Part shown: one piece after another, positions 1 to 64,000 of the stretch
Position numbering within the stretch: the first letter of the stretch is position 1
Layout of the letters: each line of letters begins with the position of its first letter
Source of the DNA: Perna viridis
Taxonomy: Eukaryota
Assembly (NCBI GenBank): GCA_037379345.1
Contig: CM074518.1
Coordinates: forward strand, 38,157,586-38,221,585
Direction of reading: 5' to 3'
Length of the DNA stretch: 64,000 bases
Translations under genes and position numbers: made by a program
Notes under the pieces: model-generated
Databases searched by the model: none
What the model saw: the letters and a program-made list of their open reading frames with translations, nothing else
Told to the model about the DNA's origin: nothing

Positions 1-32
1 CCTCACAAATTATTCATTCTCAAGGTCGTCTA

Positions 33-649
33 TCAGGGGATATATCGATCAATGTCAGAAGTATCTAGAAAATTCCTGATGTATTTTCTAGCATACCATA
101 CAGCTTTGTGTAATGCATTTGTTACAACTCTCCATTCTTTCTCTCTTTCAGAAGGAGGAGCTGGAAAATATGAAAAACATACTTTCTCAAGTGCATCAAG
201 CTTTATAGGACATGCAGTTACATTCTTAGGAATAGCTTCTTTAATTGCACAAATATGTCTGAAAACAGTCGTAGCGAACCGATGTCTCTTTCCTAAGCAT
301 GAAGACATGGCATCATTTAAAATATCAACGGGAATACTGTAGGGTTTTACAGCTGGAGGGAGAGTATCAAAGTTATCCATGTTTTCAACTAATTCCAGAG
401 GTTGTTTCCCTATAAGCTTCATCAATGACAAATTCCAGAATTTGGGATCACACATTTTCACTTTAATCCCTTTCTTTGGTTTTGGTTTGCAAATAGGTAT
501 GACTAAGCCAGGATCATAAGATGGAAAGCCAGATGAACCAGTCTGATCCAGATAAAACTGGCATGAGTCGGTTTGATCTGGTATAAACTGGGTTCTGTCT
601 CCCATACCATGAGCTGTCTGTCTGGAAGAGCTTTCATACTGTGCATAAT
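33..649 (-). CDS. Gene A alternative terminal exon A6, BEN-like domain
   Basis: Acceptor ttgttttcag|AT, phase 1, open to the stop at 33. The C-terminus (FATTVFRHICAIKE...KLDALEKVCFSYFP...EWRVVTNALHKAV) follows the BEN pattern, though diverged. Confidence 0.72.
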
Positions 650-1029
650 CTGAAAACAAAATGCCTCAGTCTTAATCTGGGTAGGTTTTAGTGTTCTTTC
701 AAAATTACATTACAGAGGAAGAATCGAAACTTCATAGTAAATACTAGATTCAATTTAATTTGCATTTCAACCGGAATGTCAGACATATATTATGCAAGTT
801 ATATGCATACCCTTTCAAATGAATGGTAGAAAAAGTCTAAGAAAAACAAGAACTTCTATCTATGGATTAACCTTTTAAAACTTTCAAGGATAACAGTCTT
901 CACAACTAACTTTCCAGATCACAGGCCATAAATATATTTTTTAATCATTTTTATATAGTGTTTGTTGGCCTGTAGTAGTTAATTTTACGGGCCCACCTTC
1001 GTTTTGACTAGCCTTGGGCCTCGGATTAC

Positions 1030-2020
1030 TGTAAAGGAGATTGGCTTATACATGTAGTTTGTAGAGCAAAACTTATTTGTGAAGGATATTGGCTTTACAT
1101 GTAGTTTGTAGAGCACAACTTATCTGTACAGGAGATTGGCTTATACATGTAGTTTGTAGAGCACAACCTATCTGTAAAGGAGATTGGCTTATGCGTGAAG
1201 TTTGTAGAGCACAACCTATCTGTACAGGAGATTGGCTTATACATATAGTTTGTAGAGCACAACTTATCTGTACAGGAGGTTGGCTTATCTCTGCATGTAG
1301 TTTGTAGAGCACAACCTATCTGTACAGGAGATTGGCTTATGCATGTAGTTTGTAGAGCACAACCTATCTGTACAGGAGATTGGCTTATACATGTAGTTTG
1401 TAGAGCAAAATTTATCTGTACAGGAGGTTGGCTTATCTCTGTAGTGTAGCTTGTACAGCAAAACTTACCTGTGAGCCATTGGTTTAAATATGAAGTTTGT
1501 TAAACAAAACTGGTATGTGCAGGAGACTGAACAGTATATGTAGTGTAGTTTGCTCCAGAAAACTTATCTGTGAAGGAGAATGGCTTATGCATGTAGTGTA
1601 GTGGGTAAAACAAAACTTATCTGTGGAGGGATTGGCTTATATATGTATTCTGTAGAACCAAACTTGTCCATGGAGGTGAAACACTAAAACATGCAGTCTG
1701 CTCAACAAAACTTATCTGTGAATGAGAATGGCTTATGCATGTAGTGTAGTGGGTAAAACAAAACTTATCTGTGGAGGGATTGGCTTATATATGTATTATG
1801 TAGAACCAAACTTGTCCATGGAGGTGAAACACTAAAACATGCAGTCTGCTCAACAAAACTTATCTGTGAATGAGAATGGCTTATGCATGTAGTGTAGTGG
1901 GTAAAACATAAATTATCTGTGGAGGGATTGGCTTATTTATGTATTCTGTAGAACCAAAGTTGTCCATGGAGGTGATACACTAACATATGTAGTCTGCTCA
2001 ACAAAATTTATCAGTGTGGA
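1030..2020. repeat. ~48-bp minisatellite grading into a ~148-bp higher-order (trimer) repeat
   Basis: Unit ggagattggcttatacatgtagtttgtagagcacaacttatctgtaca recurs (attggc at 1088, 1135, 1183...); the longer unit starts at 1561, 1709 and 1857. Confidence 0.9.
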
Positions 2021-2649
2021 ATATATATACATGAAGTTAGTAGGACCATAACTTACTAAATCTCAGTCATAACAGCATACATTTTTCTTGAATGATCACT
2101 GGTAATTAAATTTGTTGAATTTTGGAATATGACAACAAATTTTCAATATTTTTCAATTTATCAACTAAAGGAAAAAGTACAATCTGATAATATCATCCAA
2201 ATTAATTTATCACAATAGCTTATTCATACAAGGTTCATTTTAAAAAGACTCACAAAATTTAATGATAAAATGTACTAGAACACATGATCAACCAGTTACC
2301 TAGTAGCTACCTGTAATACAGTGGTCTCTATCAAAACTTAATCTTAGAGGAAGTTTCCCAAAATCATGTTCGCAAGTCTTTCAACTCAAATATTAGTAAT
2401 GACATTTAATTTTTTCATGAGGTAAAAGTGTTCACCATTCCAAATTTCAGAAAGAATTGCATGCCATTTTTACTTCTGACAGTTGACATAAATAACAATT
2501 ATCTGAAGTAGAATAAAAATTCCATTTTCCTACATTAGTGAATTTTTTTTGTTTGAGTTTCCATACACTACATAATCTCCACTTTCACTGGACTCTTCTT
2601 GCCTAAAGCCCTTGTTTTAAGGACCAATCCTTGGTTTATTTGTACAGAA

Positions 2650-3790
2650 GTTTGGATTAATTGCTATCCATCACACTGAGAGTTATTCCTCTTGCTATAC
2701 AAAATGGTGTCCAGGAAACAGTCTTTGATATATTTGTACAAAAATTTGGACATGCAGCTGTCCATCTCATTGAGAGTATAAATTCCCCTTGTCTAAAACT
2801 TCTGTTTTCAGGAAACAATCTTAGATATTTGTACATGTTTGCACTGATGTCCAACATACTGAGATTTATTCCCCTTGACTAATACCTTTGTGTCCAGAAA
2901 ACAATTTTCGATATATTTTTACAAAAGTTTGAACATACAGCTGTTTATCTCAATGAGAGTACAAATTCCCCTTGTCTAAAACTTTTGTTTTCAGGAGACA
3001 ATCTCAGATATATGTGTACATGTTTGGACTGATGTCCATCATACTGAGAGTTATCCCCCTTGATTAAAACCTTTGTGTTCAGAAAACAAATTTTGATATA
3101 TTTGCACAAAAGTTTGAACATATAGCCGTCCATCTCACTAAGCGTTATCCCCTTGACTAAAAACTTTGTATTTAGAAGACAATTTTTTTTATGTATTTGC
3201 ACAAAAGTTTGAACATATGTCTGTCCATCTCACTGACAGTTAAGTGTCAGTCACTGTAAGAATCAGGCAGTACGTGAAACATGGTATAAAAAAACTATCA
3301 TTTTGAAAGTGTAATCTGACTACTTGCACCATCAGAATTGAGGAAAACAGACAAGATTTTCCATATCATGCTGCACAATTTAGTTACAATTTCACTGAAA
3401 TGCACTGAAAATGAACATTTCAAGGACAGATAACTCTTTCAAAAACCATATTTTTTTTTAGAACCTATTGAAAATTTTCTGACAAAGCCAGTGATGTAGA
3501 GGTCAAATAATGATCTTTTCAAATAGAGAAAGCAGATCAGTGGGTTTTTGACATGCATGTTTCTGATTTTTCCCATTTTGCCTGATTCTTACAAGTACTG
3601 ACACTTAATCAATTGCCACAATCCTTGGTGTTCAGAAAACAATTATTGATGTGTTTGATGTATTTATACAAAAGTTTGAACTGTGGTCCATCTCACTGAA
3701 GAGTTATTCCCCTTGCCTAAAGTTTTTGTTTTCTGCAAACAATCCTGGGTTTGTAAATGTTTGGACTAACTGCTGTCCATCTCCTTGAGT
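2650..3790. repeat. Degenerate ~92-bp tandem repeat, interrupted by a MITE and overlapping the end of exon A5
   Basis: ccatc(t/a)cactgagagttattcccctt-like core at ~2668, 2762, 2851, 2947, 3036, 3130, 3224 and ~3688. Confidence 0.8.
3240..3608 (+). mobile_element. TTAA-flanked non-autonomous DNA transposon (Kolobok-like MITE), copy 1
   Basis: TTAA-gtgtcagtcactgtaagaatcaggca ... tgcctgattcttacaagtactgacac-TTAA terminal inverted repeats; related copies at 8944 and 58755. Confidence 0.75.
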
Positions 3791-4428
3791 AGAAGCAGAA
3801 ACTGCATATTGAACATTTCTCTGTGTTGTATTAGGTACTACATGTAAGCCATGAGGAACATGCTGTAATGAAGGATCTCGCAAAGAGTTACACTGGATTT
3901 TTTGTTTGTCATAAGCAGTTCTAGTTGATTTGTCATAAAGGTTTCCTTGTTGTCCCTCATAATCAGGCTGTGTATTTTGTAACAGATTTACTCGAGGGGA
4001 GCTAAACTGGCCATGTTGGTGATGTCTATCAGTATGGCCACTCTGTTGTCTTATCTCAGTCACCTGAGCTTGAGGGGCCATTCTAAGTGTTTGTTTACTC
4101 CCATCCTCTTTGTTTTCTGTGTTTTTGTCTGAAGGAAAGTGCCATGAATGGAAGTCTTCATAACAATTGTACAACATCCCAGGCTTACACAAAGCTACAT
4201 TACATTTGAAACACTTTGTGCGGGTGTAAACAAACCACCCTGCTCTCGTTTTTCGCTTCCCACTCTGGCACATGAAACATAATTTTTTGTCGCCTTTGAC
4301 TAAAGTGTGACCAAGATTAGCCCATGGATTGTCAGATGAATTAGTTTTTCCACCGATGAAAAGTTGTACGTTGCTCAATTGGTGGTGTTGCCTGAGTATG
4401 TCAGGAAGTAATGAGGAATCATGGGAGC
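3704..4428 (-). CDS. Gene A alternative terminal exon A5, piggyBac-type cysteine-rich domain (CRD)
   Basis: Acceptor ctctgttttcag|GC, phase 1, in frame with ORF 3704-4378; HTLVKGDKKLCFMC...TRAGWFVYTRTKCFKCNVALC...CYEDFH. Confidence 0.82.
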
Positions 4429-5169
4429 CTGAAAACAGAGAAAGAGTTCGATAACTTGGAATCTGCCAAACATCACTTCTTTACAACTGATACATTTTCA
4501 AATCATGATATAGTGTAGTTTTGAAATAAGGATTATGCCATATTTGAGGAGGAGGCAGATTCCAATAACAGAACTTCTCTGCTCTGTATGGGTAATAAAT
4601 GACAAACACTAATTTTTTTTTTTCAATTTGTTAATGTTTAGTTAAATATATAACAAAATCTTTCCTGTATTCACCTTCAAAAGAATCCATTTTTTCATAC
4701 TATTCAGTAAAGTTAAATAATCATTGGCTACACAGAATCCCCATTAGTGATTTCTATTTTTTTTGCAGACATAACAATAGTGGAAGTGGTGGATCCAGAC
4801 ACTTTGAAAAGGAGTAGTGCTAGGACATTATTAACACTTTTTGCCAATTTTTCAAATAAAACACCCTTCACCCCTGGATCTGCAACTTAGTGACACTGAC
4901 TATAAAAATAATATTTATTATGATCACTACTGCCAGCATTTTTCCAAATTATCTGACCATCTTTAGGTATGTCCAGTGTTCCCAAATAACAACTTTAGGT
5001 AGACTTGGTGTCCATTGATAGACTATAGTCAAAGCAAAGCAATTTTCCTCATCAAAATGACTTTAGTATGAAAGGTTGGGATGTGTACAATGTACATGTA
5101 TCTTATAACAGTAGCAATATGCTTTATGTTTTCTCCAAAAAAAATCTTTTTTTGAGAATATAAACTTCA

Positions 5170-5562
5170 AAATTATTGAAGTCATCACTACAGAAGTTTT
5201 ATGGTCATCATTATGAACTTGTGGATCGTTATGGTGTATCCATCAGCACCATGAAAACTGATTTATTCAACGGGTCATAGTTTTTCTTTCCTCGTTTGTC
5301 TACCCCGGACTTGAATTTTTATGAGCAACTCGGCGGGTGTTTCTAGAAAAGCAGAGGACGCTTACCCTACCGGTGCACCTGGTCCATGCTCCCAGTTTTT
5401 AGTGGAGTCCGAGTTGCTCATTTACTTTTGTAACTTTGTATGTATGATTTTAGTTACTTTATGTTCTTTGTTGTGTATGTCTGTTTTCCATGTCTGGTCT
5501 TTGTCCCTGGATCACATTCTTTTGATTACCGCTAAAACCTTGGTTCCCTTGATTACTCTTTC
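5170..5562 (+). mobile_element. 3' fragment of a Penelope-like retroelement
   Basis: Encodes KSSLQKFYGHHYELVDRYGVSI followed by a shared 3' region; near-identical copies at ~27535, ~29170 and ~39025. Confidence 0.65.
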
Positions 5563-6308
5563 AATAAGGTTTGGAGAAAACCATAACAAAAGTGGCTTGC
5601 TTAATCATTTTTTTTTATTAAACACGCACATATTGTCAAAAAATACTTGGTGAACTAGAAAAGGCCCTTTAGTACGAAAGGGGTGTCATCCATACATTAA
5701 TACAGTAAAAACCCATACAGTTTGCAAAATATTTTTTTTAAGAAATTGTCCTTTCACATGCGGTCCGCCCTAAAAAAAACCAATGGTGATTTTCAAAAGT
5801 TGGCTGGTAATGCAAAGGTCAAATATAAAACATCTGATTCAGCAGTTTTGTAGATAAATTTCTTTAACTTACCAAACGCACTTTATTTCATTGTTACGTA
5901 CAAACGTTAGCTTTCTGCCTCAAAAATCGGTCATTTGCTTTAAATTTCATTTATAGATGCATTAATGGATACTTTACAAAATGTATGTTCAGTGCCCATA
6001 ATTATTAGTCATAAACTAACCCTCAATTTTTGGCCTTATCTTCATAATGTAGTGAGCCCATAAGAAATCATGATTTACATTTACATTCATCAAATACATA
6101 TACATGTTATTACTGTGTTATCACACCAAAACCAAGTGAATTTAAAACACAGCAATGCAAATAACATCCCCACACCATTTTGCATATTATTCCACATGTT
6201 TTTTAGTAGTAAACATAGAAAGGTAATTTATGCACTACATTTAATAACTATTGGAACATTTGTATGTCAGACTGATGCGATTGTCTAATCTAAGCAATAG
6301 TAACATCC

Positions 6309-6904
6309 TCACTTCTTGTTTGTATATGACCACACAATATCAGATTTGACAGAATCTTTTATCATTTGATGATACTTGTCAAAACAGCCCCTTAATCCAC
6401 TACACAAGGGCACATCACATACATCACAGTGATAATAGGACTTAATGTACCATCCACAACTGGTCTTATTTCCGTTGCTCCTACAGAATGCACAGGCCTT
6501 AGCTTTTGAGTCAGTGTTGCGTACTAAACAATGAACACTGGTAGGATTACAGGAACCATGAGCTTCAGTGTAAGGAGGGATAAAGCTAATAGAAGGTCCT
6601 GTTACGTTTTGGTCCCAACGAACTATGAGGGGACTTGCAGAGTTTACTATATCGGAAGTTTCACAAGTTTGCTGGATATGTAATTGATCCTGTGCTTTAA
6701 CAAATGGTGTTTTCTCATTTGGTTCATTTTTGTTCCCAGGTTGATATTGTATAACCTGATGATGTTCACAACTATTCCTTTGCATTACCATGGAAACCAA
6801 GTGATTAATTTCCTCTTTGAACTGTTTTCCTGTATTCTGAAGATCATATCCTGGAATATTTGGTTTTTCCAGGGAACCAGTAACTTCCTGTTTATTCTGT
6901 TTCC
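6309..6904 (-). CDS. Gene A alternative terminal exon A4, piggyBac-type CRD
   Basis: Acceptor ggtttattacag|GG, phase 1; HCLVRN...CAFC...KTSCGWYIKSYYHCDVCDVPLC...CFDKYH, then a stop. Confidence 0.83.
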
Positions 6905-8544
6905 CTGTAATAAACCAAAGGTAACCAGTGATCTTCATTTGATCATGATGATTAGACTAAAATTCAATAAACCTTCCGTCTTTTTAATTAACAGTATATA
7001 GCGTTTGTTAAAATGGACAATTTTTTCACCTCTGTCAACATTAGAACATGAATAAAGGACCCTGAGCACTTTCATTAATAGGCAGAAGCTAGCCATTCTA
7101 ATAATTCATTTCTAGTCCAGAGAAACACATCTATACAAAACCCTGAATAATCCAAAAACCTGTCTAAACAAGACATCTGAACATGTCTCAACCAAACCAA
7201 TTTCAAAACTTTTTTTATATTTCAGAATTATACACCAAGAAAAATAATGTGAAAGCCTCAAATATAGCCAACATTTTATTTCTAAAATACCAACACTAAA
7301 CAATACATAAATTAATAGCACACAGACAAAAACATGCAAATATAACGATACGGATTTCTATTCATTAATTGTTCCCTATTTCTCTGTAGTATGAAATGTC
7401 TAGGTCTCACACTTAAGGAGGCGCATGTAGACCTGGGGTAAGGGACATAACTCTTGAAATCAGTGACATGTTTGTATTATATTCAATTACACCAAAGCCT
7501 ATCAAGCTTTCATTTGAAATAGAATGAAATCAATCCAAGTTATTTTGATGCTTTGATTGATGTCAAATGCAGAATACAAATGTTCCAATGATTTGTAAGA
7601 GTTGTGTCCCTTAAGCTGCATCCTTGAACATTTTTTTTATAAATCATGACCAAAATATGTGACATTACCAACTTTGGTACAGCTTACACTTCATGAACTG
7701 CAAAGTGAGTTACAAACAAGTGCAAACTGTGCAGAAGTTGGTTATGCAAACATAACATAAAAAATTTCAAAAAATATAAAAACTATCCTGATCCTTTCAT
7801 TCCTAAATGATTACAGTCCAAATTAAGATTGAACTTTCATCAAAATATTGTTAGTTTGGGACTATTTGAATGATAAGTTGGGACCGATTGATCACAGTAC
7901 CATGTAAGTTTTAAACAAAATAACCTATGTCGTTCAACCAATAAGAAAGTTTGACACAAATCATTTTTATTTTTATTTTTATAGCAGTATAAATCTTAAC
8001 TTTCTCCACTTCTTAAGAAGAGCTTCTAAATCGTTGATCTTCAGGTAGCCAGTATTCATAATGGTATTAGGTAGTGCAGAAATAAATGGTGTTTACATAA
8101 ATCTATAGCATTTGTTAGGGGGAACAGGCCGTTTTGATAGTCAAATAACATTTTACCACAGATAACCAAATTTCCTAAGAGCCATACCACAAGTGGACAG
8201 ACAGATGGACAAAAAGGAAAAGATCAAAAGTTATGAGCATAAAAATCAGTTTTATAAAACATACTGCACATTCAACCATAAATGAGGCTTCATTTAAATA
8301 AAAAATTGCATGGAAGAAATAGAAGAAACACAAGTTTTATTAAAGAATATACATGTATATAATAACCCTCCAAGGTGGCAAGGGCAGGGGGCAAAAATAC
8401 ACTTAGTATTAGTTACTAGCTACCCAATTTTCAGAGATATATGTCAATCAAGGTCTTACTACAGAGAAATCAGGAACATAATCACACTGAAATGTCATGG
8501 ATTTATTATAAAAGCAATACCTTACTACCTTCTTCCACAACTTG

Positions 8545-8805
8545 CCACAGGCAAGACAGAAAGTCCCTTCTGTGACTCATCACAGGCAAGACAAAAAGTC
8601 CCTTCTGTGACTCATCACAGGCAAGACAAAAAGTCCCTTCAGTGACTCATCACGGGCAAGACAAAAGGTCCCTTCTGTGACTCATCACAGGCAAGACAAA
8701 AAGTCCCTTCTGTGACTCATCACAGGCAAGACAAAAAGTACCTTCAGTGACTCATCACGGGCAAGACAAAAAGTCCCTTCAGTGACTCATAAAGGACAAG
8801 ACAAA
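8545..8805. repeat. 35-bp minisatellite, ~7 copies, each with an AP-1 site TGACTCA
   Basis: tgactca at 8573, 8608, 8643, 8678, 8713, 8748 and 8783. Confidence 0.92.
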
Positions 8806-8943
8806 AACAAATAATCTCTCTGATCAGAAAAAATACAGAAAACTTAAGCAAGATTTTATGACACCAAAACTATTCAATGTCTATTAAAACTTCAAACACT
8901 AACAAATACTCTTCAAGTTAAAAAGATTTCTTAAACATATAAA

Positions 8944-9160
8944 TTAAGTATAAGTGTTTGTAAGAATTAGGCAAAGTGGGAAAAATCTGAAACATGCATG
9001 TCAATGAAATTGTAATTCAATGGTGCAGCATGATATGGAAAATCTTGTCTGTTATCCTTGATTCTGATGGTGCAAATAGTCAAATTACACTATCAAAATG
9101 ATGGGTTTTTTATACCATGTTTCACCTACTGCCTGATTCTCACAGGAGCTGACACTTTAA
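8944..9160 (-). mobile_element. Kolobok-like TTAA MITE, internally deleted copy 2
   Basis: TTAA at both ends; termini match the 3240 and 58755 copies (ttaa-AGTGTCAG...gaatcaggcag). Confidence 0.7.
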
Positions 9161-9666
9161 AATAAGGAAAAATGTATAAATGCTTGTAGCTAAATAAAAA
9201 ATAAATGCAAATGTGCCATTCATTCCAGAAGACAAAAAAATAACTAAAGGCAAAAAAGTTAACTACACCTAGTATTTTTTTAGTTAGATGGTAGGTTGAA
9301 TAAAATTCAAAAAAAGAAGTTGAAATTTGAAGTAAATTTAAAAATGCGACCTTTGAAATACAGAGTCTGATTTCAGTCTGACAGTAAATAAAAAAAATGT
9401 CTATCAGCAGATCTGTATTACTTAACTGGTATCCTGGAAAAATGAAACCCATGTGACTGAACTGGTCACCCCATGCAAATAGCTATCAGGTTGAAAAAGT
9501 AGAAAATGAAGTTTCTGTAACCTGAGTCTTGATATCCCCAACTTTCATGAATTGCTATGCATTTTGATAACTTTAGATACAAACAAAAATGAATCTGGAC
9601 AGTAGACAAAAACAAATATGTTTAAATTACTGCTGTGACACCAATTAACAGCACAAAATAACTAAC

Positions 9667-10001
9667 CGTCTTGTATAGGGTTTGTAAGTCTCGTTTTAGT
9701 TTCAGTTTTCCTTCCGGAATTTTCGATGTAGAACGTATTGAAATACGAAGACCGACTTGCATTTTTGTGTTTACTTCCGGGAAATCGAAGCGCTGCATCA
9801 CAATGCAAAATCTTCTATTTTCATACCTTTCTTAAATTTTTTTTCCTGTATAGCTAGATATTTGTCATTTTTTAACAGTATTTTTACACAGAAAGATATT
9901 TTGCTTTTTATGTTGAACTCAGTGCTATGTTAATGACGAATCTCAATGCATCTGAATGGTAGACGAGGACCCATTCTCATGAAAACGCAGAGTCACGTGA
10001 C
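9667..10001 (-). promoter_or_regulatory. Candidate internal promoter and short first exon inside the variable-exon array of gene A
   Basis: Local CpG-rich patch in CpG-poor DNA; ETS CCGGAAGT (9780-9773), TTCCGGAA (~9712), palindromic E-box GTCACGTGAC (9992-10001), donor ACG|GTTAGT at 9667. Confidence 0.5.
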
Positions 10002-12360
10002 AAAACTTACATACCCTATTAATTTAAATAAACAATCTTGATAATAAATCATTTAAATCAGACATTAATATCTAATTTACTTTTTTGAACTATTATTCAA
10101 CAGAACTCTTTAAACATTGTTAAAAACAAATTTCTCAATAAATTACCTATTTAAACAATTTCTATTTTCAAGACTAAAAAAAAAACTTAAAAGAAATAAA
10201 AACCTGAGACATGAAATGACTAGTTAAAATTACCCTGCTTGAAGCAATATATAACAAATGAGTATTGTATAAAATATAAATCACAAAACAAGTGATTAAA
10301 ATAAGAGGAATACACATATAACACAGCAAGGATTTCATTACATATCATGCATTTCTTTATAAAATATGAACATCTTGTACATTTAACATGCGGAGTATTA
10401 TGTTTTACAAATAGTACATATCATGAACAGGGAACCTGTCTAAACTGAGCCTTGAACAAAGCTGTTACCTGTGTATACCAGATATCTAATTAAGTCCACT
10501 CATATCAGTTTTACTACTTTTTTAATCTGTGTTAACCAAATACTGTAAAACGTATTATATTTCGCTGTTGCTAATTTTCACAGATTCTGTCAAGTGAACA
10601 TTTTTGCAGATATCAATTTTCGCTGTTTCAAAAAATGATTATTGTTATCATAGTGATACAAATCATATTTGTGGGTACTATTCTATGCGCTTTTCTCTCT
10701 AAAGTGAAAATAGCGAAATTAAGTACACCCTGAAAATTAGCATGTTTGCAGTATCTGCCTTTACCAAACTAATCTCTCAGTTCTAAAGAAGTTCCGTTTA
10801 GAAGGTCAAAGGTTAATAGTCATGTGCTAAGAGTGGTTCCAATGGTTTTCAAATTACCTTGGGTGTCAAATTATTACCCTGTGAATTTCTGAAAACAGAT
10901 CAACTTCAAAATATTCGTAAAAAGCATGGTTATGAAAATATAAAAGGACTGCCATTATACCTCATGCAATAAAAAAGACATTGTCTTAACAACTCACAAC
11001 TGATTTCATCAAAACTTGGCATTTTGAAAGACAATTAAACACTTGCATTCAGAATGGAATTCAGTCTTAAAATACATTATGGTACTTGAAATAAATAAAT
11101 AAAGAGGCATGTGTTTCACAAGAAATTGTCAATAATATATACCACATCAAGATTGTACATTAAGTTCTCAGATGTTGGAAGACAGCTATCATTTTAACAA
11201 TTATACACTTGTGAAAATTGAAAAATAAAAAACTGTTATTCTTATTTATTAAAAAGTTATCTTTTACATCTTTAACCCAGACCTGAGTATGCAATGGATA
11301 AAGTTGGCACATAACACAATGTCAATTCAGAAATGATGGCTGATAAATCATTGTTTTCAACGCTTTAAAGAAACATTAAAGAGGTAAACAGTGTTAACCT
11401 ATGACCTGGTTACTGGGTGACAGAGTATAAGCCACTTCCTTCTCACTTAGTTTGGAGCGTCCTGAGCAGTGGACTCCCTAACATAGTTCTGCCTAAAATA
11501 TCATAATAAACTGCTGAGCTCACCTTCATGACCTACCACATGAACCCCCACCTTTATTTTTTGGGTTGAAAGTCCCATAACTCTCCAATGGAAAATCTGA
11601 AATATTGTAAGAGGAAAGAAAGCTGATTTCTTACAAAGGTTTATAACAACTTTACCATACTTTCATTGTCCTTCCAGCCTGATATTTTCTTTCTCTGGTT
11701 TAACTGCCCTCTCACTAAAAATTTCACTGGTCAATTTCCAATCACATTACAACAAATTTATTTTTTATATGGCCTTTGTAATTTTGTAAAAGGTGGCCAA
11801 CAGGCCCTTAAAACGGACCATGATGGCCCATAAAATTTTCTAAATAGTCCATTTGGCTTTTGCTTTATATTGATTCAAGGTACAATACACCCATTCTGTT
11901 TCCTAAGCTCTATTTGTGATTGAAAAAGAGTATAGTAAAAAAACTACGCAATCATTTCTGAATTACATCACCTATATATACATGTACAACGTCATAAATA
12001 CAATATAAAGTCATTTGAGTATTTAAAATTGCACCAAACTGAAGAAAAACTAAAATACTAATATCTGGCTAACAAAGTATAACAAATAAATAAAAGTCAA
12101 TGAACGGGATTTTTGTAAACAACCTTGTCAAATTGCGATTTAAAACTATATGTATCAAAAAAAATTCTTACTGTCGGCATTTACATGGAATTCTACATTT
12201 GAAAAGAATCAATCTTGAGACTCGTTTTGATTTCGGTTGGGACTGTGATATCTTAATGACAAAAGTAAAGATGAAAAAAAAATTAACTAACAATCAATAT
12301 TCATCTGAAAAAGACTACGATATATATTCATGAAGTCATGGTTGAACACATTCGGCCATT

Positions 12361-13280
12361 TCATAGGAGATATTCTTGTTGATTTGGTGAGAAGGATGGG
12401 TCTGCTGTTTCATCCCCATTCGTTTTATCTTCTTTAATTGGCAAGGTTTCTTTATCTTGAGCTGAATCTGAGTTGGTCTCGTCAAAATTTGGCACATCTA
12501 TATTGGATTCAGCTGAATCCATTGGATCAGGACCATTTTCAGTAGTGTTGACATCCTTAGGATCAACAGTAATGAAGTGTTGTTTCTCAAAGTCTTTCTT
12601 TGCAACTAAAGGATTAGGGATTGTTATGTCCTCAGTTATTATGCTAGGGGGTGGTGATACTTTATGAGCTACAAGACTGTTGTGGGTTTCATTCGGAGTA
12701 ACCAGATTAGGCGGCATTACACTCGGAGCTACCAGGCTGGGAGGTGTTATATTTTGGTCAGGATCTAACATACCCCCGTAAGCCATAAGTTGATCCGAGA
12801 TTGACTGTGAAAGCATGCTGGTAAATTCTTCATATTTCGGAGTGTAACTTGTCAAGCTTTGCTTGGGGCTATAACCTTCCTCAGTTTTAACATTTTTCCT
12901 AGATTTCTTTGGGGCCTGTGAAGCTGTCGCTTCTTTCAGGGTTTTCAACAACATTTTAGGAGACAAATCAGGCTGTTCCATTCTCAACTCATGGTAGCGA
13001 AGAAAACAATCCTTCTTCCCTTTACACAAACAAACATCACAAGCCTCACACTTATAATATGACTTGATAGCCCACCCAGATTTTGTTTTAAGACGAAGTA
13101 TGTTACAATAAGCACAAGCCCTTTTATGGCCAGTAATATGGACCAGTTTGTGCCCAGGCATGAATGCTATTTCCTGATCATTAGGGTCTTCAGAGGACAC
13201 CTCTTCCTTCCACCCAGGGTATTTCTTAGCTTTAACACAGGCTGGCATGGGCTTAGTTTTAATCACTGGCTTGATAGGTG
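12361..13280 (-). CDS. Gene A alternative terminal exon A3, piggyBac-type CRD plus an acidic/Pro-rich tail
   Basis: Acceptor ctttatactttcag|CA, phase 1; HKLVHITGHKRACAYC...KTKSGWAIKSYYKCEACDVCLC...CFLRYH. Confidence 0.85.
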
Positions 13281-14943
13281 CTGAAAGTATAAAGAGAGGC
13301 TAGTGTTAGCTTGACGTAAATGAAAAATTTTGCGTGCAAGAAAAATTAACATACACCTCATGGGAATCACTAAAACATTTTAAAAGGGATCTTTTTTTAT
13401 TCAAGAAACACTGCCTCTCTTTTTTATACTTCATAAGCCCTACCCCCCTCCCTTTTTTCATTTATTCCACACCTTTCCTCCTGCTCGTGTTCCTAGTTTT
13501 AGTGAAACCCTGAGACCAATGAACACTGCAGTACTTAATGTTTATACAATCATGCCAGGGTTATTTCATGCATATCTGTATCCATCTAGTATTTTGTCAT
13601 GCTAAAAATTTCGTTTTTCCCAATAAATCAGATTGATTATAGAATACCTTCAGGCTAATGAAAATCGAAGTTTGCTATATCTCCATTAAACAAACTTCGA
13701 TTAGATGCTCCTTGCATAATACTACTGGTTTGCTTATGTCTCATATTTTGCAAATAAGAATCAACACTCAAATCAACTTTCGATCTCTTTTCACCTACAA
13801 TTTTTTTTTCTAATTGTTCTCTGAACAGCATTCCAACTCACTTCTATAAAACAGCATTGTACCAAATTATCTCCTTTTTAAACCAACCAGAATTACAAAA
13901 AATCAGTGACATTATTTAACATAATAACAAGATTTATTCAAGGACCTTTGTGAAGATATCTTAATTCAAAACGAATATCTAGGCCTATCTTTTCAGCTTT
14001 GTTCTATTCTGATGTTATCAACACAAATCTATTTTCAAAGAAGTTACAGATGTTTGAATATACTGTTTAATGAATTCTTCACTATCTAGTACATATTTAA
14101 TGATGATTTCCATATAATTTATTGATGACATGTCAGGCTTCAACTCTAACAGTCGTCTGGTAGTCCTGTGCCTACCTAATTTGTAAGAGGACTACCTTAA
14201 AATATCAACGGGCAGTCCTTTGGGCTAGCCCAATTAGTTCTTAAAATTTCATTAGTCCAAAGAACAGGACCACAAAATAATTTAGAGGACTCCCTAATTA
14301 TCTATCACATAGTCCTGTGGGCAATCTATCATGAAAAGTTAGTCTCAAAGCCTGCATATTATACCTACTGGAAGACTCGAAAGCTATGGTACCCTTCCAC
14401 CTGCTAAATAGTCCATGATATTCAAAGCAAACAAAGCCTACGTCCAGTGACCAGTCAAACGAATCGATCTACTTTGAAACCATTTGTATAAAAATTAAAT
14501 CTTTAAAAGCTAAATCAACAATTAACATGTCATAGATATTTATTCTGTTTCAAGTATTGCAACATATACATATGGAAAACAGTCAATAATAACTGATGCA
14601 TGTGACAAGGTGCTAACGGAACATGGCATTGATTCTGCTAGAGCTTTCAGGTATTTTACTTCCTAAAAAAACGTGCAAGTCGTGGACCAAGCAACAAAAT
14701 AAACATTGAAATTTTGAACACCAATAAAATAATTGAAAGACTTGATACAATACCTCCCCTCTACATGCACTTATTTTGTACATTTGTATATATATCAATC
14801 TGGAATGTAAACAATGTTCATAGTCAACCTATCCCATGTACAGGAAGTACCAGAATGTCAATTTTTGTGTTGCTTAAAGATATTGGTAGATTTGGAACAT
14901 TCAATGTAATAGCCTTTGGAGTGATGCTAACTGAAGTTATGCT

Positions 14944-15446
14944 TTAAAATGGAAATTTCCCAATTGATCTTCTATCGTCCATTTTCATGTACCCATAGTC
15001 CGAGAAAGAGTTTCTAATGCCTTTATCAATGGCAACAACACACTCCCTCCACATCTGAGGGTAAAGAGAATTATTCCCTACAGGATAATATGCAAACACT
15101 ATTTTTTCAATTTTATCTAGTTTGGCCCCATCTAAAGGTAGCTTGCCTCTGCGACCAAAACAGTTGTGATCCTTCAATTCTGAATCAGTAAAGAAATGCC
15201 TAACCAGTCTCCAAGCAAAGTTCTGTCGTGACACCGCAGAAGCCAAAATTTCTTCAATAGTCTCCTGCTCTTCCACAGGCACACATTCAGGCCTGTTTTC
15301 AAAGTTAATAACTTTGATAGGAATAGCATCTTCAATATAAGGAAAAGTCTCCATATTATCACCTCCCATGACAGTTTTTCCATCTTTAGCAGCCACAACC
15401 TTGAACTTGGGATGATCATGTTTGTTTTGCCTGTTACCATGGTAAC
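14944..15446 (-). CDS. Gene A alternative terminal exon A2, BEN domain
   Basis: Acceptor tgctgttgcag|GT, phase 1; SRQNFAWRLVRHFFTDSELKDHNCFGRRGKLPLDGAKLDKIEKIVFAYYP...WRECVVAIDKGIRN is a typical BEN domain. Confidence 0.87.
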
Positions 15447-16674
15447 CTGCAACAGCACACAACAAAATGATCATCCTTAGTTTACAAGCTGAGTTTGTTT
15501 CAGGTACAAATGTATTTCACAAAATCAATGTCTTTTTTTTTCAGTATTTTTTACAATTAAGAACATGGCTATTAAGGCATGTTATTTAAGATTTTTGGAT
15601 ATTTATGTAAATCTTGAGCAAGTATCAAATTTCCATGACATATGAACAGTAGCCAACACACTGAACCAGATTAGACACACCACCATGAACTATGACTAAA
15701 TAGAACAGACATTCTATGCCAGAAACCCAAACTCAACCTCAGCATTGATACTTTGCAACACCCTCCCCCTTTTATTTTTCTCTACAGAATTACCCAGTGT
15801 TTGGTACGTGTATAATTCTAAGTCAAAAATCTGTGCTAATCCATTTCCAACATGCAAATTTTCTTTATTTACTCAGAAGACATGACATCAAGAACTCTTT
15901 ATATATTACACCTACCTGCATGAATATTGCTAAATATACATGTGTGTCACATCAGCTAGCATCAAAGTCACATTTGTTAATTTGGATATTAATTACCAGT
16001 ATATTGAAGATTGAGAAAACAAATGCTTTTCATTAGGCTTAGAAAATACTTAAGGCTGTGGTAGTAAATCACACATCAAAATTAATTTGAAAGCTTTTTA
16101 TTGATTCGGTTGTAAGTTTAAAAATTAGTTATGAGGTATTTTTAGTTGTTACCATGGGAAAACAATGACCCACATACTTATTTATAGCAATATTCGTCTG
16201 TTCTTCAGCATACGTCTGCATTCAATGTTGATTCTTTTTTTTTTATTTTCAACAAACAGGAAGTTATCTACATATACCATGTACTTACACATCATCAAAG
16301 CATTCCTTTTTAAAAATAAGGACAGTTAGAATCTTTCTGTATTGATTCATTCATCTCCGCAAGGCACAAAATTTGAATCTTAAGTTACTCAAAAATCACC
16401 CACTTCATTTTTACGGCAAAACAATCTATACTTCTTTTTTCAAAGATGTTTAATAATAACAGAAATGTTTATACAAGAACATAGAAAGTAATTTGCATAA
16501 TTTTGAATATACATGTATATTACATACGGTTCAGCTTTTTTCTGTATGAACAAAATATACAAGTACAACATTACAACATGTATATGTTAATAATATAACA
16601 TCCACTACAGGCTCTTAGTGATAGATAAATGTACATGTACATGTATGTGTCTTTTCTGATTCCAAAAGTGTAGT

Positions 16675-17285
16675 TTAATTGGAATCTTCCTGAACTTTAG
16701 ACTTAGCCTTAACTACAGGTCTCCTGAGGCTTTCATTTATTTTTGTAATTGCATTTAATTTCCACAATTCTATATTTTTCAGTTCTGGATGGAAGTATGT
16801 GACATATCTCTTGATGTAACCTTTCCTAGCAGGATCAAGGGCATGTTTGTGCTTTGGACCCCCACCAAAATATGAATAATGAATTCTCTGCCCATCTGGA
16901 CCATATAACTCTGGAAATAACCTCTCAGTAATTTTTTTGGCAAAGTTACCCGAGCCTATGCTCTGTTTATGTATTTCAACTAGGTCAGGAAGAGATATGT
17001 AAGATTCTTGAGGAATGTCTTTGAAAGGATCCCCCTTAGTTTCACTTAGCAACTTGTGATAGTCGACAACATTCCATCTTGTCCTCTCGCTAGTATTGCG
17101 TGTTTGCTGATCATGAAATCTCTCTATATTTTTCACACGTAAATAATTTATTCCAACATTTTCAGAGCTCTCCATATCATTATCATAGGGAACTTGTTCC
17201 ACATGATCATTTTCAGTATTTTGTACAACAACATAATCAGCTCTTTTTTCTATTATTCCAGTGCTTTGCAAGTCACCAATGTCAT
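16675..17285 (-). CDS. Gene A alternative terminal exon A1, BEN domain
   Basis: Acceptor atgtcatttcag|AT, phase 1; GNFAKKITERLFPELYG...ALDPARKGYIKRYVTYFHP...WKLNAITKINESLRR. Confidence 0.82.
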
Positions 17286-19942
17286 CTGAAATGACATAAA
17301 AAGCTGCTTTCAGAGAATTTTCATGAGGCCATTTGTAAACAAAATAAAATGTTTGACAGATTATGTGTCAGTGCTTTGGAATTTCAGTTTTCTTCTATAG
17401 ATTTCATTTTTTTTATTTACGGGAAAATTCATAATCGCTGATTTCTGTTTTCAAGCTAAACTGTCATGTGACCTGTCAAAAATTTCACAAGTCTTGGGCA
17501 CTTAGTTTAAATGATTTCCTCCGGGAATTACAATTCTGCACTTGCAGATGAACACAATTTTTCTGCAAACGAAAGTCTAATAAATGACAGTGATTAGGAT
17601 TAGAATTCAGAAAATGGGCCATTTTAATGATCTTCAGAATTCCAATGGGCCAATCTTTGAAAAAGCATTTCATTTCAGTGGGACATTTTCAGATGGAATG
17701 TGATCAATGATGCATGGACACCTCTAATCCCAATCACTGCAAGTGACAAAAAAATAGACGAAAAGAAAAGCACTGCATCTTCTTATTTGTCACTAAACAA
17801 TGACAGCAACTTGCAAAGCACTGTACTTCATGGTGTTTTGGTAGATAACTTCCTGTAGTTAAAATTGGCAAAAAAATGTTAATATCCTGAGCGTTTATCT
17901 TCCAACAAACCAATCTATGATTTGATCTTTACCAGACTGTTGAGAGTTAGAAGACAGAGCTTATTCCATCAACATTTTAGCTAAGTGTGGTTCATATAAT
18001 ATACATGTATATAGCAAAACTGTTTCATTAAAAAAAAGAACTTTTTCACTCCTATTGTCAAATGAAATAAGATATAAAATATATACAGATTTTTTTACAT
18101 ATCTTTCAGTGAAAATTTCAATAGTAAGTTGAATTTAATGAAACAGCCTTTCTTAAAATGACACTAATGTGATATACATTGCTATGACATGGTACAATGT
18201 TTATTTCTATTCTGCTCTTTGACTTTATCTTAAAATAAAATTTTCTACTTAAAATTTATTTCTCATTATAACATACCACAAACTATTTTTTGAGGTTTTT
18301 TTTTTCACTTTCAATCACCTGCCACAATTCACTGAATATAATGGCCTCAGCAAACGAGACCATTGGGTTTCAAAACATGGTACAAGATTTCAAATATCAA
18401 AATTACATCAATAAAGATAAGGGGAGACAAACTGGTCTCTACTAGAGGTGAACCTTATTTTGCATTATTTTTTGGGAAGGTAGTTTCATATTTTTCAAAT
18501 TTGAGCTGAATAGAATAAGTAACATATTATACTAAGTTTATGATCTATAGCAAATCTTGGACATCACTGCCTTTGACCAAGCTTGTAATCAAGGTAAACA
18601 AATACATGAATGTCATAGCAATGTGGAAAATTTCCCTTTCCACTTCCAAAGTGCTCAAAGCAAAAAAAGTTCTGAATTTAAAATTAATTTTAACTTTATT
18701 GGACAACAATTCAAATATATACAATTTTCTACTTAAACAAGTTAAGTTCAAATGTGACATTTACCTTCAGTTCTGAAAAGGGAAATTTATTCTTACACAT
18801 ATTTCAATACAAAGTTCAATTTGCAAGAAAGTATGCATGGACTTTTCAAAATAAAAATCTGCTCAAAAACTTTCTAACAAGATTTGTTCCCCTTATCACA
18901 TTAATCTTGAATTTTACTAAAATTATTATAAAGAAAAAAGTAAATTTTGTTTTTGCATTCAAAAAATGAAAGTCACCCCATGTTCCAAAGTTCAAAGGGG
19001 TGTAACTCACATAAATTCAGTGGACCATAAATTACTGGTAATGTGCACAAAGACTTAGACATGTACCTACAGTTTCATTTGTCAAAATTTAGTCCAGTAG
19101 TTTCTGAGAACCAAACTGGGGAGCAACATAATTCATTTCTAGTGTTTTTTGACAATGCTCTGAACTGAACTTTTTTTAAGTAAAACAAATTCTGACACCA
19201 GTGATATTGTTGGCTTTTCCCCACATCCTTTTTCATTATGAAAATATGCCTCATTCAAGACATTTTTTTAAATCAGAAATTTGGAATAACTGTTCAAAAC
19301 CTTGAGTTTGTAGTTAAAATGATTATCTTCATATAGTATGTCAAGAAAAAGATGTCATAAACATTAAATAAATGTAATTTTGAACAGAAACATCATACAA
19401 GTATCAAACCCTTTGACTACCATTGGGAAATAGTTTATCTTATACGTAGACTATTGGGATAATTTTTTAGCCATTTTTGGACAAATGGTGAAACTTTCAT
19501 CAGGGGCAACATACCTATTTCAGAGCTAATTTAAGGCAACCAATATCACTTGGTATACATGTAGTTGGAAAAAAGCTTTTCAACATAATTTAACAAGATT
19601 TAAAAAAGTAATGCACATAGCAATTTACAGCCCCCAGCAGGTGTAAAAAGAAAATGACAATGGACTAAAACTGTAACCAACAATGACTTATTCAACAATT
19701 TACATGAAGTAAAAAGTGGATCACATAATTTTCCCCCCTAATTGTTCCCTCCCTAAATTTTGAAAAATCCATTTTTCTTCTGTCAGGTTTATTTTATACT
19801 GGAAGTATACACAATCACAGTCACCTTTTCTCTTATGATAAATATCATGAAAGGAAAAAAATAGATAGTGTCACACCCCATATAAAAATAAACTGACATG
19901 TGTAGCGAGGGTAATCAAGGGTAGATAACCATGATAACCTAC

Positions 19943-20223
19943 CTTTGAACTGTCCAATGTACCAGGAATTATTTTGATCATTTCCAGTGGCTTCATTTGA
20001 CATTTCATCCCTTGACCAATCACCAGAGGCCTCTTCCAGCTCTAAATCACTCTCTTCCTCTTGATCCCGCTCTCTTTGATGATCTCCCATTGCCCCCTCA
20101 ACTGGGACATCAACATACATGTCTAACCCAGGATCGGAGGCAGGTTCAATTTTGACCAGACTTAAGTCTGGTGCCATGTCAGTACTGTTAGTTGCTAAGC
20201 CATCATCTAGTTTACTTTTACCC
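19943..20223 (-). CDS. Gene A last constant exon (acidic linker); ends at the shared phase-1 donor
   Basis: Acceptor ttctgtttcag|G (phase 2), donor AAA G|GTAGGT (phase 1); homologous to 49391-49740 (VKIE/VKVE, GLDMxVDxP, GDW). Confidence 0.85.
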
Positions 20224-21599
20224 CTGAAACAGAAAATTGTCATAATTACCCCTTATTGTTACAGCTTTATATTATTCAATCTTGGGTAGTCAGAAGTGAG
20301 AAATAGGATCACTCTTAGTGAAACTAGAACAGAATCAGAAAAATGTCGGGAAGAAAGCCAATTTTACAATTTTTTCTTGTACGAACAGTAAAAATATCAG
20401 AGCAAACTTGCTTATTGCTTATAGTCATGTACGTGTATCATATGCCACAATCTTTCTACATGTATTTTTACCATGACTAGGTGGTGACATTTTATGGTTT
20501 TCTAGGATTATTTTACACAGTCAGCAAAGAAAGCAGAAATTGGCAAAATTGGAAATAAATAAACAGTAAAAAAAAAGAATGGTAACTGTAAAATTCAGAT
20601 TTGAAATAGCAGAATTCTCCTAAAAAGTAGGGAAAAAAATCATCCGTACATTTTAAGCTTTAAGTAAAAAATTTAAACACCGATATATAAATATAAGTTG
20701 TCAGGATTAACTCCTTGAGGCTAGTAGCCACCTGGGCTACTAAATTATAAAATCAATTAGCCCAAAAAAAAAGTTGGTAGCCCAGACTTTTTTAGACAAA
20801 ATTTTGTTATGTAAAAATTCTACATTTTACAAAATACCAAAAGCGGAAATTAATAAGCAATTCTAAATAAGAAACTGACATAGGCTATGAAGGATTATTA
20901 GATATTACCGATAAAATTTAACTAGGGACGCTACTTTTCCAATCAAATGGTAACCAGTTAAAACTCTGACCGCAACTTTTGTTTACAATAATTTTTTTTG
21001 GCAATTTGCCAGCTGAGCTACTAAAATAGAAAAAATGGTCACCCAGGCACATTTCTGGTCGCCATTGGCGAGTGGGCGACCATTAATCTTTTCCCCTGTA
21101 TATATATATATATATATGAATCTTAATACTGAGAGGTGCTTAACAGAAATGTCTGAAACAGAAAAGTGTTAGATTTCAAGCTCATTCAACATGGCTTTGC
21201 TACATGTATATGTATGTAAGTGGAAGAACATTGCATTCTCACAAGAGGGTGTCTGAAATATCCTTAAGTTGCACTTCCCTGTCAAGTTTGATATTATTTC
21301 TAACTACATGTTCATGTAAAATGCTACATGTGTACATAACTGCTTATGACTTAATTTAAATAAGTTTTAAAAGCACTCGACAATTAAGTTGTGGACTGTT
21401 TTCACAACATATGAATAACTAGATCATGTACATAATCCTTAAGCTTCAAAATTAAATTTTAATTTAATCCAATTGAATTGTGTCGATTTAAAAAAAAATC
21501 AGGATATTAACAGCTACTAGAATCATTTCTAAATCCTTCATACAAAAATATGTTTAATGTTATGATTTTAAATGGCTATAACAATAGAATTTAACAAAC

Positions 21600-22765
21600 C
21601 CAGTATCTTTGCCTGAATCTGTGGAAGGTGGTCTATCAATTTCACTTCCTGTAGAGGATGATGGTCTATTGGCTGATGCATCCTGGGACATATTGGCAAC
21701 TTGGGATGCACTTCCTGCTGCAAAAGACTTTTTGTTCTGATTTTGCTGATTGATAGGAGACAAATTGGCTGTTGACATACTAACAGGGAACAAGCCTCTT
21801 TGATCAGGGGGAAGTGGTGACTTTTTGGCAGATTTTTCAACAGAATCTCTATGACCTTCAAACATTGGTTTGTGGTTTGAAGGAGTTGAAGTAGACCCTG
21901 GTAGTACTGAAAGTGGACTGACTGTAATGGATGTGTCTCGTCCTGTGATTGGGACATCATTAGCTATGGTTGGATGAGATGATGAATCGGTGACATTGAC
22001 TACATGTACATCGGTGGATGGGTTGACTTGACTAGATACCGATATGGCTAAACTTTTCTGTACAATGGGCTGTGCCGACTTGTTATTGTCCTTGTCTGAT
22101 GGTTGTGTTTGTAGGATTTCTAATCCATCCTCCACAATTTCTATGACCCCTGATCTCGGTGGAGGACGATGACCTGCTCCCATTCTTGGCACCCTTTCCC
22201 AAGGATCACTTGCTGCTTGATGACCCATATAGCTGTGAGCCATACTTAGAGTGTCGTCTGCTTTCTGACCAAACATAGCAAGGTCAATATTCGGACTAAG
22301 AGGTCTTTGTTGTTGTTGCTGTTGTTGTTGTTGCATTCGTTGACGTTTTCCACCAGGACTGACTGGTCTCATTGAATCAGCTGCTGCACGCTTCATCATT
22401 CTCTCTTGAACAGTTTTTTGAAGGTCTGTTGTTCTTACATGACGGAATTCTAATAGATCAGCTGATGAATACTTATACTGTGTGTTTACATATGCATGTA
22501 CACCTGTTTTTTTCTGTAAACAATTGTAGAAGTCTATACAACACTTTGTAACATTATCAACTTGTAAAAGCCTTGCAACTTTCTCAATGTCCTTTACATT
22601 TTCTTCTGTTAACATCATAAAGCCTTCGTACAAGTACTGTAAGAATGAATTGACTGCTTCCTGCTTTATGTCAGCTGCCAACCTGACTTCCAGATGTGAT
22701 CCTACAGCAGCATTATCCATAGACTGTAGCATGGGACAAGCTGCAACCAACACCACTCTATGGGC
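21600..22765 (-). CDS. Gene A constant exon: BTB/POZ C-terminal part and a long low-complexity linker with polyQ
   Basis: Acceptor ttttcag|GCC CAT (AHRVVLVAAC...FLQYLYEG...VARLLQVDNVTKCC); donor GG|GTTTGT, phase 2, matches the next exon. Confidence 0.92.
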
Positions 22766-23160
22766 CTGAAAATAAAGGAAGAAAATGGCTTGATTAAACA
22801 TGTCAAATGCTTTAAACACCACCAATTACTGTTGTTGCACCAGCCATCAAAATCAGCTTTGTTGTAAAATTCTTCTATGATCCATTTATTATATGTAATA
22901 CTGTCTCAACTCAGTTTTTGAAGATAACCTACATGTAGTGTCTACAGACACTGCCACCTATGACATCAGTGCTACATGTGTACTATAAAACAAAATATTT
23001 TTAACCATTTCCGAAAGAAGAGAAGAATGTGCAATTTAGTACAAGATTCAGATATGAAAAATTTTTGACATTTATTTAATGATCTTGAGTCTATGCTTTA
23101 ATTTTCAGCAGGTGTGTGCCAAAGGCATTTTAAACTACTAGTTCCCATGAACATTTTTAC

Positions 23161-23289
23161 CTTAGTAGTTACATTTCCAGTCTTAATTAAGGCATCACAT
23201 AACATCTGAGATCTCCACATCTGAGCTAACTGTCCAAGTAAGGAACTCGAGTGGATCTGGTTCATATAAACTTTTTGATACTGATTCAT
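23161..23289 (-). CDS. Gene A first coding exon, BTB/POZ N-terminus
   Basis: MNQYQKVYMNQIHSSSLLGQLAQMWRSQMLCDALIKTGNVTTK; acceptor 7 nt before the ATG (exon starts at 23296); donor AAG|GTAAAA, phase 0. Confidence 0.92.
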
Positions 23290-23866
23290 TGTTGCTCTGA
23301 AAAAAAAAAATCAAAAGATTGGTGGAATGTTGTTAAAGTGTAATCACACAGTGTGCAGTCTTCACAATAAATCAGTCATTCTCCTTTGAAAAGTGGAGTA
23401 TAAATAGGGTAGTACTAGAGTGGCATTCTTTCCTACATGTATCTTACTCTCAAGATCACCTGTCGCCCATGTTTATTGGCCTAGCAGATTGCTGCCTTGA
23501 ATTCATATTTTATCCCTTAAAATGGATGTACAGTCAAACCTCGGTAGCTCTAACTCCAAGGGACCATTGAAAAGTGTTTGAGTTATCAGGAGTTCGAGAA
23601 ATTAAAGTTCGAATATTTCCAGATATTTTGGCTGCCAGTCCAAGTTGACTGTCGTTAGAAATTGCTTACTTCCTTTAAAGTTCAGTTAGTTCAAGTATCT
23701 TTTTTATTCGCTTTCAGAAGATTATGTTGACTTGTTGACATTAAAAATGCTGTGTTTAGCTTTAAAGATGTACGAGTTCCTTGGTCAATAATTTGTTTTC
23801 ATCTGATCAGAGTTAGAAATAGTAGCCTGCCTGAGTCTGGCTACTTTTTGACAGGGCTGGCAAATA

Positions 23867-23975
23867 TTTAGGAAGGCGATTTTCGGCCATCTATATCGAT
23901 ATGAAAAACAGGAGCGGATTTATGTAATTCATGTTGGGTGCTTAATACATGTGTAATTAAAAGGTCGAGCGAAAA
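23867..23975 (+). repeat. Short dispersed repeat (second copy ~27318-27440)
   Basis: ggcgattttcg(g/a)ccatctatatcgatat...gttgggtgcttaatacatgtgtaattaaaaggtcgagcgaa occurs twice. Confidence 0.7.
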
Positions 23976-24258
23976 ATCTATATAGCCATACAGTAAATAT
24001 ATTGAAAAATTGTATTCAGGACTGGCTAGAACTTGAGTGAGTTTCCTACCCTGATCTGATTTACTTTCTCGAACTTCAATCAGTATTATGTTAAGATCAA
24101 AATAAGTGATGACATATATTACCTGCAATTAACCAAAATGACATTGATTAATGATAGGGTTTCAGTTTTTCTCACCTTTTATTACCCAGGCTGACAAAAT
24201 GGCTGACAACTTCTTGTTAGCGAGGGTTATTCTGTAAGATTTATTGCTGAAAGGACCA

Positions 24259-24900
24259 ACTATACTCGGCGTCACATAAATAACATACTGTTAAAATTTG
24301 AATAAAAATATTTTCTACGACTTAACTGACACCTACCAACGTGTAAATTGTCTTAAATGACTTGCTCATTCATTAAGCCAAACAGCTTCTCCCTAAACAA
24401 GTCGCTTATTAGCTTAAATCATGCATAACAAATCCTTACGGGCAAATCCCATACTAATATCCGCCATGTTGGTTTCTATGGGACGATTTGTTTACAAACA
24501 AAGTTCATAAGTTCCCATCAAACTCCGGTGACAATCGTCTGCTTGATCAACTTCTCAGTATTGTACGTTGTTCGCGTAAAATAAATCTGAGATATCCGAA
24601 ATAATGCCGAAATGCATTCTGGGTTCTTCGGTTTTTGGACAAACCATTTAAATGTAAACAACATCTCCTAGCGATCCGATCACTGTAAACATGGCCGACT
24701 TTTTACAATGTAAATATTGGCACCGAGAATTAAAATCTGACCGGAATTTAACGATTCAATGTTTAGGGAGAAGCAGTTTGGCTAAACGAATGAGCAAGTC
24801 AATTAAGACAATTTAAAAGACGGTAGGTGTCAATAAAGTCGCAGAAAATATTTTTATTCAAATTTTAACAGTATGTCATTTATGTGACGCCGAGTATAGT
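24259..24900. promoter_or_regulatory. ~141-bp inverted repeat around a CpG-rich core; likely promoter and non-coding exon 1 of gene A, mirrored on the plus strand
   Basis: Arms 24259-24399 and 24760-24900; each has an outward-facing G|GTAGGT donor (24337 minus, 24822 plus); YY1-like AACATGGC at 24470-24461 (-) and 24688-24696 (+). Confidence 0.65.
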
Positions 24901-27534
24901 CAGTTGGTTTAATCCTGATTTGCCCACATTTAATTATACCAATTACCAAATAGTTAAAAAAACAAAAAAGACAAAGGGTTTACTGACCATAAAATTTTAT
25001 AGTCTGTTCGAGTGTTCAAGAAATCAAAGATTATTTATATTGATTATATAGGAGAAAAATTTGGTACTTTGAATTGTGTTTGAGAAATCCTGTGTGTTCG
25101 AGCCATCTGAGTTCCAGTGAGTGAACTTCAACTGTACATGTATGTACATTTGTATATATGCATGTACATGTAGTTGTGCATAAAGGTAACATGCAAAAAA
25201 TTTTTCATGAAGTCACTGCTGTATGAACTGAACATGCACACAAGACTCATTAAATTGACTTCCTAAAATATTAATTACATGTATGTATGGGTACATGTAA
25301 GAAATATGTGTATTTACATCAAGTTCTTCCTTGTACATGTACGTGTACAAATAAACATGTATGCAAAAGACCATAAAAAAATGTTTCTACACCTGAAGTT
25401 ACACTATAGAATGATGTTACGGTTGGTTGGTCAGCTGTTTACACATTTGTTGTTAAACTGAAATTGAAAACTTAAATACAATTCATATATTGTATATACA
25501 TGTTTTTAATTTGTTTTCACATAGCGATCTTTAAGTCTTGATTTGATTGATGAATTAAGGTTTCAAGTAGTGGTACACCAATCATCCGGAACATCGAGTT
25601 TGGGTCGATAGGGAAGCTTCAATTCAACGATCGATTTCAAGAAATCAAGATTGATTTTTTTGTGTCTTAAAGTTAAAAATATGAAGATTTTGTCTTTATC
25701 CTTCTTTTTGAAGTCATCTTTTCTCTTGTCTGACCAGACTATTTATCTTCTTTTTGACAGACAATTTGTTCTATTCTTAACTGTAACATTTGACGATTCT
25801 ATTTGTTGTCTGTCGGGCGCTGTTAGACAGGACACAAGTCAACATGTGGCTTTATTGATGATGATTTAGCACTTTTACATAAAATATAATAAAATCCACA
25901 CTAGGTAATTTGAATCCTCGAGTAGTCTGTTTAAACAAGTATTACTCCTACCATGTATTAGGAGCGTGTCTATGTAAAAGACAGCAGGGTGGGAGAAAGG
26001 TGATAGGGTGGCCTGCCCTTCTAAAATGTTCTGAGGGAAATCTTAACTACGTGACTGAACACCTGAACAACAGACACTATGAAAATAGACACATTTGAAG
26101 CTTGAAACCCTGTCCCACTGACAGAAATAGACAAAAAGTCTGTTAGTCAGAAAAAAATTAAGGTCAAATTGGGGCTTTTGTCAGACAAGTTGGAAATATA
26201 TAAGGTTTCAATGCCCCTTTTTCGAATTCAGCATAAAAGGATTTCCAGCCGGGAATGCATGGTCTCAACTGTATCTAGACTCTTGTTCTATTGTTCAATC
26301 ATTATTTTCCCTTAAACCCTGGTACTTTTTTTATATTACTAAAATACTGAATTTTAGTGGGTACCACTATCATTTTCAAAATCATAAAGGAGACAATCAA
26401 AGGCAGGCAAGCAGGCCAGCAGCCTCGACGTAGCTACATGAACTATCCCCCCTTTTATTCTGAAAATTTAAACATTCACGATATACATATTGTCATGGAC
26501 AATAAGCATTTACTATTGTGAAATACGTGTGGACACAAAAGGAACAAGCTTGAATATTCTTCGTGCACATGCACTGGACAGCGCAAACAAAGGAAGTGCC
26601 CGGATAGTTGGCTGCACATGTAAACACATCGGGTCAACTTCGGTAATTTTAGCCCATGCTATAACAATTCACATGCCATGGATGACTACTTACGATTTAT
26701 TCTACAGTATGAGATAGTTTATAAACTTAATGATGAAGATGATAATTCGGCAACGCAGATTTAATGAGTTGTGGCCATTTTCCCCTCTTAGTAGAACTGT
26801 TCGCACTGACTCGCAATCGATTGGTCCAAGGTCTCCTTTGTCGGCGGGCACCTGCGCAGGGCTCATGCGCATCAAGGGATTATGTTAATTTTGGGCTTTG
26901 ATTGGGGCAAAACAATCCTTATTTCACACTTTATCCAGTATTATAAGTACTTAAAGGAGTTCTATCACTTTTATTCTAATATATTATTATGGAAAATGAA
27001 CTTTGACCCCAACTTAGTTTCAATTTGAAATTGAAAATACACAAATCGATTAATGAACCCCGACATCAGAAGTTACTGATGTCATTTGTGATGTCCATGT
27101 TTGGGTTCCACCTACCACGTGATATCCAACTATCCACTTCGGTCCAATATATTGTGAGGTCTCATATGGGGAATTCTTCATTGAATGAATCCTGCACATG
27201 AAAAACGGCTTTACATTAAACTAATAATGTAAGCTGTAATCTACATGGGATTATCATAGCACAGAACTGTCATTATGGAATTCATAAATTTAAACTTAGG
27301 AAGTGGAATATATTGGGAGGGAGGCGATTTTCGACCATCTATATCGATATTACTCATAATAAAAAGCATGAAAAACAGGTGCGGATTTATATAATTTATG
27401 TTGGGTGCTTAATACATGTGTAATTAAAAGGTCGAGCGAAAGGAGTCGAGACAAATTTTTGGAATAGAATTTGAGGAAAATCACAATTTCATGCAAAAAA
27501 AATCCCCAACTTAAGGCGGGGTATGATCGGCTCC

Positions 27535-27865
27535 AAGTATGGTGTATCCATCTGCACCATGAAAACTGATTTATTCAACGGGTCATAGTTTTCCTTTTCT
27601 CATTTGTCTACCCCGGACTTGACTTTTTATGAGCAACTCGGCGGGTGTTTCTAGAAAAGCAGAGGACGCTTACCCTACCGGTGCATCTGGTACATGCTCC
27701 CAGTTTTTAGTGGAGTCCGAGTTGCTCATTTACTTTTGTTACTTTGAATGTATGATTTTAGTTACTTTATGTTCTTTGTTGTCTGTTTTCCATGTCTGGT
27801 CTTTATCCCTAGATTACATTCTTTTGTTTACCGCTATAACTTTGGTTCCCTTGATTTCTCTTTCA
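27535..27865 (+). mobile_element. Penelope-like retroelement 3' fragment
   Basis: Near-identical to 5230-5562. Confidence 0.65.
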
Positions 27866-29169
27866 CGCCTACAGAAATTTAATCAGGAAGAAATCTGCCA
27901 GAATGTTCATAGGATACAAGGAAAACTAAAACACGAAAATTTTAATTTGGCTTTTCAGTTTTAAACAGAAGTGGACCTTTTTTAAATATCAGGATCTGCC
28001 ACTGGTTATATTTGTAAGGTTTCAAGTTGAAATACTTTGAAAAAAAAGTAGAATGACAATAGATAGATTATGTACTTTAATTTATATCAACATGAACAAA
28101 GAATAGATACGTACTGCAAAGATTTTGCTTGCTCAATGCACATACCATTTTCTTCTCGGAAGGGTGTGGTTGCTGAGGATATTTGTTCAGTGATATTTAT
28201 TTTTATGCAAGCGCGAAACTAATTATTGTTTTGTTTTGTTTTTATTTTGTTTTGGTTTTTTTTTGTTTTTTTTGTTTTTTGTTTTTTTTTTGTTTTTTGT
28301 TTTTTTCAAAAGATGGAGATTTGTTTCTTATTTGAAAATTTACATTGATACGTAACGGGGGAAATAATTAATCTTCATTCTTTTTTTCTGTCTACACTTC
28401 TTAGTGGGTTTAATTTCATTTAAAACAAATTATCTTCAAACTAGAATGCATCATGAAAGTCAATATTCAGAAGTGCTTAAAAGGCAATTAGTATAAATAA
28501 TTAATAAACAGCAAATTGAATTATACTAAAAGCTGCAGACTTATGAAAAATGGATAGTACAACACACAGTGGAGGATCCAGAAATTTTGAAAAGGAGGTT
28601 CCAGTTGGGTTCTAGAGAGCGGTCCAGGCAATTGAGGATCCAGTGAATTTGAGAATTAAGGGTAAAAAATATTGAAAAGTGGGGTTCCAGAAAGGGATCC
28701 AGGCTATTATTTGCTCATCTTTTCCAAAAAGTTTACACGAAATTAACAAAAGCTTCCAACAAAATGGGAGGAGGGACCCTCTGAATCACCTAGATTCACC
28801 AGTGACAAATTGCAAATATATGCAGTGAAACCACTGAAAAGCCTTCATTTTGGTTATAAAAATGCTCTTATTTTCTCCTATCTTGAATGCTTAAGCGGTT
28901 ATTTTCAAATACTACAGTTAACCAGGCTAGCTGTTCCCATCACTGATAGAACTATAACAAAAATTATTTCTGAGATGATCATTATAATAATATTATTAAT
29001 AATGCAAAATTCTCTTTGCTCACCATTAAAAAAAATATGGGAAAATCAATGTTATCGGGCCATTTTCAGTGGTGGATCCCCGGAACCTCAACCCCTTGTC
29101 GGAAAAAATGTTACTTTCGTGGAAAAATTCGGCAAAAATGATGAATATCATAGCCTAGGACCCACTTGT

Positions 29170-29712
29170 CTATATGACAAACTATAAGATACACGCGATG
29201 AGTTTTCATTCCGTATTGTCAATTTCTCAATCATTCTTGGCAATATCCCTTCAGCACCTGCGTATGGTGTTTTCATATCACAATTCATACGTTATATCAA
29301 GGCTTGTCGTAACTACGCAGACTTTTTTTTATCGCGCTAGACTTCTTACAATTAGGCTTCTGGAACAGGGTTAAGTTTGCTACAAGACTGAAGTCACCAC
29401 TACAGAAGTTTTATGGTCGTCATCATGAACTCGTGGATCGTTAAGGTGTATACATCTGCACCATGAAAACTGATTTGTCCAACATCTCATAGTTTTCCTT
29501 TCTTCTTTCGTTTTGACTTTTTATGAACAACTCGGCGAGTGTTTCTAGAAAAGCACCTGATCCATGTACCCAGTTTTTAGTGGGGTCCGAGTTGCTCAAC
29601 TTTTGTTACTTTGCATGTATTATTTTGGTTATTTTTATGTGTTTGTCTGGTTTTTGTCCCTGGATTACATTCTTTGATTTTCGCTAGAATCTTCGATCCC
29701 TTGATTACTCTC
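29170..29712 (+). mobile_element. Penelope-like retroelement 3' fragment
   Basis: Degenerate RDEFSFRIVNF...GNIPSAPAYGVFISQFIRY...LLTIRLLEQG...KSPLQKFYGRHHELVDR. Confidence 0.7.
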
Positions 29713-30339
29713 TAGAACCCATTTGCCTTTCGATAAAACTGATGATTATATTTGACGCTACTTAAAAGTATGAAATTGCTTCGAAGCAGAACAGAATGGT
29801 TCAGTTAAAATTCGACTGTATAATGGTTCAGTAGTTACAAATGTATAAGGCTTACATCTATTTTTTTTCATACCCGCGCTACACGAAGTGATACCCTCCG
29901 TAAAGTTGCTTGTCCGTCCATCTGTCCTTCCCCCGACGGATTCCAGATGATAGCCACGTACGCGTGTCATGCAAGTGGTTACGTGCGGAGTTCCGTGACG
30001 GATTCAGGGGAATTCCTTGGTTTTGAATCCCTTTTTGTTTGAACTTTTTTTTTATTTTGCAAATGTGTTTAAAAATTGCCAAATGGTAGTTTGGAACCCC
30101 ATATTTTTAACTTCCTTATGCTCATCTTAATTTTTTATCGACAGTTTCGTCGGAAATGCAAATTATAGGTGAATTAATTGTAGAAGACTATTGCAAGAAA
30201 AGTACAGGTCTTGAGGGAAAATATGGAAATAATGATAATTGAGTCCTTTTATTTTTTACAGCATGTACATGGCTGTGTATCGCCACCCCGTGGGCATTTT
30301 CTGGAATCTAGCATATTGAATAAAATTATTCAACCGATG

Positions 30340-30800
30340 TTCCAAGAGCTTATTGGACTACATATGGGAACAAACTATGCGCCACTCCCGGCATAAAAAA
30401 AGATAAGCGATTATCACGGTCCTTCACTTTCAGTTTCCGTTATTGATGATGTAGAGTTATTATCTCTGAATCATCCGTAAACATTCGATGCACAGAAATT
30501 AATAAACTGATACGCCTTTGTCTACTTCATACTAACATGTATATAGACTTGAACCACAATATTCATAACCACAAAACTTCATTACAAACGTGATGGTTAT
30601 GACTTTCAAATTTTAAATCTCCCCTTTTTGGTAACAGCATGTCCATATCTCCACCTTATGTAGTATAATTTACGACGTTTGTCCATATATGTAAGTTTGT
30701 TATTTGTGCATGCATTGACTTACTTAGTAGAGCGAGGATATTGTCAAACAAAACTTCTAAGACAGGAGTACTTGTTAATTGCTATCATTACTATATAAGT
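30340..30800 (+). mobile_element. Highly decayed Penelope-like reverse transcriptase fragment
   Basis: GLHMGTNYAPL (RT GxPMGT motif), degenerate FRxIDDV, KRDGYDFQILNLPF. Confidence 0.55.
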
Positions 30801-32109
30801 TTTGTCGTGCATTGCATTTTGAATGACCAATATACATTTTATTTTTATCTTGGCACAGATCGATGAGACAAGATATCTTCAGGAAGATTCCACGTTTTAT
30901 ACAGGACTGACAACCCAATGACGCCTATTTTTCTGCAATGGGATGGGTGCCGCTGGTAGAGCCAGACATGTTTTTATTCTTCCGGATGTCACTTCCGTTT
31001 TTTTTTATGATAGCTCATGTTACAGTGCAGGTGCTTTATTTTTTGTGTATTGTCTTGTTTTGTTCTTATCTTCATTGTAATGTGTTATTGCATATTTTCT
31101 GTTGTCTACATCAGGGGCGGACACTCTGAAAAGGAGGGGTGCTAGCTGGGGTTGCTCAGAAAAGGGGGTGCTAGGACATTATTTGCCATTTTTTTTGTCG
31201 ATTTTACACATGAAAATGACAAGTTTCCCAAAAGAACAAAGGAAGAGTGATAACCCCAGGCACCCTCCCCCCCCCCTGGATCGTGTATGGAGATCGTTCT
31301 TGTACACTGTTTTACGTTCCGGTCGAATGTCTTTTCATAGTCCTTTTAATTGATGCTACTGAATTTCTGTCGATATTTTGTCTTTTTGCGAATGATCTTC
31401 AATTTGACAGACTTGCATGTTCCATTGTGTTCGAATTGTACATGGAAGAGCCAGTTTTGTTGAAAGTATCACAAAAACATGATGTGTTGTTGAACGGTTT
31501 AAAATTAATTCACTGGCTAAAAAAGTTCACGATCCGCAGCATCCTCCGTCACGATCACTCAGTACCTCGATCAGTTCGCGCGATCATTTTTCTCTCTCAA
31601 CAACACTTCCTGCAGCAGAGAAAAAGCATTTATCACTGAGGGCGCGTGGGATTTGATGTTGGATAAGGATTTTTTCGTGCACGTGTAAATTTTTATTTAT
31701 ATTTCAGCGGCAACTGAAATCAATATCAGCATTGATAAGAATGGGGGAAATTACAGACTTATTTTCAATGTAGAAACAAATAATTATTTCCAAAATTTTG
31801 AACATTTGCTTTTTTCGAAAAGATCTCACCCCAAACCCATCCCACCCCCTCAGCTTGTAAAATGGTCGGTTCCTTATTGTTAACATTCAACACTTTCGGG
31901 AATAATCTACTTCAAAACTCCGATCACAAAGTATCACAGGTAAGGGGACAGTAACGAGAGAATATATATACAAACTCTCAGGATCTGACAGTGACGACTC
32001 TATTCCCTACACTGCTCCATCGGATCAAATTGATACAGGGAAGATATGTAAACGTATAGAAAGGTCCTAAAATATCCAATATATGTTAGAACTGTCAAAT
32101 TTGCGATGC

Positions 32110-32230
32110 AAATTTTTGGTCGTTCCCTCCGCGGGACTCGAACTTGGTCAAGTATCCCGTAGGCTGGGCTCCGCCACCAACACCAGTTGGTTCTACTAAC
32201 CAACTAACATCGACCGTGAGAGGCCTGTAC
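32110..32230 (-). mobile_element. tRNA-related SINE-like fragment
   Basis: B-box-like GTTCGAGTCCCGC on the minus strand; no complete cloverleaf. Confidence 0.35.
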
Positions 32231-33209
32231 TGGTATTCAAGGTCGTTAAAAAGCACCAATCATCATCTTGGATAGCAAAGAAACAAAATTTAATGTTATT
32301 TATATGTATTAGTATAGTGTGTCATTATAACAGAAAATAACACCACGATAACTCAAATCAGCAAAAAAAAAAATTAAAAATCAGATTTAAAAATAAAGGG
32401 AGGGCCGAGAAACTCGGTCCTGTCCCCAAGTACTTATATATGCACGGTTTCGTGAACAACAAAGTGCGCTATGAGAAGTGTCATAGGAAAATTGCATGAA
32501 ATATAGACAAATAAGAATGGTATACTGAACTATTTAGTGATAGAGGAATATTCAGAATGGCAATTAACTCATGGTGTAGACACTGAAACTTGCGTTAAGT
32601 TGAACATTTCGATAATGGAAAGACGAACTTTGGCCTATTAAGGACTGGCTCTCTACATTTTGTCTACAGGACAGGTAGATATTCCAGGCTGTCAATTCCA
32701 GTGACGAAAGGCTATGTTTATTAAGTTACAATGGATAAATCGAATCAAAGAAAAAAGAAAAAAAAACCACACACATTTCTTATGAAATATCCTCTGGATA
32801 GTGACTTTCGTTATGACTTCATTGCATATAAGAAATTATAACAGACATAAACATACATGTCTCTGGCATTAATGATATGTTTTAGGCATATGATAAATTG
32901 TATAGAAAGCCAGACTGTAAGCTGCTATATAAATTCTAAAATTGCAACAACAACAACAAAAAAATTCATTTTTTTTTTGTTTCATGCAGGTATTCAATAG
33001 TTCATTTTAAATATTACCAGATTTTATGCAGATTTTATATTCGTTGAAAATTGTTTCACATTGATATTTAATGACTTGAATTTTTTATTGGAATTGTCAG
33101 ATTTAAACAAAAATGATTAAGTACTTAGTTTTACCATATCATGTATAATTACTATTATTACATCCTAGGTTATATATTCTATCGTAATTTTGGATCCTTC
33201 TTTTCACAA

Positions 33210-35270
33210 TCTACCTACCTACCTGTCCTCTTCACGCCTATCGGAGCATAAGGTCAACACAAGGTCAACACAAGGTATTGCCAAGTTCGTCTCTTTGCCT
33301 TTTGTCTTTGCCTCGCTCCATGTCATCTGCAGTTCCTTGAGTTTGTGTTCTACCGTCTTTCGCCAAGTTGTTTTAGGTTGTCCTCTTGTTCTGTTGCCCT
33401 GTGGTGTCCATTGCAATGCTGTTTTGGTAATATTCGAGCTTTCCGTTCAGAAAACATATCCCAGCCATCGGAAGCGCCTTTGTTTGATTTGTTGCATTAT
33501 ACAGGTGGACTCTATTGCTATTTGATATTTTATTGGGCCTAGATTTTCTGCAGATCCGCGTCGGAGGCAGCTGTGATGAAAAATAGACAGTGATGAAAAA
33601 TAGACAATGCTTTTCATGCCTGCACTGTAACTCTCCAACATTCCATACCTTATAGTAAAACAACTTTCACGTTGCTATTGAAGTTTTGTTTTAGTTTTTC
33701 TGCTGCACTGTTTAAATCCCCAGATGTTTTAAAGCATGTGAAATGCTGTTCTAGCTTTTAATGTCTATCTTTGTGGAGTCTTCGGTGCCTATGACAGTTC
33801 CTAAGTAAACAAATTTTTTGACGTGTAGGATATCCTTTAAATCTACATCGTAATATGTATTTCTAGATCACTTTGAATTTGGGTTTCTTCTGTCTTCTTT
33901 GTGTTGAGTCGGGGTACAAACTTGAAAATGTATGAGTCTGCTAGTGTTCTCTTGCATATGATCATCTGCAAAAATCAAGATCATCTAAAAGTGAAAACAT
34001 GGGCCATGTTATTCCTCTTTCCTAATCACTTGTGGTCTTTCTCAGAACCCAGTCTATAGCAATCAGAAATAAGATAAGCGAGATGATACAACCTTGTCTT
34101 ACTCCAAATTGTACTGCAAACCAATCTGTCTCTTTCTTGATCTTGCAGTAGGACATATCACTCAAACTGCGTGTAAAAGCACTTAATGAGGATCACTATC
34201 TTGGCTAGCACTCCGTAGGATCTCGCAGTTTACCACAATGTGGGTCTCTATGGATACTGTCAAAAGCCTTTTTGAAGACGGTGAAATTGACATGAAGTGG
34301 TGTTTTCACCTTTTCCGGAAGCTTTACTAAAAGTCCTTTTTGCTCAGTTTTTGGAATAGTATTTTCCTCCCAGATGGTATTTAAGAGATTGTACATTGCC
34401 TCTGTTGATGTTGTGGAGTCTGCTTTTAATAGTTTATTTTGAATTCCATCAATGCATGCCTGCAGTTTTTCTAGTCTTCATTGATTTTATGGCTATAGTT
34501 ATCTCTTCCTTAGGTGGTGGATCACTGTATATTTTATTCAGATTTTACATTCGTAGAAAATTGTGTTATATGGATATTGACTAAATAATGGTCACCCTTA
34601 GGACCTAAGTTATATTCTTTCGTAATTAAGGATAAAATATTAAGTAGCTGTCTATGTAAGAATCATGCAAAATCTGAAAAATGTGATACACCCCAAAAAA
34701 GGCTACATATTTTTATTTTTTTATTAAGTTGTTTTATGAGTCTATATTATGAAATGTGTAATTATTCATTCAAATCTACCTGATCTTAAGAGATAATCAA
34801 CATTAAAAATCCAATAGATTCTATTGTATTTGAGTGTCATTTACAGAATTATCTCCCTTAATTTTAAATTCTATAGTGTATTCTATACAATTTTTATCTC
34901 CTATGAGCACGGGTTATACGAAAAACCAAATGTTAATTCCTGTTTACTGAAGCATTTTAAACAAAATATCAAAAATAAAAATATGTAGGCTTTCCAACCA
35001 TGTATCACATTTTGCATGATTCTTAGCTGGAATGCTACTTAAAAATTAAAAATTTCATCTTTCTTTTCACAAGCAAAGAACTAAATATCTGTTTAATCAA
35101 ACGTATATATTAACCTCTTTATCTTTTTCTCCGTATTGTTTCTGCAGCTGTTCCTTTAATCTTGGTGATTTGGTCTTCACAATTTGGTCTTTCCTTTTAC
35201 AATAATTTATACAGATCTTAAATTCGTAGAAATCTGTTTTTCACTGATATTTATATTTTGACTAAATAAT
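33210..35270 (-). mobile_element. Decayed RTE-clade non-LTR retrotransposon, interrupted by a MITE
   Basis: Fragments FKKAFDSIHR, GVRQGCIIS, DLDFADD-like, IKQRRFRWLGYVF, WTPQGNRTRGQPKTTWRKTVE, with frameshifts. Confidence 0.85.
34640..35042. mobile_element. TTAA-flanked MITE
   Basis: TTAAgtagc...taagaatcatgcaaaat / attttgcatgattctta...gctacTTAA inverted termini. Confidence 0.65.
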
Positions 35271-35889
35271 TTTTAGGACCTTAGTTATATTCTTTCGTAA
35301 TTTGGGATAAGGTACCGGTCTATGATTAATTTTCACTGGCAAAGAATTAAATATCTGTTTTACCAAATTGACTTATATTTTTTTCAGGTATCTCCTAAAT
35401 CAAATTATATATAATGGCTGGATATTGATCGTTTTATTTCATTTGTATACTCTTTGTTTATGGGCACCATCCGTTTGCGCTAATCCTATTCTTAGAGACG
35501 TATTAATTGCGCCATCAATTGCAATTTCATATATATTATTTGTGCGGATATTTACCGATCAAATGCACAAAGAAGAAGGTTCAGTAAGGACTCCAATTGG
35601 GCATTCTTGAAAATTGGATTAAAGTTTATTTGTACGTAGTAGTAGTAGTAAAACGGAAAACGGTCGCAAACACTTGATATAAGATGCTTTGTCGAGATTT
35701 ATTACGTTATTCCAGAAATAACAGTATGCATTTATGTAACCTTTACAAAAACCTTTAACATTTTCAGGTGGTTTTTTTTTGTGTGGAATGGAAGTGGCCA
35801 CACATCTGTTGACTCGAGATCTTTTACGCGAGTTATAACTGACAATTATACACAAAATATATAACGCACGAGAGTCAACACGCATGTGG

Positions 35890-36270
35890 CCATCATTTGA
35901 AGCTGGCCACTTTTGCATTGTCTGGTAGTCGCATAGTGCATGGAACCATACGTCTTCTACTTGGCCTGGTGGTACAAGAAAACGTGCTGATGCTCGTCGT
36001 ACATGTTGATGGAGAGTCGGGTTGTTCTTGTAGTGCTCTGTCAGGCCAAGAGTCTGTAACTTTTCTCATATATGTTGACAGAAGTGGAATAGACAGCCTT
36101 TGATGGTGGCAGTACGAAAGGTTGTCTCTGCTCATTGCGTGCTGTTTACTTGAAGTCCATAAAGATGTTGGTAGGAGCTATAGGTGTGTTGTTGGTTCCG
36201 TTTGGTTTGAGTAGGTCAAAAGAGCGTTAGTAAAAAGTCTGGCATTTGTCGGTAAGAAGGCGAGTATACA
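35890..36270 (-). mobile_element. Mutator/MULE transposase remnant
   Basis: Across frameshifts: IFMDFK, TIKGCLFHFCQ (MULE GCxFHxxQ), LVPPGQVEDVWFHAL. Confidence 0.75.
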
Positions 36271-37009
36271 TGTAAGTGGGTACATCTCTCCCTCAATGAG
36301 TACAATAATTTCAATAAAAATAATTAAATGTTTAATTTGGCCCAATTCCTCATTTTATAATAAATTAGTTATCTGATTGACAATGACAACTAATTTATAT
36401 GTTTATGAAATATTATATAAATGTCTTACACTTTAATTTTCATAAAATACTTAGTCTTTATTCCATTTTTTTTTCTTTTACAAATCTCAAAAAGTTTGAA
36501 ATTTTTATCAATTTTATTCAAATTCAAATCTAAATTGTCTATAAATTATTATACAAATGTTTTATACTTTAATTTTCATAAAATATTTTTTTATCGTTTT
36601 CATTTCATTTTATTTAAACTCAAGTTTGAAATTTTGAACAATTTTAGCATATTTTCCTATTATGTTGGAATAACATACAGGAACTTATTTCTTGTCATTT
36701 TTTTCTGAAGACACATATCTAGTGCTAAACAAACAACAATTAACCTAAGACGAAAGTTCGATACAAGAAAAGACCCCAATTAACGCCGCAGAATATAATT
36801 TTCCATTTTATGTAATTTACTATTATTGAATAATTCTTATGTTATTTCAACCAAGTTGATATTTTTGGACCATATTCATAGCTGAATGACCTTACACCTT
36901 CAATGTTCTTCTGCGCGTATTCTGAAACTGTCGTTTTGTATATATATTTTTGTGTGGGAAATTAATTTTAATTCAATTACAGCTCACCTCCCTCTGTGTA
37001 TAAACAACC

Positions 37010-37179
37010 CAGGCGCGTAGCTGAGGCCAAATTGAAGTGTAGGCAAAATTACGGCAGGGGGTCTGGGGCCGCTTAAGGCCCCCAGCAGGCCCAGGGCGGA
37101 GCCCTGGTAGGGGGTCTAGGGGGGGGGCGAGATTAAGTGCAGGCAAAAGCTTTTTTGCCTAACGGCAGCTACGCGCCTG
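37010..37179. mobile_element. Short GC-rich MITE with an apparent 5-bp target-site duplication (TSD)
   Basis: TIR CAGGCGCGTAGCTG ... CAGCTACGCGCCTG flanked by CAACC/CAACC. Confidence 0.75.
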
Positions 37180-37479
37180 CAACCCATTTTACAATATAAT
37201 AACACCCAGGTCATCCATTGTGATTGGCAATTAACTTATATACGTGAGATGATTGGTCATTGTAACTTTGTAAACTTTATTGATAACGCTCAGACACATA
37301 ATATGGGTAACATGAGGTCAAACATATTATACAAATCATACATGGCAGAAAGACCAGACAAACAATGCACATATTAAATAACTGGCTGATTTTGTCTTAT
37401 CAAAAGATCTAGATTTTTGTAAACATCAATATGACAGTAGGTAAGTAATTTTGTTAATTTATCCACTCTTGGATACTGT

Positions 37480-38400
37480 ATTTAGTAGAAGAATTCGCCA
37501 ATCTCATTAGTGAAGTCATATTCACTAATTTGCATTGTTGGGAATAAGTTTGCCCCTGAATTCTATTACTACACTATTATTGCATATCAATAATATATGA
37601 TATTCATCCCCTATTCCATCCTTACACAAAGTAAACAATCTTTCATGTCTTGGCACATTAAACCATCTTCCAGTTTCTATTAGGAGATGTAGATTTGACG
37701 TATGTAATTTAGTTATCCAAATTCTGCAATTTCTGGATGTTTTATAAGATATTTTTTCAAGTGAAAATTCTGATTTAAATGAACCATAAATTTGTTCTCT
37801 TGAAGAATTAATTACGTCACTGACCATCTTGCTTTAAGAGCACATATCTCAGTTCCATTATACTTTATAGGTCATACAATAAAGAATACAGTAAACTACT
37901 GAACTTATCTTTGTTTTTTATACGTCTTCACCAGAACGACAACATTCTTCTTTTAATTCTCACTTCTTAAGGAAAACGCCCCAATTCTCCATAAACCATA
38001 AAATTAGGGGTCGAGCTTCGAACCTTCAAAATTCGTTTACAAAATATAAGGTGTATTCTTTATATAATTTGTATATTTTCATATCCCCAAATTTCAGAAC
38101 CATAGAGTAAAATAGGTTAAATCATATCATCAAAAAGTTTTAGTTGAAGATCAACACGAATGTTCTAGTTTCTGATCTTTTTTATAAATGCTAAATAAAG
38201 CTCTTCGAGCTTGGTTAAAAAGCTTTTGTTTTGTCACAGAGTCACTAGTGTACATACCATTTTTTAAAATAAACTTAGTATCATATAAGTGTATATGAAG
38301 GAAAGTATAAAGTTGTAATTTTAAAAATACTCCTAAAAATAATAAGTGCTTGCATATAGTATTCAGTTGATTTTTCACTATGGTTGTAAAAAACTGACAC
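37480..38400 (-). mobile_element. Decayed non-LTR retrotransposon (CR1/L2-group-like) 3' part
   Basis: KLHTSNLHLLIETGRWFNVPRHERLFTLC...GDEYHILLIC and QARRALFSIYKK, typical of a LINE ORF2 C-terminus. Confidence 0.7.
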
Positions 38401-39024
38401 ATATGCTTTCAATCAAGAATTTTTATTGTAGACTACTATAACAATCCTTGTATCAATTAACTTTCTTGAAGTTTTTTTTAAGATATACATTTCTTTCTTC
38501 TTCCATGGTTTTTCAATGTCCCAATAAATGCATGGGTAACAACTGTTTCTCTTACTTAAACTCGTATGTGTATATGTATACATGTATATAAAGGGCGAAC
38601 GGAGTAGCCTCGGGCGAATAAGATTTATGCGGGAACGGACCCGGAGTGTGCGCGAACATTTTGCTATAGCAAAGAAGTTCTCGATTCCAACCTATAGATG
38701 ACAATGATGGTTTTCGTCGATTATTACTACACTCCCTGATTCGGCGGGCTGGTTACGAATCCTTTGAAACAATTATTTTTGTTGTAATTAAAGATTGAAT
38801 TATTCCTCTTTGAACGAGCCCATTCTCATTATCTATTAGACTAAGTTGCTGTTGTTCTTTTATGGTGTAATACAATACACAACTAAATAATCTCTTTAAT
38901 TTGCATTCCTTTATATGGATTAAGGTATGATATACATTATACTATTTTATATATGAGCAATATATTTCCTTAGCAGAAGGAAGAAGTCTACATATGGAAA
39001 AAGAAATCTACTAGTTTATTGACC

Positions 39025-39550
39025 AAACTATACGATAAACGCGATTACTTTTCCATCCGTATTGTCAAGTTTCCATTCATTTGTGGCAACGCCCCTTTAG
39101 CACCTGTTTGGAGTTTTCATATCGCAACTCCTACGTCATGCCAGAGCTTGCCGTAACTACGCATACTTTTAGTACCGCGCCCGAGACTTTTTACAATTAG
39201 GCTTCTGGAACAGGGTTGAAGTTGTCACTACAGAAGTTTTATGGTCGTCATCATGCACTCGTGGATCGTAACGATGTATCCATCTACACCATGAAAACTG
39301 ATTTGTTCAATGTGTTTTAGTTTTCCTGTCCTTTTTTGTCTACCCCGGACTTGACTTTCATGAGCAACCAGTCGGTGGGTGTTTCTAGAGACTCGTACCC
39401 TACCGGAGCACTTGGACCATGGTCAAAGTTTTAAGTGGAGTCCGAGTTGCTCATTAACTTTATTTTCTTTGCACCTATTGTTTTGGTTATTTTATGTTCT
39501 ATGTTAATTGGGTGTGTCTCTTTTCCCTGTCTGGCCTTTGTCCCTGAATG
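39025..39550 (+). mobile_element. Penelope-like retroelement 3' fragment
   Basis: KLYDKRDYFSIRIVKFPFICGN...SLQKFYGRHHALVDR; same family as 29170. Confidence 0.7.
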
Positions 39551-40454
39551 ACGTCATACCATTCCAAAGATCTGTAAAATCATGGATCTTCTTTGTAATC
39601 AGATTAAGCACATTTAAATAATTCCTTTTAGTTTCAAGGCAAGGACATCCAACATGTATAACTTACTGACTCTCCCCTCATTGTCATAAAGATAAAATTA
39701 CAATTTTCCTTTCTTCTAAGATAGGCAGATTTTTCTATATAGCCTCAGACATAATGCTTTGAATTTTTTTGTGCTTTATGTTATCACCAATTATTTTCAA
39801 TTTGTACTAATGGTCTTCGTTGAATTATAGACATGTTAAATTATAGATCTGTTAAATACAGATCTGTGGTTGAATGTAGCCTATAGTTAAATTTATTGGC
39901 CCCACTTCATTTGGCCATGTAATAAGGGAGATAAGAACTGTTTTATCTTATATCTCATCCAGATGTAATATAAAGTCACTATCTTATTTTAATATTTGTT
40001 TTATTGGGATAACGTTCTCTGGTCTTATAGGCCAAAATCTCGACAGGTTTAACTTTTTCAGAACCATATGCACGTACAACGTTGTAAATATCACAAATTT
40101 CTATTTTCTAACGATCAATAGAAAAAGAGATGCCGCTCTTTAACTGCCCTTTAACTGAACTACCTAAGATCCACAAATACATTGAAGACAAATTATAAAT
40201 TGTTTGATAAAATTAATTGCTGATAAAATAAAATCCATATAGGACCAGGAATATTTTATATTATATATAAAAAAAATTGGAAAATAAAGTATCTGTTACT
40301 ACGCAATTGACTGAAACTAATAACTTCAAAATTGAAGTTCAAATATAATGTACGTGTGTGATATGATATCGATAAATTGTTCAACAAACGTTTTATCTGT
40401 TTTTTTTCTGTTTGTTCTATCTTTTTGCCCCATAGGGCACCCCTTGAAATATCG

Positions 40455-40603
40455 ACCATGCGCAGTTAGGTATGCGTTGAGTGGACTAAACGGCGCACAA
40501 ATAGAACATGGCGAAGGCTAACTAATGTTCCATCGTTGGCAAAACAATTTAAACCTTATAAAAAGACAAGAACACTTCGAAAATACATTGCATAGAGGTG
40601 AGT
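40455..40603 (+). promoter_or_regulatory. Candidate promoter and non-coding first exon of gene B
   Basis: CpG-rich; NRF1-like CATGCGCA (~40457), YY1-like AACATGGCG (40505-40513), consensus donor GAG|GTGAGT at 40597. Confidence 0.6.
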
Positions 40604-43600
40604 AGCAAATCGATAAAGACCAAATATTAAGCATTGGTAACGGGGGGCCGGGTAGTGGCTTTTAATGGCCTCCCGCCGAACTGATGGATCGCGTGGTCGG
40701 CAAACCGTGCACAATACATGGAATATAATAATAACATATTATAACATTTTTTTTTAATTGACAACGCAGGATTCTTTTCCTAATAATTCAAAGCGCATTC
40801 CTTAGCATAGACAGCAAGATAATCGTATTAATTGTCATGCCGTCTTAAAGTACATTGTTCATTTTTTATTGTTTCCCCTCTGACAACGTCCAATAATGTC
40901 GATAGACGAGTTTACTATGTGTTAACCTGAAATATATTGATTTAAGGCACACCTGCAATCTAAAAATAAAATTTATTTCGAAAATTTACCAAGGATGCTT
41001 CTATATGAATAGGGTACCCTCCTTTTCAACTTGAGACTCGACCTATAAATAGATACATGTAGCTAGAAGAGTAATTTCCTAAAGTACATGATACTGAGGG
41101 TCATATGGCTATATATGGAGTAGTTGGTCACACACACCCCCCATTTTATTTGTATGGACTGAAGCAAACCAGACATCTATGGATTTTTTCAGCAGCAACT
41201 AACTGGTTCATACATGTATACTGCAACTTGATCTGACTTGCTAGCCTATATTATACTTTTTATATGTATATAGTGTGTGTGGATCATTCCTGTGGAAGAA
41301 AAATGAAAACACACTTCTTGCATTGTGAAGTTACATTCTCAATTTGAAAATGAGGTAAACAAATTAAAATCTTGAAGGGGAAGGCCACCTTTGTATTAAG
41401 TTCGGCTCTTATGATAAATCATACCCACGTAAACAAAAATAAATAACCTTTAATGGAAAATACACTTTTATAAAATGCTCAAAGCAATGTAAAGTTCGAA
41501 ATCTTTGAAATATATGTAAATAGCCATCTTGCAGAGCTCTCCTTTCTGAAGGAAGATCATAAGCAGACTATATTGATTTTAACCGAAAGCTTCCAATTGG
41601 CTGGTGACGTCACAAAGTCGGTTTGGTACTGATACAAGTACTGCGAATGTAATATGTAAACACACAATATTCTGTAAATATTTCTACGATCCTGTTTATC
41701 TAATCACCAAAACATGTTGTCTTGTCAACATTACAATTGCAGGAATGAAAAAAAGAGAATATTCTATAAGTTTTTGATCGGCAACATGAACATTTTTTGG
41801 AAGTAGATTGTCCTATGACATACTAATCTTCTGGCAGCAAATCCCGGTTTTCGTCAGTGTTGTCTGACATTTACTTACATGTTGTGCCTCAATCTCTTCT
41901 TCTATTTATTTTGGGTTGAAATTATAGGGGAAAAGTCCCAAATTTGAGATTTCTTCGGACATCATAATCCATTACCTATTTACTTTCCCTTTACAAACCG
42001 ACTTCCTGACGTCACAACTCAACCGATCATGGTGGTGTCCATAGATGCGGGAAATTCAAATTGCCTAATATTAAATAGCAATTAATTATAAAAAGGAAAT
42101 AATTTTGTTTCAATTTAATTTTCATGAACATTTAAAAGACTAGTTTCAATATTTATGACTTGCACAGTAACATGGTCTTCTCCTTAAAAAAGTATAATAT
42201 CGAAACATAACAAAGTTTCTCCTTACATCATTATCACCTTTCACATATATCAAGATCATAGCTTCACCCATACCAGTGATGGCCTTTAAAAAAAATGTGT
42301 GTAACTGCTAATTCTGTCGACCCTAAATGTTTTAGCCTTTATTGATGAGCATTATTATAGCATAGGAGAGCATTATTTGCCTCTCAAAATTATACCTAGC
42401 CACTGAGAATCTCACTTGAACCCAGTGCCAAACCAAATTAATCCTTTAGCCAGATCCATTAAATGGCTATTTAAATCGGCTACCTACTACAACAAAAAAG
42501 CCAGAATGTATTTCCAACACTAGCCAGGAAACTTTTGGAAAAAGAAAGTTTCGTCTACCCACCAACCATCAAAAATTTTGTAGAGCATGTTTGGGAAACA
42601 TACTTTTTTCTTGGCCTTACCTCTGTCTCTCTACCAACAGTATGTTTTCTAGGATATTAAATACATCTGCATTGAAAAACTTCTCAATTCCTGCAAACTT
42701 ACACAATTTAATCATGTTTTCATGATTTTTGACCATTTGTCTTCCTAATTCAATTTTTCAGGTCAAATTTGTTCCCAAACCAGATTTTGTCAAAATGACC
42801 TAAAAAACTCGATTTCAAACCCCTAAATTTGTGTTTCAGTCTCATTTCTGTGTCAAACAGGTATGGGTACGTTTATAACAGGTAAATAATCTCCGATGAG
42901 CAACCAACTGTTCAGGGTTACCGATGATGATTAACAATTTGAAAATGAATCGTGATTGGATCTACCACTATTAATGATCAGCCAATACCACAATTAACTT
43001 GACAAATACTGTCTATTTAACAGATGTAGAACCATGTATGTAAAAAAATTATAAAATTACCATTGTTTATACTGAATCAGTTACCTCCCCTGCAGTCTTC
43101 AATTCTTTTTTAATATTTCCTGTAATTTCAACAGTACTGTATGTCAGAACTAGAGATAGTAGCCAAAGACTCGCTATTTTTTGGCAGAGCTGGCTAATTT
43201 TAACAAAAATTTATATAGCCATGTGATATATTAAATATATTGAAATATTGTATTCAGTACTGACTAGAATTTGAGGGAGTTTCCTACCCTGCAGTATATT
43301 TCCTGAAAAGTTTTATTTGCAAAAGTTAGAGTGATAATTTTGGAAATTTGGTAGCATCATTCTTGAATATTTGTTACATTTCCTCATGTACTGAACCTCA
43401 TGTTATTCATTTGAAGAAGGTGTTGCTCAAATGTCCATGATTTTTTGCATCTTTCTGTCTCATGAACTAAACCCCTTTAGCATGCACGGGGAAATGGGTC
43501 TGTTGCCTTAAAATGGTCTTCTTGGCGATTTCTTGTCATTTTTCACCAGAGTTGGTGTTCACCAGGGGTAAGACAATATCGAAAGTGCAATTTTTCCAAA

Positions 43601-46529
43601 GTTTGTTCCCTCTGATGGTCATTTAAGCCAAAAATTGTTCATTACAGTCGTAAGTCGAAGGTCACGGGACCCCAGAGGGGTTACTCCCAAGAAAAGTATG
43701 AGGATTTTTTGCAACTTTAGGATTACATGGGCCTAAATCCGGAAGTGGTTAGTATATTGGGTTGAAAATGTTGGAGTGGTGAGAGACATCAGTGTTCTAT
43801 AGAAACTAGGTGAAATGAAGTACTATGGGTCCATTCTGCTGTTGTTAGAGGCCGAGAATTTAGCCTTACTCCTAAAAAATCACAACTTTTTGTGGGCCAC
43901 TTAACTTGTGACCTCTTGTGACAAACATCAATATATTACAGTGCATGCACATGTTGCTCAAATGAAAAAGGCTCCTCAATACTATATTCTTTGTCTCATT
44001 CATACATTACTTCAGTATAACCCATGCAGTTTACAAAATGTGTCCTGAAAATGTTCGTTCACGCGTTGTCCCACCTAAAAAACCCTAAGGAGTTATATAA
44101 GTTGGCAGGTATGCTCCTCGCACATTATATACAGTCAACTCCAGCAAATTGGATATAAAAATTGTCAACGGAAAATATTCCTATGTCTGATATTATCAAT
44201 TGGTTGATGGACACCTTTTTTCAGCTTTTTTTTTTTATTGAGGAAGGGTATATCTTTTTTTGCAATATATTCATTTGTATACTGTACAGGTATAGACAGA
44301 TACCTGTACAGCAACAAATATCTCAGTTTTGCAGTGAGTATTTTGATCAAAACTCACATTTAGGTCACCTGTTATTCATAAGATTACTTACCTGTTAATT
44401 ACCTGAACAAATACAATTTCAGCTATGAAATTTACCCTTTTCTTGGAAATGAAAATTTCAAAATTTCCAAAGTTCTCGGAAATGGGAGGTCTCTCCAATT
44501 ATGATGATTAAAGGCAAATTTAAAGTTAAGGTCATCATAATTGACAGCTTTTCAAAGTTCTAAGCTGTACTAAGTTTAGGCAAAAATATATACGTTCATG
44601 TGTGTTTCTGGTTGCCAAGGCAAAAAAATGCAGGTTGGTAGGTCAGAATTTTGTTGATATTGGTCAATGGTTATGGCTCAATCAGCTTCACTTGATTCAG
44701 GTACTCCATAATGAAAGATACACTACATAACTGGTTGAATAGACTTCTTTAAAGTTAACTACAGTACACTCATGCTTGCTCTTCAAATTGGGGTATAGTA
44801 GAATGACAATCCGAATCGTACATGGAACAGTTGGGATCAGGATCAGAACAGAAATGATTTTTTTTCCAGGAATTTAAAGGAAATAAATCCATGTCAGGAG
44901 TTCCGAGTCCAGGTCAAATGTCATTCCTTGTTTTACATTTATTACATGTTGAAATAGGATAAATGATGGGAAAGAGTGAACAACCAAAACATGGTTGCGA
45001 GTGTTGCAGAATGCACTGACTTGACAAGTGATGCAGAGTTAAATCTTTTATTGTTCTTGGTACAAGATCACAAGTTACAATATTTTTGTTTTTCATGATT
45101 ACCAATTGATAATCCTATTTATTATCAAGATTTTATCCTAAATCTGATAATATTTTTAACATTTAATTTTAGAATTTTGATAGTGCTGATTGATATGCCT
45201 GGTGTGACATTTTGGCATGACAAATTTTGAGAGTGAAATTACAGGATTTATTTCACAGTGAATAATTGAAATTTATTACATTGTGAGCATTTGATAAATC
45301 ACAGCTGTCAATATAATAATACAATGCCTCTTAAAAATATCACTAGCATTCAAATAGTTACAATAATGTATTAGAAATAAATTTCAAATCGACACATTAA
45401 GTTTACGAATTCACTTTTTCATCCAACCACAAATATTGTAGTAGTACTTGATAGTATGCTACTTGTATGGTGCTATTGTCGCTGCAAATTTTTTCATTTC
45501 TGTGCAATAACTTCAGTTGTGGTCGACTGAATGTCATGAAATTTTGATATATTCAGGGGTTTCATTAATTTTTTAGGCAGGAGGTACTTTACAGAAAGGG
45601 TCTGGGAACCACTTAAGGCCCCCAGTGGGTCCAGGGTGGGGAAGCCCCCCCCCCTATTATTATCTATAGCAGTGTTGAATCTCCGATCCAATATTTTTTT
45701 TATATTCTTGTGAGCAAAGTTCAGACATGTTCTTTTCAAACTTAGGGTTGCCAGAACATTTTTACTTCAACTCCCCCTCCCCGCCGCGTCGAATGGTCGT
45801 CCCTTAAATCATATTCTGTAAAAGTTTGTTTCATGTATTGACTCGTTGTCAACACTAAAAATTCCTGCACTCGTCTGCACAAATCACGACAAATATCAGA
45901 AAAATGACAGGTATGGAGCAATTCCAAATATGAACAGCTTTTTTTTAACACGTTTTCATACAATCTTCACCTGTTTAACTTTTTGTTCTGCACAAAATAA
46001 TTGGTGATTGTTAAGTCACCACATTTTCTATAAATTGACACTACATTAAATCGTCATAGGTGAAAGCGCTTTACTGATTAGATTCTGACATGGACCTTGA
46101 GGACGACACCAATTATATAAACAATAATAAACACTAAAGATCATGATTTTGGAGACATACATGTAACCTGCAGACGAACGATCTTAGATATCTATTTACT
46201 AGATTTTTCCTCATGATTTTTTTTGCTTTTATTTTTTTCTGCCGGTACCAGACGCTGACGTAGCCGGGTAAAAGTACCAGATACCGGCTCTTAATGAAAG
46301 CACTCTATATTGGTGAAAGTTTGATATTTGGAGTTGGATCAATAGTTCCTACAGTACTGAAAAAAGGGGTAAAACGAGTGCTTATTTTAATTTGATGTAG
46401 AAAGATTTATGATGCTATTTTTAATCAATTTTAAATTCTGCAACAGCCCTTTTATGAATAAAGAACACCAGCAGATTATTGAAGAGATTTCTTAATTCTT
46501 TCAGGTACAGAGAAACAAGACCAATCAAG

Positions 46530-46655
46530 ATGAATTATCAGAAAGTTTATATGAACCAGATTCACTCGAGTTCGTTACTATGTCAGCTAGCTCAGATGTG
46601 GAGAAGTCAATTAGTATGTGATGCTTACATCAGGACTGGAAATGTTACTACAAAG
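46530..46655 (+). CDS. Gene B first coding exon, BTB/POZ N-terminus
   Basis: MNYQKVYMNQIHSSSLLCQLAQMWRSQLVCDAYIRTGNVTTK; acceptor ttctttcag| at 46504; donor AAG|GTAAAA, phase 0. Confidence 0.92.
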
Positions 46656-47662
46656 GTAAAATACTGGGAAAAGTTAGTAGTGTTAGGAAAGGGTTCAGCT
46701 TTTACAAATTCCTGCCAAAAAAAAAAAATCATATTCTAGTGCAATAGATTAGTAAATGAGTTTCAAATGTATTATCATGAAATATTGTGTACTTGAACAC
46801 AGAATACAGACATGATTTATTCCCGCTTTTTAGTGAAAATCCGCTATTTCAAATCTGGATTTTACTGTAACAATTCTTTTTTTAACTATGTTTACTTCTG
46901 ATTTTGCCAATTTCCTCTTTGTAGACCTCTTAAAATCATGCTTGAGAATAACATGGGAGATAGTGAAATTTCACAGTATTTTTCCCAATTCTGGTGTTGC
47001 AAGCCAGTTTCACAATGCACAATGAATGTATAAGGAATAATGCCATGAATTTAAGATTTAGAGCTTGTTTTCCAAAAAGTTGACCTAGAAGTCAGAAGAC
47101 TGGTAAAGTTTCTGCTTCCTTCATGTGTCCTGTGCAGAAAATATGTTTCATCCTTACATTCAAGAAGATAATAGATTGGCCAAAAATACTGTAGCATCAG
47201 TAATGGGACAATTAAGAGGAATCATATTCCAAGTACATGGCCTGAATGTGAGATCAAGAAAGAATCAATTATACCTATACAATGTAGCCATCCAAATAAA
47301 CTACATATTAATACTGAAGATAAGGACAACATGATGTTATGCCAAAAACAAAAGCACTAGCATTGTGAACCCCATAAAAAAAACTGGAGTGACATCAGGT
47401 GCTCTGGAAGGGTAAGAATTGTCCTGCTCCACCAGTAACACCTGTCACATTGCATGCGAGTATAATCTGGTAGTAGTCAGTATTATGAAGGATGTTATTC
47501 AGGGAATAATGTTATTAACTATTGTCTGTATAGTAGATAGGTCTTGGGTATTTAATTTTACTTAAATTCAGTTTACTTCACATTTAAAAAGGTCAAATAG
47601 AGGTGGTTTATCGTAACCAAGAATAAATAATTCTATAACACTTGTAAATGCTTACTTTACAG

Positions 47663-48879
47663 GCCCATAGAGTTGTATTACTGGCAGCATGTCCTATGTT
47701 ACAGTCCATGGAGAAGGCATCAACTGGTTCCCATCTTGAAGTCCGACTGACAGCTGACATTAAACAAGAATCAGTCAATATGTTCTTACAGTATTTATAT
47801 GAGGGCTTTATGTTATTGACAGAAGACAATTGTAAAGAAGTGGAAAAGGTGGCAAGATTATTACAAGTAGACAGTGTTATCAAATGTTGTGCAGACTTTT
47901 ACAAATGCTTAGAAGCCAAAACAGGAAATAATGCATATTCTGCATCTAAATACAAATACACATCATATGATCATTTAGAATTCCGTCATGTAAGAGCAAC
48001 AGACCTACAAAAAACTGTGCAAGACCGTTTAATGAAAAGAGCCTCAGAGATGGGCAGACCATCAAGTCCCACAAGTAAAAAACAGAGGTTATACAGATCA
48101 TCTTCACCACCAACAGAGTTGTCACAAAGCACATTGAGTCAGCGAGCTGATGACACATTTTCTATGTCACATAGTTATGGATCTGGGTCACAGGAACAGT
48201 GGGAACGAGTACCTAGACCAGGAAATCGTGCTCAGAAATTCCAACAACCAGCTGTCATAGATATTGTTGAGGATAGCATTGAATTAGTTCATGTAGATCC
48301 AGGTGATGGCCAACAGCCCCCTTCACAAAGGGGTGTATCTGTTTCTGTGGCCAGCCAGTTAGACACTGGTCCTCCGAATATTAGTGTTGTGAATGTTACA
48401 GCTGGTCCCCAGAAAACAAGTGCTCCATCATATTCATTGCCGTCATCACGCCAGTCATCAGTTAGTTCATCTCCATCAAAACCATCAGATCGATCAGTCA
48501 TTTCATTAACAGACCAACATGACCACAGTGCCTCAACAAGTAGACCACCACAATTAATATTAGCCCCAGGATTAACACCTCCACAGGAGACATCACAACA
48601 GAGGACCCCACAGCTACAGTTAGCTCCAGGCCATACATCACCACATGAGTCATTACAGCAGCGACCTTCACAATTCCCATTCTCAGATCGATTAGGTTCA
48701 ATAAAACCGTTTGCAGCTGGAAGTGCACGACAAGTCGGTCCTCCATCAATGTCTAGTCTTCATAGTGGTCCTCCGTCATCAGGTTCCCCTTCAACAGTCA
48801 GACCAGATAGATCTCCCTCATTGAGTGGGAGGAGTGATAGTTTGGACAGACCTCCTAGTGTGGAGGCTAATAAAGATAG
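47663..48879 (+). CDS. Gene B constant exon: BTB/POZ C-terminal part and Ser/Pro-rich linker
   Basis: Acceptor ctttacag|GCC CAT (AHRVVLLAAC...FLQYLYEG...VARLLQVDSVIKCC); donor AG|GTAAGT, phase 2. Confidence 0.92.
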
Positions 48880-49390
48880 GTAAGTTATCAGAATATAGCC
48901 TTTTGTTTCTTCATTGTATTTTCAGGATCTCAGGATTTTCTTTCATGCAATAAAATCTGTTTCGGCTTGCCAAATTGTTTACAATTTTGTTAATGCAATT
49001 ACTTTCATCTTGCTATTCTTAATACTTTTTATAGCAATTAATTTATTCCATTTTTAGGATGGATGCATATTGTCTTTCTAAATTTATCAAATTGGCAAGA
49101 CAAATTCTGGAAGAGATTGAGAAAGTGAAATGCTAAAATAGAAATTTTCATTGCATTATGTTTAGTCGATATGGATTACCAACCAGTCAATGGGAAAGAT
49201 CCCAGTGTCATTCTAAATTGTTTCATCTTTCATGTACATGTATTGAAATATTATAGGTCATAAACTTTGTTGAAAATCTATCTACCTTACCTGAATGTTT
49301 TTGTTTTTGTTTTTTTTCATTTCTACTTGAGCATGGAATAGACAATCATTTTTAATATAGGGCTAATTTTAAACAATATTCCATTTACAG

Positions 49391-49740
49391 CACTAAGAAC
49401 AAAGGTGAAGATTCATCAACAGCGAGTTCATCAGATCTAATGGCAGACATAACAATTGTTAAAGTAGAGACTACAAGTAGTGACGATGTTCCGACCAAAA
49501 GTCAGCAAGCAGCTGACACGGGACAGTTATCTGGGACTGCTACCGGTGGTTTAGACATGCATGTAGATATACCTGATGATGGACGGACAATGACAATGAC
49601 AATTCAAAGGGACGATGGTACTGGACAGGAAGGAGACAGTGATATCGAGGAACTGGAAGCGACGGGAGATTGGACACACGATGATAATGATGATAGCAGC
49701 ATAAGTAACGATCCCAATAATCCACTAGGTGGCTTTAGAG
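49391..49740 (+). CDS. Gene B last constant exon (acidic linker); ends at the shared phase-1 donor
   Basis: Acceptor ccatttacag|C (phase 2), donor AGA G|GTAGGC (phase 1); homologous to 19943-20223. Confidence 0.87.
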
Positions 49741-49965
49741 GTAGGCTTCCTTTCTTTATTTCATTTCTTTAATCAAAAGATTTTGGCGCATTTTTGTCAG
49801 CTTGCTAAACTTGTGCACTTCTGTTTAAACATATAATACCTCGGGGGGTTTTTTTTTGTTTGTTTGTTATTGGTACATTTATGTACATGTATAAATCCAT
49901 GTTAGTTAAAAAAAAAATCTATCATATGTCTGTGTGATTGTATTGGTTTATATTCTTTAAAATGA

Positions 49966-50002
49966 TTGATTGATTGATTGTTGGGGTTTAACGTCCGAGC
50001 AG
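49966..50002 (-). mobile_element. Severely 5'-truncated SINE/LINE tail insertion
   Basis: (TTGA)n-ttggggtttaacgtc stub matching the end of the 56986 element; TSD ttctttaaaatga at 49953 and 50003. Confidence 0.7.
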
Positions 50003-53000
50003 TTCTTTAAAATGACATGATGTACAAATTTTAAATTTGTAAAACAGATTGGTATATCTTTTCTAGTGTACTGTATTGTATATACACCTAAAATTTTATA
50101 AAGTTCATGTACATACACATGTAAAATATATGTTTTTTAATAGATGTGCACAAGTTGGAGGTAGTAAGTTGATGAGGGTCCCTTTGTTTGGAAGTAGTAT
50201 TTTAAATCTAAATATGAACTTCTTTGAGACACCCCATGTTATTGTGGGTGATGTCTGGACAAATAGGGATATCCAAGAAAGAGATTTCCATTGACCAATT
50301 TTGCATGGCACTGTACCATGCTGCCTTCATCATGAATTTAACTATATGCCCCCAATACGCCAAATCCAGCTTTCAGTTGTAGGTTTTTTTATCACATTTG
50401 CCATTTGATATACATTCCTATAGTGTTGGCATCCATTTATGATACTTTTACATCTCACTAAGGTGAAAGCTGTTATAGGTTGTAGAAAATAAATTGCTCT
50501 CATGCATAGGTGGGGTGCCCCCCAATATAACCTTTTGTAATGGCTTAGTGCCCTCAAAATAAATAAAGCACCATGCCTTCACATATTTCTAGGGAAGTAA
50601 TTTCTAGAACACCTGTTCTGTTTCTGCATTGTAAGTTCAAAAAATCTCTTCTGAACTGCCTATCTTTCCTTACATTTATAGAATATCCCTACTATTGACT
50701 GTCCTGTGACTCAATATCTGACAGAACCTTTAGCTTCAGCTGCTTCATATTTAAAACTACAAGCCCAAAACGATCATTTCGTCAAATTCTCCAAAAGACT
50801 AAGCTATTCGAAGTGAACAAAATTCCAGATATGTACTTTCATGTAGAATGTAAATTGTGTACCTCCCTATTACTATGCGAGTACAACTTTGTTATACACA
50901 GAGTTCTTAGCTTACAATTTTCGTTACTTAAAGTTTACCTAGATCCTGAAAATTTGAAATGAAATCTACATGTAGCTATATGCATTCCCTGTAACATATT
51001 TCCAAGATACATGTATTTATAAGAGATGTTTGGCTTGTGGATAATGCTTTTTACAAGCCTAGTCAGGGTCAACTAGAATGATACATGCATTTACATGTTA
51101 AGAAATTGACATTTTTGGAGTGGAAACTTAACATGCTGTCAATGCATATACTTGTACCATTATTCTAGGAGGATGTCACAAATGATATTTCGGGGTGGAA
51201 TTGTAATCCATATTTGTACAGTTTAGGGAGTTACATGTATACATCTAGTTTTGAACATTCTGCAGCTAGACAAAAAAGACTTCTGATTCAATGGTTTCTA
51301 AAAAATAAGAGTAAATATTAATCTCTTCTCCCATCATCAGTCTGAGCCAAAATCTTCTGATTCTGCATTGAAATGTGTAAGAATGAATGAACTAATATTC
51401 AACATTAGTGTTCTTGATTATCACAGAACTGTTGAGGGTTATAATCATAATATAATTTGCCAACAACATGTACATTGTAAAGTGTATTAACCTTTACAAG
51501 TTCTGTATACATGCACATTTAGGCACTGGATTTTTTTAAAAAGTACACATGATTTTTTGATAGCCTTGTGGCAGTTTAAACAAAATCATGCTAAGTCTTC
51601 AAAGTCAACAAAATTCTTTTTTTTTTTTTTTGCTTTTAAAAAACTTTCTGATCAACTAAGTACATGTATTAATTTGTTTGAGAATGTGTTTTGATACCCT
51701 CCTGTAGTTATGCGATATCTATCCAACATATCATATTTGATCTAAGTATCAGAAGGCACTGTAAAGGAGTATTTTGGCATGTGTCAAGTTTGAAAGCTTT
51801 CCTTGGTTTTACTATCATGAGTAGCTTTAACTATACTATATCAGGTATTGATGCATTTAGTCTTTTACAGTGAATTATATGCTGGTGTATAACCAGGTAA
51901 AATGCCAACATTTCCAATATACAGTTCCAATGTACAATCATGATTTAAAAGTTATTTGTCTTTTTATGGCTCCCAAAACCATCATTCTTATTCAGTGTGT
52001 TTAATCTACATGTACATTCATTCTTTCACTGTTGATTTATCACTATGAAAAAATTATTGTGTTTTATTTCACATGTATGTAATGAAGAGATGGCTTAGAA
52101 CTTGTTTTATGTGTAATTAACATAACAAGGCAAAAATCTCGTGATTCTTGGAAGAGAAATTTGAAGATTTTTATCTTGTTGTTCATGTACTTGAATCTAC
52201 TTGTCTATAAACCATTAACTAAACAGACTACATGTATGTTTGGCTAAAAAATAAAGTCTTGTTTCCTGCCACCATCAAAAGAAAATAAGGTACTCTAGAT
52301 TCGTAAAGAAGTTAATTGGTTTTTTTTAAAAAACATTTTACAATGACTAAATGGGGAAACAATATAGACTAAACTTTAATGGTGCTTGAGCCAAAATGAC
52401 CATAACATGTTTAGGGTTGGTAGGGTAGCAGAAAACAGACCTATTATTCTTTTTGCCTGATAGAAGTGTGATTAATCACTACATTTGTGTAATGCTGAAT
52501 ATTTTCAATTCTAGGCAATTAGCTCACTGCTAAGTAAAATTATGTAGAAATGAAAGGTTATTTGAATTTCGAGCTACTTTAAGATAGTGCGTGTTTTGAA
52601 ACTCTGTTCTAGCATTCACAATGGCACTTTGACATGCATGTAGATCATGTTAAAATGAATTCAAACACTTACAAACCATTAAATAAATGTTTTCCATTGT
52701 TCATAACAGTAAATAAACATCAAGAGACAATGTGTCCAGTAAAAATTTTAGAAAAAAGGGATGATTATGAAACTAAAAATCCAATGCATCAACGTATACA
52801 TTGTACATGCACAAACATACACAACACACTGGTAGGGAATTTCAGATAGAGGCACAGTTCTTAAAGATTAAAGAAAAGAGGTAAGAAAAGGACATACAAG
52901 AATGCCCAAATCTTACACTGAGAGTTCAGTAGGGGACATCATTAAGAAAAAAACAACCATAAAATGAAGGAAATTTAAAAAGAAAAATTGCTTGCCAACA

Positions 53001-55952
53001 AAAAATCTGACTTTCTTAAAAAGTTAAAAGATTGTTACAAATTAAACTGTCTTGCATATATATATATTTTTCTGATACTAGACATATTTTTAGAATAGAT
53101 CATTTTATGATTTCATAAGGATGAATATCTACTAAATGAATGTATTGTGAAGTGTAATATAAAGTCTCAAAAAGTTATTGCAATGGTGGTTTTGTTTTCT
53201 GCTCCAAGACATTTAGTGCAATTGATATTCTTGTATATCCTGTAGTACATTTATATCATGTTTCCTGCTTTCTGTACAACTGGAAATTGTTATGTTCTTC
53301 AATGGAATGGCCGTTTTGTTGTTGGTCATAGATACTTCCTATTCATGTGGTAAATTAAATTCTGGATTTAAATGAAATTAACCAAGGGGACCTACATGTA
53401 TATCACCAAAGTAAGGTGTGGATTGTTTTGATTGATTACGCTTTTTAATTTACCAATTGGTGGCAAAAAAACAAAGGTTTCAAGAAACTTTAATACATCA
53501 TTGATATCTTCTTGGGGATTAAAATGAAACTTAGTATGAAGTATGATTTCGACAAGTACAAAATTCTTCAGTTCCATTGGTAATCCCAGTTAAACAGTGT
53601 ATTTTGATTTCATACTGCACTATGTAAAGAACTTCTCATTTTGGAGTTCTTTGACCATAAAGGTTCTGTATCAGATATAACTGCAGGAAAACATCAAACT
53701 TCAATGTAGTGTCCATAGTTGCCCCTCATGTTTAGATTCTACCTCTAAGGTTGTATCAAGCTGTGCCAGCTGAGCATTTTATTGTTTTCATGTTTATATG
53801 AATACCTTTGTTGGTTTCCAGTTGTTGACTTTAGCAGTTGTAAACATCTGGCGTCAATTTCACAAAAAGTCCTAAGTGTAAAATTGATCGGAAGTAATGA
53901 TGACTAATTTTAGGAAGGATGTATAAGTACCAGGATCTGGTTTCAAAAACAGTTTAAAATCCTTTTTTTCACTCAACTTTTGACCGATCAGATTTTATTT
54001 AATCAAAAATTCGAGGAAATTCTAAATAAATTTAATGTTATAAATAAATGAAACCTAGACCTGATGGTACAGAATTTCCTGAGTAGTGAGATGTAGCATT
54101 ACACAGGATTCCACTGTATAGTGCTAGTCAGTTGTTCTCATCCTGAAATGCAAGATATATCTGCCAGAGGACTGTTAAACAATAATCAATCAATTAATCC
54201 ATTGACATTGCAAGTTATTGAGTAGCAGTGTGGTTATTCCAAGAAATCTTGGACTAAGGCTGGATACTCCTTATATGAATTATGTAATAAATAATAAAAA
54301 TATCTTACTGGTGTTGGCCTATTTTTAATTACATTCAGATGCATTCACACTTGAAGCATGGAAATCAGACACAAAAGACAAACTTAAAACATTGAAATTG
54401 GAATGTAAAGGATTGAAAAGAAAGAGATTGAATACAAGCAATCATTTATTGTATATAGCAATACATCAACACAGAGGAGTTAAGGGAATTGCACATTTAA
54501 GTTGTGACTTGGATCAGGTGCATCCATATGGTACCAACAAGCTGCTTACCAAAAAATGAACTGAAAGAAAGTTTTAAAAAACTGTCAGATAAAGAAATCA
54601 ACCTGGTTGGGAAGTACTAATCTTTTCATGACAAGAAATTAATTTTGAAAAAGGAATGTTATACTGAAGTTAGACTAGTACATGTATTTTTTACTAAACA
54701 CAAATGTCGAAGTAATAAGAATAACAACAACTGTCCTGAAATAGAATTCTTAGTGCTAAATATCCAGAATCCAAAGGTCTGTTCAAGCAGGCTTAGTCAT
54801 TCTGATTGAAATGTACATGTATATAAATGTTTGTAGGTACACGTGACCGAGTGCGGAATCCCAATAAGGTACGTATTTCATTTGACTCACAAAAATTCTT
54901 CTGCCAACAAAAAAAAAGCACCGGCTAACACGCTTGTTTCAAATCTAGGCTTTCTGAAACGTTAAAAATGTGCGATAGTATGCGAGACAATTCAGGCGTT
55001 CAACATGATAAACGTCGTGCACATGTGTCCAATAAACTTAAGCCATCTCTTCAAATAATTCAGTCGACGAATTTTGGGAACAATTGTGTGTATATTTGCA
55101 CAAAAACCCGTCGACTGGATTATTCGGGTTAAAATATTAAATAGAAGAAATGTTCTTCGTACATCTGTAACTTGAAATGACGGGGTTTGAAATTACTTGA
55201 ATGAAGAACGATTTCCGGTTACATTAAGGATTGAGGAACGACATGTTCCGCATGTATGCTTGACTTGAAAATGAAAATCTGTTGTAAAAGTGTTGACATA
55301 ATGGCTATTTACAACTACGAGAAGAATTTACTTAAAAAGACATTAAAACATGCGAAATTGAATCAACCAACTCCAATAACAAAAAAAAGTATCAGTCCTC
55401 GAAAATTAAATGTTTGAAATATACAGTGTATGGATAATAATTTATGATGTAATTTGTGGAGGTTTCGCTTAAGCTTTGATGCGTATTTATAGTTCGATAC
55501 ATTGTGGGATACCAAGGAGGGGGTTGGATAATATTGAATTATTCAGGAGTTGAAATATTGTATCATTTTGATGTTAAGTTTTAAATGGAAAGAACCGGGA
55601 TGGTGGGAAACAGTCGTAAGATAATTCTAACTTGGAATTATACTCATTTTATCAGTTAGATGTTTAATTGGAAGTTTATTGTTGAGAAGTTCATTGTTGA
55701 GATTTTGGTCAATTGCCATTGCGTTTTCGAGGTGTCATTTCGAGTTTTAAGGTCCCCACAAATAGTTCTTTTCTGGAAGCTTTTTTTCTGTATGTTTTCA
55801 TAGTATTTGAAGTATACTACTCTTTTTTTCTTAATGTTGGTTCCTGTTTTTGTAACCTGCGATTAATCTAATGGATACCACTAACCTACTTTGAAGAGCT
55901 GGGCATGGACGATGTTGAAAGTATAGACTTATCTACCCCTATCTGCTTTCAG

Positions 55953-56251
55953 ACTTTCAGAGTTACGTGGAATGGGCCAAACGTACTTCAGCCAAAAAGC
56001 GTCGCCGTACCAGCCGAAAACCAGCACCTACCAAGGATACTGCTGTTTCTTACATTCTTGACAATAAGGACAGCCTAAATCCACAGTGTAGAATATGCAA
56101 TGTTTTTCTGACATCTATTGAGGATTTGAAAGCTCATCAACGGGATCAGCACCAGGAATATACATTTTTCTGCAAGTTATGTGGAAAAGGATTTAAAACT
56201 TGGAATGGGCATGCCGGTCATATGGAAAGACACAAGAGAGGGGAGATGTAA
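55953..56251 (+). CDS. Gene B alternative terminal exon B1: basic NLS-like stretch and two C2H2 zinc fingers
   Basis: Acceptor tctgctttcag|AC, phase 1; CRICNVFLTSIEDLKAHQRDQH and CKLCGKGFKTWNGHAGHMERH, then a stop. Confidence 0.85.
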
Positions 56252-56985
56252 AATCAGAGAAAATCGACAAAGAAATGATTACCATTGATAATGTTGTACA
56301 TAAGAGTCGATATGTAGGTTAAGATCGATGGTATCCATTAGAAACAAGTAATATAAAGTATGGGGAATATTGATTTTTGTGTTGTTACATATTGTAATCA
56401 ATAAGACGACTTGCTGTATTGATTTACTGCTGAGGTGGCGTGAGGCTCCATGTAGGATAATTTGTTATGTTCAATAATCAATTAAAAATTTCTTGTTTGT
56501 GGAAGGAATTTTTTGTTGTGTACAGGGGATTTATAAAGTTGAAATGGCATGACCCCCATGCAGGATAATTGGTTGTGTTCAATAACGAAAGAAAAAAAAA
56601 TGTTTTGTGAAAATTTGTATACAATGGTTGTAGACGTGTTAAAGAATGATCTGACTGCGGTTTTAAGTTCTTTTGAATTGAATTTAAAGATATCATCGCT
56701 TATTTTATTATGTTAAATTGTGTGTAGAAAATGCATAATAATAAACTTGAAATCATTTTCTCTGTATAACTGTTGTATCTTCGTGACAGGAGTAGTTAAC
56801 CTGTAGGATGAACTTTGGAAGAGGTTAAAATAGAACACGTTCATCTAGTCCAAGATATATTTAAGGTGTATATTTTAATAGATATCATTACCCGAAGTGA
56901 TCTTGGACTGTGCAGTTAAAAACAACATGTAGATAATGTGTCAATTAGTTGATTTGAATACATAAATACCAATCATATATGTTGA

Positions 56986-57465
56986 TTGATTGATTGATTG
57001 TTGGGGTTTAACGTCGGAGCAGCAATATTTCAGCTATATTCAGACATGAAATGAATATATGAACATGAAATGGATGATAAAATGAACATGAAATGATGAT
57101 GAAATGAAAAAAGGGATGGGACTGAAGGGTAATAGGGTCGACAAATTTTGATTGCCAGTAGTAGAAAAAGGAAGGGATGGGTAGGGTAGGGCAATTTAGC
57201 CTCCTGTGGACGAGGAACGCGACATCTTTCCCAATACGGTGCACCACTATGGTTTGCGGTGAGGTTTTCCGTATTATAGCCTGACAACCCTAGCATGTAG
57301 CACGCCAGGGGTACCCCATTCCACCACCGGGGCACACATCCCAGTTGCTCTATGGCCAGAGCGCCCAGCCCCCGGCTAGGTTTCTGAGCACTATTTAGTC
57401 GCCTTTTACGACAAGCGTAACGCTGCTGCAGGCCTATTCTTTTGACACCTGGACCTACACGGAGC
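56986..57465 (-). mobile_element. SINE-like retroposon with a (TCAA)n tail
   Basis: 14-bp TSD atcatatatgttga at 56972 and 57466; tail ...gctgaaatattgct...acgttaaaccccaacaatcaatc. Confidence 0.8.
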
Positions 57466-57970
57466 ATCATATATGTTGAAAGTGGAAACGAGTTTTTGTA
57501 GTCTCGAATACTATTATGTTATATAAAAACTATATCAGTAGACACCGACAGTTTCCCGAAGGATCAAGAACAAATTCATTTAATTGATTAGCGCATGACC
57601 GCAAACAAAAACTGTGATCAATTGATAATGGTATCGTTCTGTCTTCGTCGTCATATGTAGAGTTTTGGTGTCCGTGCAGTTGAAATAACTATGGATTCTG
57701 GCTAAATTCATATCTTGTGTCAAATTTGAGATAATCTTAATTTAGAGCAGAATCAAGCTTGAATGGTGTGTCTACTTGCTCCAACAGTTAGGCGCTCGAC
57801 CTTTGCAGTAGCATCAAGTTGCCCTGCGAGGCATTATATTCACATGGAATTGGACATTTGAACAATATCGTCCTTTGGCAAACTTAGCCTGTAATTTTTT
57901 TATTAAGTTTTTATATAACTACCCTCTGTGAAAAAGACATGGTTCATTTTATGAGGGCTTTTCTTTTCAG

Positions 57971-58119
57971 CCAATCTTACTCCATATCAGAGACGCAACT
58001 TGTCGACTGAAATGCTTAATGAACGCAGGAGACGAAAAAGGAGCGAAGTCAACCGGCGGTACTATTTAAAACGAAAGATGATGCGACAGAGAAGAATGTT
58101 GAAGAAAGATAACATCTAG
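57971..58119 (+). CDS. Gene B alternative terminal exon B2, short Arg/Lys-rich basic helix (not in the ORF track)
   Basis: Acceptor ttttcttttcag|CC, phase 1; ANLTPYQRRNLSTEMLNERRRRKRSEVNRRYYLKRKMMRQRRMLKKDNI*; AATAAA at 58189. Confidence 0.65.
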
Positions 58120-58754
58120 AATAGCGTCGGCATCACGAAGACAAAAATACAAACTACATTGAAAGAGTGACAAATCGTTTGAAGAAAGAATAAATCCATC
58201 GTGTCTTTTTTCTTTACATAACCAGATAGTTGCATTGTGAAGATGTAGTATCCTACATATATGTTGACGCACACAAGCTAATGTAGATAAAATAGTACAC
58301 TTTTGACCGTATTCTACTTAATCTTCCAAATATGCATGTAAATCTTTAAATATTTTTAAGACAAGCTTTATATATTTGTTTACTCTGTTACCTTCAACGT
58401 CTACGGTGTAATTAAAGTGGAATGAGACAGTCTGAAGACACCTTTGTTATTTAAGCAGTAGTGATATCTGCATTATATTTGTGATTTCTAGTAACTTAAC
58501 ATGTTTTGTAAGGGGCTCCACAACAAATACTAGTATATCATAGACAGTTTGTTTCTAGTTGTAATTGTAAACATGAAACTAAGTTAACCTGGAGGAAAGG
58601 GGATGCATGGTGGTAAAGTGTGAAATTGAGTTTATGTACAAGCGTACACCATTGCAAAAAAATATTACCTAAACATCGCTTAACAGTAGAATTTTGGAAC
58701 GTATTTTTGATAAAAAATAAAATGCATTTGATCAACTGAAACTTGCGCGGTCTG

Positions 58755-59108
58755 TTAAAGTGTAAGTGTTTGTAAGAATCAGGCAAAATGGAAAAAAAAA
58801 CATTCATGTCAAACCCCCGCCGTTCTAACAATGAAATATCACACAAGGATACTTTCTCTATTTGAAAAGGCCATTATTTGATCTCTGCATCACTGGCTTT
58901 GCTCAGAAATTTTTCGGTAGAATGTTAAAAAAAATGAGGTTTTGTGAGAGATACCTGCCGTTTAAAATGTTCATTTTCAGTGCATTTCAATGAAATTGTA
59001 ACTCAGTGGGCCAGCATGATACGGTGCAAATAGTCAAATTACACTATCAAATTGATGGGTTTTTTTATACCATGTTTCACCTGATTCTTACGGGGGCTGA
59101 TACTTTAA
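58755..59108 (-). mobile_element. Kolobok-like TTAA MITE, copy 3
   Basis: TTAA-AGTGTAAG...gtaagaatcagg / cctgattcttac...gctgatact-TTAA; the interior matches 3240-3608 in reverse. Confidence 0.75.
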
Positions 59109-59400
59109 TGGTCAATTAGTATAATATTGTCATTACTTACTCTGAAGAAGCGTCTCGCGTTACAGGGGCTGATACTTCATTGGTCTGTTAGTATAATATT
59201 GTCATTGCTTACTCCTAAGGAGCGTCTCGCGTTACAGGGGCTGATATTTTATTGGTCTGTTATTATAATATTGTCATTGCTTACTCCCAAGGAGCGTCTC
59301 GCGTTTCTGGGGCTGATACTTCATAGGGCTGTTAGTATAATATTGTTATTGCTTACTCCTAAGGAGCGTCTCGCGGACGACAGTTTTTGTTGGTCTGTAA
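59093..59400. repeat. 72-bp tandem repeat (~4 copies) that includes the MITE terminus
   Basis: gcgtctcgcg at 59150, 59222, 59294 and 59366; the unit includes ggggctgatactt from the MITE end. Confidence 0.85.
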
Positions 59401-59893
59401 AATATTTCGATGTAGTTGCGTTATTGTTTCATAGTTACCTATTATTACTTTTATATAAACGGAAAGTATTTTTGAAAGAGGAATTGGTCGAAGCAGAGCA
59501 TGTTGAACGAATGACTGATAGTTGACTGCTGATACTGTACGTATTGAATATATTTCCTCCCCAGAAGATTGTTTGAGTACTATATGGTTGTAAATTACTG
59601 CTGAGTTGACGTGTAGCATTATATAGCTGACAAAGGTTTGGTACATCGGAAGCCTCCAATCAAGTCTTGTAATACATGATGAGTTTGTTTTCACCACCGC
59701 AGATCGATATACATGTCCACTTTAAGTACCAGTCCACGTAAAATTCAGACACTGCCAATGGCAAAGTGATTCATGATGTGGAAAAACCCACCAAACAAAT
59801 AATGTTTTTTCAGTCAACATATGCTATAATTTCACCTAACGATAAACATTTCTGTAGTTAAGTCTGCACTTTTTAGAGAATCATACATTTTTT

Positions 59894-59924
<31 letters not shown>

Positions 59925-60089
59925 GGTTTGACGTGCATGAAGCACCTTCTGTCTGATTTTTAGGAAGACTGATACTTGATTTGAAGTAAGTGGATTGTTG
60001 TTTGAAGATAATGGTCTTTGGTTTCGTTGTTGTCTGTAATTGACTGCATTGCAAACGATCGGCTATTCAATTATATTTGTCCTTTTCAG

Positions 60090-60394
60090 GGTGGGGTCCC
60101 GTTGCTGTGTGGCATAGTTCTGATGGTGTACATTGGAATAGCAACAGTTCTGGATATCAAGTTCAATATATGTCGAAAGCCCAACCAGGATCGCATAATT
60201 TGATTCCTCTAACCTCATCTAGTAACAAACCGTGTGCTTTGTGTAAAAAGAATAACATTCGAACTGCTACTGGGCTACCAACAAAAACTTATTACAAATG
60301 TGACACGTGCGATGTGTGCCTCTGTAGACCACAAGTTCGTGATTGTTTCGTACAATATCACGACGAAATGTTCAAACACGGCAAAATGATTTGA
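60090..60394 (+). CDS. Gene B alternative terminal exon B3, piggyBac-type CRD
   Basis: Acceptor gtccttttcag|GG, phase 1; HNLIP...CALC...RTATGLPTKTYYKCDTCDVCLC...CFVQYH; AATAAA at 60430. Confidence 0.85.
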
Positions 60395-60649
60395 TATGTT
60401 TCTTGTGCAAGACCTACATCTCCCTTAGTAATAAAGTTAGTTATAAATCTCAACGACTATTTCCTGTAAGTCAAGAGGTCGTTTAATGTGACCCACTTGG
60501 TGTTTCTATGTTACCCTTTCATTAACCGGATAAAAACTTGTAGCTTGTTTCAGTGGTTGTTTCCCTAAATGTGACGTCTTTGTTTTCTTCTGTGATAATA
60601 GCTCATACCATTCTAAATATGGTTAATTTGGTCTTCATTGTCCTTTCAG

Positions 60650-61005
60650 GAATCTTTCCAAGGGAAGAATTAAAAAAGGAAGAACCCAATCATACAGATT
60701 CGTGTACGAGGAATACAGTTCCTCATTCACAAGAGAACAGGCGATTAGAACCTACCCTCGATTTAATACCACTTCATAGACTCGTACACAATCAAGGTGG
60801 TCGGGCTTTGACTTGTCTGTATTGTAAACTTACGGGGTGTAAGACCGACAGGGGCTATTCAGTCCGATCGTATTATCGATGTAGAGCTTGCGATGTTGCG
60901 TTGTGTAGCAGCGGCTCTAGAAATTGTTATCAGTTATTTCATCAATATCTAAAACGGACTCGTAGTCCAAATCTGAAATGGGCCGACTTCCAGAATAACA
61001 CATGA
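60650..61005 (+). CDS. Gene B alternative terminal exon B4, piggyBac-type CRD
   Basis: Acceptor ttgtcctttcag|GA, phase 1; HRLVHN...CLYC...KTDRGYSVRSYYRCRACDVALC...CYQLFH. Confidence 0.85.
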
Positions 61006-61290
61006 TTAAGTTTTCACCATTTGCGAATAGCGGTTTCTCCATGAGTAATTCGGTATATCCTCTGTTTTTGTTTGTTTGAAAGTAGCTCGGGGAGAGTGCG
61101 AGACTAATTACTAGTACCCGGATGTTGTTTCCGAAGTGTAACATTTAACTGCTATATGCGTCTATTACAAGTTTTTTATGATAGTTTCCAGTTCGTTAGT
61201 ACCGATTCATTTTGAAAGCGATAGAATATTGTATGGTTGGTCTAAAAATGTATGAAATTCCGAGTTGATTTCTATCGTTTATCCTTTCAG

Positions 61291-61607
61291 AGGCCTCCGA
61301 CACGAGTCTATGTTTTACAAACCAACACGTGTTTGTCCGTGATGACACTGGTAGCAACAAGGCCTGTCTGATGTGTTCAGTTTTTGGCAACAAAACTAAA
61401 TGTGGAGAAGCTAGGAAGACGTATTATAAATGTACAGCTTGTAACGTTTTCTTGTGTAAAGGTGATTCGAACTGCTTCAGAAATTTCCATCTTCTGATGG
61501 GAGAAACCGCCGTTACGTTGCATGGAAGTCGTAGAGAATTGCGGCAAACATTAGCTTCAAAATATGATGAATGGTGCAGTAAAACTTATAAAAACCCCAC
61601 CGAATGA
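61291..61607 (+). CDS. Gene B alternative terminal exon B5, piggyBac-type CRD
   Basis: Acceptor ttatcctttcag|AG, phase 1; HVFVR...CLMC...KTKCGEARKTYYKCTACNVFLC...CFRNFH; AATAAA at 61742. Confidence 0.83.
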
Positions 61608-62204
61608 CAATATAATATCTTGGATGCCTGTCATTGTATTCTCAATGATCGAGAAAATAGTATTATTGAAGTTGTTACGAATTTCTGATAATATTTTTTC
61701 AATTGACTCTTGTTGAACGCATCTTTAAAAGTATATAGTTGAATAAAACGGAATCTATCAGAATTTTAAATTGTTGTAACTTGAATCGTTTGGAATAATC
61801 CAGTCAGCCCGTTCGAATTTCATCTCAATTATCTTCGCTTCCACTGGTTGACTTCAAATTTATGTGGATTTATATAGATGGAAGTGAATTTGATTGCTGT
61901 TCGATATCAACTACCTGTTTCATGGTACTTTCCTATTTTACTGTATGGAACGAGATATGGGGAGAGGGTATATCTAGCACGACAACGCGTGCAATTTCAT
62001 GTACATGTTTAACTTGCCCCTTTACTGGTTTCGATATATATATGTATGTTACGCTTCTTTCTGCTACGTGTGTATTGTGATGATAGTATTATATCAAAGC
62101 TATTCCTAAAATGTTTGCATTATCTTATATGGATTCAGTGGACCATTTCATTTTATCCAGGAATTATTTGTTTACCGAATTCTGAATTTCATTATTTCTT
62201 TCAG

Positions 62205-62416
62205 TTGACCCAATTCTCAACATTTATATACTCGTTACGTCGCTATACAGATACTGTATGTGCTGCTGTTGGCTTTAAAACCAATGATAGGAGGTCAAAA
62301 AGTATTATTAATGCCAGATGTGAACGTGCATGTACTTCTGTTTTGCACTGTTTCATGAGTTTCTCGGTAGCGAAGCAGTTGCCTTTCGTATCCATTTTGC
62401 TAGTGTAGGGGAATGA
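62205..62416 (+). pseudogene. Decayed CRD terminal exon (pseudo-exon)
   Basis: Acceptor tatttctttcag|TT, phase 1; reads VDPILNIYILVTSLYRYCMCCCWL*...EVKKYY*CQM*TCMYFCFALFHEFLG, i.e. CRD remnants with stops. Confidence 0.55.
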
Positions 62417-62814
62417 ATCACTTAAATTGTACCATAAGTGCTATACTCCCAAAGTAAATTTAGATTGAATTTTTTGGGGGTTTAACTTGAATCAGTTAAG
62501 AATAAGGAGACAAAAAAATACCACTTTGATTCTGGTCAAATGCTTATCCTGTGTCAAATATCTATTAGAGATCTAACTTCAAAGCTGTATTAAGTTAGTA
62601 TAGTGTCCATACTTGCACTAACTGTTCAGCGTTCAACATGTGCGGTCGTATCAAAGTGCGCCCCGCAAAGCATTTAATAGTTTAAGTAGATTTGAGTCTT
62701 TGAAGTTGTTTCGAGTTCGTAGTATCGATTCATTTTGAAAGCGATAGAATATTGTATGGTTTGGGCTTAAAATGTGTGAAATTCCAAGTTTATTTCTATC
62801 GTTTATCCTTTCAG

Positions 62815-63137
62815 AGGTCTCCGACAATAGAGGTAGTCTATTTTTTACAAACCAACACGTGTTTGTCCGTGACGACACTGGTAGCAACAAGGCCTGTCTG
62901 ATGTGTTCAGTTTTTGGCAATAAAACTAAATGTGGAGATGCTAGGAAGACGTATTATAAATGTACAGCTTGTAACGTTTTCTTGTGTAAAGGTGATTCGA
63001 ACTGCTTCAGAAATTTCCATCTTCTGATGGGAGAAACCGCTGTTACGATGCATGGAAGTCGTAGAGAGTTGCGGCAAACATTAGCATCAAAATACAATGA
63101 ATGGTGCAGTAAAACTACTAAAAATCCCACCGAATGA
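62815..63137 (+). CDS. Gene B alternative terminal exon B6, near-identical duplicate of B5
   Basis: Same acceptor ttatcctttcag|AG, phase 1; the peptide differs from B5 at only a few residues; AATAAA at 63276. Confidence 0.83.
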
Positions 63138-63972
63138 CAATATAATATCTTTGATGCCTGTCATTGTATTCTCCGTAATTATAAACATAGTAACAGTATG
63201 ATAGATAAGACCTGTACATTCTGATTTACTTTCTCATTGGACGCGTATTGAACGCATATTTAAAGTATATAGTTGAATAAAATTACTATAACTACTAGCA
63301 CTTTGAACATTTGATGCCTTGGTATAAACACTTAAATTTTGTTGTCGTTGGAATCTTCGTGTGATCAGATCTTCTCCAGTACACTTAGTCCAAAATTTAA
63401 TGAGAACATTGTCAGTGTAGATCTAAATGATACTCCTGCATTCGAAATTTAGGATAAATCGCTCTCTGGACTCGATGCATAGAGTTTGATGTTTTAAAAC
63501 AAATATTGTCGCTGTGTTACTTCGTCAATCTGATTTATATATTCCCACTCGACTATCAGATAGTAGATTGGAATCACCCCGTCAACCTGTTCGAATTCCA
63601 TCTTCATTATCATTGCTTGAGTTTCATCTCAATTATCTTTGCTTCCACTGATTGATCCACTTCAAATTTGTTTTGTGGCTTTATTTAGGTGGAACTGAGT
63701 TTGCTTGTTGTTCGATATCGACAGCCTGTTTTGTGGTACTTTCCTATTTTACTGTATGGAACGAGATTGGGGTATATATTAGAAACATCATGGTCATGTT
63801 GAATTTGCCCCTTTAGATACGTATGTTTGTTGTGCTTCTTTCTGGTATCGGTATATCATGGTGCTAGCATTGTATCAACTAAATACTTGCATTATTTTTT
63901 TTTCTGGAATCGATGGAGTATTTCGTTGTTATTCAGGAATAATTTGTTTACCGAATTCGTTTTTACTTTCAG

Positions 63973-64000
63973 TTGACCCAACCAACCTGTCGGTTTCAAT
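63973..64000 (+). CDS. Start of a probable further terminal exon (paralog of 62205), cut by the window end
   Basis: Acceptor ttttactttcag|TTGACCCA, same context as 62205; the phase-1 frame VDPTNLSVS is open to the window edge. Confidence 0.4.

Follow-up and report, generated by a model that had tools for sequence, protein, structure and literature searches.

Can a single bivalve gene exchange one predicted DNA-binding fold for another by joining a common front part to different last exons? The question is raised by the window analyzed here, a stretch of 64,000 nucleotides of Perna viridis, in which a BTB gene on the minus strand (gene A) is followed by an array of open exons (array A). An earlier note had described these as three very different BEN exons interleaved with exons for cysteine-rich domains (CRDs). 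Our best explanation, to which we assign a probability of about 0.8 as a whole, is that gene A is one bivalve BTB gene whose single donor faces 15 alternative last exons, with transcripts that likely carry one tail each, tails that would select different DNA sites, and an array that would have captured modules from transposons. Exon anatomy, common phase, folds, conservation among bivalves and contig breaks at five acceptors are the observations on which this explanation stands.

A common BTB part and one splice donor

The constant part of gene A, 525 codons and one base, is encoded by three exons on the minus strand. The first (23161..23289), with its ATG at 23289, encodes the N-terminal part of the BTB domain and ends in a phase-0 donor; its N-terminus recurs in Mytilus isoforms. 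The second (21600..22765), an open frame, encodes the remainder of the BTB domain (Pfam BTB, 41.6 bits) and a Ser/Pro/Gln-rich linker, while the third (19943..20223) is acidic and terminates in the common phase-1 donor AAG|GTAGGT. Residues 21-170 are 91% identical to Mytilus, and all Mytilus isoforms diverge at one and the same residue, at the end of exon 3. The best solved relatives of the Mytilus BTB orthologue are Miz1, BACH1 and KLHL3, with no Tramtrack-group protein among the best 60 of 65. A quick BTB tree did not single out a scallop or oyster orthologue of gene A.

Last exons within and beyond the window

Six CAG acceptors follow the donor at 19943 on the minus strand (17285, 15446, 13280, 6904, 4428 and 649), and from each of them phase 1 is open to the exon's own stop. 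The order given in the earlier note, namely BEN, BEN, CRD, CRD, CRD and BEN-like from the donor, was recovered with exact acceptor coordinates. The first exon (16675..17285) carries a BEN domain that exceeds the Pfam cut-off (PF10523, 27.5 bits vs 23.2) and is kin to BEN ORFs adjoining Tc1/mariner transposases. The BEN domain of the second (14944..15446), of the classical type, scores just below the same cut-off (22.8 bits vs 23.2, E 1e-4), with an alignment that covers positions 2-75 of the 76 in the profile. The third (12361..13280) encodes a piggyBac-type CRD with a long C-terminal tail; its Pfam search gave no match, the CRD Cys/His pattern is kept, and identity reaches 40% to one Mytilus CRD and 56% to the Mytilus isoform P0123. 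CRDs are also found in the fourth (6309..6904; PF13842, 27.3 bits, above the cut-off) and fifth exons (3704..4428; 18.6 bits, E 0.003, below it). The sixth (33..649), closed by a TGA at 35-33, encodes a divergent domain of BEN fold, preceded by a helical extension at its N-terminus and shortened in the alpha3/alpha4 loop. Phase alone should be considered weak evidence: when 155 acceptor-like sites were scanned without bias, long frames turned up not only in phase 1 (8) but also in phase 0 (5) and phase 2 (1).

Both arrays of the window were followed past its edges, as the earlier note had proposed. Array A gains one BEN, five CRD and three Crypton-type DUF3504 exons outside the window and thus totals 15 last exons (4 BEN-fold, 8 piggyBac-type CRD and 3 DUF3504, with no FLYWCH tail among them), all downstream of the donor on the same strand. 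With PF13842, six of the eight CRD exons score over 24 bits, one lies below and one has no match; two of the three DUF3504 exons exceed 29.7 bits with the DUF3504 profile, and the third shares 31-35% identity with the orthologues of these two. This third fold was absent from the earlier note, as was the transposon link of exon 17285 described below. Gene B, a divergent paralog on the plus strand whose constant exons are held by ORFs at 46458..49769, precedes array B, which starts on the same strand with one C2H2 and four CRD exons in the window (55919..63134) and comprises 30 exons overall (1 C2H2 and 29 CRD). No BEN exon was found in array B, neither within the window nor over the 100 kb beyond it, and the proposal that the two paralogs differ in repertoire was thus upheld. 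Four further paralogs bear Psq/C2H2 arrays, and the contig carries at least six arrays with about 118 candidate tails, both numbers being lower bounds.

BEN lineages and a link to Tc1/mariner transposases

The strong divergence of the three BEN exons was confirmed, with pairwise identities among the cores of 17285, 15446 and 649 of 21% (20/97), 7% (8/115) and 22% (22/101); to their own Mytilus orthologues, the cores are 58%, 71% and 53% identical. Judged by their sequences, the three window BEN exons are separate lineages. A single clade of all array BENs was rejected by the tree test, and an origin of all of them from one BEN exon by tandem duplication was rejected on the core divergence together with the tree tests. 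These BEN exons are intact and single-copy in a genome search. With exons 649 and 15446 this search returned only themselves, and as it missed a known neighbor of 649, it is insensitive to relatives of these two.

New here is the finding that the BEN domain of exon 17285 clusters with BEN ORFs adjoining Tc1/mariner transposases. Eight dispersed relatives of this BEN were found and six were fetched. A Tc1-type transposase lies within about 3 kb, in divergent (head-to-head) orientation, at all six (two of which were the source of the queries), as compared to 0 of 80 control loci of 10 kb, and Pfam HTH_Tnp_Tc3_2 or DDE_3 is present at five of the six. In the BEN tree, which is unrooted, quick and based on 129 columns, and in which the tested groups were named after the tree was viewed, 17285 clades with the transposase-adjoining ORFs with an SH-aLRT of 96. 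Two BEN-transposase copies have several kb in common at 85-96% identity. The copies are decayed, and no convincing terminal inverted repeats were seen among the five longest arms listed at four of the six loci; in the window, no transposase was found. The array tails were apparently borrowed from jumping genes, a direction on which the unrooted tree is silent. Among the matches listed in the literature searched (main texts, with few subscription journals), we found no description of BEN cargo in Tc1/mariner elements, nor of bivalve BTB multi-tail arrays.

Exon 649 and the question of DNA binding

Pfam, PF10523 included, gave no match to exon 649, and its closest relatives likewise lack a Pfam BEN match; 8 of the 20 members of its alignment match PF10523 with E values no higher than 1 (best 2e-4), the closest relatives not being among these. 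A sequence search against solved structures returned nothing under E 0.6, and Foldseek on the predicted model (pLDDT 92.9) reached no match at the E 0.001 level, all values being above 0.5 and BEN entries appearing only among the weak rows. In a structure search with the same model, the five best of 48,161 chains were BANP, BEND3-BD1, NACC1, Bsg25A and BEND6, all of them BEN (Z 7.7-6.3, rmsd 2.2-3.9, 77-91 aligned; next row Z 5.0), although a Z under 8 can reflect a common helical arrangement. As modeled, exon 649 carries the BEN helical fold. The earlier expectation of a BEN match in every exon thus held by Pfam for 17285, fell narrowly short of the cut-off for 15446, and for 649 failed with Pfam but stood by fold.

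DNA binding predicted for exon 649 is doubtful, because its alpha3/alpha4 loop has lost some 15 residues relative to the Mytilus orthologue, a deletion shared by a 92% identical relative. The exon thus lacks the substantial loop of type I DNA-binding BENs, as these are defined in PMC8887127, where type I is described as contacting DNA through alpha5 and this loop, and where non-binding type 0 BENs are also described. It is possible, though the odds are against it, that the isoforms are real while some tails, in particular those of exon 649 and DUF3504 (the function of the latter being left open in PMC3212892), are protein-interaction or decoy modules, such that the gene would switch between binding and non-binding forms and not only between DNA specificities. 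Against this stand the long C-terminal helix of the 649 model, which is intact and basic, the type II mode of binding, in which the loop is small (PMC8887127), and the specific DNA binding of the piggyBac CRD (PMC5861402). Such a role for some tails is compatible with the splicing model.

Evidence on the probable splicing of the tails to the BTB part

Bivalve isoforms are present in the databases as unnamed models, and it should be considered that these are automatic gene models. In Mytilus, orthologues of all three window BEN exons are fused to the same BTB constant part, which is also recorded with tails orthologous to the CRD and DUF3504 exons; in scallops or Potamilus, this is so for orthologues of two window BEN exons. 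Orthologues of exon 17285 are P0019 and P0057. For exon 15446, BTB fusions are recorded in Mytilus, Potamilus and three scallops, and its longer relatives are BTB fusions in five of five cases, two of which carry PF10523. The orthologue of exon 649 is the Mytilus isoform P0130 (44% over 204 aa). In Pecten, a single gene combines one constant part with a BEN tail in one isoform and a CRD tail in another (P0256, P0081). Each BEN exon of the window thus has a BTB-fused orthologue, as opposed to one joined to other upstream exons, and isoforms with the same BTB part support the earlier idea of one gene switching between unrelated, predicted DNA-binding folds.

Contigs came from four sequencing studies (4 runs), the runs being only guessed to be RNA and none recorded as such. 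Among the 32 pieces listed, contigs begin at acceptors with 28-30 unplaced letters upstream, as splicing predicts, in 4/4 runs at 17285, 3/4 at 15446, 2/4 at 13280, 3/4 at 6904 and 4/4 at 4428. Offsets of the first placed base are 0, 2, 0, 1 and 1, respectively, in agreement with prediction in all five cases if the upstream letters sat at a GT donor. One low-depth contig runs through the 15446 acceptor unbroken, and no explicit donor-acceptor joint was seen among the 15 joints listed out of 102, all 15 lying at repeats. While contigs break at the other five acceptors, exon 649 has coverage alone (10-19 vs 0-5 in the next two bins).

Constant and variable exons could also be trans-spliced in the manner of mod(mdg4) and lola, with promoters inside the array. 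The insect analogues work this way, according to PMC11426971, and array A extends over about 50 kb, with a stop closing each exon and polyA-like hexamers after most of them, although such hexamers are common at this A+T content. Yet cis-splicing suffices, as all 15 exons lie downstream on one strand, and this analysis revealed no sign of internal promoters; we thus regard trans-splicing as quite unlikely. That the BEN ORFs are BEN-solo genes or remnants of transposons, lying within an array of CRD exons only and unspliced to BTB, would suit the stand-alone 649-type proteins in databases (P0244, P0245, P0247), the transposon-associated relatives of 17285 and the lack of a listed joint, but is very improbable given contigs that break precisely at acceptors 17285 and 15446, the BTB-fused orthologues, and BEN exons that are intact and single-copy in a window without a transposase.

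Under the preferred cis-splicing model, each gene A transcript likely joins donor 19943 to one tail only, a mutually exclusive choice that would be made through selection of the 3' splice site and of polyadenylation. The shared BTB front end is predicted to dimerize the proteins, the different tails are predicted to bind different DNA sites, and repression may be the outcome. As one BTB front end precedes 15 interchangeable last exons of three folds, gene A likely makes many different predicted DNA-binding regulators. The array probably expanded as transposon modules were captured as terminal exons in phase 1 and as exons were duplicated in tandem.

Comparison with known systems

Fold switching in one BTB gene is already known from mod(mdg4). 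In PMC11426971 and PMC4281564, mod(mdg4) and lola are described as having one BTB constant part and 20-30 alternative C-terminal exons, with mod(mdg4) tails being mostly FLYWCH and isoform C being BEN. Gene A resembles these Drosophila genes in its common BTB 5' part and many alternative last exons. Their BTB is, however, Tramtrack-type, reported in PMC11426971 as arthropod-specific with a motif not found in Mollusca, whereas that of gene A is nearest to Miz1, BACH1 and KLHL3; furthermore, gene A has BEN, CRD and DUF3504 tails in place of FLYWCH, and several paralogous arrays. The gene A system is thus likely a convergent bivalve version of mod(mdg4) with a non-Tramtrack BTB. Vertebrate NACC1 and NACC2 likewise combine a ZBTB-like BTB with BEN (the NACC1 BEN being among the five best matches to the 649 model), but hold one fixed BEN per gene, whereas in gene A, BEN tails of three separate lineages alternate with other folds. 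In KRAB-transposase fusions and CSB-PGBD3, transposon modules serve as alternative 3' exons on a host regulatory domain. Gene A is similar in this respect, yet those cases usually involve one capture per gene, while the gene A modules are related to three transposon groups and have multiplied. KCTD1b is an isoform in which DUF3504 is combined with a BTB protein, and KIAA1958 has two isoforms, each with its own DUF3504 (both in PMC3212892); in KCTD1b, the domain is N-terminal of a KCTD-type BTB, whereas gene A has three C-terminal DUF3504 tails in a mixed array.

A far wider reading would see a bivalve BTB cassette system, independent of insects, with more than 100 splice-selected tails from transposon modules (Tc1-borne BEN, piggyBac CRD, Crypton recombinase and Psq), acting as fast-turning transposon-recognizing repressors and as the functional counterpart of vertebrate KRAB zinc fingers. 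We consider this speculative and rather improbable.

Multi-tail BTB genes have so far been treated as an arthropod specialty that goes with the Tramtrack-type BTB. In bivalves, a family that has another BTB and about 118 candidate tails in at least six arrays on one contig would be clear convergence. As its three unrelated folds each have transposon relatives, gene A offers a compact model for the capture of transposon modules as last exons, and the link between BEN and Tc1/mariner gives a testable origin for scattered BEN domains. The bivalve arrays would, moreover, be a large overlooked source of mollusc transcription-factor diversity.

Gene A and its tails in the window

The window (G000:C8:38157586-38221585 in the Perna viridis genome) contains two divergently oriented BTB genes, A on the minus strand and B on the plus strand. 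The constant coding exons of gene A (23289-23161, 22765-21600 and 20223-19943, minus strand) hold 525 codons plus one base and terminate at a phase-1 GT donor, and its BTB region is 91% identical to Mytilus proteins, a homology that places the organism among the mussel-family bivalves. On the same strand, CAG acceptors at 17285, 15446, 13280, 6904, 4428 and 649 each open a phase-1 frame up to its own stop; the exons are exactly described in the earlier note, and the predicted isoforms measure 692-831 aa.

Among the three last exons (named by acceptor) that had been read as BEN or BEN-like, the Pfam BEN profile confirmed 17285 (27.5 bits, cut-off 23.2), was borderline for 15446 (22.8 bits) and was silent for 649. 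PF13842, the piggyBac-type cysteine-rich domain (CRD), was found in exons 6904 (27.3 bits) and, below the cut-off, 4428 (18.6 bits). Exon 13280, like exon 649, gave no relevant match in the Pfam profile search; it has the Cys/His pattern of other CRDs and matches them. The BEN sequences are indeed very different, their cores being 7-22% identical to one another, as against 53-71% to Mytilus orthologues.

The BEN identity of exon 649 was supported by its predicted structure. A model built from a 20-row alignment (pLDDT 92.9) had no significant Foldseek match; in a wide search of 48,161 chains, ranks 1-5 were all BEN (Z 7.7-6.3, rmsd 2.2-3.9) and the sixth had Z 5.0, and although Z below 8 may reflect a common arrangement, the top five belong to a single family. 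Pfam BEN was weakly matched by 8 of the 20 alignment members, the closest ones excepted. Compared with its Mytilus orthologue, exon 649 is missing some 15 residues from the alpha3/alpha4 loop; as a 92% identical relative shares the gap, this is no assembly error. According to the available text of PMC8887127, type I BENs use alpha5 together with this loop to bind DNA, and some BENs do not bind it. Given the structure ranking, the shortened loop and these precedents, the model supports a BEN fold, while DNA binding is uncertain; that this tail and the DUF3504 tails described below do not bind DNA is plausible.

Arrays beyond the window

Past the window, array A gains a fourth BEN-type ORF (L001:7239-8528), five CRD exons (5/5 over cut-off) and three DUF3504 exons (2/3 over cut-off), a domain of Crypton recombinase origin (PMC3212892, as far as consulted), and reaches at least 15 tails. 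Two of the DUF3504 tails seem to use a small additional upstream exon (L003:4978-5187 and about 8822-8929, minus strand), so not every tail is a single exon. Array B comprises at least 29 CRD exons and one C2H2 exon. Profiles from non-window BEN proteins, run against 8,193 ORFs (window plus 80 loci) at E <0.01, matched only the four ORFs of array A; the noted absence of BEN from array B holds over the sequence searched, and the repertoires of the two arrays differ. Two array B CRD exons, 61269-61604 and 62748-63134 (plus strand), are near-identical including their acceptor flanks, judging by which they are a recent tandem duplication.

Elsewhere on the same contig, searching the genome turned up 11 clear BTB relatives. 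Four of these paralogs (L022-L028, L035-L041, L042-L048, L049-L055, L078) have arrays of Psq helix-turn-helix exons, then C2H2 exons, with at least 19, 24, 10 and 20 candidate tails, counted from genome sequence alone; Pfam backed Psq in both cases tested. Another of the 11, a distant paralog, is followed by a single DUF3504 ORF (L029:1922-2848, minus strand). A further one is a broken copy of the gene B constant exons with a stop and a frame change (L004:866-3214, minus strand); it lies immediately beyond array A, and no array was seen with it.

Origin of the BEN tails

Eight dispersed relatives of exon 17285 occur in the genome, at 35-48% identity, and four of them contain stops. In each of the six that were fetched, two of which had provided the queries, a divergently oriented transposase of the Tc1/mariner type lies no more than about 3 kb away, against none in 80 control loci or in the window. 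These head-to-head pairs (L088:2638-5393 on contig C11, L089:1474-5186 on C3, L090 on C7, L091 on C9, L092 on C8, L093 on C7), whose transposases are decayed, are possibly an undescribed two-gene element family; no inverted ends were found around the pairs in four loci examined. In a quick tree, orthologues of 17285 cluster with the transposase-linked copies (SH-aLRT 96), 15446 forms a separate group (97), and the 649 group, joined by stand-alone BEN-like proteins (98), is also separate. A single clade of all array BENs was rejected (p-AU 3e-6, with groups named after the tree was seen). On the simplest reading, the 17285 BEN would have been captured from a transposon; the tree fits either direction of transfer. 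The piggyBac CRD specifically binds transposon ends, according to the consulted part of PMC5861402.

Relation to known systems

The consulted text of PMC11426971 and PMC4281564 gives mod(mdg4) at least 30 isoforms, most with FLYWCH and one with BEN, gives lola 20, and reports their Tramtrack-type BTB as not found in Mollusca. With a BTB closest to Miz1/BACH1/KLHL3, gene A works on the same principle as mod(mdg4) without belonging to that group. In the portions consulted, PMC12111275 describes oyster BTB gene clusters, bivalve tail arrays not being among them, and PMC10027918 lists mollusc factors derived from transposons, among them BTB fusions in Octopus and none from piggyBac or Crypton. An incomplete coverage of the literature yielded no account of a bivalve multi-tail BTB system.

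Splicing of the tails

Fourteen read sets were presumed to be RNA (a guess, as none is recorded as such), and four, from four studies, were mapped to 300-20299. Among the 32 of 22,583 pieces listed, contigs start with 28-30 unplaced letters at the acceptors of 17285 and 4428 in 4/4 putative RNA runs, of 15446 and 6904 in at least 3/4, and of 13280 in at least 2/4, and extend beyond the exon stops. The first placed base is offset by 0, 2, 0, 1 and 1 at 17285, 15446, 13280, 6904 and 4428, which at all five equals the overlap of the exon start with the first letters of the donor intron; we infer from this that the unplaced letters are donor exon sequence. The 15 of 102 joint rows listed were repeat rows only, with no donor-acceptor joint, and, on the contrary side, one depth-3 contig spans the 15446 acceptor without a break. 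Exon 649 has a read depth of 10-19, against 0-5 alongside, and no contig piece among the 32 listed.

Long non-coding stretches 3' of CRD exons (7585-8589, 10578-13280 and 2228-3269) are covered by contigs, possibly as long 3' UTRs interrupted at high-copy repeats. The intron directly upstream of exon 649 holds a tandem repeat (about 1029-2016).

Most likely, a single donor picks one acceptor and a nearby polyadenylation site, and the product would be a BTB protein carrying one tail. Trans-splicing of the constant and variable exons is a less likely alternative. That the BEN ORFs are separate genes, or are spliced to non-BTB exons, is unlikely: independently of the reads, Mytilus records, which like the other bivalve records are automatic models, share a single constant part whose tail changes at an identical residue, and the tails include an orthologue of each of the three BEN exons (P0019, P0018, P0130) and orthologues of CRD and DUF3504 exons. 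For exon 15446, all five of the longer relatives are fused to BTB (Mytilus, three scallops, Potamilus). In Pecten, a single gene has one constant part common to a BEN isoform and a CRD isoform, and exon 17285 has its scallop orthologue in one isoform of a gene whose other tails are C2H2.

The Mytilus orthologue of gene A also has extra BEN-like tails and two tails without a Pfam family (P0002, P0016, P0127, P0124, P0003, P0134-P0137); the fetched Perna viridis array holds no counterparts, and tails thus turn over within mussels. The gene A system is real and conserved between distant bivalve lineages. By analogy with the ZBTB family, the common BTB would permit mixed dimers with different tails.

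Follow-up and report, generated by a model that had tools for sequence, protein, structure and literature searches.

Two Divergent BTB Genes of the Mussel Perna viridis and Their Arrays of Predicted Alternative Terminal Exons

Related systems and architecture of the locus

In Drosophila, the lola gene has constant 5' exons that encode a BTB domain. One donor is joined to any of about 20 3' exons, all of which lie on the strand of the gene and carry a DNA-binding module and a stop codon. The gene yields many transcription factor isoforms of different specificity. Its modules are C2H2 fingers and its BTB domain is of the Tramtrack type, a hexamer-forming class with an FxLRWN motif that is known only from arthropods (PMC11426971). 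The Drosophila gene mod(mdg4) combines a constant BTB part with about 30 terminal exons, each encoding one transposon-related zinc module (FLYWCH in that gene). These exons are located on both strands, and all mod(mdg4) mRNAs are reported to be made by trans-splicing (PMC13490949). In vertebrates, NACC1 and NACC2 encode an N-terminal ZBTB-like BTB domain followed by a C-terminal BEN domain, and the C-terminus of NACC1 is fixed. Finally, PGBD1-5 and CSB-PGBD3 are host genes that have kept piggyBac-derived parts, and DNA binding by the piggyBac C-terminal cysteine-rich domain has been structurally solved (5lme, 9c0f).

The window analyzed here, a 64-kb stretch of the genome of the mytilid mussel P. 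viridis, contains two paralogous BTB genes in divergent orientation, gene A on the reverse strand and gene B on the forward strand. We consider it very likely that this locus represents two transcription factor genes built in the manner of lola and mod(mdg4), with one BTB part joined to one of many terminal exons. The system applies the lola/mod(mdg4) principle to another BTB type, and its modules are mostly transposon-derived zinc fingers. As an earlier sequence-only reading of this DNA had thought possible, the arrays extend past both window edges; together with the flanking genome, they comprise about 12 terminal exons over 37 kb in gene A and about 30 over 45 kb in gene B, the latter matching mod(mdg4) in array size. 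Among 42 terminal exons, 37 encode a piggyBac-type cysteine-rich zinc finger, four a BEN module, and one a pair of C2H2 fingers. The mussel locus differs from lola in its ZBTB-like BTB domain, in its modules (mostly piggyBac-type fingers, of a putative cross-brace fold, and BEN), and in its occurrence in Mollusca. It differs from mod(mdg4) in BTB class, in module family, and in having all exons on the strand of their own gene, such that trans-splicing is not required. No published description of a mussel system of BTB genes with terminal exon arrays was found in the literature.

Constant exons and BTB class

The coding sequence of each gene starts with three constant exons, the last of which ends at a phase-1 donor (G/GTAGG):

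23161..23289, reverse strand: gene A exon 1, ATG at 23289; BTB N-terminal extension, then donor GTAAAA; 81% nucleotide identity to Mytilus edulis L013
21600..22765, reverse strand: gene A constant exon 2, encoding the remainder of the BTB domain and a long low-complexity linker; Pfam BTB E 1.5e-10; 70–73% identity to Mytilus isoforms
19943..20223, reverse strand: gene A constant exon 3, ending with base 19943 before GTAGGT; shared phase-1 donor; depth peak and both borders in four runs
46530..46655, forward strand: gene B exon 1, the first coding exon, ATG at 46530
47663..48879, forward strand: gene B constant exon 2, BTB domain and linker; Pfam BTB E 1.8e-10; 68% identity to M. californianus LOC127705185
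49391..49740, forward strand: gene B constant exon 3, ending with base 49740 before GTAGGC; phase-1 donor; Mytilus gene B isoforms part exactly here

The constant frames are open throughout, with 1576 nt in gene A (525 codons plus one base, without a stop) and 1693 nt in gene B (564 codons plus one base). The exon 2 donor of gene A is confirmed by contig continuation at 20224. The Pfam BTB match is located in exon 2 of both genes, and exon 2 of gene B is 55% identical to gene A. A Pfam scan of exons 1–3 found no DNA-binding or other further domain in either gene. These results bear out the earlier description of two BTB genes with constant parts of 525 and 564 amino acids, phase-1 donors at 19943 and 49740, and no DNA-binding domain of their own. 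The same reading had called the genes head-to-head. Although the divergent orientation holds, the first coding exons are separated by 23 kb, so the term applies to orientation only.

Among solved structures, the best relatives of the BTB domain are ZBTB17, BACH1, BCL6, NAC1, and ZBTB7A, with KLHL3 and KEAP1 about equal (E 1e-7 to 1e-3). The Tramtrack FxLRWN motif is missing from the N-terminus of both genes, and this TTK motif was not found in Mollusca (PMC11426971). The BTB domain is ZBTB-like with an N-terminal extension and not of the Tramtrack type, as the sequence-only reading had supposed, which is in line with an origin separate from that of the arthropod Tramtrack group. The ZBTB trait of a fixed C-terminal array of several C2H2 fingers is absent from the locus, where one exon has two C2H2 fingers and the others have other modules.

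Terminal exons and their splicing

The terminal exons of gene A in the window are located downstream of the donor at 19943:

16675..17285, reverse strand: terminal exon 1, BEN module, own stop; joint in four of four runs; Pfam BEN 27.5 bits; BEND3 BEN E 4.4e-15
14944..15446, reverse strand: terminal exon 2, BEN module, own stop; joint in three of four runs; BEND3 E 4.5e-5
12361..13280, reverse strand: terminal exon 3, piggyBac-type zinc finger and long acidic tail; locus HMM E 6e-22; phase-1 acceptor
6309..6904, reverse strand: terminal exon 4, piggyBac-type zinc finger; Pfam zf-Tnp_2 E 5e-6; AATAAA 63 nt past the stop
3704..4428, reverse strand: terminal exon 5, piggyBac-type zinc finger; Pfam zf-Tnp_2; HMM E 1.8e-14; first 30 letters equal to the X11 loose end
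33..649, reverse strand: terminal exon 6, predicted divergent BEN-fold module; AlphaFold model and structural matches; 34% identical to the C-terminal end of isoform P0016

The corresponding exons of gene B are as follows:

55953..56251, forward strand: terminal exon, two C2H2 zinc fingers; Pfam zf-C2H2 family and regex; 38% identity to C2H2 isoform P0068
57971..58119, forward strand: doubtful candidate terminal exon encoding 48 basic residues, with a phase-1 acceptor and AATAAA as its only marks
60090..60394, forward strand: terminal exon, piggyBac-type zinc finger; Pfam zf-Tnp_2 E 1e-6; matches the C-terminal end of M. trossulus isoform P0064 at 65% identity
60650..61005, forward strand: terminal exon, piggyBac-type zinc finger; Pfam zf-Tnp_2, locus HMM, and acceptor scan
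61291..61607, forward strand: terminal exon, piggyBac-type zinc finger; Pfam zf-Tnp_2, locus HMM, and acceptor scan; forms a recent tandem pair with the 62815 exon
62815..63137, forward strand: terminal exon, piggyBac-type zinc finger; Pfam zf-Tnp_2, locus HMM, and acceptor scan; twin of the 61291 exon, modules 97% identical
63973..64000, forward strand: start of the next terminal exon; ORF 63783-64265 crosses the window edge

Beyond the 63973 exon, 24 further gene B terminal exons extend to about 100180. On the gene A side, an acceptor at -1542, beyond the window edge, is a candidate. An ORF at -2761..-1472 carries an ATG and could be free-standing. Pfam missed the zinc finger of the 13280 exon on the long ORF, and the locus HMM recovered the module.

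Every module-bearing terminal exon encodes one module of a DNA-binding type (zf-Tnp_2, BEN, or C2H2) and its own stop. All 12 acceptors listed in the sequence-only reading have an AG and a pyrimidine tract followed by a phase-1 open frame. Its claim that each of the 12 ORFs encodes one module is borne out for 11 of them and is unsupported for the 57971 candidate, for which neither a domain nor a homolog was found. Poly(A) signals are located 35–140 nt past several of the stops. The arrangement is far from random. Within 184 kb, all 37 zinc-finger ORFs are on the strand of their own BTB gene (0.5^37, about 7e-12), and the best-scoring acceptor, chosen with the frame ignored, is in phase 1 in 33 of the 37 zinc-finger exons (binomial p 2.5e-12). 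The remaining four have a better-scoring acceptor in another phase.

Transcript contigs from four runs of four studies were used as RNA evidence, and joints were recovered for the gene A donor at 19943. The joint to 17285 is present in all four runs and the joint to 15446 in three. In X11, a loose contig end at this donor equals the start of the 4428 exon in 30 of 30 letters; in X6, a mixed loose end partly fits the 6904 exon, which is a tentative match. X6 and X11 each have at least four long contigs that open with the final 30 bases of gene A exon 3. The joined introns have canonical ends. One gene A donor is used with several terminal exons, as the sequence-only reading had expected for a junction search, and the proven joints amount to three, perhaps four, of about 42 terminal exons. 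For gene B, orthologous RefSeq isoforms suggest that the donor at 49740 is likewise joined to several terminal exons. Protein searches found no spliced gene B fragments of P. viridis.

In the proposed mechanism, the constant 5' part would provide a ZBTB-type BTB dimerization domain and a long disordered linker that lead to a single phase-1 donor, and the array downstream on the same strand would provide mutually exclusive terminal exons, each with a phase-1 acceptor, a stop, and usually a poly(A) signal. The simplest way to join the donor to one acceptor would be cis-splicing coupled to poly(A)-site choice. If every terminal exon is used, as we infer, the output would be about 40 proteins with a common dimerization interface and different DNA specificities. 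Binding of DNA by the modules and dimerization by the BTB domain are expected from knowledge of these families and from solved DNA complexes of their relatives. Given that one BTB domain is common to all isoforms of a gene, mixed dimers could combine two different DNA-binding modules.

Alternatively, the isoforms, at least those with distal exons, may be joined by trans-splicing, in which each exon or exon block has its own promoter and its acceptor is joined to a separate RNA of the constant exons. The mRNAs of mod(mdg4) provide a precedent (PMC13490949), and across 45 kb a cis transcript would need to pass as many as about 30 poly(A) signals. In addition, the intron directly upstream of the acceptors 13280 and 6904 contains stretches that are also conserved in Mytilus, and the contig joints are compatible with both cis- and trans-splicing. 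However, no terminal exon is encoded on the strand opposite its gene (0 of 37 modules), whereas in mod(mdg4) it is exons in this position that make trans-splicing necessary. Apart from the acceptor consensus, the sequences upstream of the acceptors showed no common motif. The exon order is also collinear, and introns of 2.6–4.5 kb are normally spliced. Trans-splicing is a rather unlikely explanation, and cis-splicing remains the preferred reading.

Module family and conservation among bivalves

The 37 modules belong to the zinc-finger type of piggyBac transposases, and a structure model suggests that they may have a cross-brace fold. Pfam PF13842 is matched by 33 of the 37 at E 0.01 or better (best 5.4e-10), and the module profile matches the C-terminal domain of the piggyBat transposase (residues 534–574, E 1.6e-3). 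The top Foldseek match of a zinc-finger model (pLDDT 82.5) is the piggyBat–DNA complex, with an rmsd of 1.5 Å over 46 columns and a probability of 0.97, although the E-value is only 0.2 for this very small domain. Relative to piggyBat, the mussel finger has an insertion that separates its first cysteine pair from the second. Like the PGBD genes, the locus retains a part that matches the cysteine-rich C-terminal domain of the transposase, but it keeps only the finger of about 55 residues, without the transposase core, and has an exon array instead of a single fusion. In a genome search, 24 of 28 PF13842 matches are located in the BTB locus, whereas none of the 120 genome matches to the transposase core (PF13843) falls within C8:38.10-38.28 Mb.

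For the BEN modules, the 17285 and 15446 exons are assigned by sequence match to BEND3. The assignment of the 649 exon follows from a predicted fold, as the top five structural matches of its AlphaFold model are all BEN (Z 8.3–10.1; the next match 6.2), and the model superposes on the NACC1 BEN–DNA structure (Z 9.1). The BEN isoforms of gene A have the domain order of NACC1, with an N-terminal ZBTB-like BTB domain and a C-terminal BEN. The BEN exons are nearest to BEND3 by sequence, and the likeness to NACC1 noted here is one of domain order and fold.

None of the eight zinc-ligand columns varies among the 37 zinc-finger modules, although the mean column identity is just 43%. Every module retains its zinc ligands and its reading frame, at module identities of 25–60%. 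The nearest relative of many modules is an array neighbor, which points to tandem duplication. The modules are old and divergent and not recent copies.

The transposase affinity of the finger agrees with the alternative that the ORFs of the arrays are small genes in their own right, or remnants of piggyBac-type transposons, beside two ordinary BTB genes. Many gene callers give such ORFs as stand-alone proteins of 73–280 residues, and the ATG-bearing ORF beyond the window edge could also be read in this way. However, three of the ORFs are joined to BTB exons in RNA, the shared strand (37 of 37) and phase (33 of 37) tie them to the donors, the transposase core is found only elsewhere in the genome, and the zinc ligands are all intact despite the divergence. 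Moreover, in other bivalves, orthologous modules form the C-terminal ends of BTB isoforms. This explanation is therefore largely refuted and very improbable, and we retain the reading of two BTB genes with alternative terminal exons.

Comparisons with other bivalves point to the same architecture. RefSeq isoform sets (six Mytilus gene models, two scallops, and one oyster) part right after the residues that end exon 3 in the window. The variable part opens with G, D, E, or A in every case, as expected of a split codon that starts with G at a phase-1 junction. The protein of the 15446 exon resembles the C-terminal end of M. galloprovincialis isoform P0013 (65% identity), and the 13280 exon has 82% identity to the orthologous M. 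edulis exon. The synteny check that had been suggested showed that the exon order is collinear between P. viridis and M. edulis, and only the exons align at the DNA level. The expectation that automated annotation would split the locus was right in part. In Tegillarca, Pinctada, and one Mytilus edulis GCA annotation, the exons are split or merged, whereas RefSeq treats each ortholog as one gene and models up to 37 isoforms for it (13–27 in Mytilus).

Another possibility is that few proximal terminal exons are in real use, and that most of the array consists of tandem copies rarely or never spliced in and without separate function. The RNA proof is limited to proximal exons, and neighbors have arisen by tandem duplication, including the pair with 97% identity. 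However, zinc ligands and frame are kept in every module, and the age and divergence of the modules do not agree with recent copying. Orthologous exons are found in the same order in genera whose introns no longer align, and RefSeq models 13–27 isoforms for the Mytilus orthologs. Such a restricted use of the array appears improbable, and broad use of the terminal exons is the preferred reading.

More broadly, it is possible, though tentative, that loci with one BTB domain and many DNA readers evolved in pteriomorph bivalves independently of arthropods. A domesticated piggyBac finger may have multiplied into arrays of at least 30 exons, and the products may act as combinatorial homo- or heterodimeric factors of a chromatin or insulator type, possibly trans-spliced as in mod(mdg4). 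If this hypothesis is true, arrays of alternative DNA-binding exons would be a repeatedly evolved solution and not a peculiarity of Tramtrack-type BTB genes.

Constant and terminal exons of the two genes

The observation of two BTB genes with arrays of downstream exons, gene A on the minus strand and gene B on the plus strand, is confirmed, and its interpretation as BTB genes with alternative DNA-binding terminal exons is supported. The window (C8:38157586-38221585 of the 723-Mb, 46-contig genome) has a G+C content of 30-39% and contains no N. Database and homology searches were run exon by exon, and joined exons were used only for length and stop-codon count. The constant exons of gene A total 1576 nt (525 codons plus one base) and are stop-free by this count, and those of gene B total 1693 nt (564 codons plus one base). 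Both constant parts terminate at a phase-1 G/GTAGG donor (19943 and 49740, respectively), with …GGCTTTAGAG as the last bases of gene B exon 3.

Coding features of the two genes (window-relative coordinates; terminal exons by acceptor position)
23289-23161, 22765-21600, 20223-19943, minus: gene A constant coding exons, ATG at 23289
17285, minus: gene A BEN exon (Pfam BEN 27.5 bits; BEND3 E 4.4e-15)
15446, minus: gene A BEN exon (BEND3 E 4.5e-5)
13280, 6904, 4428, minus: gene A piggyBac-type cysteine-rich fingers
649, minus: gene A putative BEN-type module (fold and weak BLASTP match)
-2761..-1472: further BEN-like ORF, candidate phase-1 acceptor at -1542
46530-46655, 47663-48879, 49391-49740, plus: gene B constant coding exons, start at 46530
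55953, plus: gene B exon with two C2H2 fingers
60090, 60650, 61291, 62815, plus: gene B piggyBac-type fingers

The Pfam BTB domain was found in exon 2 of both genes (E 1.5e-10 in gene A and 1.8e-10 in gene B), the products of which are 55% identical. The constant-exon proteins share 70-73% identity with those of Mytilus species and about 50% with those of oysters and scallops. The sequence-only reading had described the BTB domain as ZBTB-like rather than Tramtrack-like, and this description holds: the FxLRWN motif is absent from the N-terminus of the constant part, and the closest solved BTB domains are those of ZBTB17, BACH1, BCL6, NAC1, ZBTB7A, and KLHL3/KEAP1, which are not of the Tramtrack type. 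By analogy with solved relatives, the domain would mediate dimerisation.

All 12 terminal-exon acceptors listed in that reading have an AG preceded by a pyrimidine tract and followed by a phase-1 frame. All terminal exons of gene A within the window match best to the C-terminus of a bivalve BTB isoform. The gene B exon at 57971, which encodes 48 basic residues, has a phase-1 acceptor but is doubtful as a terminal exon, as both domain and homologue searches with it were empty. Neither the 649 module nor the -2761 module was recognised in a Pfam scan. In the AlphaFold model of the former, the confident C-terminal 100 residues matched five BEN structures at Z 8.3-10.1 (next match 6.2); this predicted fold, together with a weak BLASTP match, suggests a BEN module.

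Repeats also occur at the locus. Tandem peptide repeats form ORFs at 1076-1499 (minus) and 59109-59522 (plus), indicating tandem DNA repeats between terminal exons inside the arrays; a Pfam search of the latter ORF found nothing. ORFs at 5315-5650 (plus, in array A) and 27623-27961 (plus, between the genes) encode near-identical peptides and resemble dispersed-repeat copies. The 23 kb between the genes also contains a 90-residue ORF (34208-34477, minus) that, by eye only, looks like a reverse-transcriptase fragment, as well as an inverted repeat (24259-24900) with 141-nt arms that are 91% complementary and 360 nt apart. A donor-like GGTAGGT site faces outward on each arm, with CCGCCATGTT in the segment separating the two. 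This structure may represent a bidirectional promoter shared by both genes, together with two non-coding first exons. Transcript contigs of gene A run 75-127 nt past the need of the three coding exons, which would fit a non-coding first exon.

Further BTB copies are present on the same chromosome. The gene A exon-2 protein has 11 genomic matches, all on C8, and a piggyBac-type finger ORF lies 3 kb downstream of the match at 43.26 Mb on the same strand. In a third gene copy in the left flank, the exon-2 homologue is open for 247 residues only, with a TAG, and no exon 3 or terminal exon was detected in the 21 kb downstream. This copy may be a truncated duplicate.

Other BTB copies
-39104..-36906, minus: third BTB gene copy (left flank), exon 1 and exon-2 homologue
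C8 2.99, 3.03, 9.30, 24.45, 24.89, 38.12, 38.18, 38.21, 42.89, 43.26, 48.43 Mb: matches of the gene A exon-2 protein

Extent, nature, and history of the finger arrays

With 60 kb of genome added on each side, 184 kb were searched by tblastn with bivalve isoforms and by an HMM built from the locus. This search found 37 zinc-finger-module ORFs, namely eight for gene A (minus strand, -17843 to 13299) and 29 for gene B (plus strand, 60044 to 100180), with none of the 37 on the opposite strand. The arrays thus continue in both flanks, and the suspicion that the repertoire exceeds the window was correct. When the best acceptor for each finger ORF was chosen by a simple score blind to frame, it was in phase 1 in 33 of 37 cases (p 2.5e-12), and in the other four a phase-1 acceptor was tied or ranked second. 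From these ORF counts and the further BEN-like ORF, gene A has about 12 terminal exons (eight fingers and four BEN-type) and gene B about 30 (29 fingers, one C2H2, and one doubtful).

Pfam PF13842 (zf-Tnp_2) is matched by 33 of the 37 modules, with a best E of 5.4e-10, and the module profile matches residues 534-574 of the 578-residue piggyBat transposase (E 1.6e-3). The AlphaFold model of a finger (pLDDT 82.5) has as its best structural match the domain in the piggyBat-DNA complex, with an rmsd of 1.5 A over 46 columns but a weak E-value for a domain of this small size; the matches further include the piggyBac cross-brace finger (5lme). By analogy with solved relatives, the terminal-exon modules are predicted to bind DNA. 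The piggyBac transposase core has 120 matches in the genome, none within 220 kb of the locus. Conversely, 24 of the 28 PF13842 matches in the genome lie in the locus, and a further one lies 3 kb downstream of a different BTB paralogue. On these distributions, the fingers are domesticated, core-less, and concentrated at this locus.

None of the eight Cys/His ligand columns varies among the 37 modules, at a mean column identity of 43%. Nearest-neighbour modules are 40-67% identical, except for one twin pair at 97%, and the closest relatives of many modules are adjoining array members. The finger array is an old product of tandem duplication and has been maintained.

Transcripts and terminal exon choice

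Transcript contigs were compared over 14300-20260, the sole 6-kb stretch that contains a donor and two acceptors. In the contigs of four runs from four studies, the exons in this stretch are covered and the introns are not. The joint 19943>17285 was found in all four runs and 19943>15446 in three of four, and the skipped segments end in CT..AC on the plus strand, i.e. GT..AG on the gene strand. The runs were taken as RNA by guess, but spliced RNA is favoured by the intron-less joints with canonical ends, seen across four studies. The acceptor of exon 3 was also confirmed, with the contigs continuing into the end of exon 2. At donor 19943, a loose end in run X11 is identical to the start of the 4428 exon over 30 letters, and a mixed consensus in run X6 fits 4428 plus, tentatively, 6904. 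Moreover, at least four long contigs in each of these two runs open with the final 30 bases of exon 3; such a pattern is produced by k-mer assembly at a branch point. The junctions proposed by the sequence-only reading were seen for three acceptors of gene A and tentatively for a fourth; those from donor 49740, which lies 6.2 kb from the first gene B acceptor, are predicted junctions. Protein searches with gene B exons 3 and 2 found no spliced fragment of Perna viridis.

Two other features of the contigs differ from these joints. A joint 19943>15025 in three runs falls inside the BEN exon, has non-canonical ends and 21 letters on one side, and may be a contig-graph artefact or a cryptic event. 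Paired loose ends at 16252/16632 and 17679/17739, repeated in runs X1, X6, and X11, mark places where the contigs depart from the reference. They suggest that the 3' UTR of the 17285 exon and the preceding intron contain a repeat or an insertion/deletion polymorphism.

Alternative last-exon choice in cis is the simplest reading; splicing to an acceptor would then compete with cleavage at the poly(A) site of that exon. Trans-splicing as the joining step, as in mod(mdg4), would make it unnecessary to read through as many as 30 poly(A) signals; however, nothing at the locus requires it, since no exons lie on the other strand, and we consider it unlikely. Pairing between docking and selector RNA, known from other mutually exclusive systems, was also considered. 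For 40-nt windows from the initial 1.5 kb of the intron that follows each donor, duplex energies with the 300-nt stretch preceding each acceptor did not improve on those with shuffled targets, and this candidate was rejected. In a search for common motifs upstream of the acceptors, only the acceptor consensus CCTTTCAG was enriched.

Conservation and significance among bivalves

Named matches in all searches are from pteriomorph bivalves, and a lead from protein clusters is one mollusc cluster with BTB and zf-Tnp_2 (Atlas). Precomputed Pfam domains of the orthologue isoforms are BTB together with PF13842, C2H2, BEN, or HTH_psq. At each locus, the isoforms share a prefix that ends in the same residues as exon 3 in the window. 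In Mytilus, two scallops, and Crassostrea virginica, the isoforms begin to differ at a residue that is always G, D, E, or A, exactly as predicted by a split codon that starts with the G of the donor. Conservation of this junction in position, phase, and flanking residues among mussels, scallops, and oysters shows that the system is old.

Exon order is conserved: on a Mytilus edulis contig, exons 2 and 3 are followed by a BEN exon (17285 type), an extra BEN, a BEN exon (15446 type), and two fingers (13280 and 6904 types), an order that agrees apart from the extra BEN. This BEN-type exon (contig L013, 21586-21891) lies right after the 17285 type and is missing in Perna viridis, indicating exon gain or loss within the array. 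At the DNA level, the two species align in exons and two short intron pieces only, 13281-13425 (73%) and 7269-7345 (77%), which lie just upstream of acceptors 13280 and 6904 and may be splicing control elements.

The expectation that annotation would split the locus held outside RefSeq but not within it, where the orthologues are single genes with many isoforms named 'uncharacterized protein' (numbered up to X24-X27 for gene A in Mytilus, to X18 for the orthologue of gene B, and to X37 in scallops). The Mytilus edulis GCA annotation has a separate 394-residue 'gene' spanning two terminal exons, in Tegillarca a finger-only protein is annotated two locus tags away from a BTB protein, and a Pinctada model merges BTB and three fingers into 1047 residues. 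Among the best 150 of 976 module matches, most are stand-alone ORF calls of 73-280 residues, and 12 come from the Perna viridis locus itself. Several public bivalve gene sets therefore split or merge terminal exons and should be used with caution.

Drosophila BTB factors in which alternative terminal exons swap the DNA-binding domain are textbook cases. The multi-isoform factors are of the Tramtrack type, which is arthropod-specific and absent in Mollusca, and each Drosophila BTB-C2H2 factor outside this type has a single isoform (PMC11426971). The locus described here follows the same genomic logic as the Tramtrack-BTB factors, but in a mollusc and with a ZBTB-like BTB. According to a 2025 oyster study, nothing had been published before on oyster BTB genes (PMC12111275). 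BTB is listed among the domains that co-occur with transposon domains in another study, the main text of which is silent on such loci (PMC12062965). Full-text literature searches turned up no account of loci of this kind other than in arthropods; as far as we found, the system is visible in RefSeq isoform lists and otherwise undescribed.

The module itself is unusual, being the DNA-binding finger of a piggyBac transposase multiplied about 37-fold without the transposase, and almost all detectable copies of it in the 723-Mb genome sit at one locus. Taken together, the two genes provide about 40 related DNA-binding modules as a natural library for work on specificity, and a second, independent system for how one donor selects its acceptor and poly(A) site from tens of candidates.

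What the first reader, a model, noticed from the sequence alone, without database searches (positions are those of the whole stretch)
3704..63137. piggyBac-transposase-type cysteine-rich domains apparently domesticated as interchangeable transcription-factor cassettes
Seen: seven intact exons (A3, A4, A5, B3-B6) share H-x(9-12)-CxxC-x(n)-(K/R)TxxG-x4-(S/T)-x3-CxxCxVxLC-x(5-7)-C(F/Y)xx(Y/F)H. No DDD transposase core or TIRs were seen next to them. Known: this pattern matches the C-terminal CRD of piggyBac/PGBD4-like transposases, which in Trichoplusia ni piggyBac binds terminal-repeat DNA. Inference: one captured CRD exon was amplified and diversified in both arrays, as the shared TxxG insert suggests. 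The resulting BTB-CRD proteins could be novel transcription factors or insulator proteins, or repressors aimed at transposon ends, by analogy with KRAB-transposase fusions.
Basis: partly seen in the sequence, partly recalled or inferred. Interest (0 to 1): 0.88.

Follow-up and report, generated by a model that had tools for sequence, protein, structure and literature searches.

The report
BTB genes with piggyBac-finger exon arrays
Two neighbouring mussel-type regulator genes each carry a long row of alternative last exons that encode a zinc finger borrowed from piggyBac transposons, kept under strong selection across bivalves and probably giving one protein scaffold dozens of different DNA-binding heads.

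Summary
The window is from a mytilid-like bivalve and holds two head-to-head BTB genes: A on the minus strand, B on the plus strand. All seven motif hits lie in open exons on the strand of their gene. Six match Pfam PF13842, the piggyBac C-terminal finger, and four of those exceed the curated cut-off. With flanks, the locus holds at least 37 intact cassettes (8 in A, 29 in B) and one dead copy. It contains 16 of the genome's 18 best PF13842 hits. No transposase core lies in the window.

- **Splicing:** 34 of 36 cassettes have a strong splice acceptor in the phase of the constant exon's donor. Transcriptome-like contigs from four studies break at the predicted acceptors of B3 and B4.
- **Selection:** orthologous cassettes in other bivalves give dN/dS of 0.05-0.12.
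- **Fold:** the AlphaFold model best matches the DNA-binding CRD of piggyBat (Z 6.8), not the T. ni piggyBac fold.
- **Origin:** one tree branch (support 98) separates 88 BTB-linked fingers from 22 transposase fingers.
- **Conservation:** BTB+PF13842 isoforms are annotated in mussels, oysters and scallops.

I found no paper describing this. DNA binding is inferred, not shown. Earlier scan notes covered this same window only.

The parts
23158..23289 (-). Gene A, first coding exon (N-terminal start of the BTB domain)
   Evidence: tblastn with Mytilus isoforms, aa 1-44, 93% identity
21599..22768 (-). Gene A, constant exon 2: rest of the BTB domain plus a long low-complexity linker
   Evidence: PF00651 BTB, E 1.5e-10; 70-73% identity to Mytilus LOC134685596, LOC127705183 and LOC143082833
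19943..20219 (-). Gene A, constant exon 3. It ends ...TTCAAAG|GTAGG, i.e. a phase-1 donor
   Evidence: tblastn at 70-74% identity; sequence read
16678..17367 (-). Array A cassette of another type: BEN domain
   Evidence: PF10523, 27.5 bits, above the cut-off
14947..15516 (-). Array A cassette of another type: BEN domain, just under the cut-off
   Evidence: PF10523, 22.8 bits against a cut-off of 23.2
12361..13280 (-). CRD cassette A3: acceptor TTTCAG| before 13280, CRD core 12979-13164, a conserved 209-aa tail, then the stop
   Evidence: Ortholog L039 is 70% identical over 306 aa with dN/dS 0.05, and its CRD stretch is identical in protein. No Pfam hit on its own.
6309..6904 (-). CRD cassette A4: acceptor TTATTACAG| before 6904, phase 1, CRD core 6357-6545
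   Evidence: PF13842, 27.3 bits. Conservation with P0128 starts at ORF residue 14. Acceptor read. dN/dS 0.10 against L040.
3704..4428 (-). CRD cassette A5: acceptor TTTTCAG| before 4428, CRD core 4136-4321, 147-aa tail. It is the most divergent of the seven.
   Evidence: PF13842, 18.6 bits, below the cut-off; 70% identity over 66 aa to Mytilus coruscus P0427
46530..46658 (+). Gene B, first coding exon
   Evidence: tblastn with P0077 and P0064, aa 1-43, 95% identity
47651..48877 (+). Gene B, constant exon 2: BTB domain plus linker
   Evidence: PF00651, E 1.8e-10; 69% identity to Mytilus LOC127705185 and LOC134685593
49389..49740 (+). Gene B, constant exon 3. It ends ...TTTAGAG|GTAGG, i.e. a phase-1 donor
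55955..56248 (+). Array B cassette of another type: two C2H2 fingers
   Evidence: PF13894, PF12874 and PF00096; phase-1 acceptor; ortholog in the same relative position in L037
60090..60394 (+). CRD cassette B3
   Evidence: PF13842, 29.6 bits. Acceptor TCCTTTTCAG|. Contigs in 4 of 4 runs begin at 60088 with 25 non-collinear letters before. dN/dS 0.12 against L037. 86% identical over 58 columns to Mytilus P0064.
60650..61005 (+). CRD cassette B4
   Evidence: PF13842, 23.0 bits. Acceptor TCCTTTCAG|. Contigs in 3 of 4 runs begin at 60648 with 27 non-collinear letters. dN/dS 0.12 against L042.
61291..61607 (+). CRD cassette B5
   Evidence: PF13842, 29.4 bits; acceptor; contigs of two runs start at 61289, overlapping a read-through contig that ends at 61318
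62243..62419 (+). Dead CRD cassette with several stops, a decayed copy of the cassette type that starts at 63973
   Evidence: tblastn remnant, the only broken CRD copy found in 144 kb
62815..63137 (+). CRD cassette B6, a recent tandem duplicate of B5
   Evidence: PF13842, 29.1 bits; 93% aa identity to B5, dS 0.128, dN 0.035
63973..64000 (+). Start of the next CRD cassette, which runs off the window. At least 24 more follow, out to about +100 kb.

Best explanation
The window holds the core of a bivalve locus built like Drosophila lola or mod(mdg4). Two divergently transcribed paralogous BTB genes each have three constant 5' coding exons: the BTB dimerisation domain, a long disordered linker, and an acidic exon that ends in a phase-1 donor. 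Downstream, on the same strand, each has a row of mutually exclusive terminal exons.

Most of these cassettes encode one copy of a roughly 55-residue two-zinc domain (H-C2-C2-C-C-H). There are 8 of them in A and at least 29 in B; seven lie in the window. The domain is homologous to the C-terminal cysteine-rich domain of piggyBat/PGBD4-type piggyBac transposases. It has no transposase core beside it.

The likeliest history is that one transposase CRD was captured as a 3' exon in an ancestor of pteriomorph bivalves. It was then multiplied by tandem exon duplication, before and after the A/B gene duplication.

Likely mechanism: each mRNA joins the constant exons to one cassette. The BTB domain dimerises, so two basic CRDs are presented together, much as a piggyBat transposase dimer presents two CRDs to a palindrome. 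The long loop between the two CxxC knuckles is the major-groove reading loop in piggyBat. Here it has a fixed (K/R)-T/S-x-x-G...T-R scaffold with variable positions around it, which would give each isoform its own DNA target.

Shown here: the gene structure, domain homology, fold, expression-type contigs, conservation and selection.
Inferred: DNA binding, dimeric and palindromic recognition, the direction of capture, and the regulatory role.
For: **Motif and Pfam.** Seven hits, all in ORFs on the gene strand. PF13842 matches 6 of 7.

**Genome scan.** 16 of the 18 best PF13842 hits lie in this locus, and only one lies beside a transposase core. No PF13843 match lies in the window.

**Extended locus.** 37 intact cassettes. 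Zn ligands, G61 and L77 are invariant in 36 aligned copies.

**Splicing.** 34 of 36 cassettes have a strong acceptor in phase 1, matching both constant donors. Phases 0 and 2 give 1 and 3. Contigs of four runs from four studies start at the predicted acceptors of B3 (4 of 4) and B4 (3 of 4), each preceded by 25-27 non-collinear letters. RefSeq isoforms with BTB+PF13842 exist in Mytilus, Magallana, Crassostrea, Saccostrea, Ostrea, Pecten, Mizuhopecten, Argopecten and Ylistrum. Logan contigs of 2-3 kb encode uninterrupted 588-648-aa BTB+CRD proteins, which I read as spliced mRNAs.

**Selection.** dN/dS is 0.12, 0.05, 0.10 and 0.12 for B3, A3, A4 and B4 against orthologs, with dS 1.5-2.8. It is 0.27 for the young pair B5/B6. 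One pseudo-cassette was found against 37 intact ones. Cassette order is conserved in another species.

**Fold.** The AF2 core has pLDDT above 90. The best PDB match is the piggyBat CRD by Foldseek (probability 1.00, rmsd 2.1 A over 60 columns) and by VIA-align (Z 6.8, next best 3.3). A profile search of PDB also finds piggyBat first.

**DNA binding by analogy.** The piggyBat CRD is a site-specific DNA-binding domain that reads a palindrome as a dimer through this loop (PMC11707139). All 36 CRDs are basic: net charge +4 to +13, pI 8.7-10.8.

**Tree.** One branch with SH-aLRT 98 separates 22 transposase CRDs from 88 BTB-linked CRDs. Exon-level orthologs are shared with mussels and oysters.
Against: - **No binding data.** No DNA-binding evidence exists for any member.
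[quoted passage not shown] In Mod(mdg4), isoform-specific C-termini act through protein partners (PMC5666082).
- **Junctions not read.** The splice junctions in this species were not read letter by letter. The non-collinear letters were not shown by the tool, the runs are only guessed to be RNA, and one contig runs unspliced from B3 into B5.
- **Weak Pfam cases.** A3 has no Pfam hit on its own, and A5 and B4 are under the cut-off.
- **Limits of the tree.** It uses 58 columns, is unrooted, and samples transposase CRDs only from relatives of one PGBD4-like element, falling in two sub-clades. Repeated capture from an unsampled lineage, or the reverse direction of transfer, is therefore not excluded.
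- **Taxonomic range.** Range beyond pteriomorph bivalves was not established. The last protein search was uninformative.
Confidence: 0.66

Rival explanations
1. The cassettes are real and selected, but the CRD acts as a protein-, histone- or RNA-binding module rather than a DNA reader. Isoforms would then be recruited by partner proteins, as Mod(mdg4)-67.2 is by Su(Hw).
For: The PiggyMac CRD has the same C1-like fold class. [quoted passage not shown] Mod(mdg4) isoform-specific C-termini mediate protein-protein contacts (PMC5666082). C1 domains are the next-best structural matches.
Against: The PiggyMac CRD is acidic (pI 5.48), whereas all 36 CRDs here are basic (pI 8.7-10.8). The closest structure by a wide margin is the DNA-bound piggyBat CRD, at Z 6.8 against 2.2 for PiggyMac. 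In the profile alignment piggyBat's DNA-contacting Arg (R543) falls on the conserved K/R column, and variability sits around it in the recognition loop. The sister cassettes in the same arrays, C2H2 and BEN, are DNA-binding domain types.
Confidence: 0.2
2. The ORFs are decaying remnants of piggyBac insertions (transposon 3' ends) that happen to lie in the introns and 3' region of BTB genes.
For: The genome holds at least 120 PF13843 matches, most with stops. One CRD copy in the window is dead.
Against: There is no transposase core within hundreds of kb. 37 copies are intact against 1 broken. dN/dS is 0.05-0.12 with saturated dS. 34 of 36 have phase-matched acceptors. All lie on the gene's strand. 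Exon order is conserved between species. BTB+CRD isoforms are annotated in nine genera.
Confidence: 0.01
3. The domain is an old host zinc finger that piggyBac transposases acquired, or both descend from a common host domain. The BTB cassettes would then not be transposon-derived.
For: The tree is unrooted, and the BTB-linked and transposase CRDs are reciprocally separate. The fold is shared with host C1 domains.
Against: According to PMC11707139, PF13842-type CRDs are found at the C-termini of piggyBac transposases and their derivatives (piggyBat, PGBD2-4). One search adds bivalve and gastropod elements and fish proteins. Every named BTB-linked hit here is a bivalve. That distribution favours transfer from transposon to host.
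Confidence: 0.06
4. The CRD ORFs are independent small genes with their own promoters and start codons, not exons of the BTB genes.
For: Automatic gene callers predict stand-alone ORFs of 80-280 aa for many of them. An earlier scan note suggests an internal promoter near 9660-10005. That was not tested.
Against: Those ORF calls begin at arbitrary Met codons inside intron read-through. Conservation starts at the predicted acceptor, not at a Met. Acceptor phase matches the constant donor in 34 of 36. Full-length BTB+CRD isoforms and mRNA-like contigs exist in relatives.
Confidence: 0.04

Closest known systems
Drosophila lola and mod(mdg4) loci (BTB genes with arrays of alternative 3' cassettes)
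   Same: An N-terminal BTB domain in shared 5' exons. Dozens of mutually exclusive terminal exons, each with its own stop and each encoding a small zinc-binding or DNA-binding module. Tandem duplication of cassettes. Several cassette types within one array (here CRD, BEN, C2H2).
   Different: The cassettes here are piggyBat-type CRDs rather than C2H2 (lola) or FLYWCH (mod(mdg4)). The host is a bivalve. TTK-type BTB domains were reported to be absent from Mollusca (PMC11426971), so the BTB is of another subtype and the architecture probably arose independently. All cassettes lie downstream on the gene's own strand, so cis-splicing suffices; trans-splicing, as in the fly loci, is neither needed nor tested.
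piggyBat transposase CRD and the PGBD2/3/4 C-terminal domains (Pfam PF13842)
   Same: Profile match, zinc-ligand order and spacing, and the predicted two-zinc fold (Z 6.8 to 9c0f). The domain is terminal in the protein, basic, and has a long loop between the two CxxC knuckles that reads the major groove in piggyBat.
   Different: No DDD/RNase-H core and no transposon ends. C replaces piggyBat's H at the sixth ligand, giving C6H2. The loop is 6 residues longer than piggyBat's and carries a clade-specific (K/R)(T/S)xxG...T(R/Y) scaffold. The last inter-cysteine spacer is longer (5-10 residues against 3) with a conserved R(N/D)CF. The domain is fused to BTB through splicing.
Host-transposase fusion genes (CSB-PGBD3, SETMAR, KRAB- or SCAN-transposase fusions)
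   Same: A transposase-derived nucleic-acid-binding part is joined to a host effector or interaction domain by splicing and kept by purifying selection.
   Different: Only the small CRD was kept, not a whole transposase. It was then amplified into at least 37 paralogous cassettes in one locus, which those single fusions are not reported to show. The taxon is an invertebrate.
PiggyMac CRD (Paramecium)
   Same: A domesticated piggyBac-family CRD with a C1-like cross-brace fold.
   Different: PiggyMac keeps its catalytic core. Its CRD is acidic and did not bind DNA in vitro. Its structural match to the model here is weak (Z 2.2).

Membership tests
Pfam PF13842 zf-Tnp_2 (piggyBat/PGBD4-type CRD), domain level | Profile HMM match at or above the curated cut-off (24 bits) | tested here: met
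   4 of the 7 window exons score 27.3-29.6 bits, two score 23.0 and 18.6, and A3 has none. In the genome scan 16 cassettes of this locus score 29.4-42.8 bits.
Pfam PF13842 zf-Tnp_2 (piggyBat/PGBD4-type CRD), domain level | Eight zinc ligands in the order H...CxxC...CxxC..x.(C/H)...C....H | tested here: met
   Invariant C48, C51, C70, C73, C78, C85 and H90, and H35 in 34 of 36 copies. The profile aligns to the last 38 residues of piggyBat.
Pfam PF13842 zf-Tnp_2 (piggyBat/PGBD4-type CRD), domain level | piggyBat-type two-zinc cross-brace fold, distinct from the T. ni piggyBac PHD-like CRD | tested here: met
   AF2 model with pLDDT above 90 over residues 40-90. Best PDB match is 9c0f piggyBat: Foldseek probability 1.00 and rmsd 2.1 A; Z 6.8 against 3.3 for the next match. 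This is a prediction, not an experiment.
Pfam PF13842 zf-Tnp_2 (piggyBat/PGBD4-type CRD), domain level | Site-specific DNA binding | not testable with these tools
   Only indirect support: basic charge in all copies and homology to the DNA-bound piggyBat CRD (PMC11707139).
piggyBac transposase or domesticated PGBD protein (whole-protein level) | DDD/RNase-H-like catalytic core (PF13843) N-terminal to the CRD | tested here: not met
   No PF13843 match in the window or the 144-kb locus. None of the ten representative hits scanned, which include most of the longest, has PF13843. The proteins are therefore not PGBD-type transposase derivatives; only the domain is shared.
lola/mod(mdg4)-type BTB locus | BTB domain in constant 5' exons | tested here: met
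   PF00651, E about 1e-10, in both genes; exon map by tblastn.
lola/mod(mdg4)-type BTB locus | Array of alternative terminal exons, each spliced to the same constant donor and each ending in its own stop | tested here: met
   Phase-1 acceptors in 34 of 36. Contig breaks at the acceptors in 3-4 of 4 runs. Up to 37 numbered isoforms per gene in relatives. The junction letters in this species were not seen.
lola/mod(mdg4)-type BTB locus | TTK-type BTB domain (arthropod-specific hexamer-forming subtype) | not tested
   PMC11426971 reports that no TTK motif was found in Mollusca. I did not test the motif here. If that holds, this is an analogue of the fly genes and not a member of their family.
lola/mod(mdg4)-type BTB locus | Trans-splicing of cassettes | not testable with these tools
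   All cassettes lie downstream on the same strand, so cis-splicing is sufficient.
Host-transposase fusion gene | A transposase-derived domain joined to a host domain in one mRNA and kept under purifying selection | tested here: met
   BTB+PF13842 isoforms and mRNA-like contigs; dN/dS 0.05-0.12. The direction of origin is inferred from distribution.

The most novel reading that the evidence does not exclude
A single piggyBat-type CRD captured by a BTB gene in an early pteriomorph bivalve was expanded into a combinatorial set of dozens of sequence-specific DNA readers, at least 37 in this species. They are delivered as dimers by two alternatively spliced genes. This would be a bivalve-specific transcription-factor or insulator repertoire that arose independently of the fly lola and mod(mdg4) system, and a new class of eukaryotic DNA-binding domain family whose recognition code could be read from natural paralog diversity. 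A further possibility is that some cassettes still recognise piggyBac ends and silence them.
Probability: 0.45. Interest if true: 0.85.

Novelty: new variant of a known kind. Interest (0 to 1): 0.72.

Why it matters
Three points follow if the reading holds.

**Convergent gene architecture.** The 'one BTB scaffold, many alternative DNA-binding heads' design, known from Drosophila lola and mod(mdg4), would have arisen independently in molluscs. Here it uses a different module, one derived from a transposon.

**Scale of domain co-option.** I know of no comparable case of a transposase DNA-binding domain co-opted and multiplied inside a single gene. The cases I met in the papers read here are single fusions such as CSB-PGBD3 and SETMAR; this locus has about 37 cassettes under strong constraint.

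**A natural test set for the piggyBat/PGBD4-type CRD.** Its DNA-reading mode was solved only in 2025. Dozens of natural paralogs with a fixed scaffold and variable loop positions are an ideal set for deriving a recognition code. They may also help to ask what human PGBD2-4 bind.

For bivalve biology, these two genes, with several tens of numbered isoforms each in RefSeq annotations of relatives, are candidates for major regulators. They are currently labelled only 'uncharacterized protein'.

Tried and rejected
**Look-ups that failed**
- The look-up of encoding contigs for Mytilus isoforms P0002, P0064 and P0424 found nothing, because only the longest product of a gene is indexed. The Mytilus loci could therefore not be compared at DNA level. 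Anonymous ENA and Logan contigs of other bivalves were used instead.
- The third protein search, over P0064 residues 640-724, collected only 5 candidates and returned the two Mytilus copies. It says nothing about range outside bivalves.
- The ESM Atlas gave only sub-threshold leads of 0.85, from mollusc and arthropod clusters, some with PF13842. These were not used as evidence.

**Spliced junctions not recovered**
- I looked for a spliced junction in Logan contigs L038-L042 and in ORF hits identical to this species' cassettes (P0132, P0232, P0243, P0266). All proved to be genomic contigs or intron read-through ORFs, with no constant exon attached.
- Read laying could not span a constant exon and a CRD cassette within 6 kb. 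No junction was read directly, and the tool did not print the 25-27 loose letters at 60088 and 60648.

**Literature**
- Searches on piggyBac+BTB+CRD, PF13842, BTB+lola+mdg4+mollusc, BTB+PGBD4, host-transposase fusion+BTB, and BTB+piggyBac+oyster found no description of this architecture.
- The large fusion screen in PMC12062965 included both IPR032718 and BTB among its screened domains. Its main text does not mention the BTB-piggyBac-finger pair, and its results table is truncated in the held copy. I cannot say whether the pair is listed there.

**Methods**
- My first automatic acceptor pick for A4 (6562) was wrong. Conservation with P0128 and the sequence place it at 6904. Some other automatic picks, for example the cassette at about -11.5 kb, may also be too far downstream.
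- Paralog-versus-paralog dN/dS was mostly uninformative because dS is saturated.

Full report
**1. What is in the window**

Base composition is 34-35% G+C with no N. The BTB-containing ORF at 21563-22825(-) finds 225 proteins. The best named ones are multi-isoform 'uncharacterized' BTB proteins of Mytilus at 70-73% identity, followed by oysters, scallops, Pinctada and Tegillarca. The window therefore comes from a mytilid-like bivalve. It is G000:C8:38157586-38221585 of a 723-Mb assembly.

tblastn with the Mytilus isoforms maps two paralogous genes, head to head and about 23 kb apart.
- Gene A, minus strand: coding exons at 23289-23158, 22768-21599 and about 20219-19943.
- Gene B, plus strand: coding exons at 46530-46658, 47651-48877 and 49389-49740.

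Both second exons match Pfam BTB with E about 1e-10. Both third exons end in the same way...AAG|GTAGG in A and ...GAG|GTAGG in B. One base of the next codon is left on the exon, so both donors are phase 1.

**2.

All are in stop-free ORFs, three on the minus strand downstream of gene A and four on the plus strand downstream of gene B. The aligned cores share invariant H, CxxC, T, G, CxxC, V, L, C, C and H.

Pfam PF13842 (zf-Tnp_2, 'DDE_Tnp_1-like zinc finger') matches six of the seven. Four exceed the 24-bit gathering score. B4 (23.0) and A5 (18.6) fall below it, and A3 gives no hit by itself. A3 aligns without gaps to the others and has all ligands.

Other cassettes in the same arrays encode BEN domains (16678-17367 and 14947-15516, minus strand) and two C2H2 fingers (55919-56248, plus strand).

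**3. The arrays are much larger than the window shows**

A genome-wide six-frame scan with PF13842 gives 18 matches at E <= 1e-3. Sixteen lie between C8:38139766 and 38257738, which is this locus. One lies 5 Mb away. Only one lies next to a piggyBac catalytic core, on C7.

PF13843, the catalytic core, has 120 matches across the genome, most with stops. None is in the window, and the nearest are about 390 kb and 650 kb away.

I fetched 30 kb to the left and 50 kb to the right and scanned the 144 kb. There are 8 intact CRD ORFs on the minus strand, from window positions 13.1 kb to -17.8 kb. There are 29 on the plus strand, from 60.2 kb to 100.1 kb. Each sits on the strand of its gene, and most end 3-38 residues after the last His. 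Only one broken copy was found, at 62243-62419. That agrees with an earlier scan note.

**4. They are exons of the BTB genes**

I searched each of 36 cassettes for a strong acceptor, defined as a pyrimidine tract plus YAG, between the upstream stop and the first ligand. One exists in phase 1 in 34 cases, in phase 0 in 1 case and in phase 2 in 3 cases. Phase 1 is the phase that both constant donors require. The acceptors of B3, B4, B5 and B6 all read TCCTTT(T)CAG|.

I laid contigs from four runs of four different studies on 58001-64000. Each run holds about 65-95 Mb of contigs, which is transcriptome-sized for a 723-Mb genome. The tool only guesses that they are RNA.
- Contigs begin at 60088 in 4 of 4 runs, with 25 letters before that do not lie on the stretch.
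- Contigs begin at 60648 in 3 of 4 runs, with 27 such letters.
- In two runs contigs start at 61289, overlapping a read-through contig that ends at 61318.

These positions are the AG of the predicted acceptors. The two extra aligned bases are explained by the constant exon also ending in AG. The loose letters themselves were not printed, so the junction was not read directly. One contig also runs unspliced from B3 into B5.

Independent support comes from relatives. RefSeq models join BTB and PF13842 in numbered isoforms (up to X37 among those listed) of Mytilus, Magallana, Crassostrea, Saccostrea, Ostrea, Pecten, Mizuhopecten, Argopecten and Ylistrum. Other isoforms of the same genes end in C2H2 or BEN, and a further paralog in Mytilus (LOC134685251) has HTH_psq endings. 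Logan contigs of 2.1-3.1 kb encode uninterrupted 588-648-aa BTB+PF13842 proteins, which I read as spliced mRNAs.

All searches were run exon by exon.

**5. They are under strong purifying selection and are old**

Orthologous cassettes were recovered as DNA from anonymous bivalve contigs. Nei-Gojobori estimates are as follows.

| Cassette | dN | dS | dN/dS |
|---|---|---|---|
| B3 | 0.20 | 1.65 | 0.12 |
| A3 | 0.15 | 2.8 | 0.05 |
| A4 | 0.16 | 1.54 | 0.10 |
| B4 | 0.23 | 1.99 | 0.12 |

In A3 a stretch of roughly 100 residues that contains the CRD is identical in protein, although the proportion of synonymous differences over the whole exon is 0.73. The recent duplicates B5 and B6 give dS 0.128, dN 0.035 and a ratio of 0.27, on few changes. 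Other paralog pairs are saturated at synonymous sites.

In the 20-kb contig L037 the cassette order is the same as in the window and its right flank: C2H2, B3-type, B4-type, B5-type, then the next type.

In the tree, B3 groups with the Mytilus cassette (86% identity over 58 columns), and that pair groups with oyster cassettes (support 93-94). A4 and three off-window cassettes also pair with specific Mytilus isoforms. Many cassettes therefore predate the mussel-oyster split. Orthologs of both A and B exist in mussels, and multiple paralogous loci exist in scallops and oysters.

**6. What the domain is**

A profile of the seven cores searched against 1.84 billion representatives finds 764 proteins at E <= 1e-3 and 298 at <= 1e-10. 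The top 150 are short single-exon ORF calls or BTB fusions.
- Among the ten hits scanned, which include most of the longest, three carry BTB, one carries C2H2 plus PF13842, and none carries PF13843.
- Every named cluster member is a bivalve: Pinctada, Tegillarca, Ylistrum, Crassostrea, Mytilus or Magallana.

Against PDB sequences the profile's first hit is the extreme C-terminus of the piggyBat transposase, at E 0.033.

AlphaFold2, run on the B3 exon with 36 paralogs as the alignment, gives pLDDT above 90 for residues 40-90. Foldseek ranks piggyBat (9c0f) first, with probability 1.00 and rmsd 2.1 A over 60 columns, although E is only 0.076 for so small a domain. VIA-align gives Z 6.8 over 58 residues. 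The next matches are C1 domains at Z 3.3 or below, and the PiggyMac CRD scores Z 2.2.

The piggyBat paper (PMC11707139) reports four relevant points.
- It binds two zinc ions in cross-brace mode.
- It is a site-specific DNA-binding domain, and the two copies in the transposase dimer together read an imperfect palindrome.
- Recognition is mainly through the long loop after the first strand (R543, E545). PGBD2-4 probably share the fold.

The cited functional precedent (T. ni) is the wrong structural subtype.

**7. How the BTB-linked CRDs differ from transposase CRDs**

I extracted transposase CRDs from the one near-intact element of this genome and from its relatives in bivalves, a gastropod and other sources. 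That element is L009/L011, two overlapping ORFs separated by a single frameshift.
- Transposase CRDs read ...RDCxxC-x13-20-KRxQT(S/T)(F/Y)xCxxCxVxLC-x3-CFxxYHT.
- BTB-linked CRDs have an 18-residue loop with (K/R)(T/S)xxG and ...T(R/Y)xKC.
- BTB-linked CRDs also have a longer last spacer of 5-10 residues, with a conserved R(N/D)CF.

The 'TxxG' feature is thus a clade signature. It is an insertion only relative to piggyBat, whose loop is 6 residues shorter.

In a maximum-likelihood tree of 110 CRDs over 58 columns, one branch with SH-aLRT 98 separates all 22 transposase CRDs from all 88 BTB-linked CRDs. Cassettes of A and B are intermixed, and array B shows a local burst of 9 neighbouring cassettes.

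This fits one capture followed by amplification. Two limits apply: the tree is unrooted, and its transposase CRDs come only from relatives of one PGBD4-like element. The transposon-to-host direction rests on distribution. PF13842-type CRDs sit on piggyBac transposases and their derivatives in several animal groups, while the BTB form was seen only in bivalves.

**8. Likely mechanism**

All 36 aligned CRDs are basic: net charge +4 to +13 over about 55 residues, pI 8.7-10.8. The non-DNA-binding PiggyMac CRD has pI 5.48 (PMC8086355).

Column entropy is zero at the ligands, G61 and L77. It is low at K/R57, T/S58, V64, T66 and R83. It is high (2.3-3.4 bits) at loop positions 52-56, 59-60, 62-63 and 65. 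In the profile alignment piggyBat's DNA-contacting R543 falls on the conserved K/R57 column, and E545 falls just after the six-residue gap, among the variable loop positions (with a 6-residue offset between chain index and paper numbering).

I infer the following. Each isoform carries one CRD. BTB dimerisation presents two of them. The variable loop residues set the DNA target. This is homology-based inference, and no binding was tested.

The main rival is that the CRD binds proteins, histones or RNA, as PiggyMac's CRD or Mod(mdg4) C-termini do. I give that about 0.2.

**9. Comparison with what is known, and novelty**

In architecture this is an analogue of Drosophila lola and mod(mdg4). It is probably not a member of that family, because TTK-type BTB domains were reported absent from Mollusca (PMC11426971). 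The cassettes are also of another kind, and all lie in cis orientation.

At domain level the cassettes are members of PF13842. At protein level they are not PGBD or transposase derivatives, because the catalytic core is absent; this was tested and not met. They fit the concept of host-transposase fusion genes but differ by the roughly 37-fold amplification of the captured domain inside one locus.

Seven literature searches found no description of BTB plus piggyBac-CRD genes. [quoted passage not shown] A 2025 screen of TE-host domain co-occurrence included both domain classes, but its main text does not discuss the pair and its results table is truncated in the held copy.

I rate this a new variant of known kinds. 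It is annotated by machines and undescribed in the papers I could search.

**10. Verdict**

| Claim | Estimated probability |
|---|---|
| Observation | confirmed |
| Selected alternative terminal exons of two BTB genes | about 0.95 |
| Homologous to the piggyBat/PGBD4-type CRD | about 0.9 |
| Single capture from a transposon | about 0.7 |
| Sequence-specific DNA-binding heads of dimeric regulators | about 0.6 |

Interest is 0.72.

Noticed in passing
L001:252-1109(-) and L001:7395-8363(-), about 21.6-29.7 kb left of the window start: Two long ORFs on gene A's strand, downstream of its last CRD cassette, match Pfam DUF3504 (PF12012; 30.4 and 39.7 bits, both over the cut-off). From memory, not checked here, this domain is linked to Crypton tyrosine-recombinase transposons. 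They passed my phase-1 acceptor filter, so they may be further cassettes of gene A carrying a second transposon-derived domain, or they may be separate genes.
   Followed up: partly
L010 (G000:C8:43250000-43259000): BTB exon about 7459-7818(-), CRD exon about 4297-4470(-): A third BTB gene lies 5 Mb away. Its BTB exon is 43-46% identical to those of A and B, and a single CRD exon lies 3 kb downstream. It may be a simple, non-array form of the same fusion.
   Followed up: partly
L009 3592-5354(+) (G000:C7, about 2478091-2479853): The only piggyBac element in this genome with a detectable PF13842 CRD beside its core. It has two overlapping ORFs of 301 and 303 aa separated by one frameshift. An older, decayed copy lies just upstream (C7:2476638-2477840).
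   Followed up: partly
window 12364-12990(-): Cassette A3 carries a 209-residue tail after the CRD that is conserved in another species (70% identity over the whole 306-aa exon, dN/dS 0.05). A5 also has a long tail of 147 aa. These tails may add a second function to those isoforms.
   Followed up: partly
window 58001-58630: Transcriptome-like contigs from all four runs cover this stretch between the C2H2 cassette and B3. An earlier scan note proposes a short basic exon starting just before it, at 57971-58119. I did not determine its frame or acceptor.
   Followed up: no
window 58600-59200 and 59600-60000: Summed contig depth in the four runs is very high: about 770-6600 at 58601-59200 and about 135-1100 at 59601-60000, against single or double digits elsewhere. 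There are many short irregular joints, so these are probably interspersed repeats that are abundant in the runs.
   Followed up: no
window 5315-5650(+), 27623-27961(+); L005 6928-7194(+): Near-identical ORF-like stretches (…SAGVSRKAEDAYPTGA…ESELLIYFC…) recur at three or more places, which indicates an interspersed repeat family inside both arrays and in the intergenic region.
   Followed up: no
window 1076-1499(-): A tandem repeat translates as reiterated ISQSPVQIGCALQTTC-like units in two frames. It is probably a satellite or minisatellite, not coding.
   Followed up: no
window 36-350(-) and L003:7239-7571(-): Two more phase-1 cassettes of array A have no Pfam hit at E <= 0.1.
   Followed up: partly
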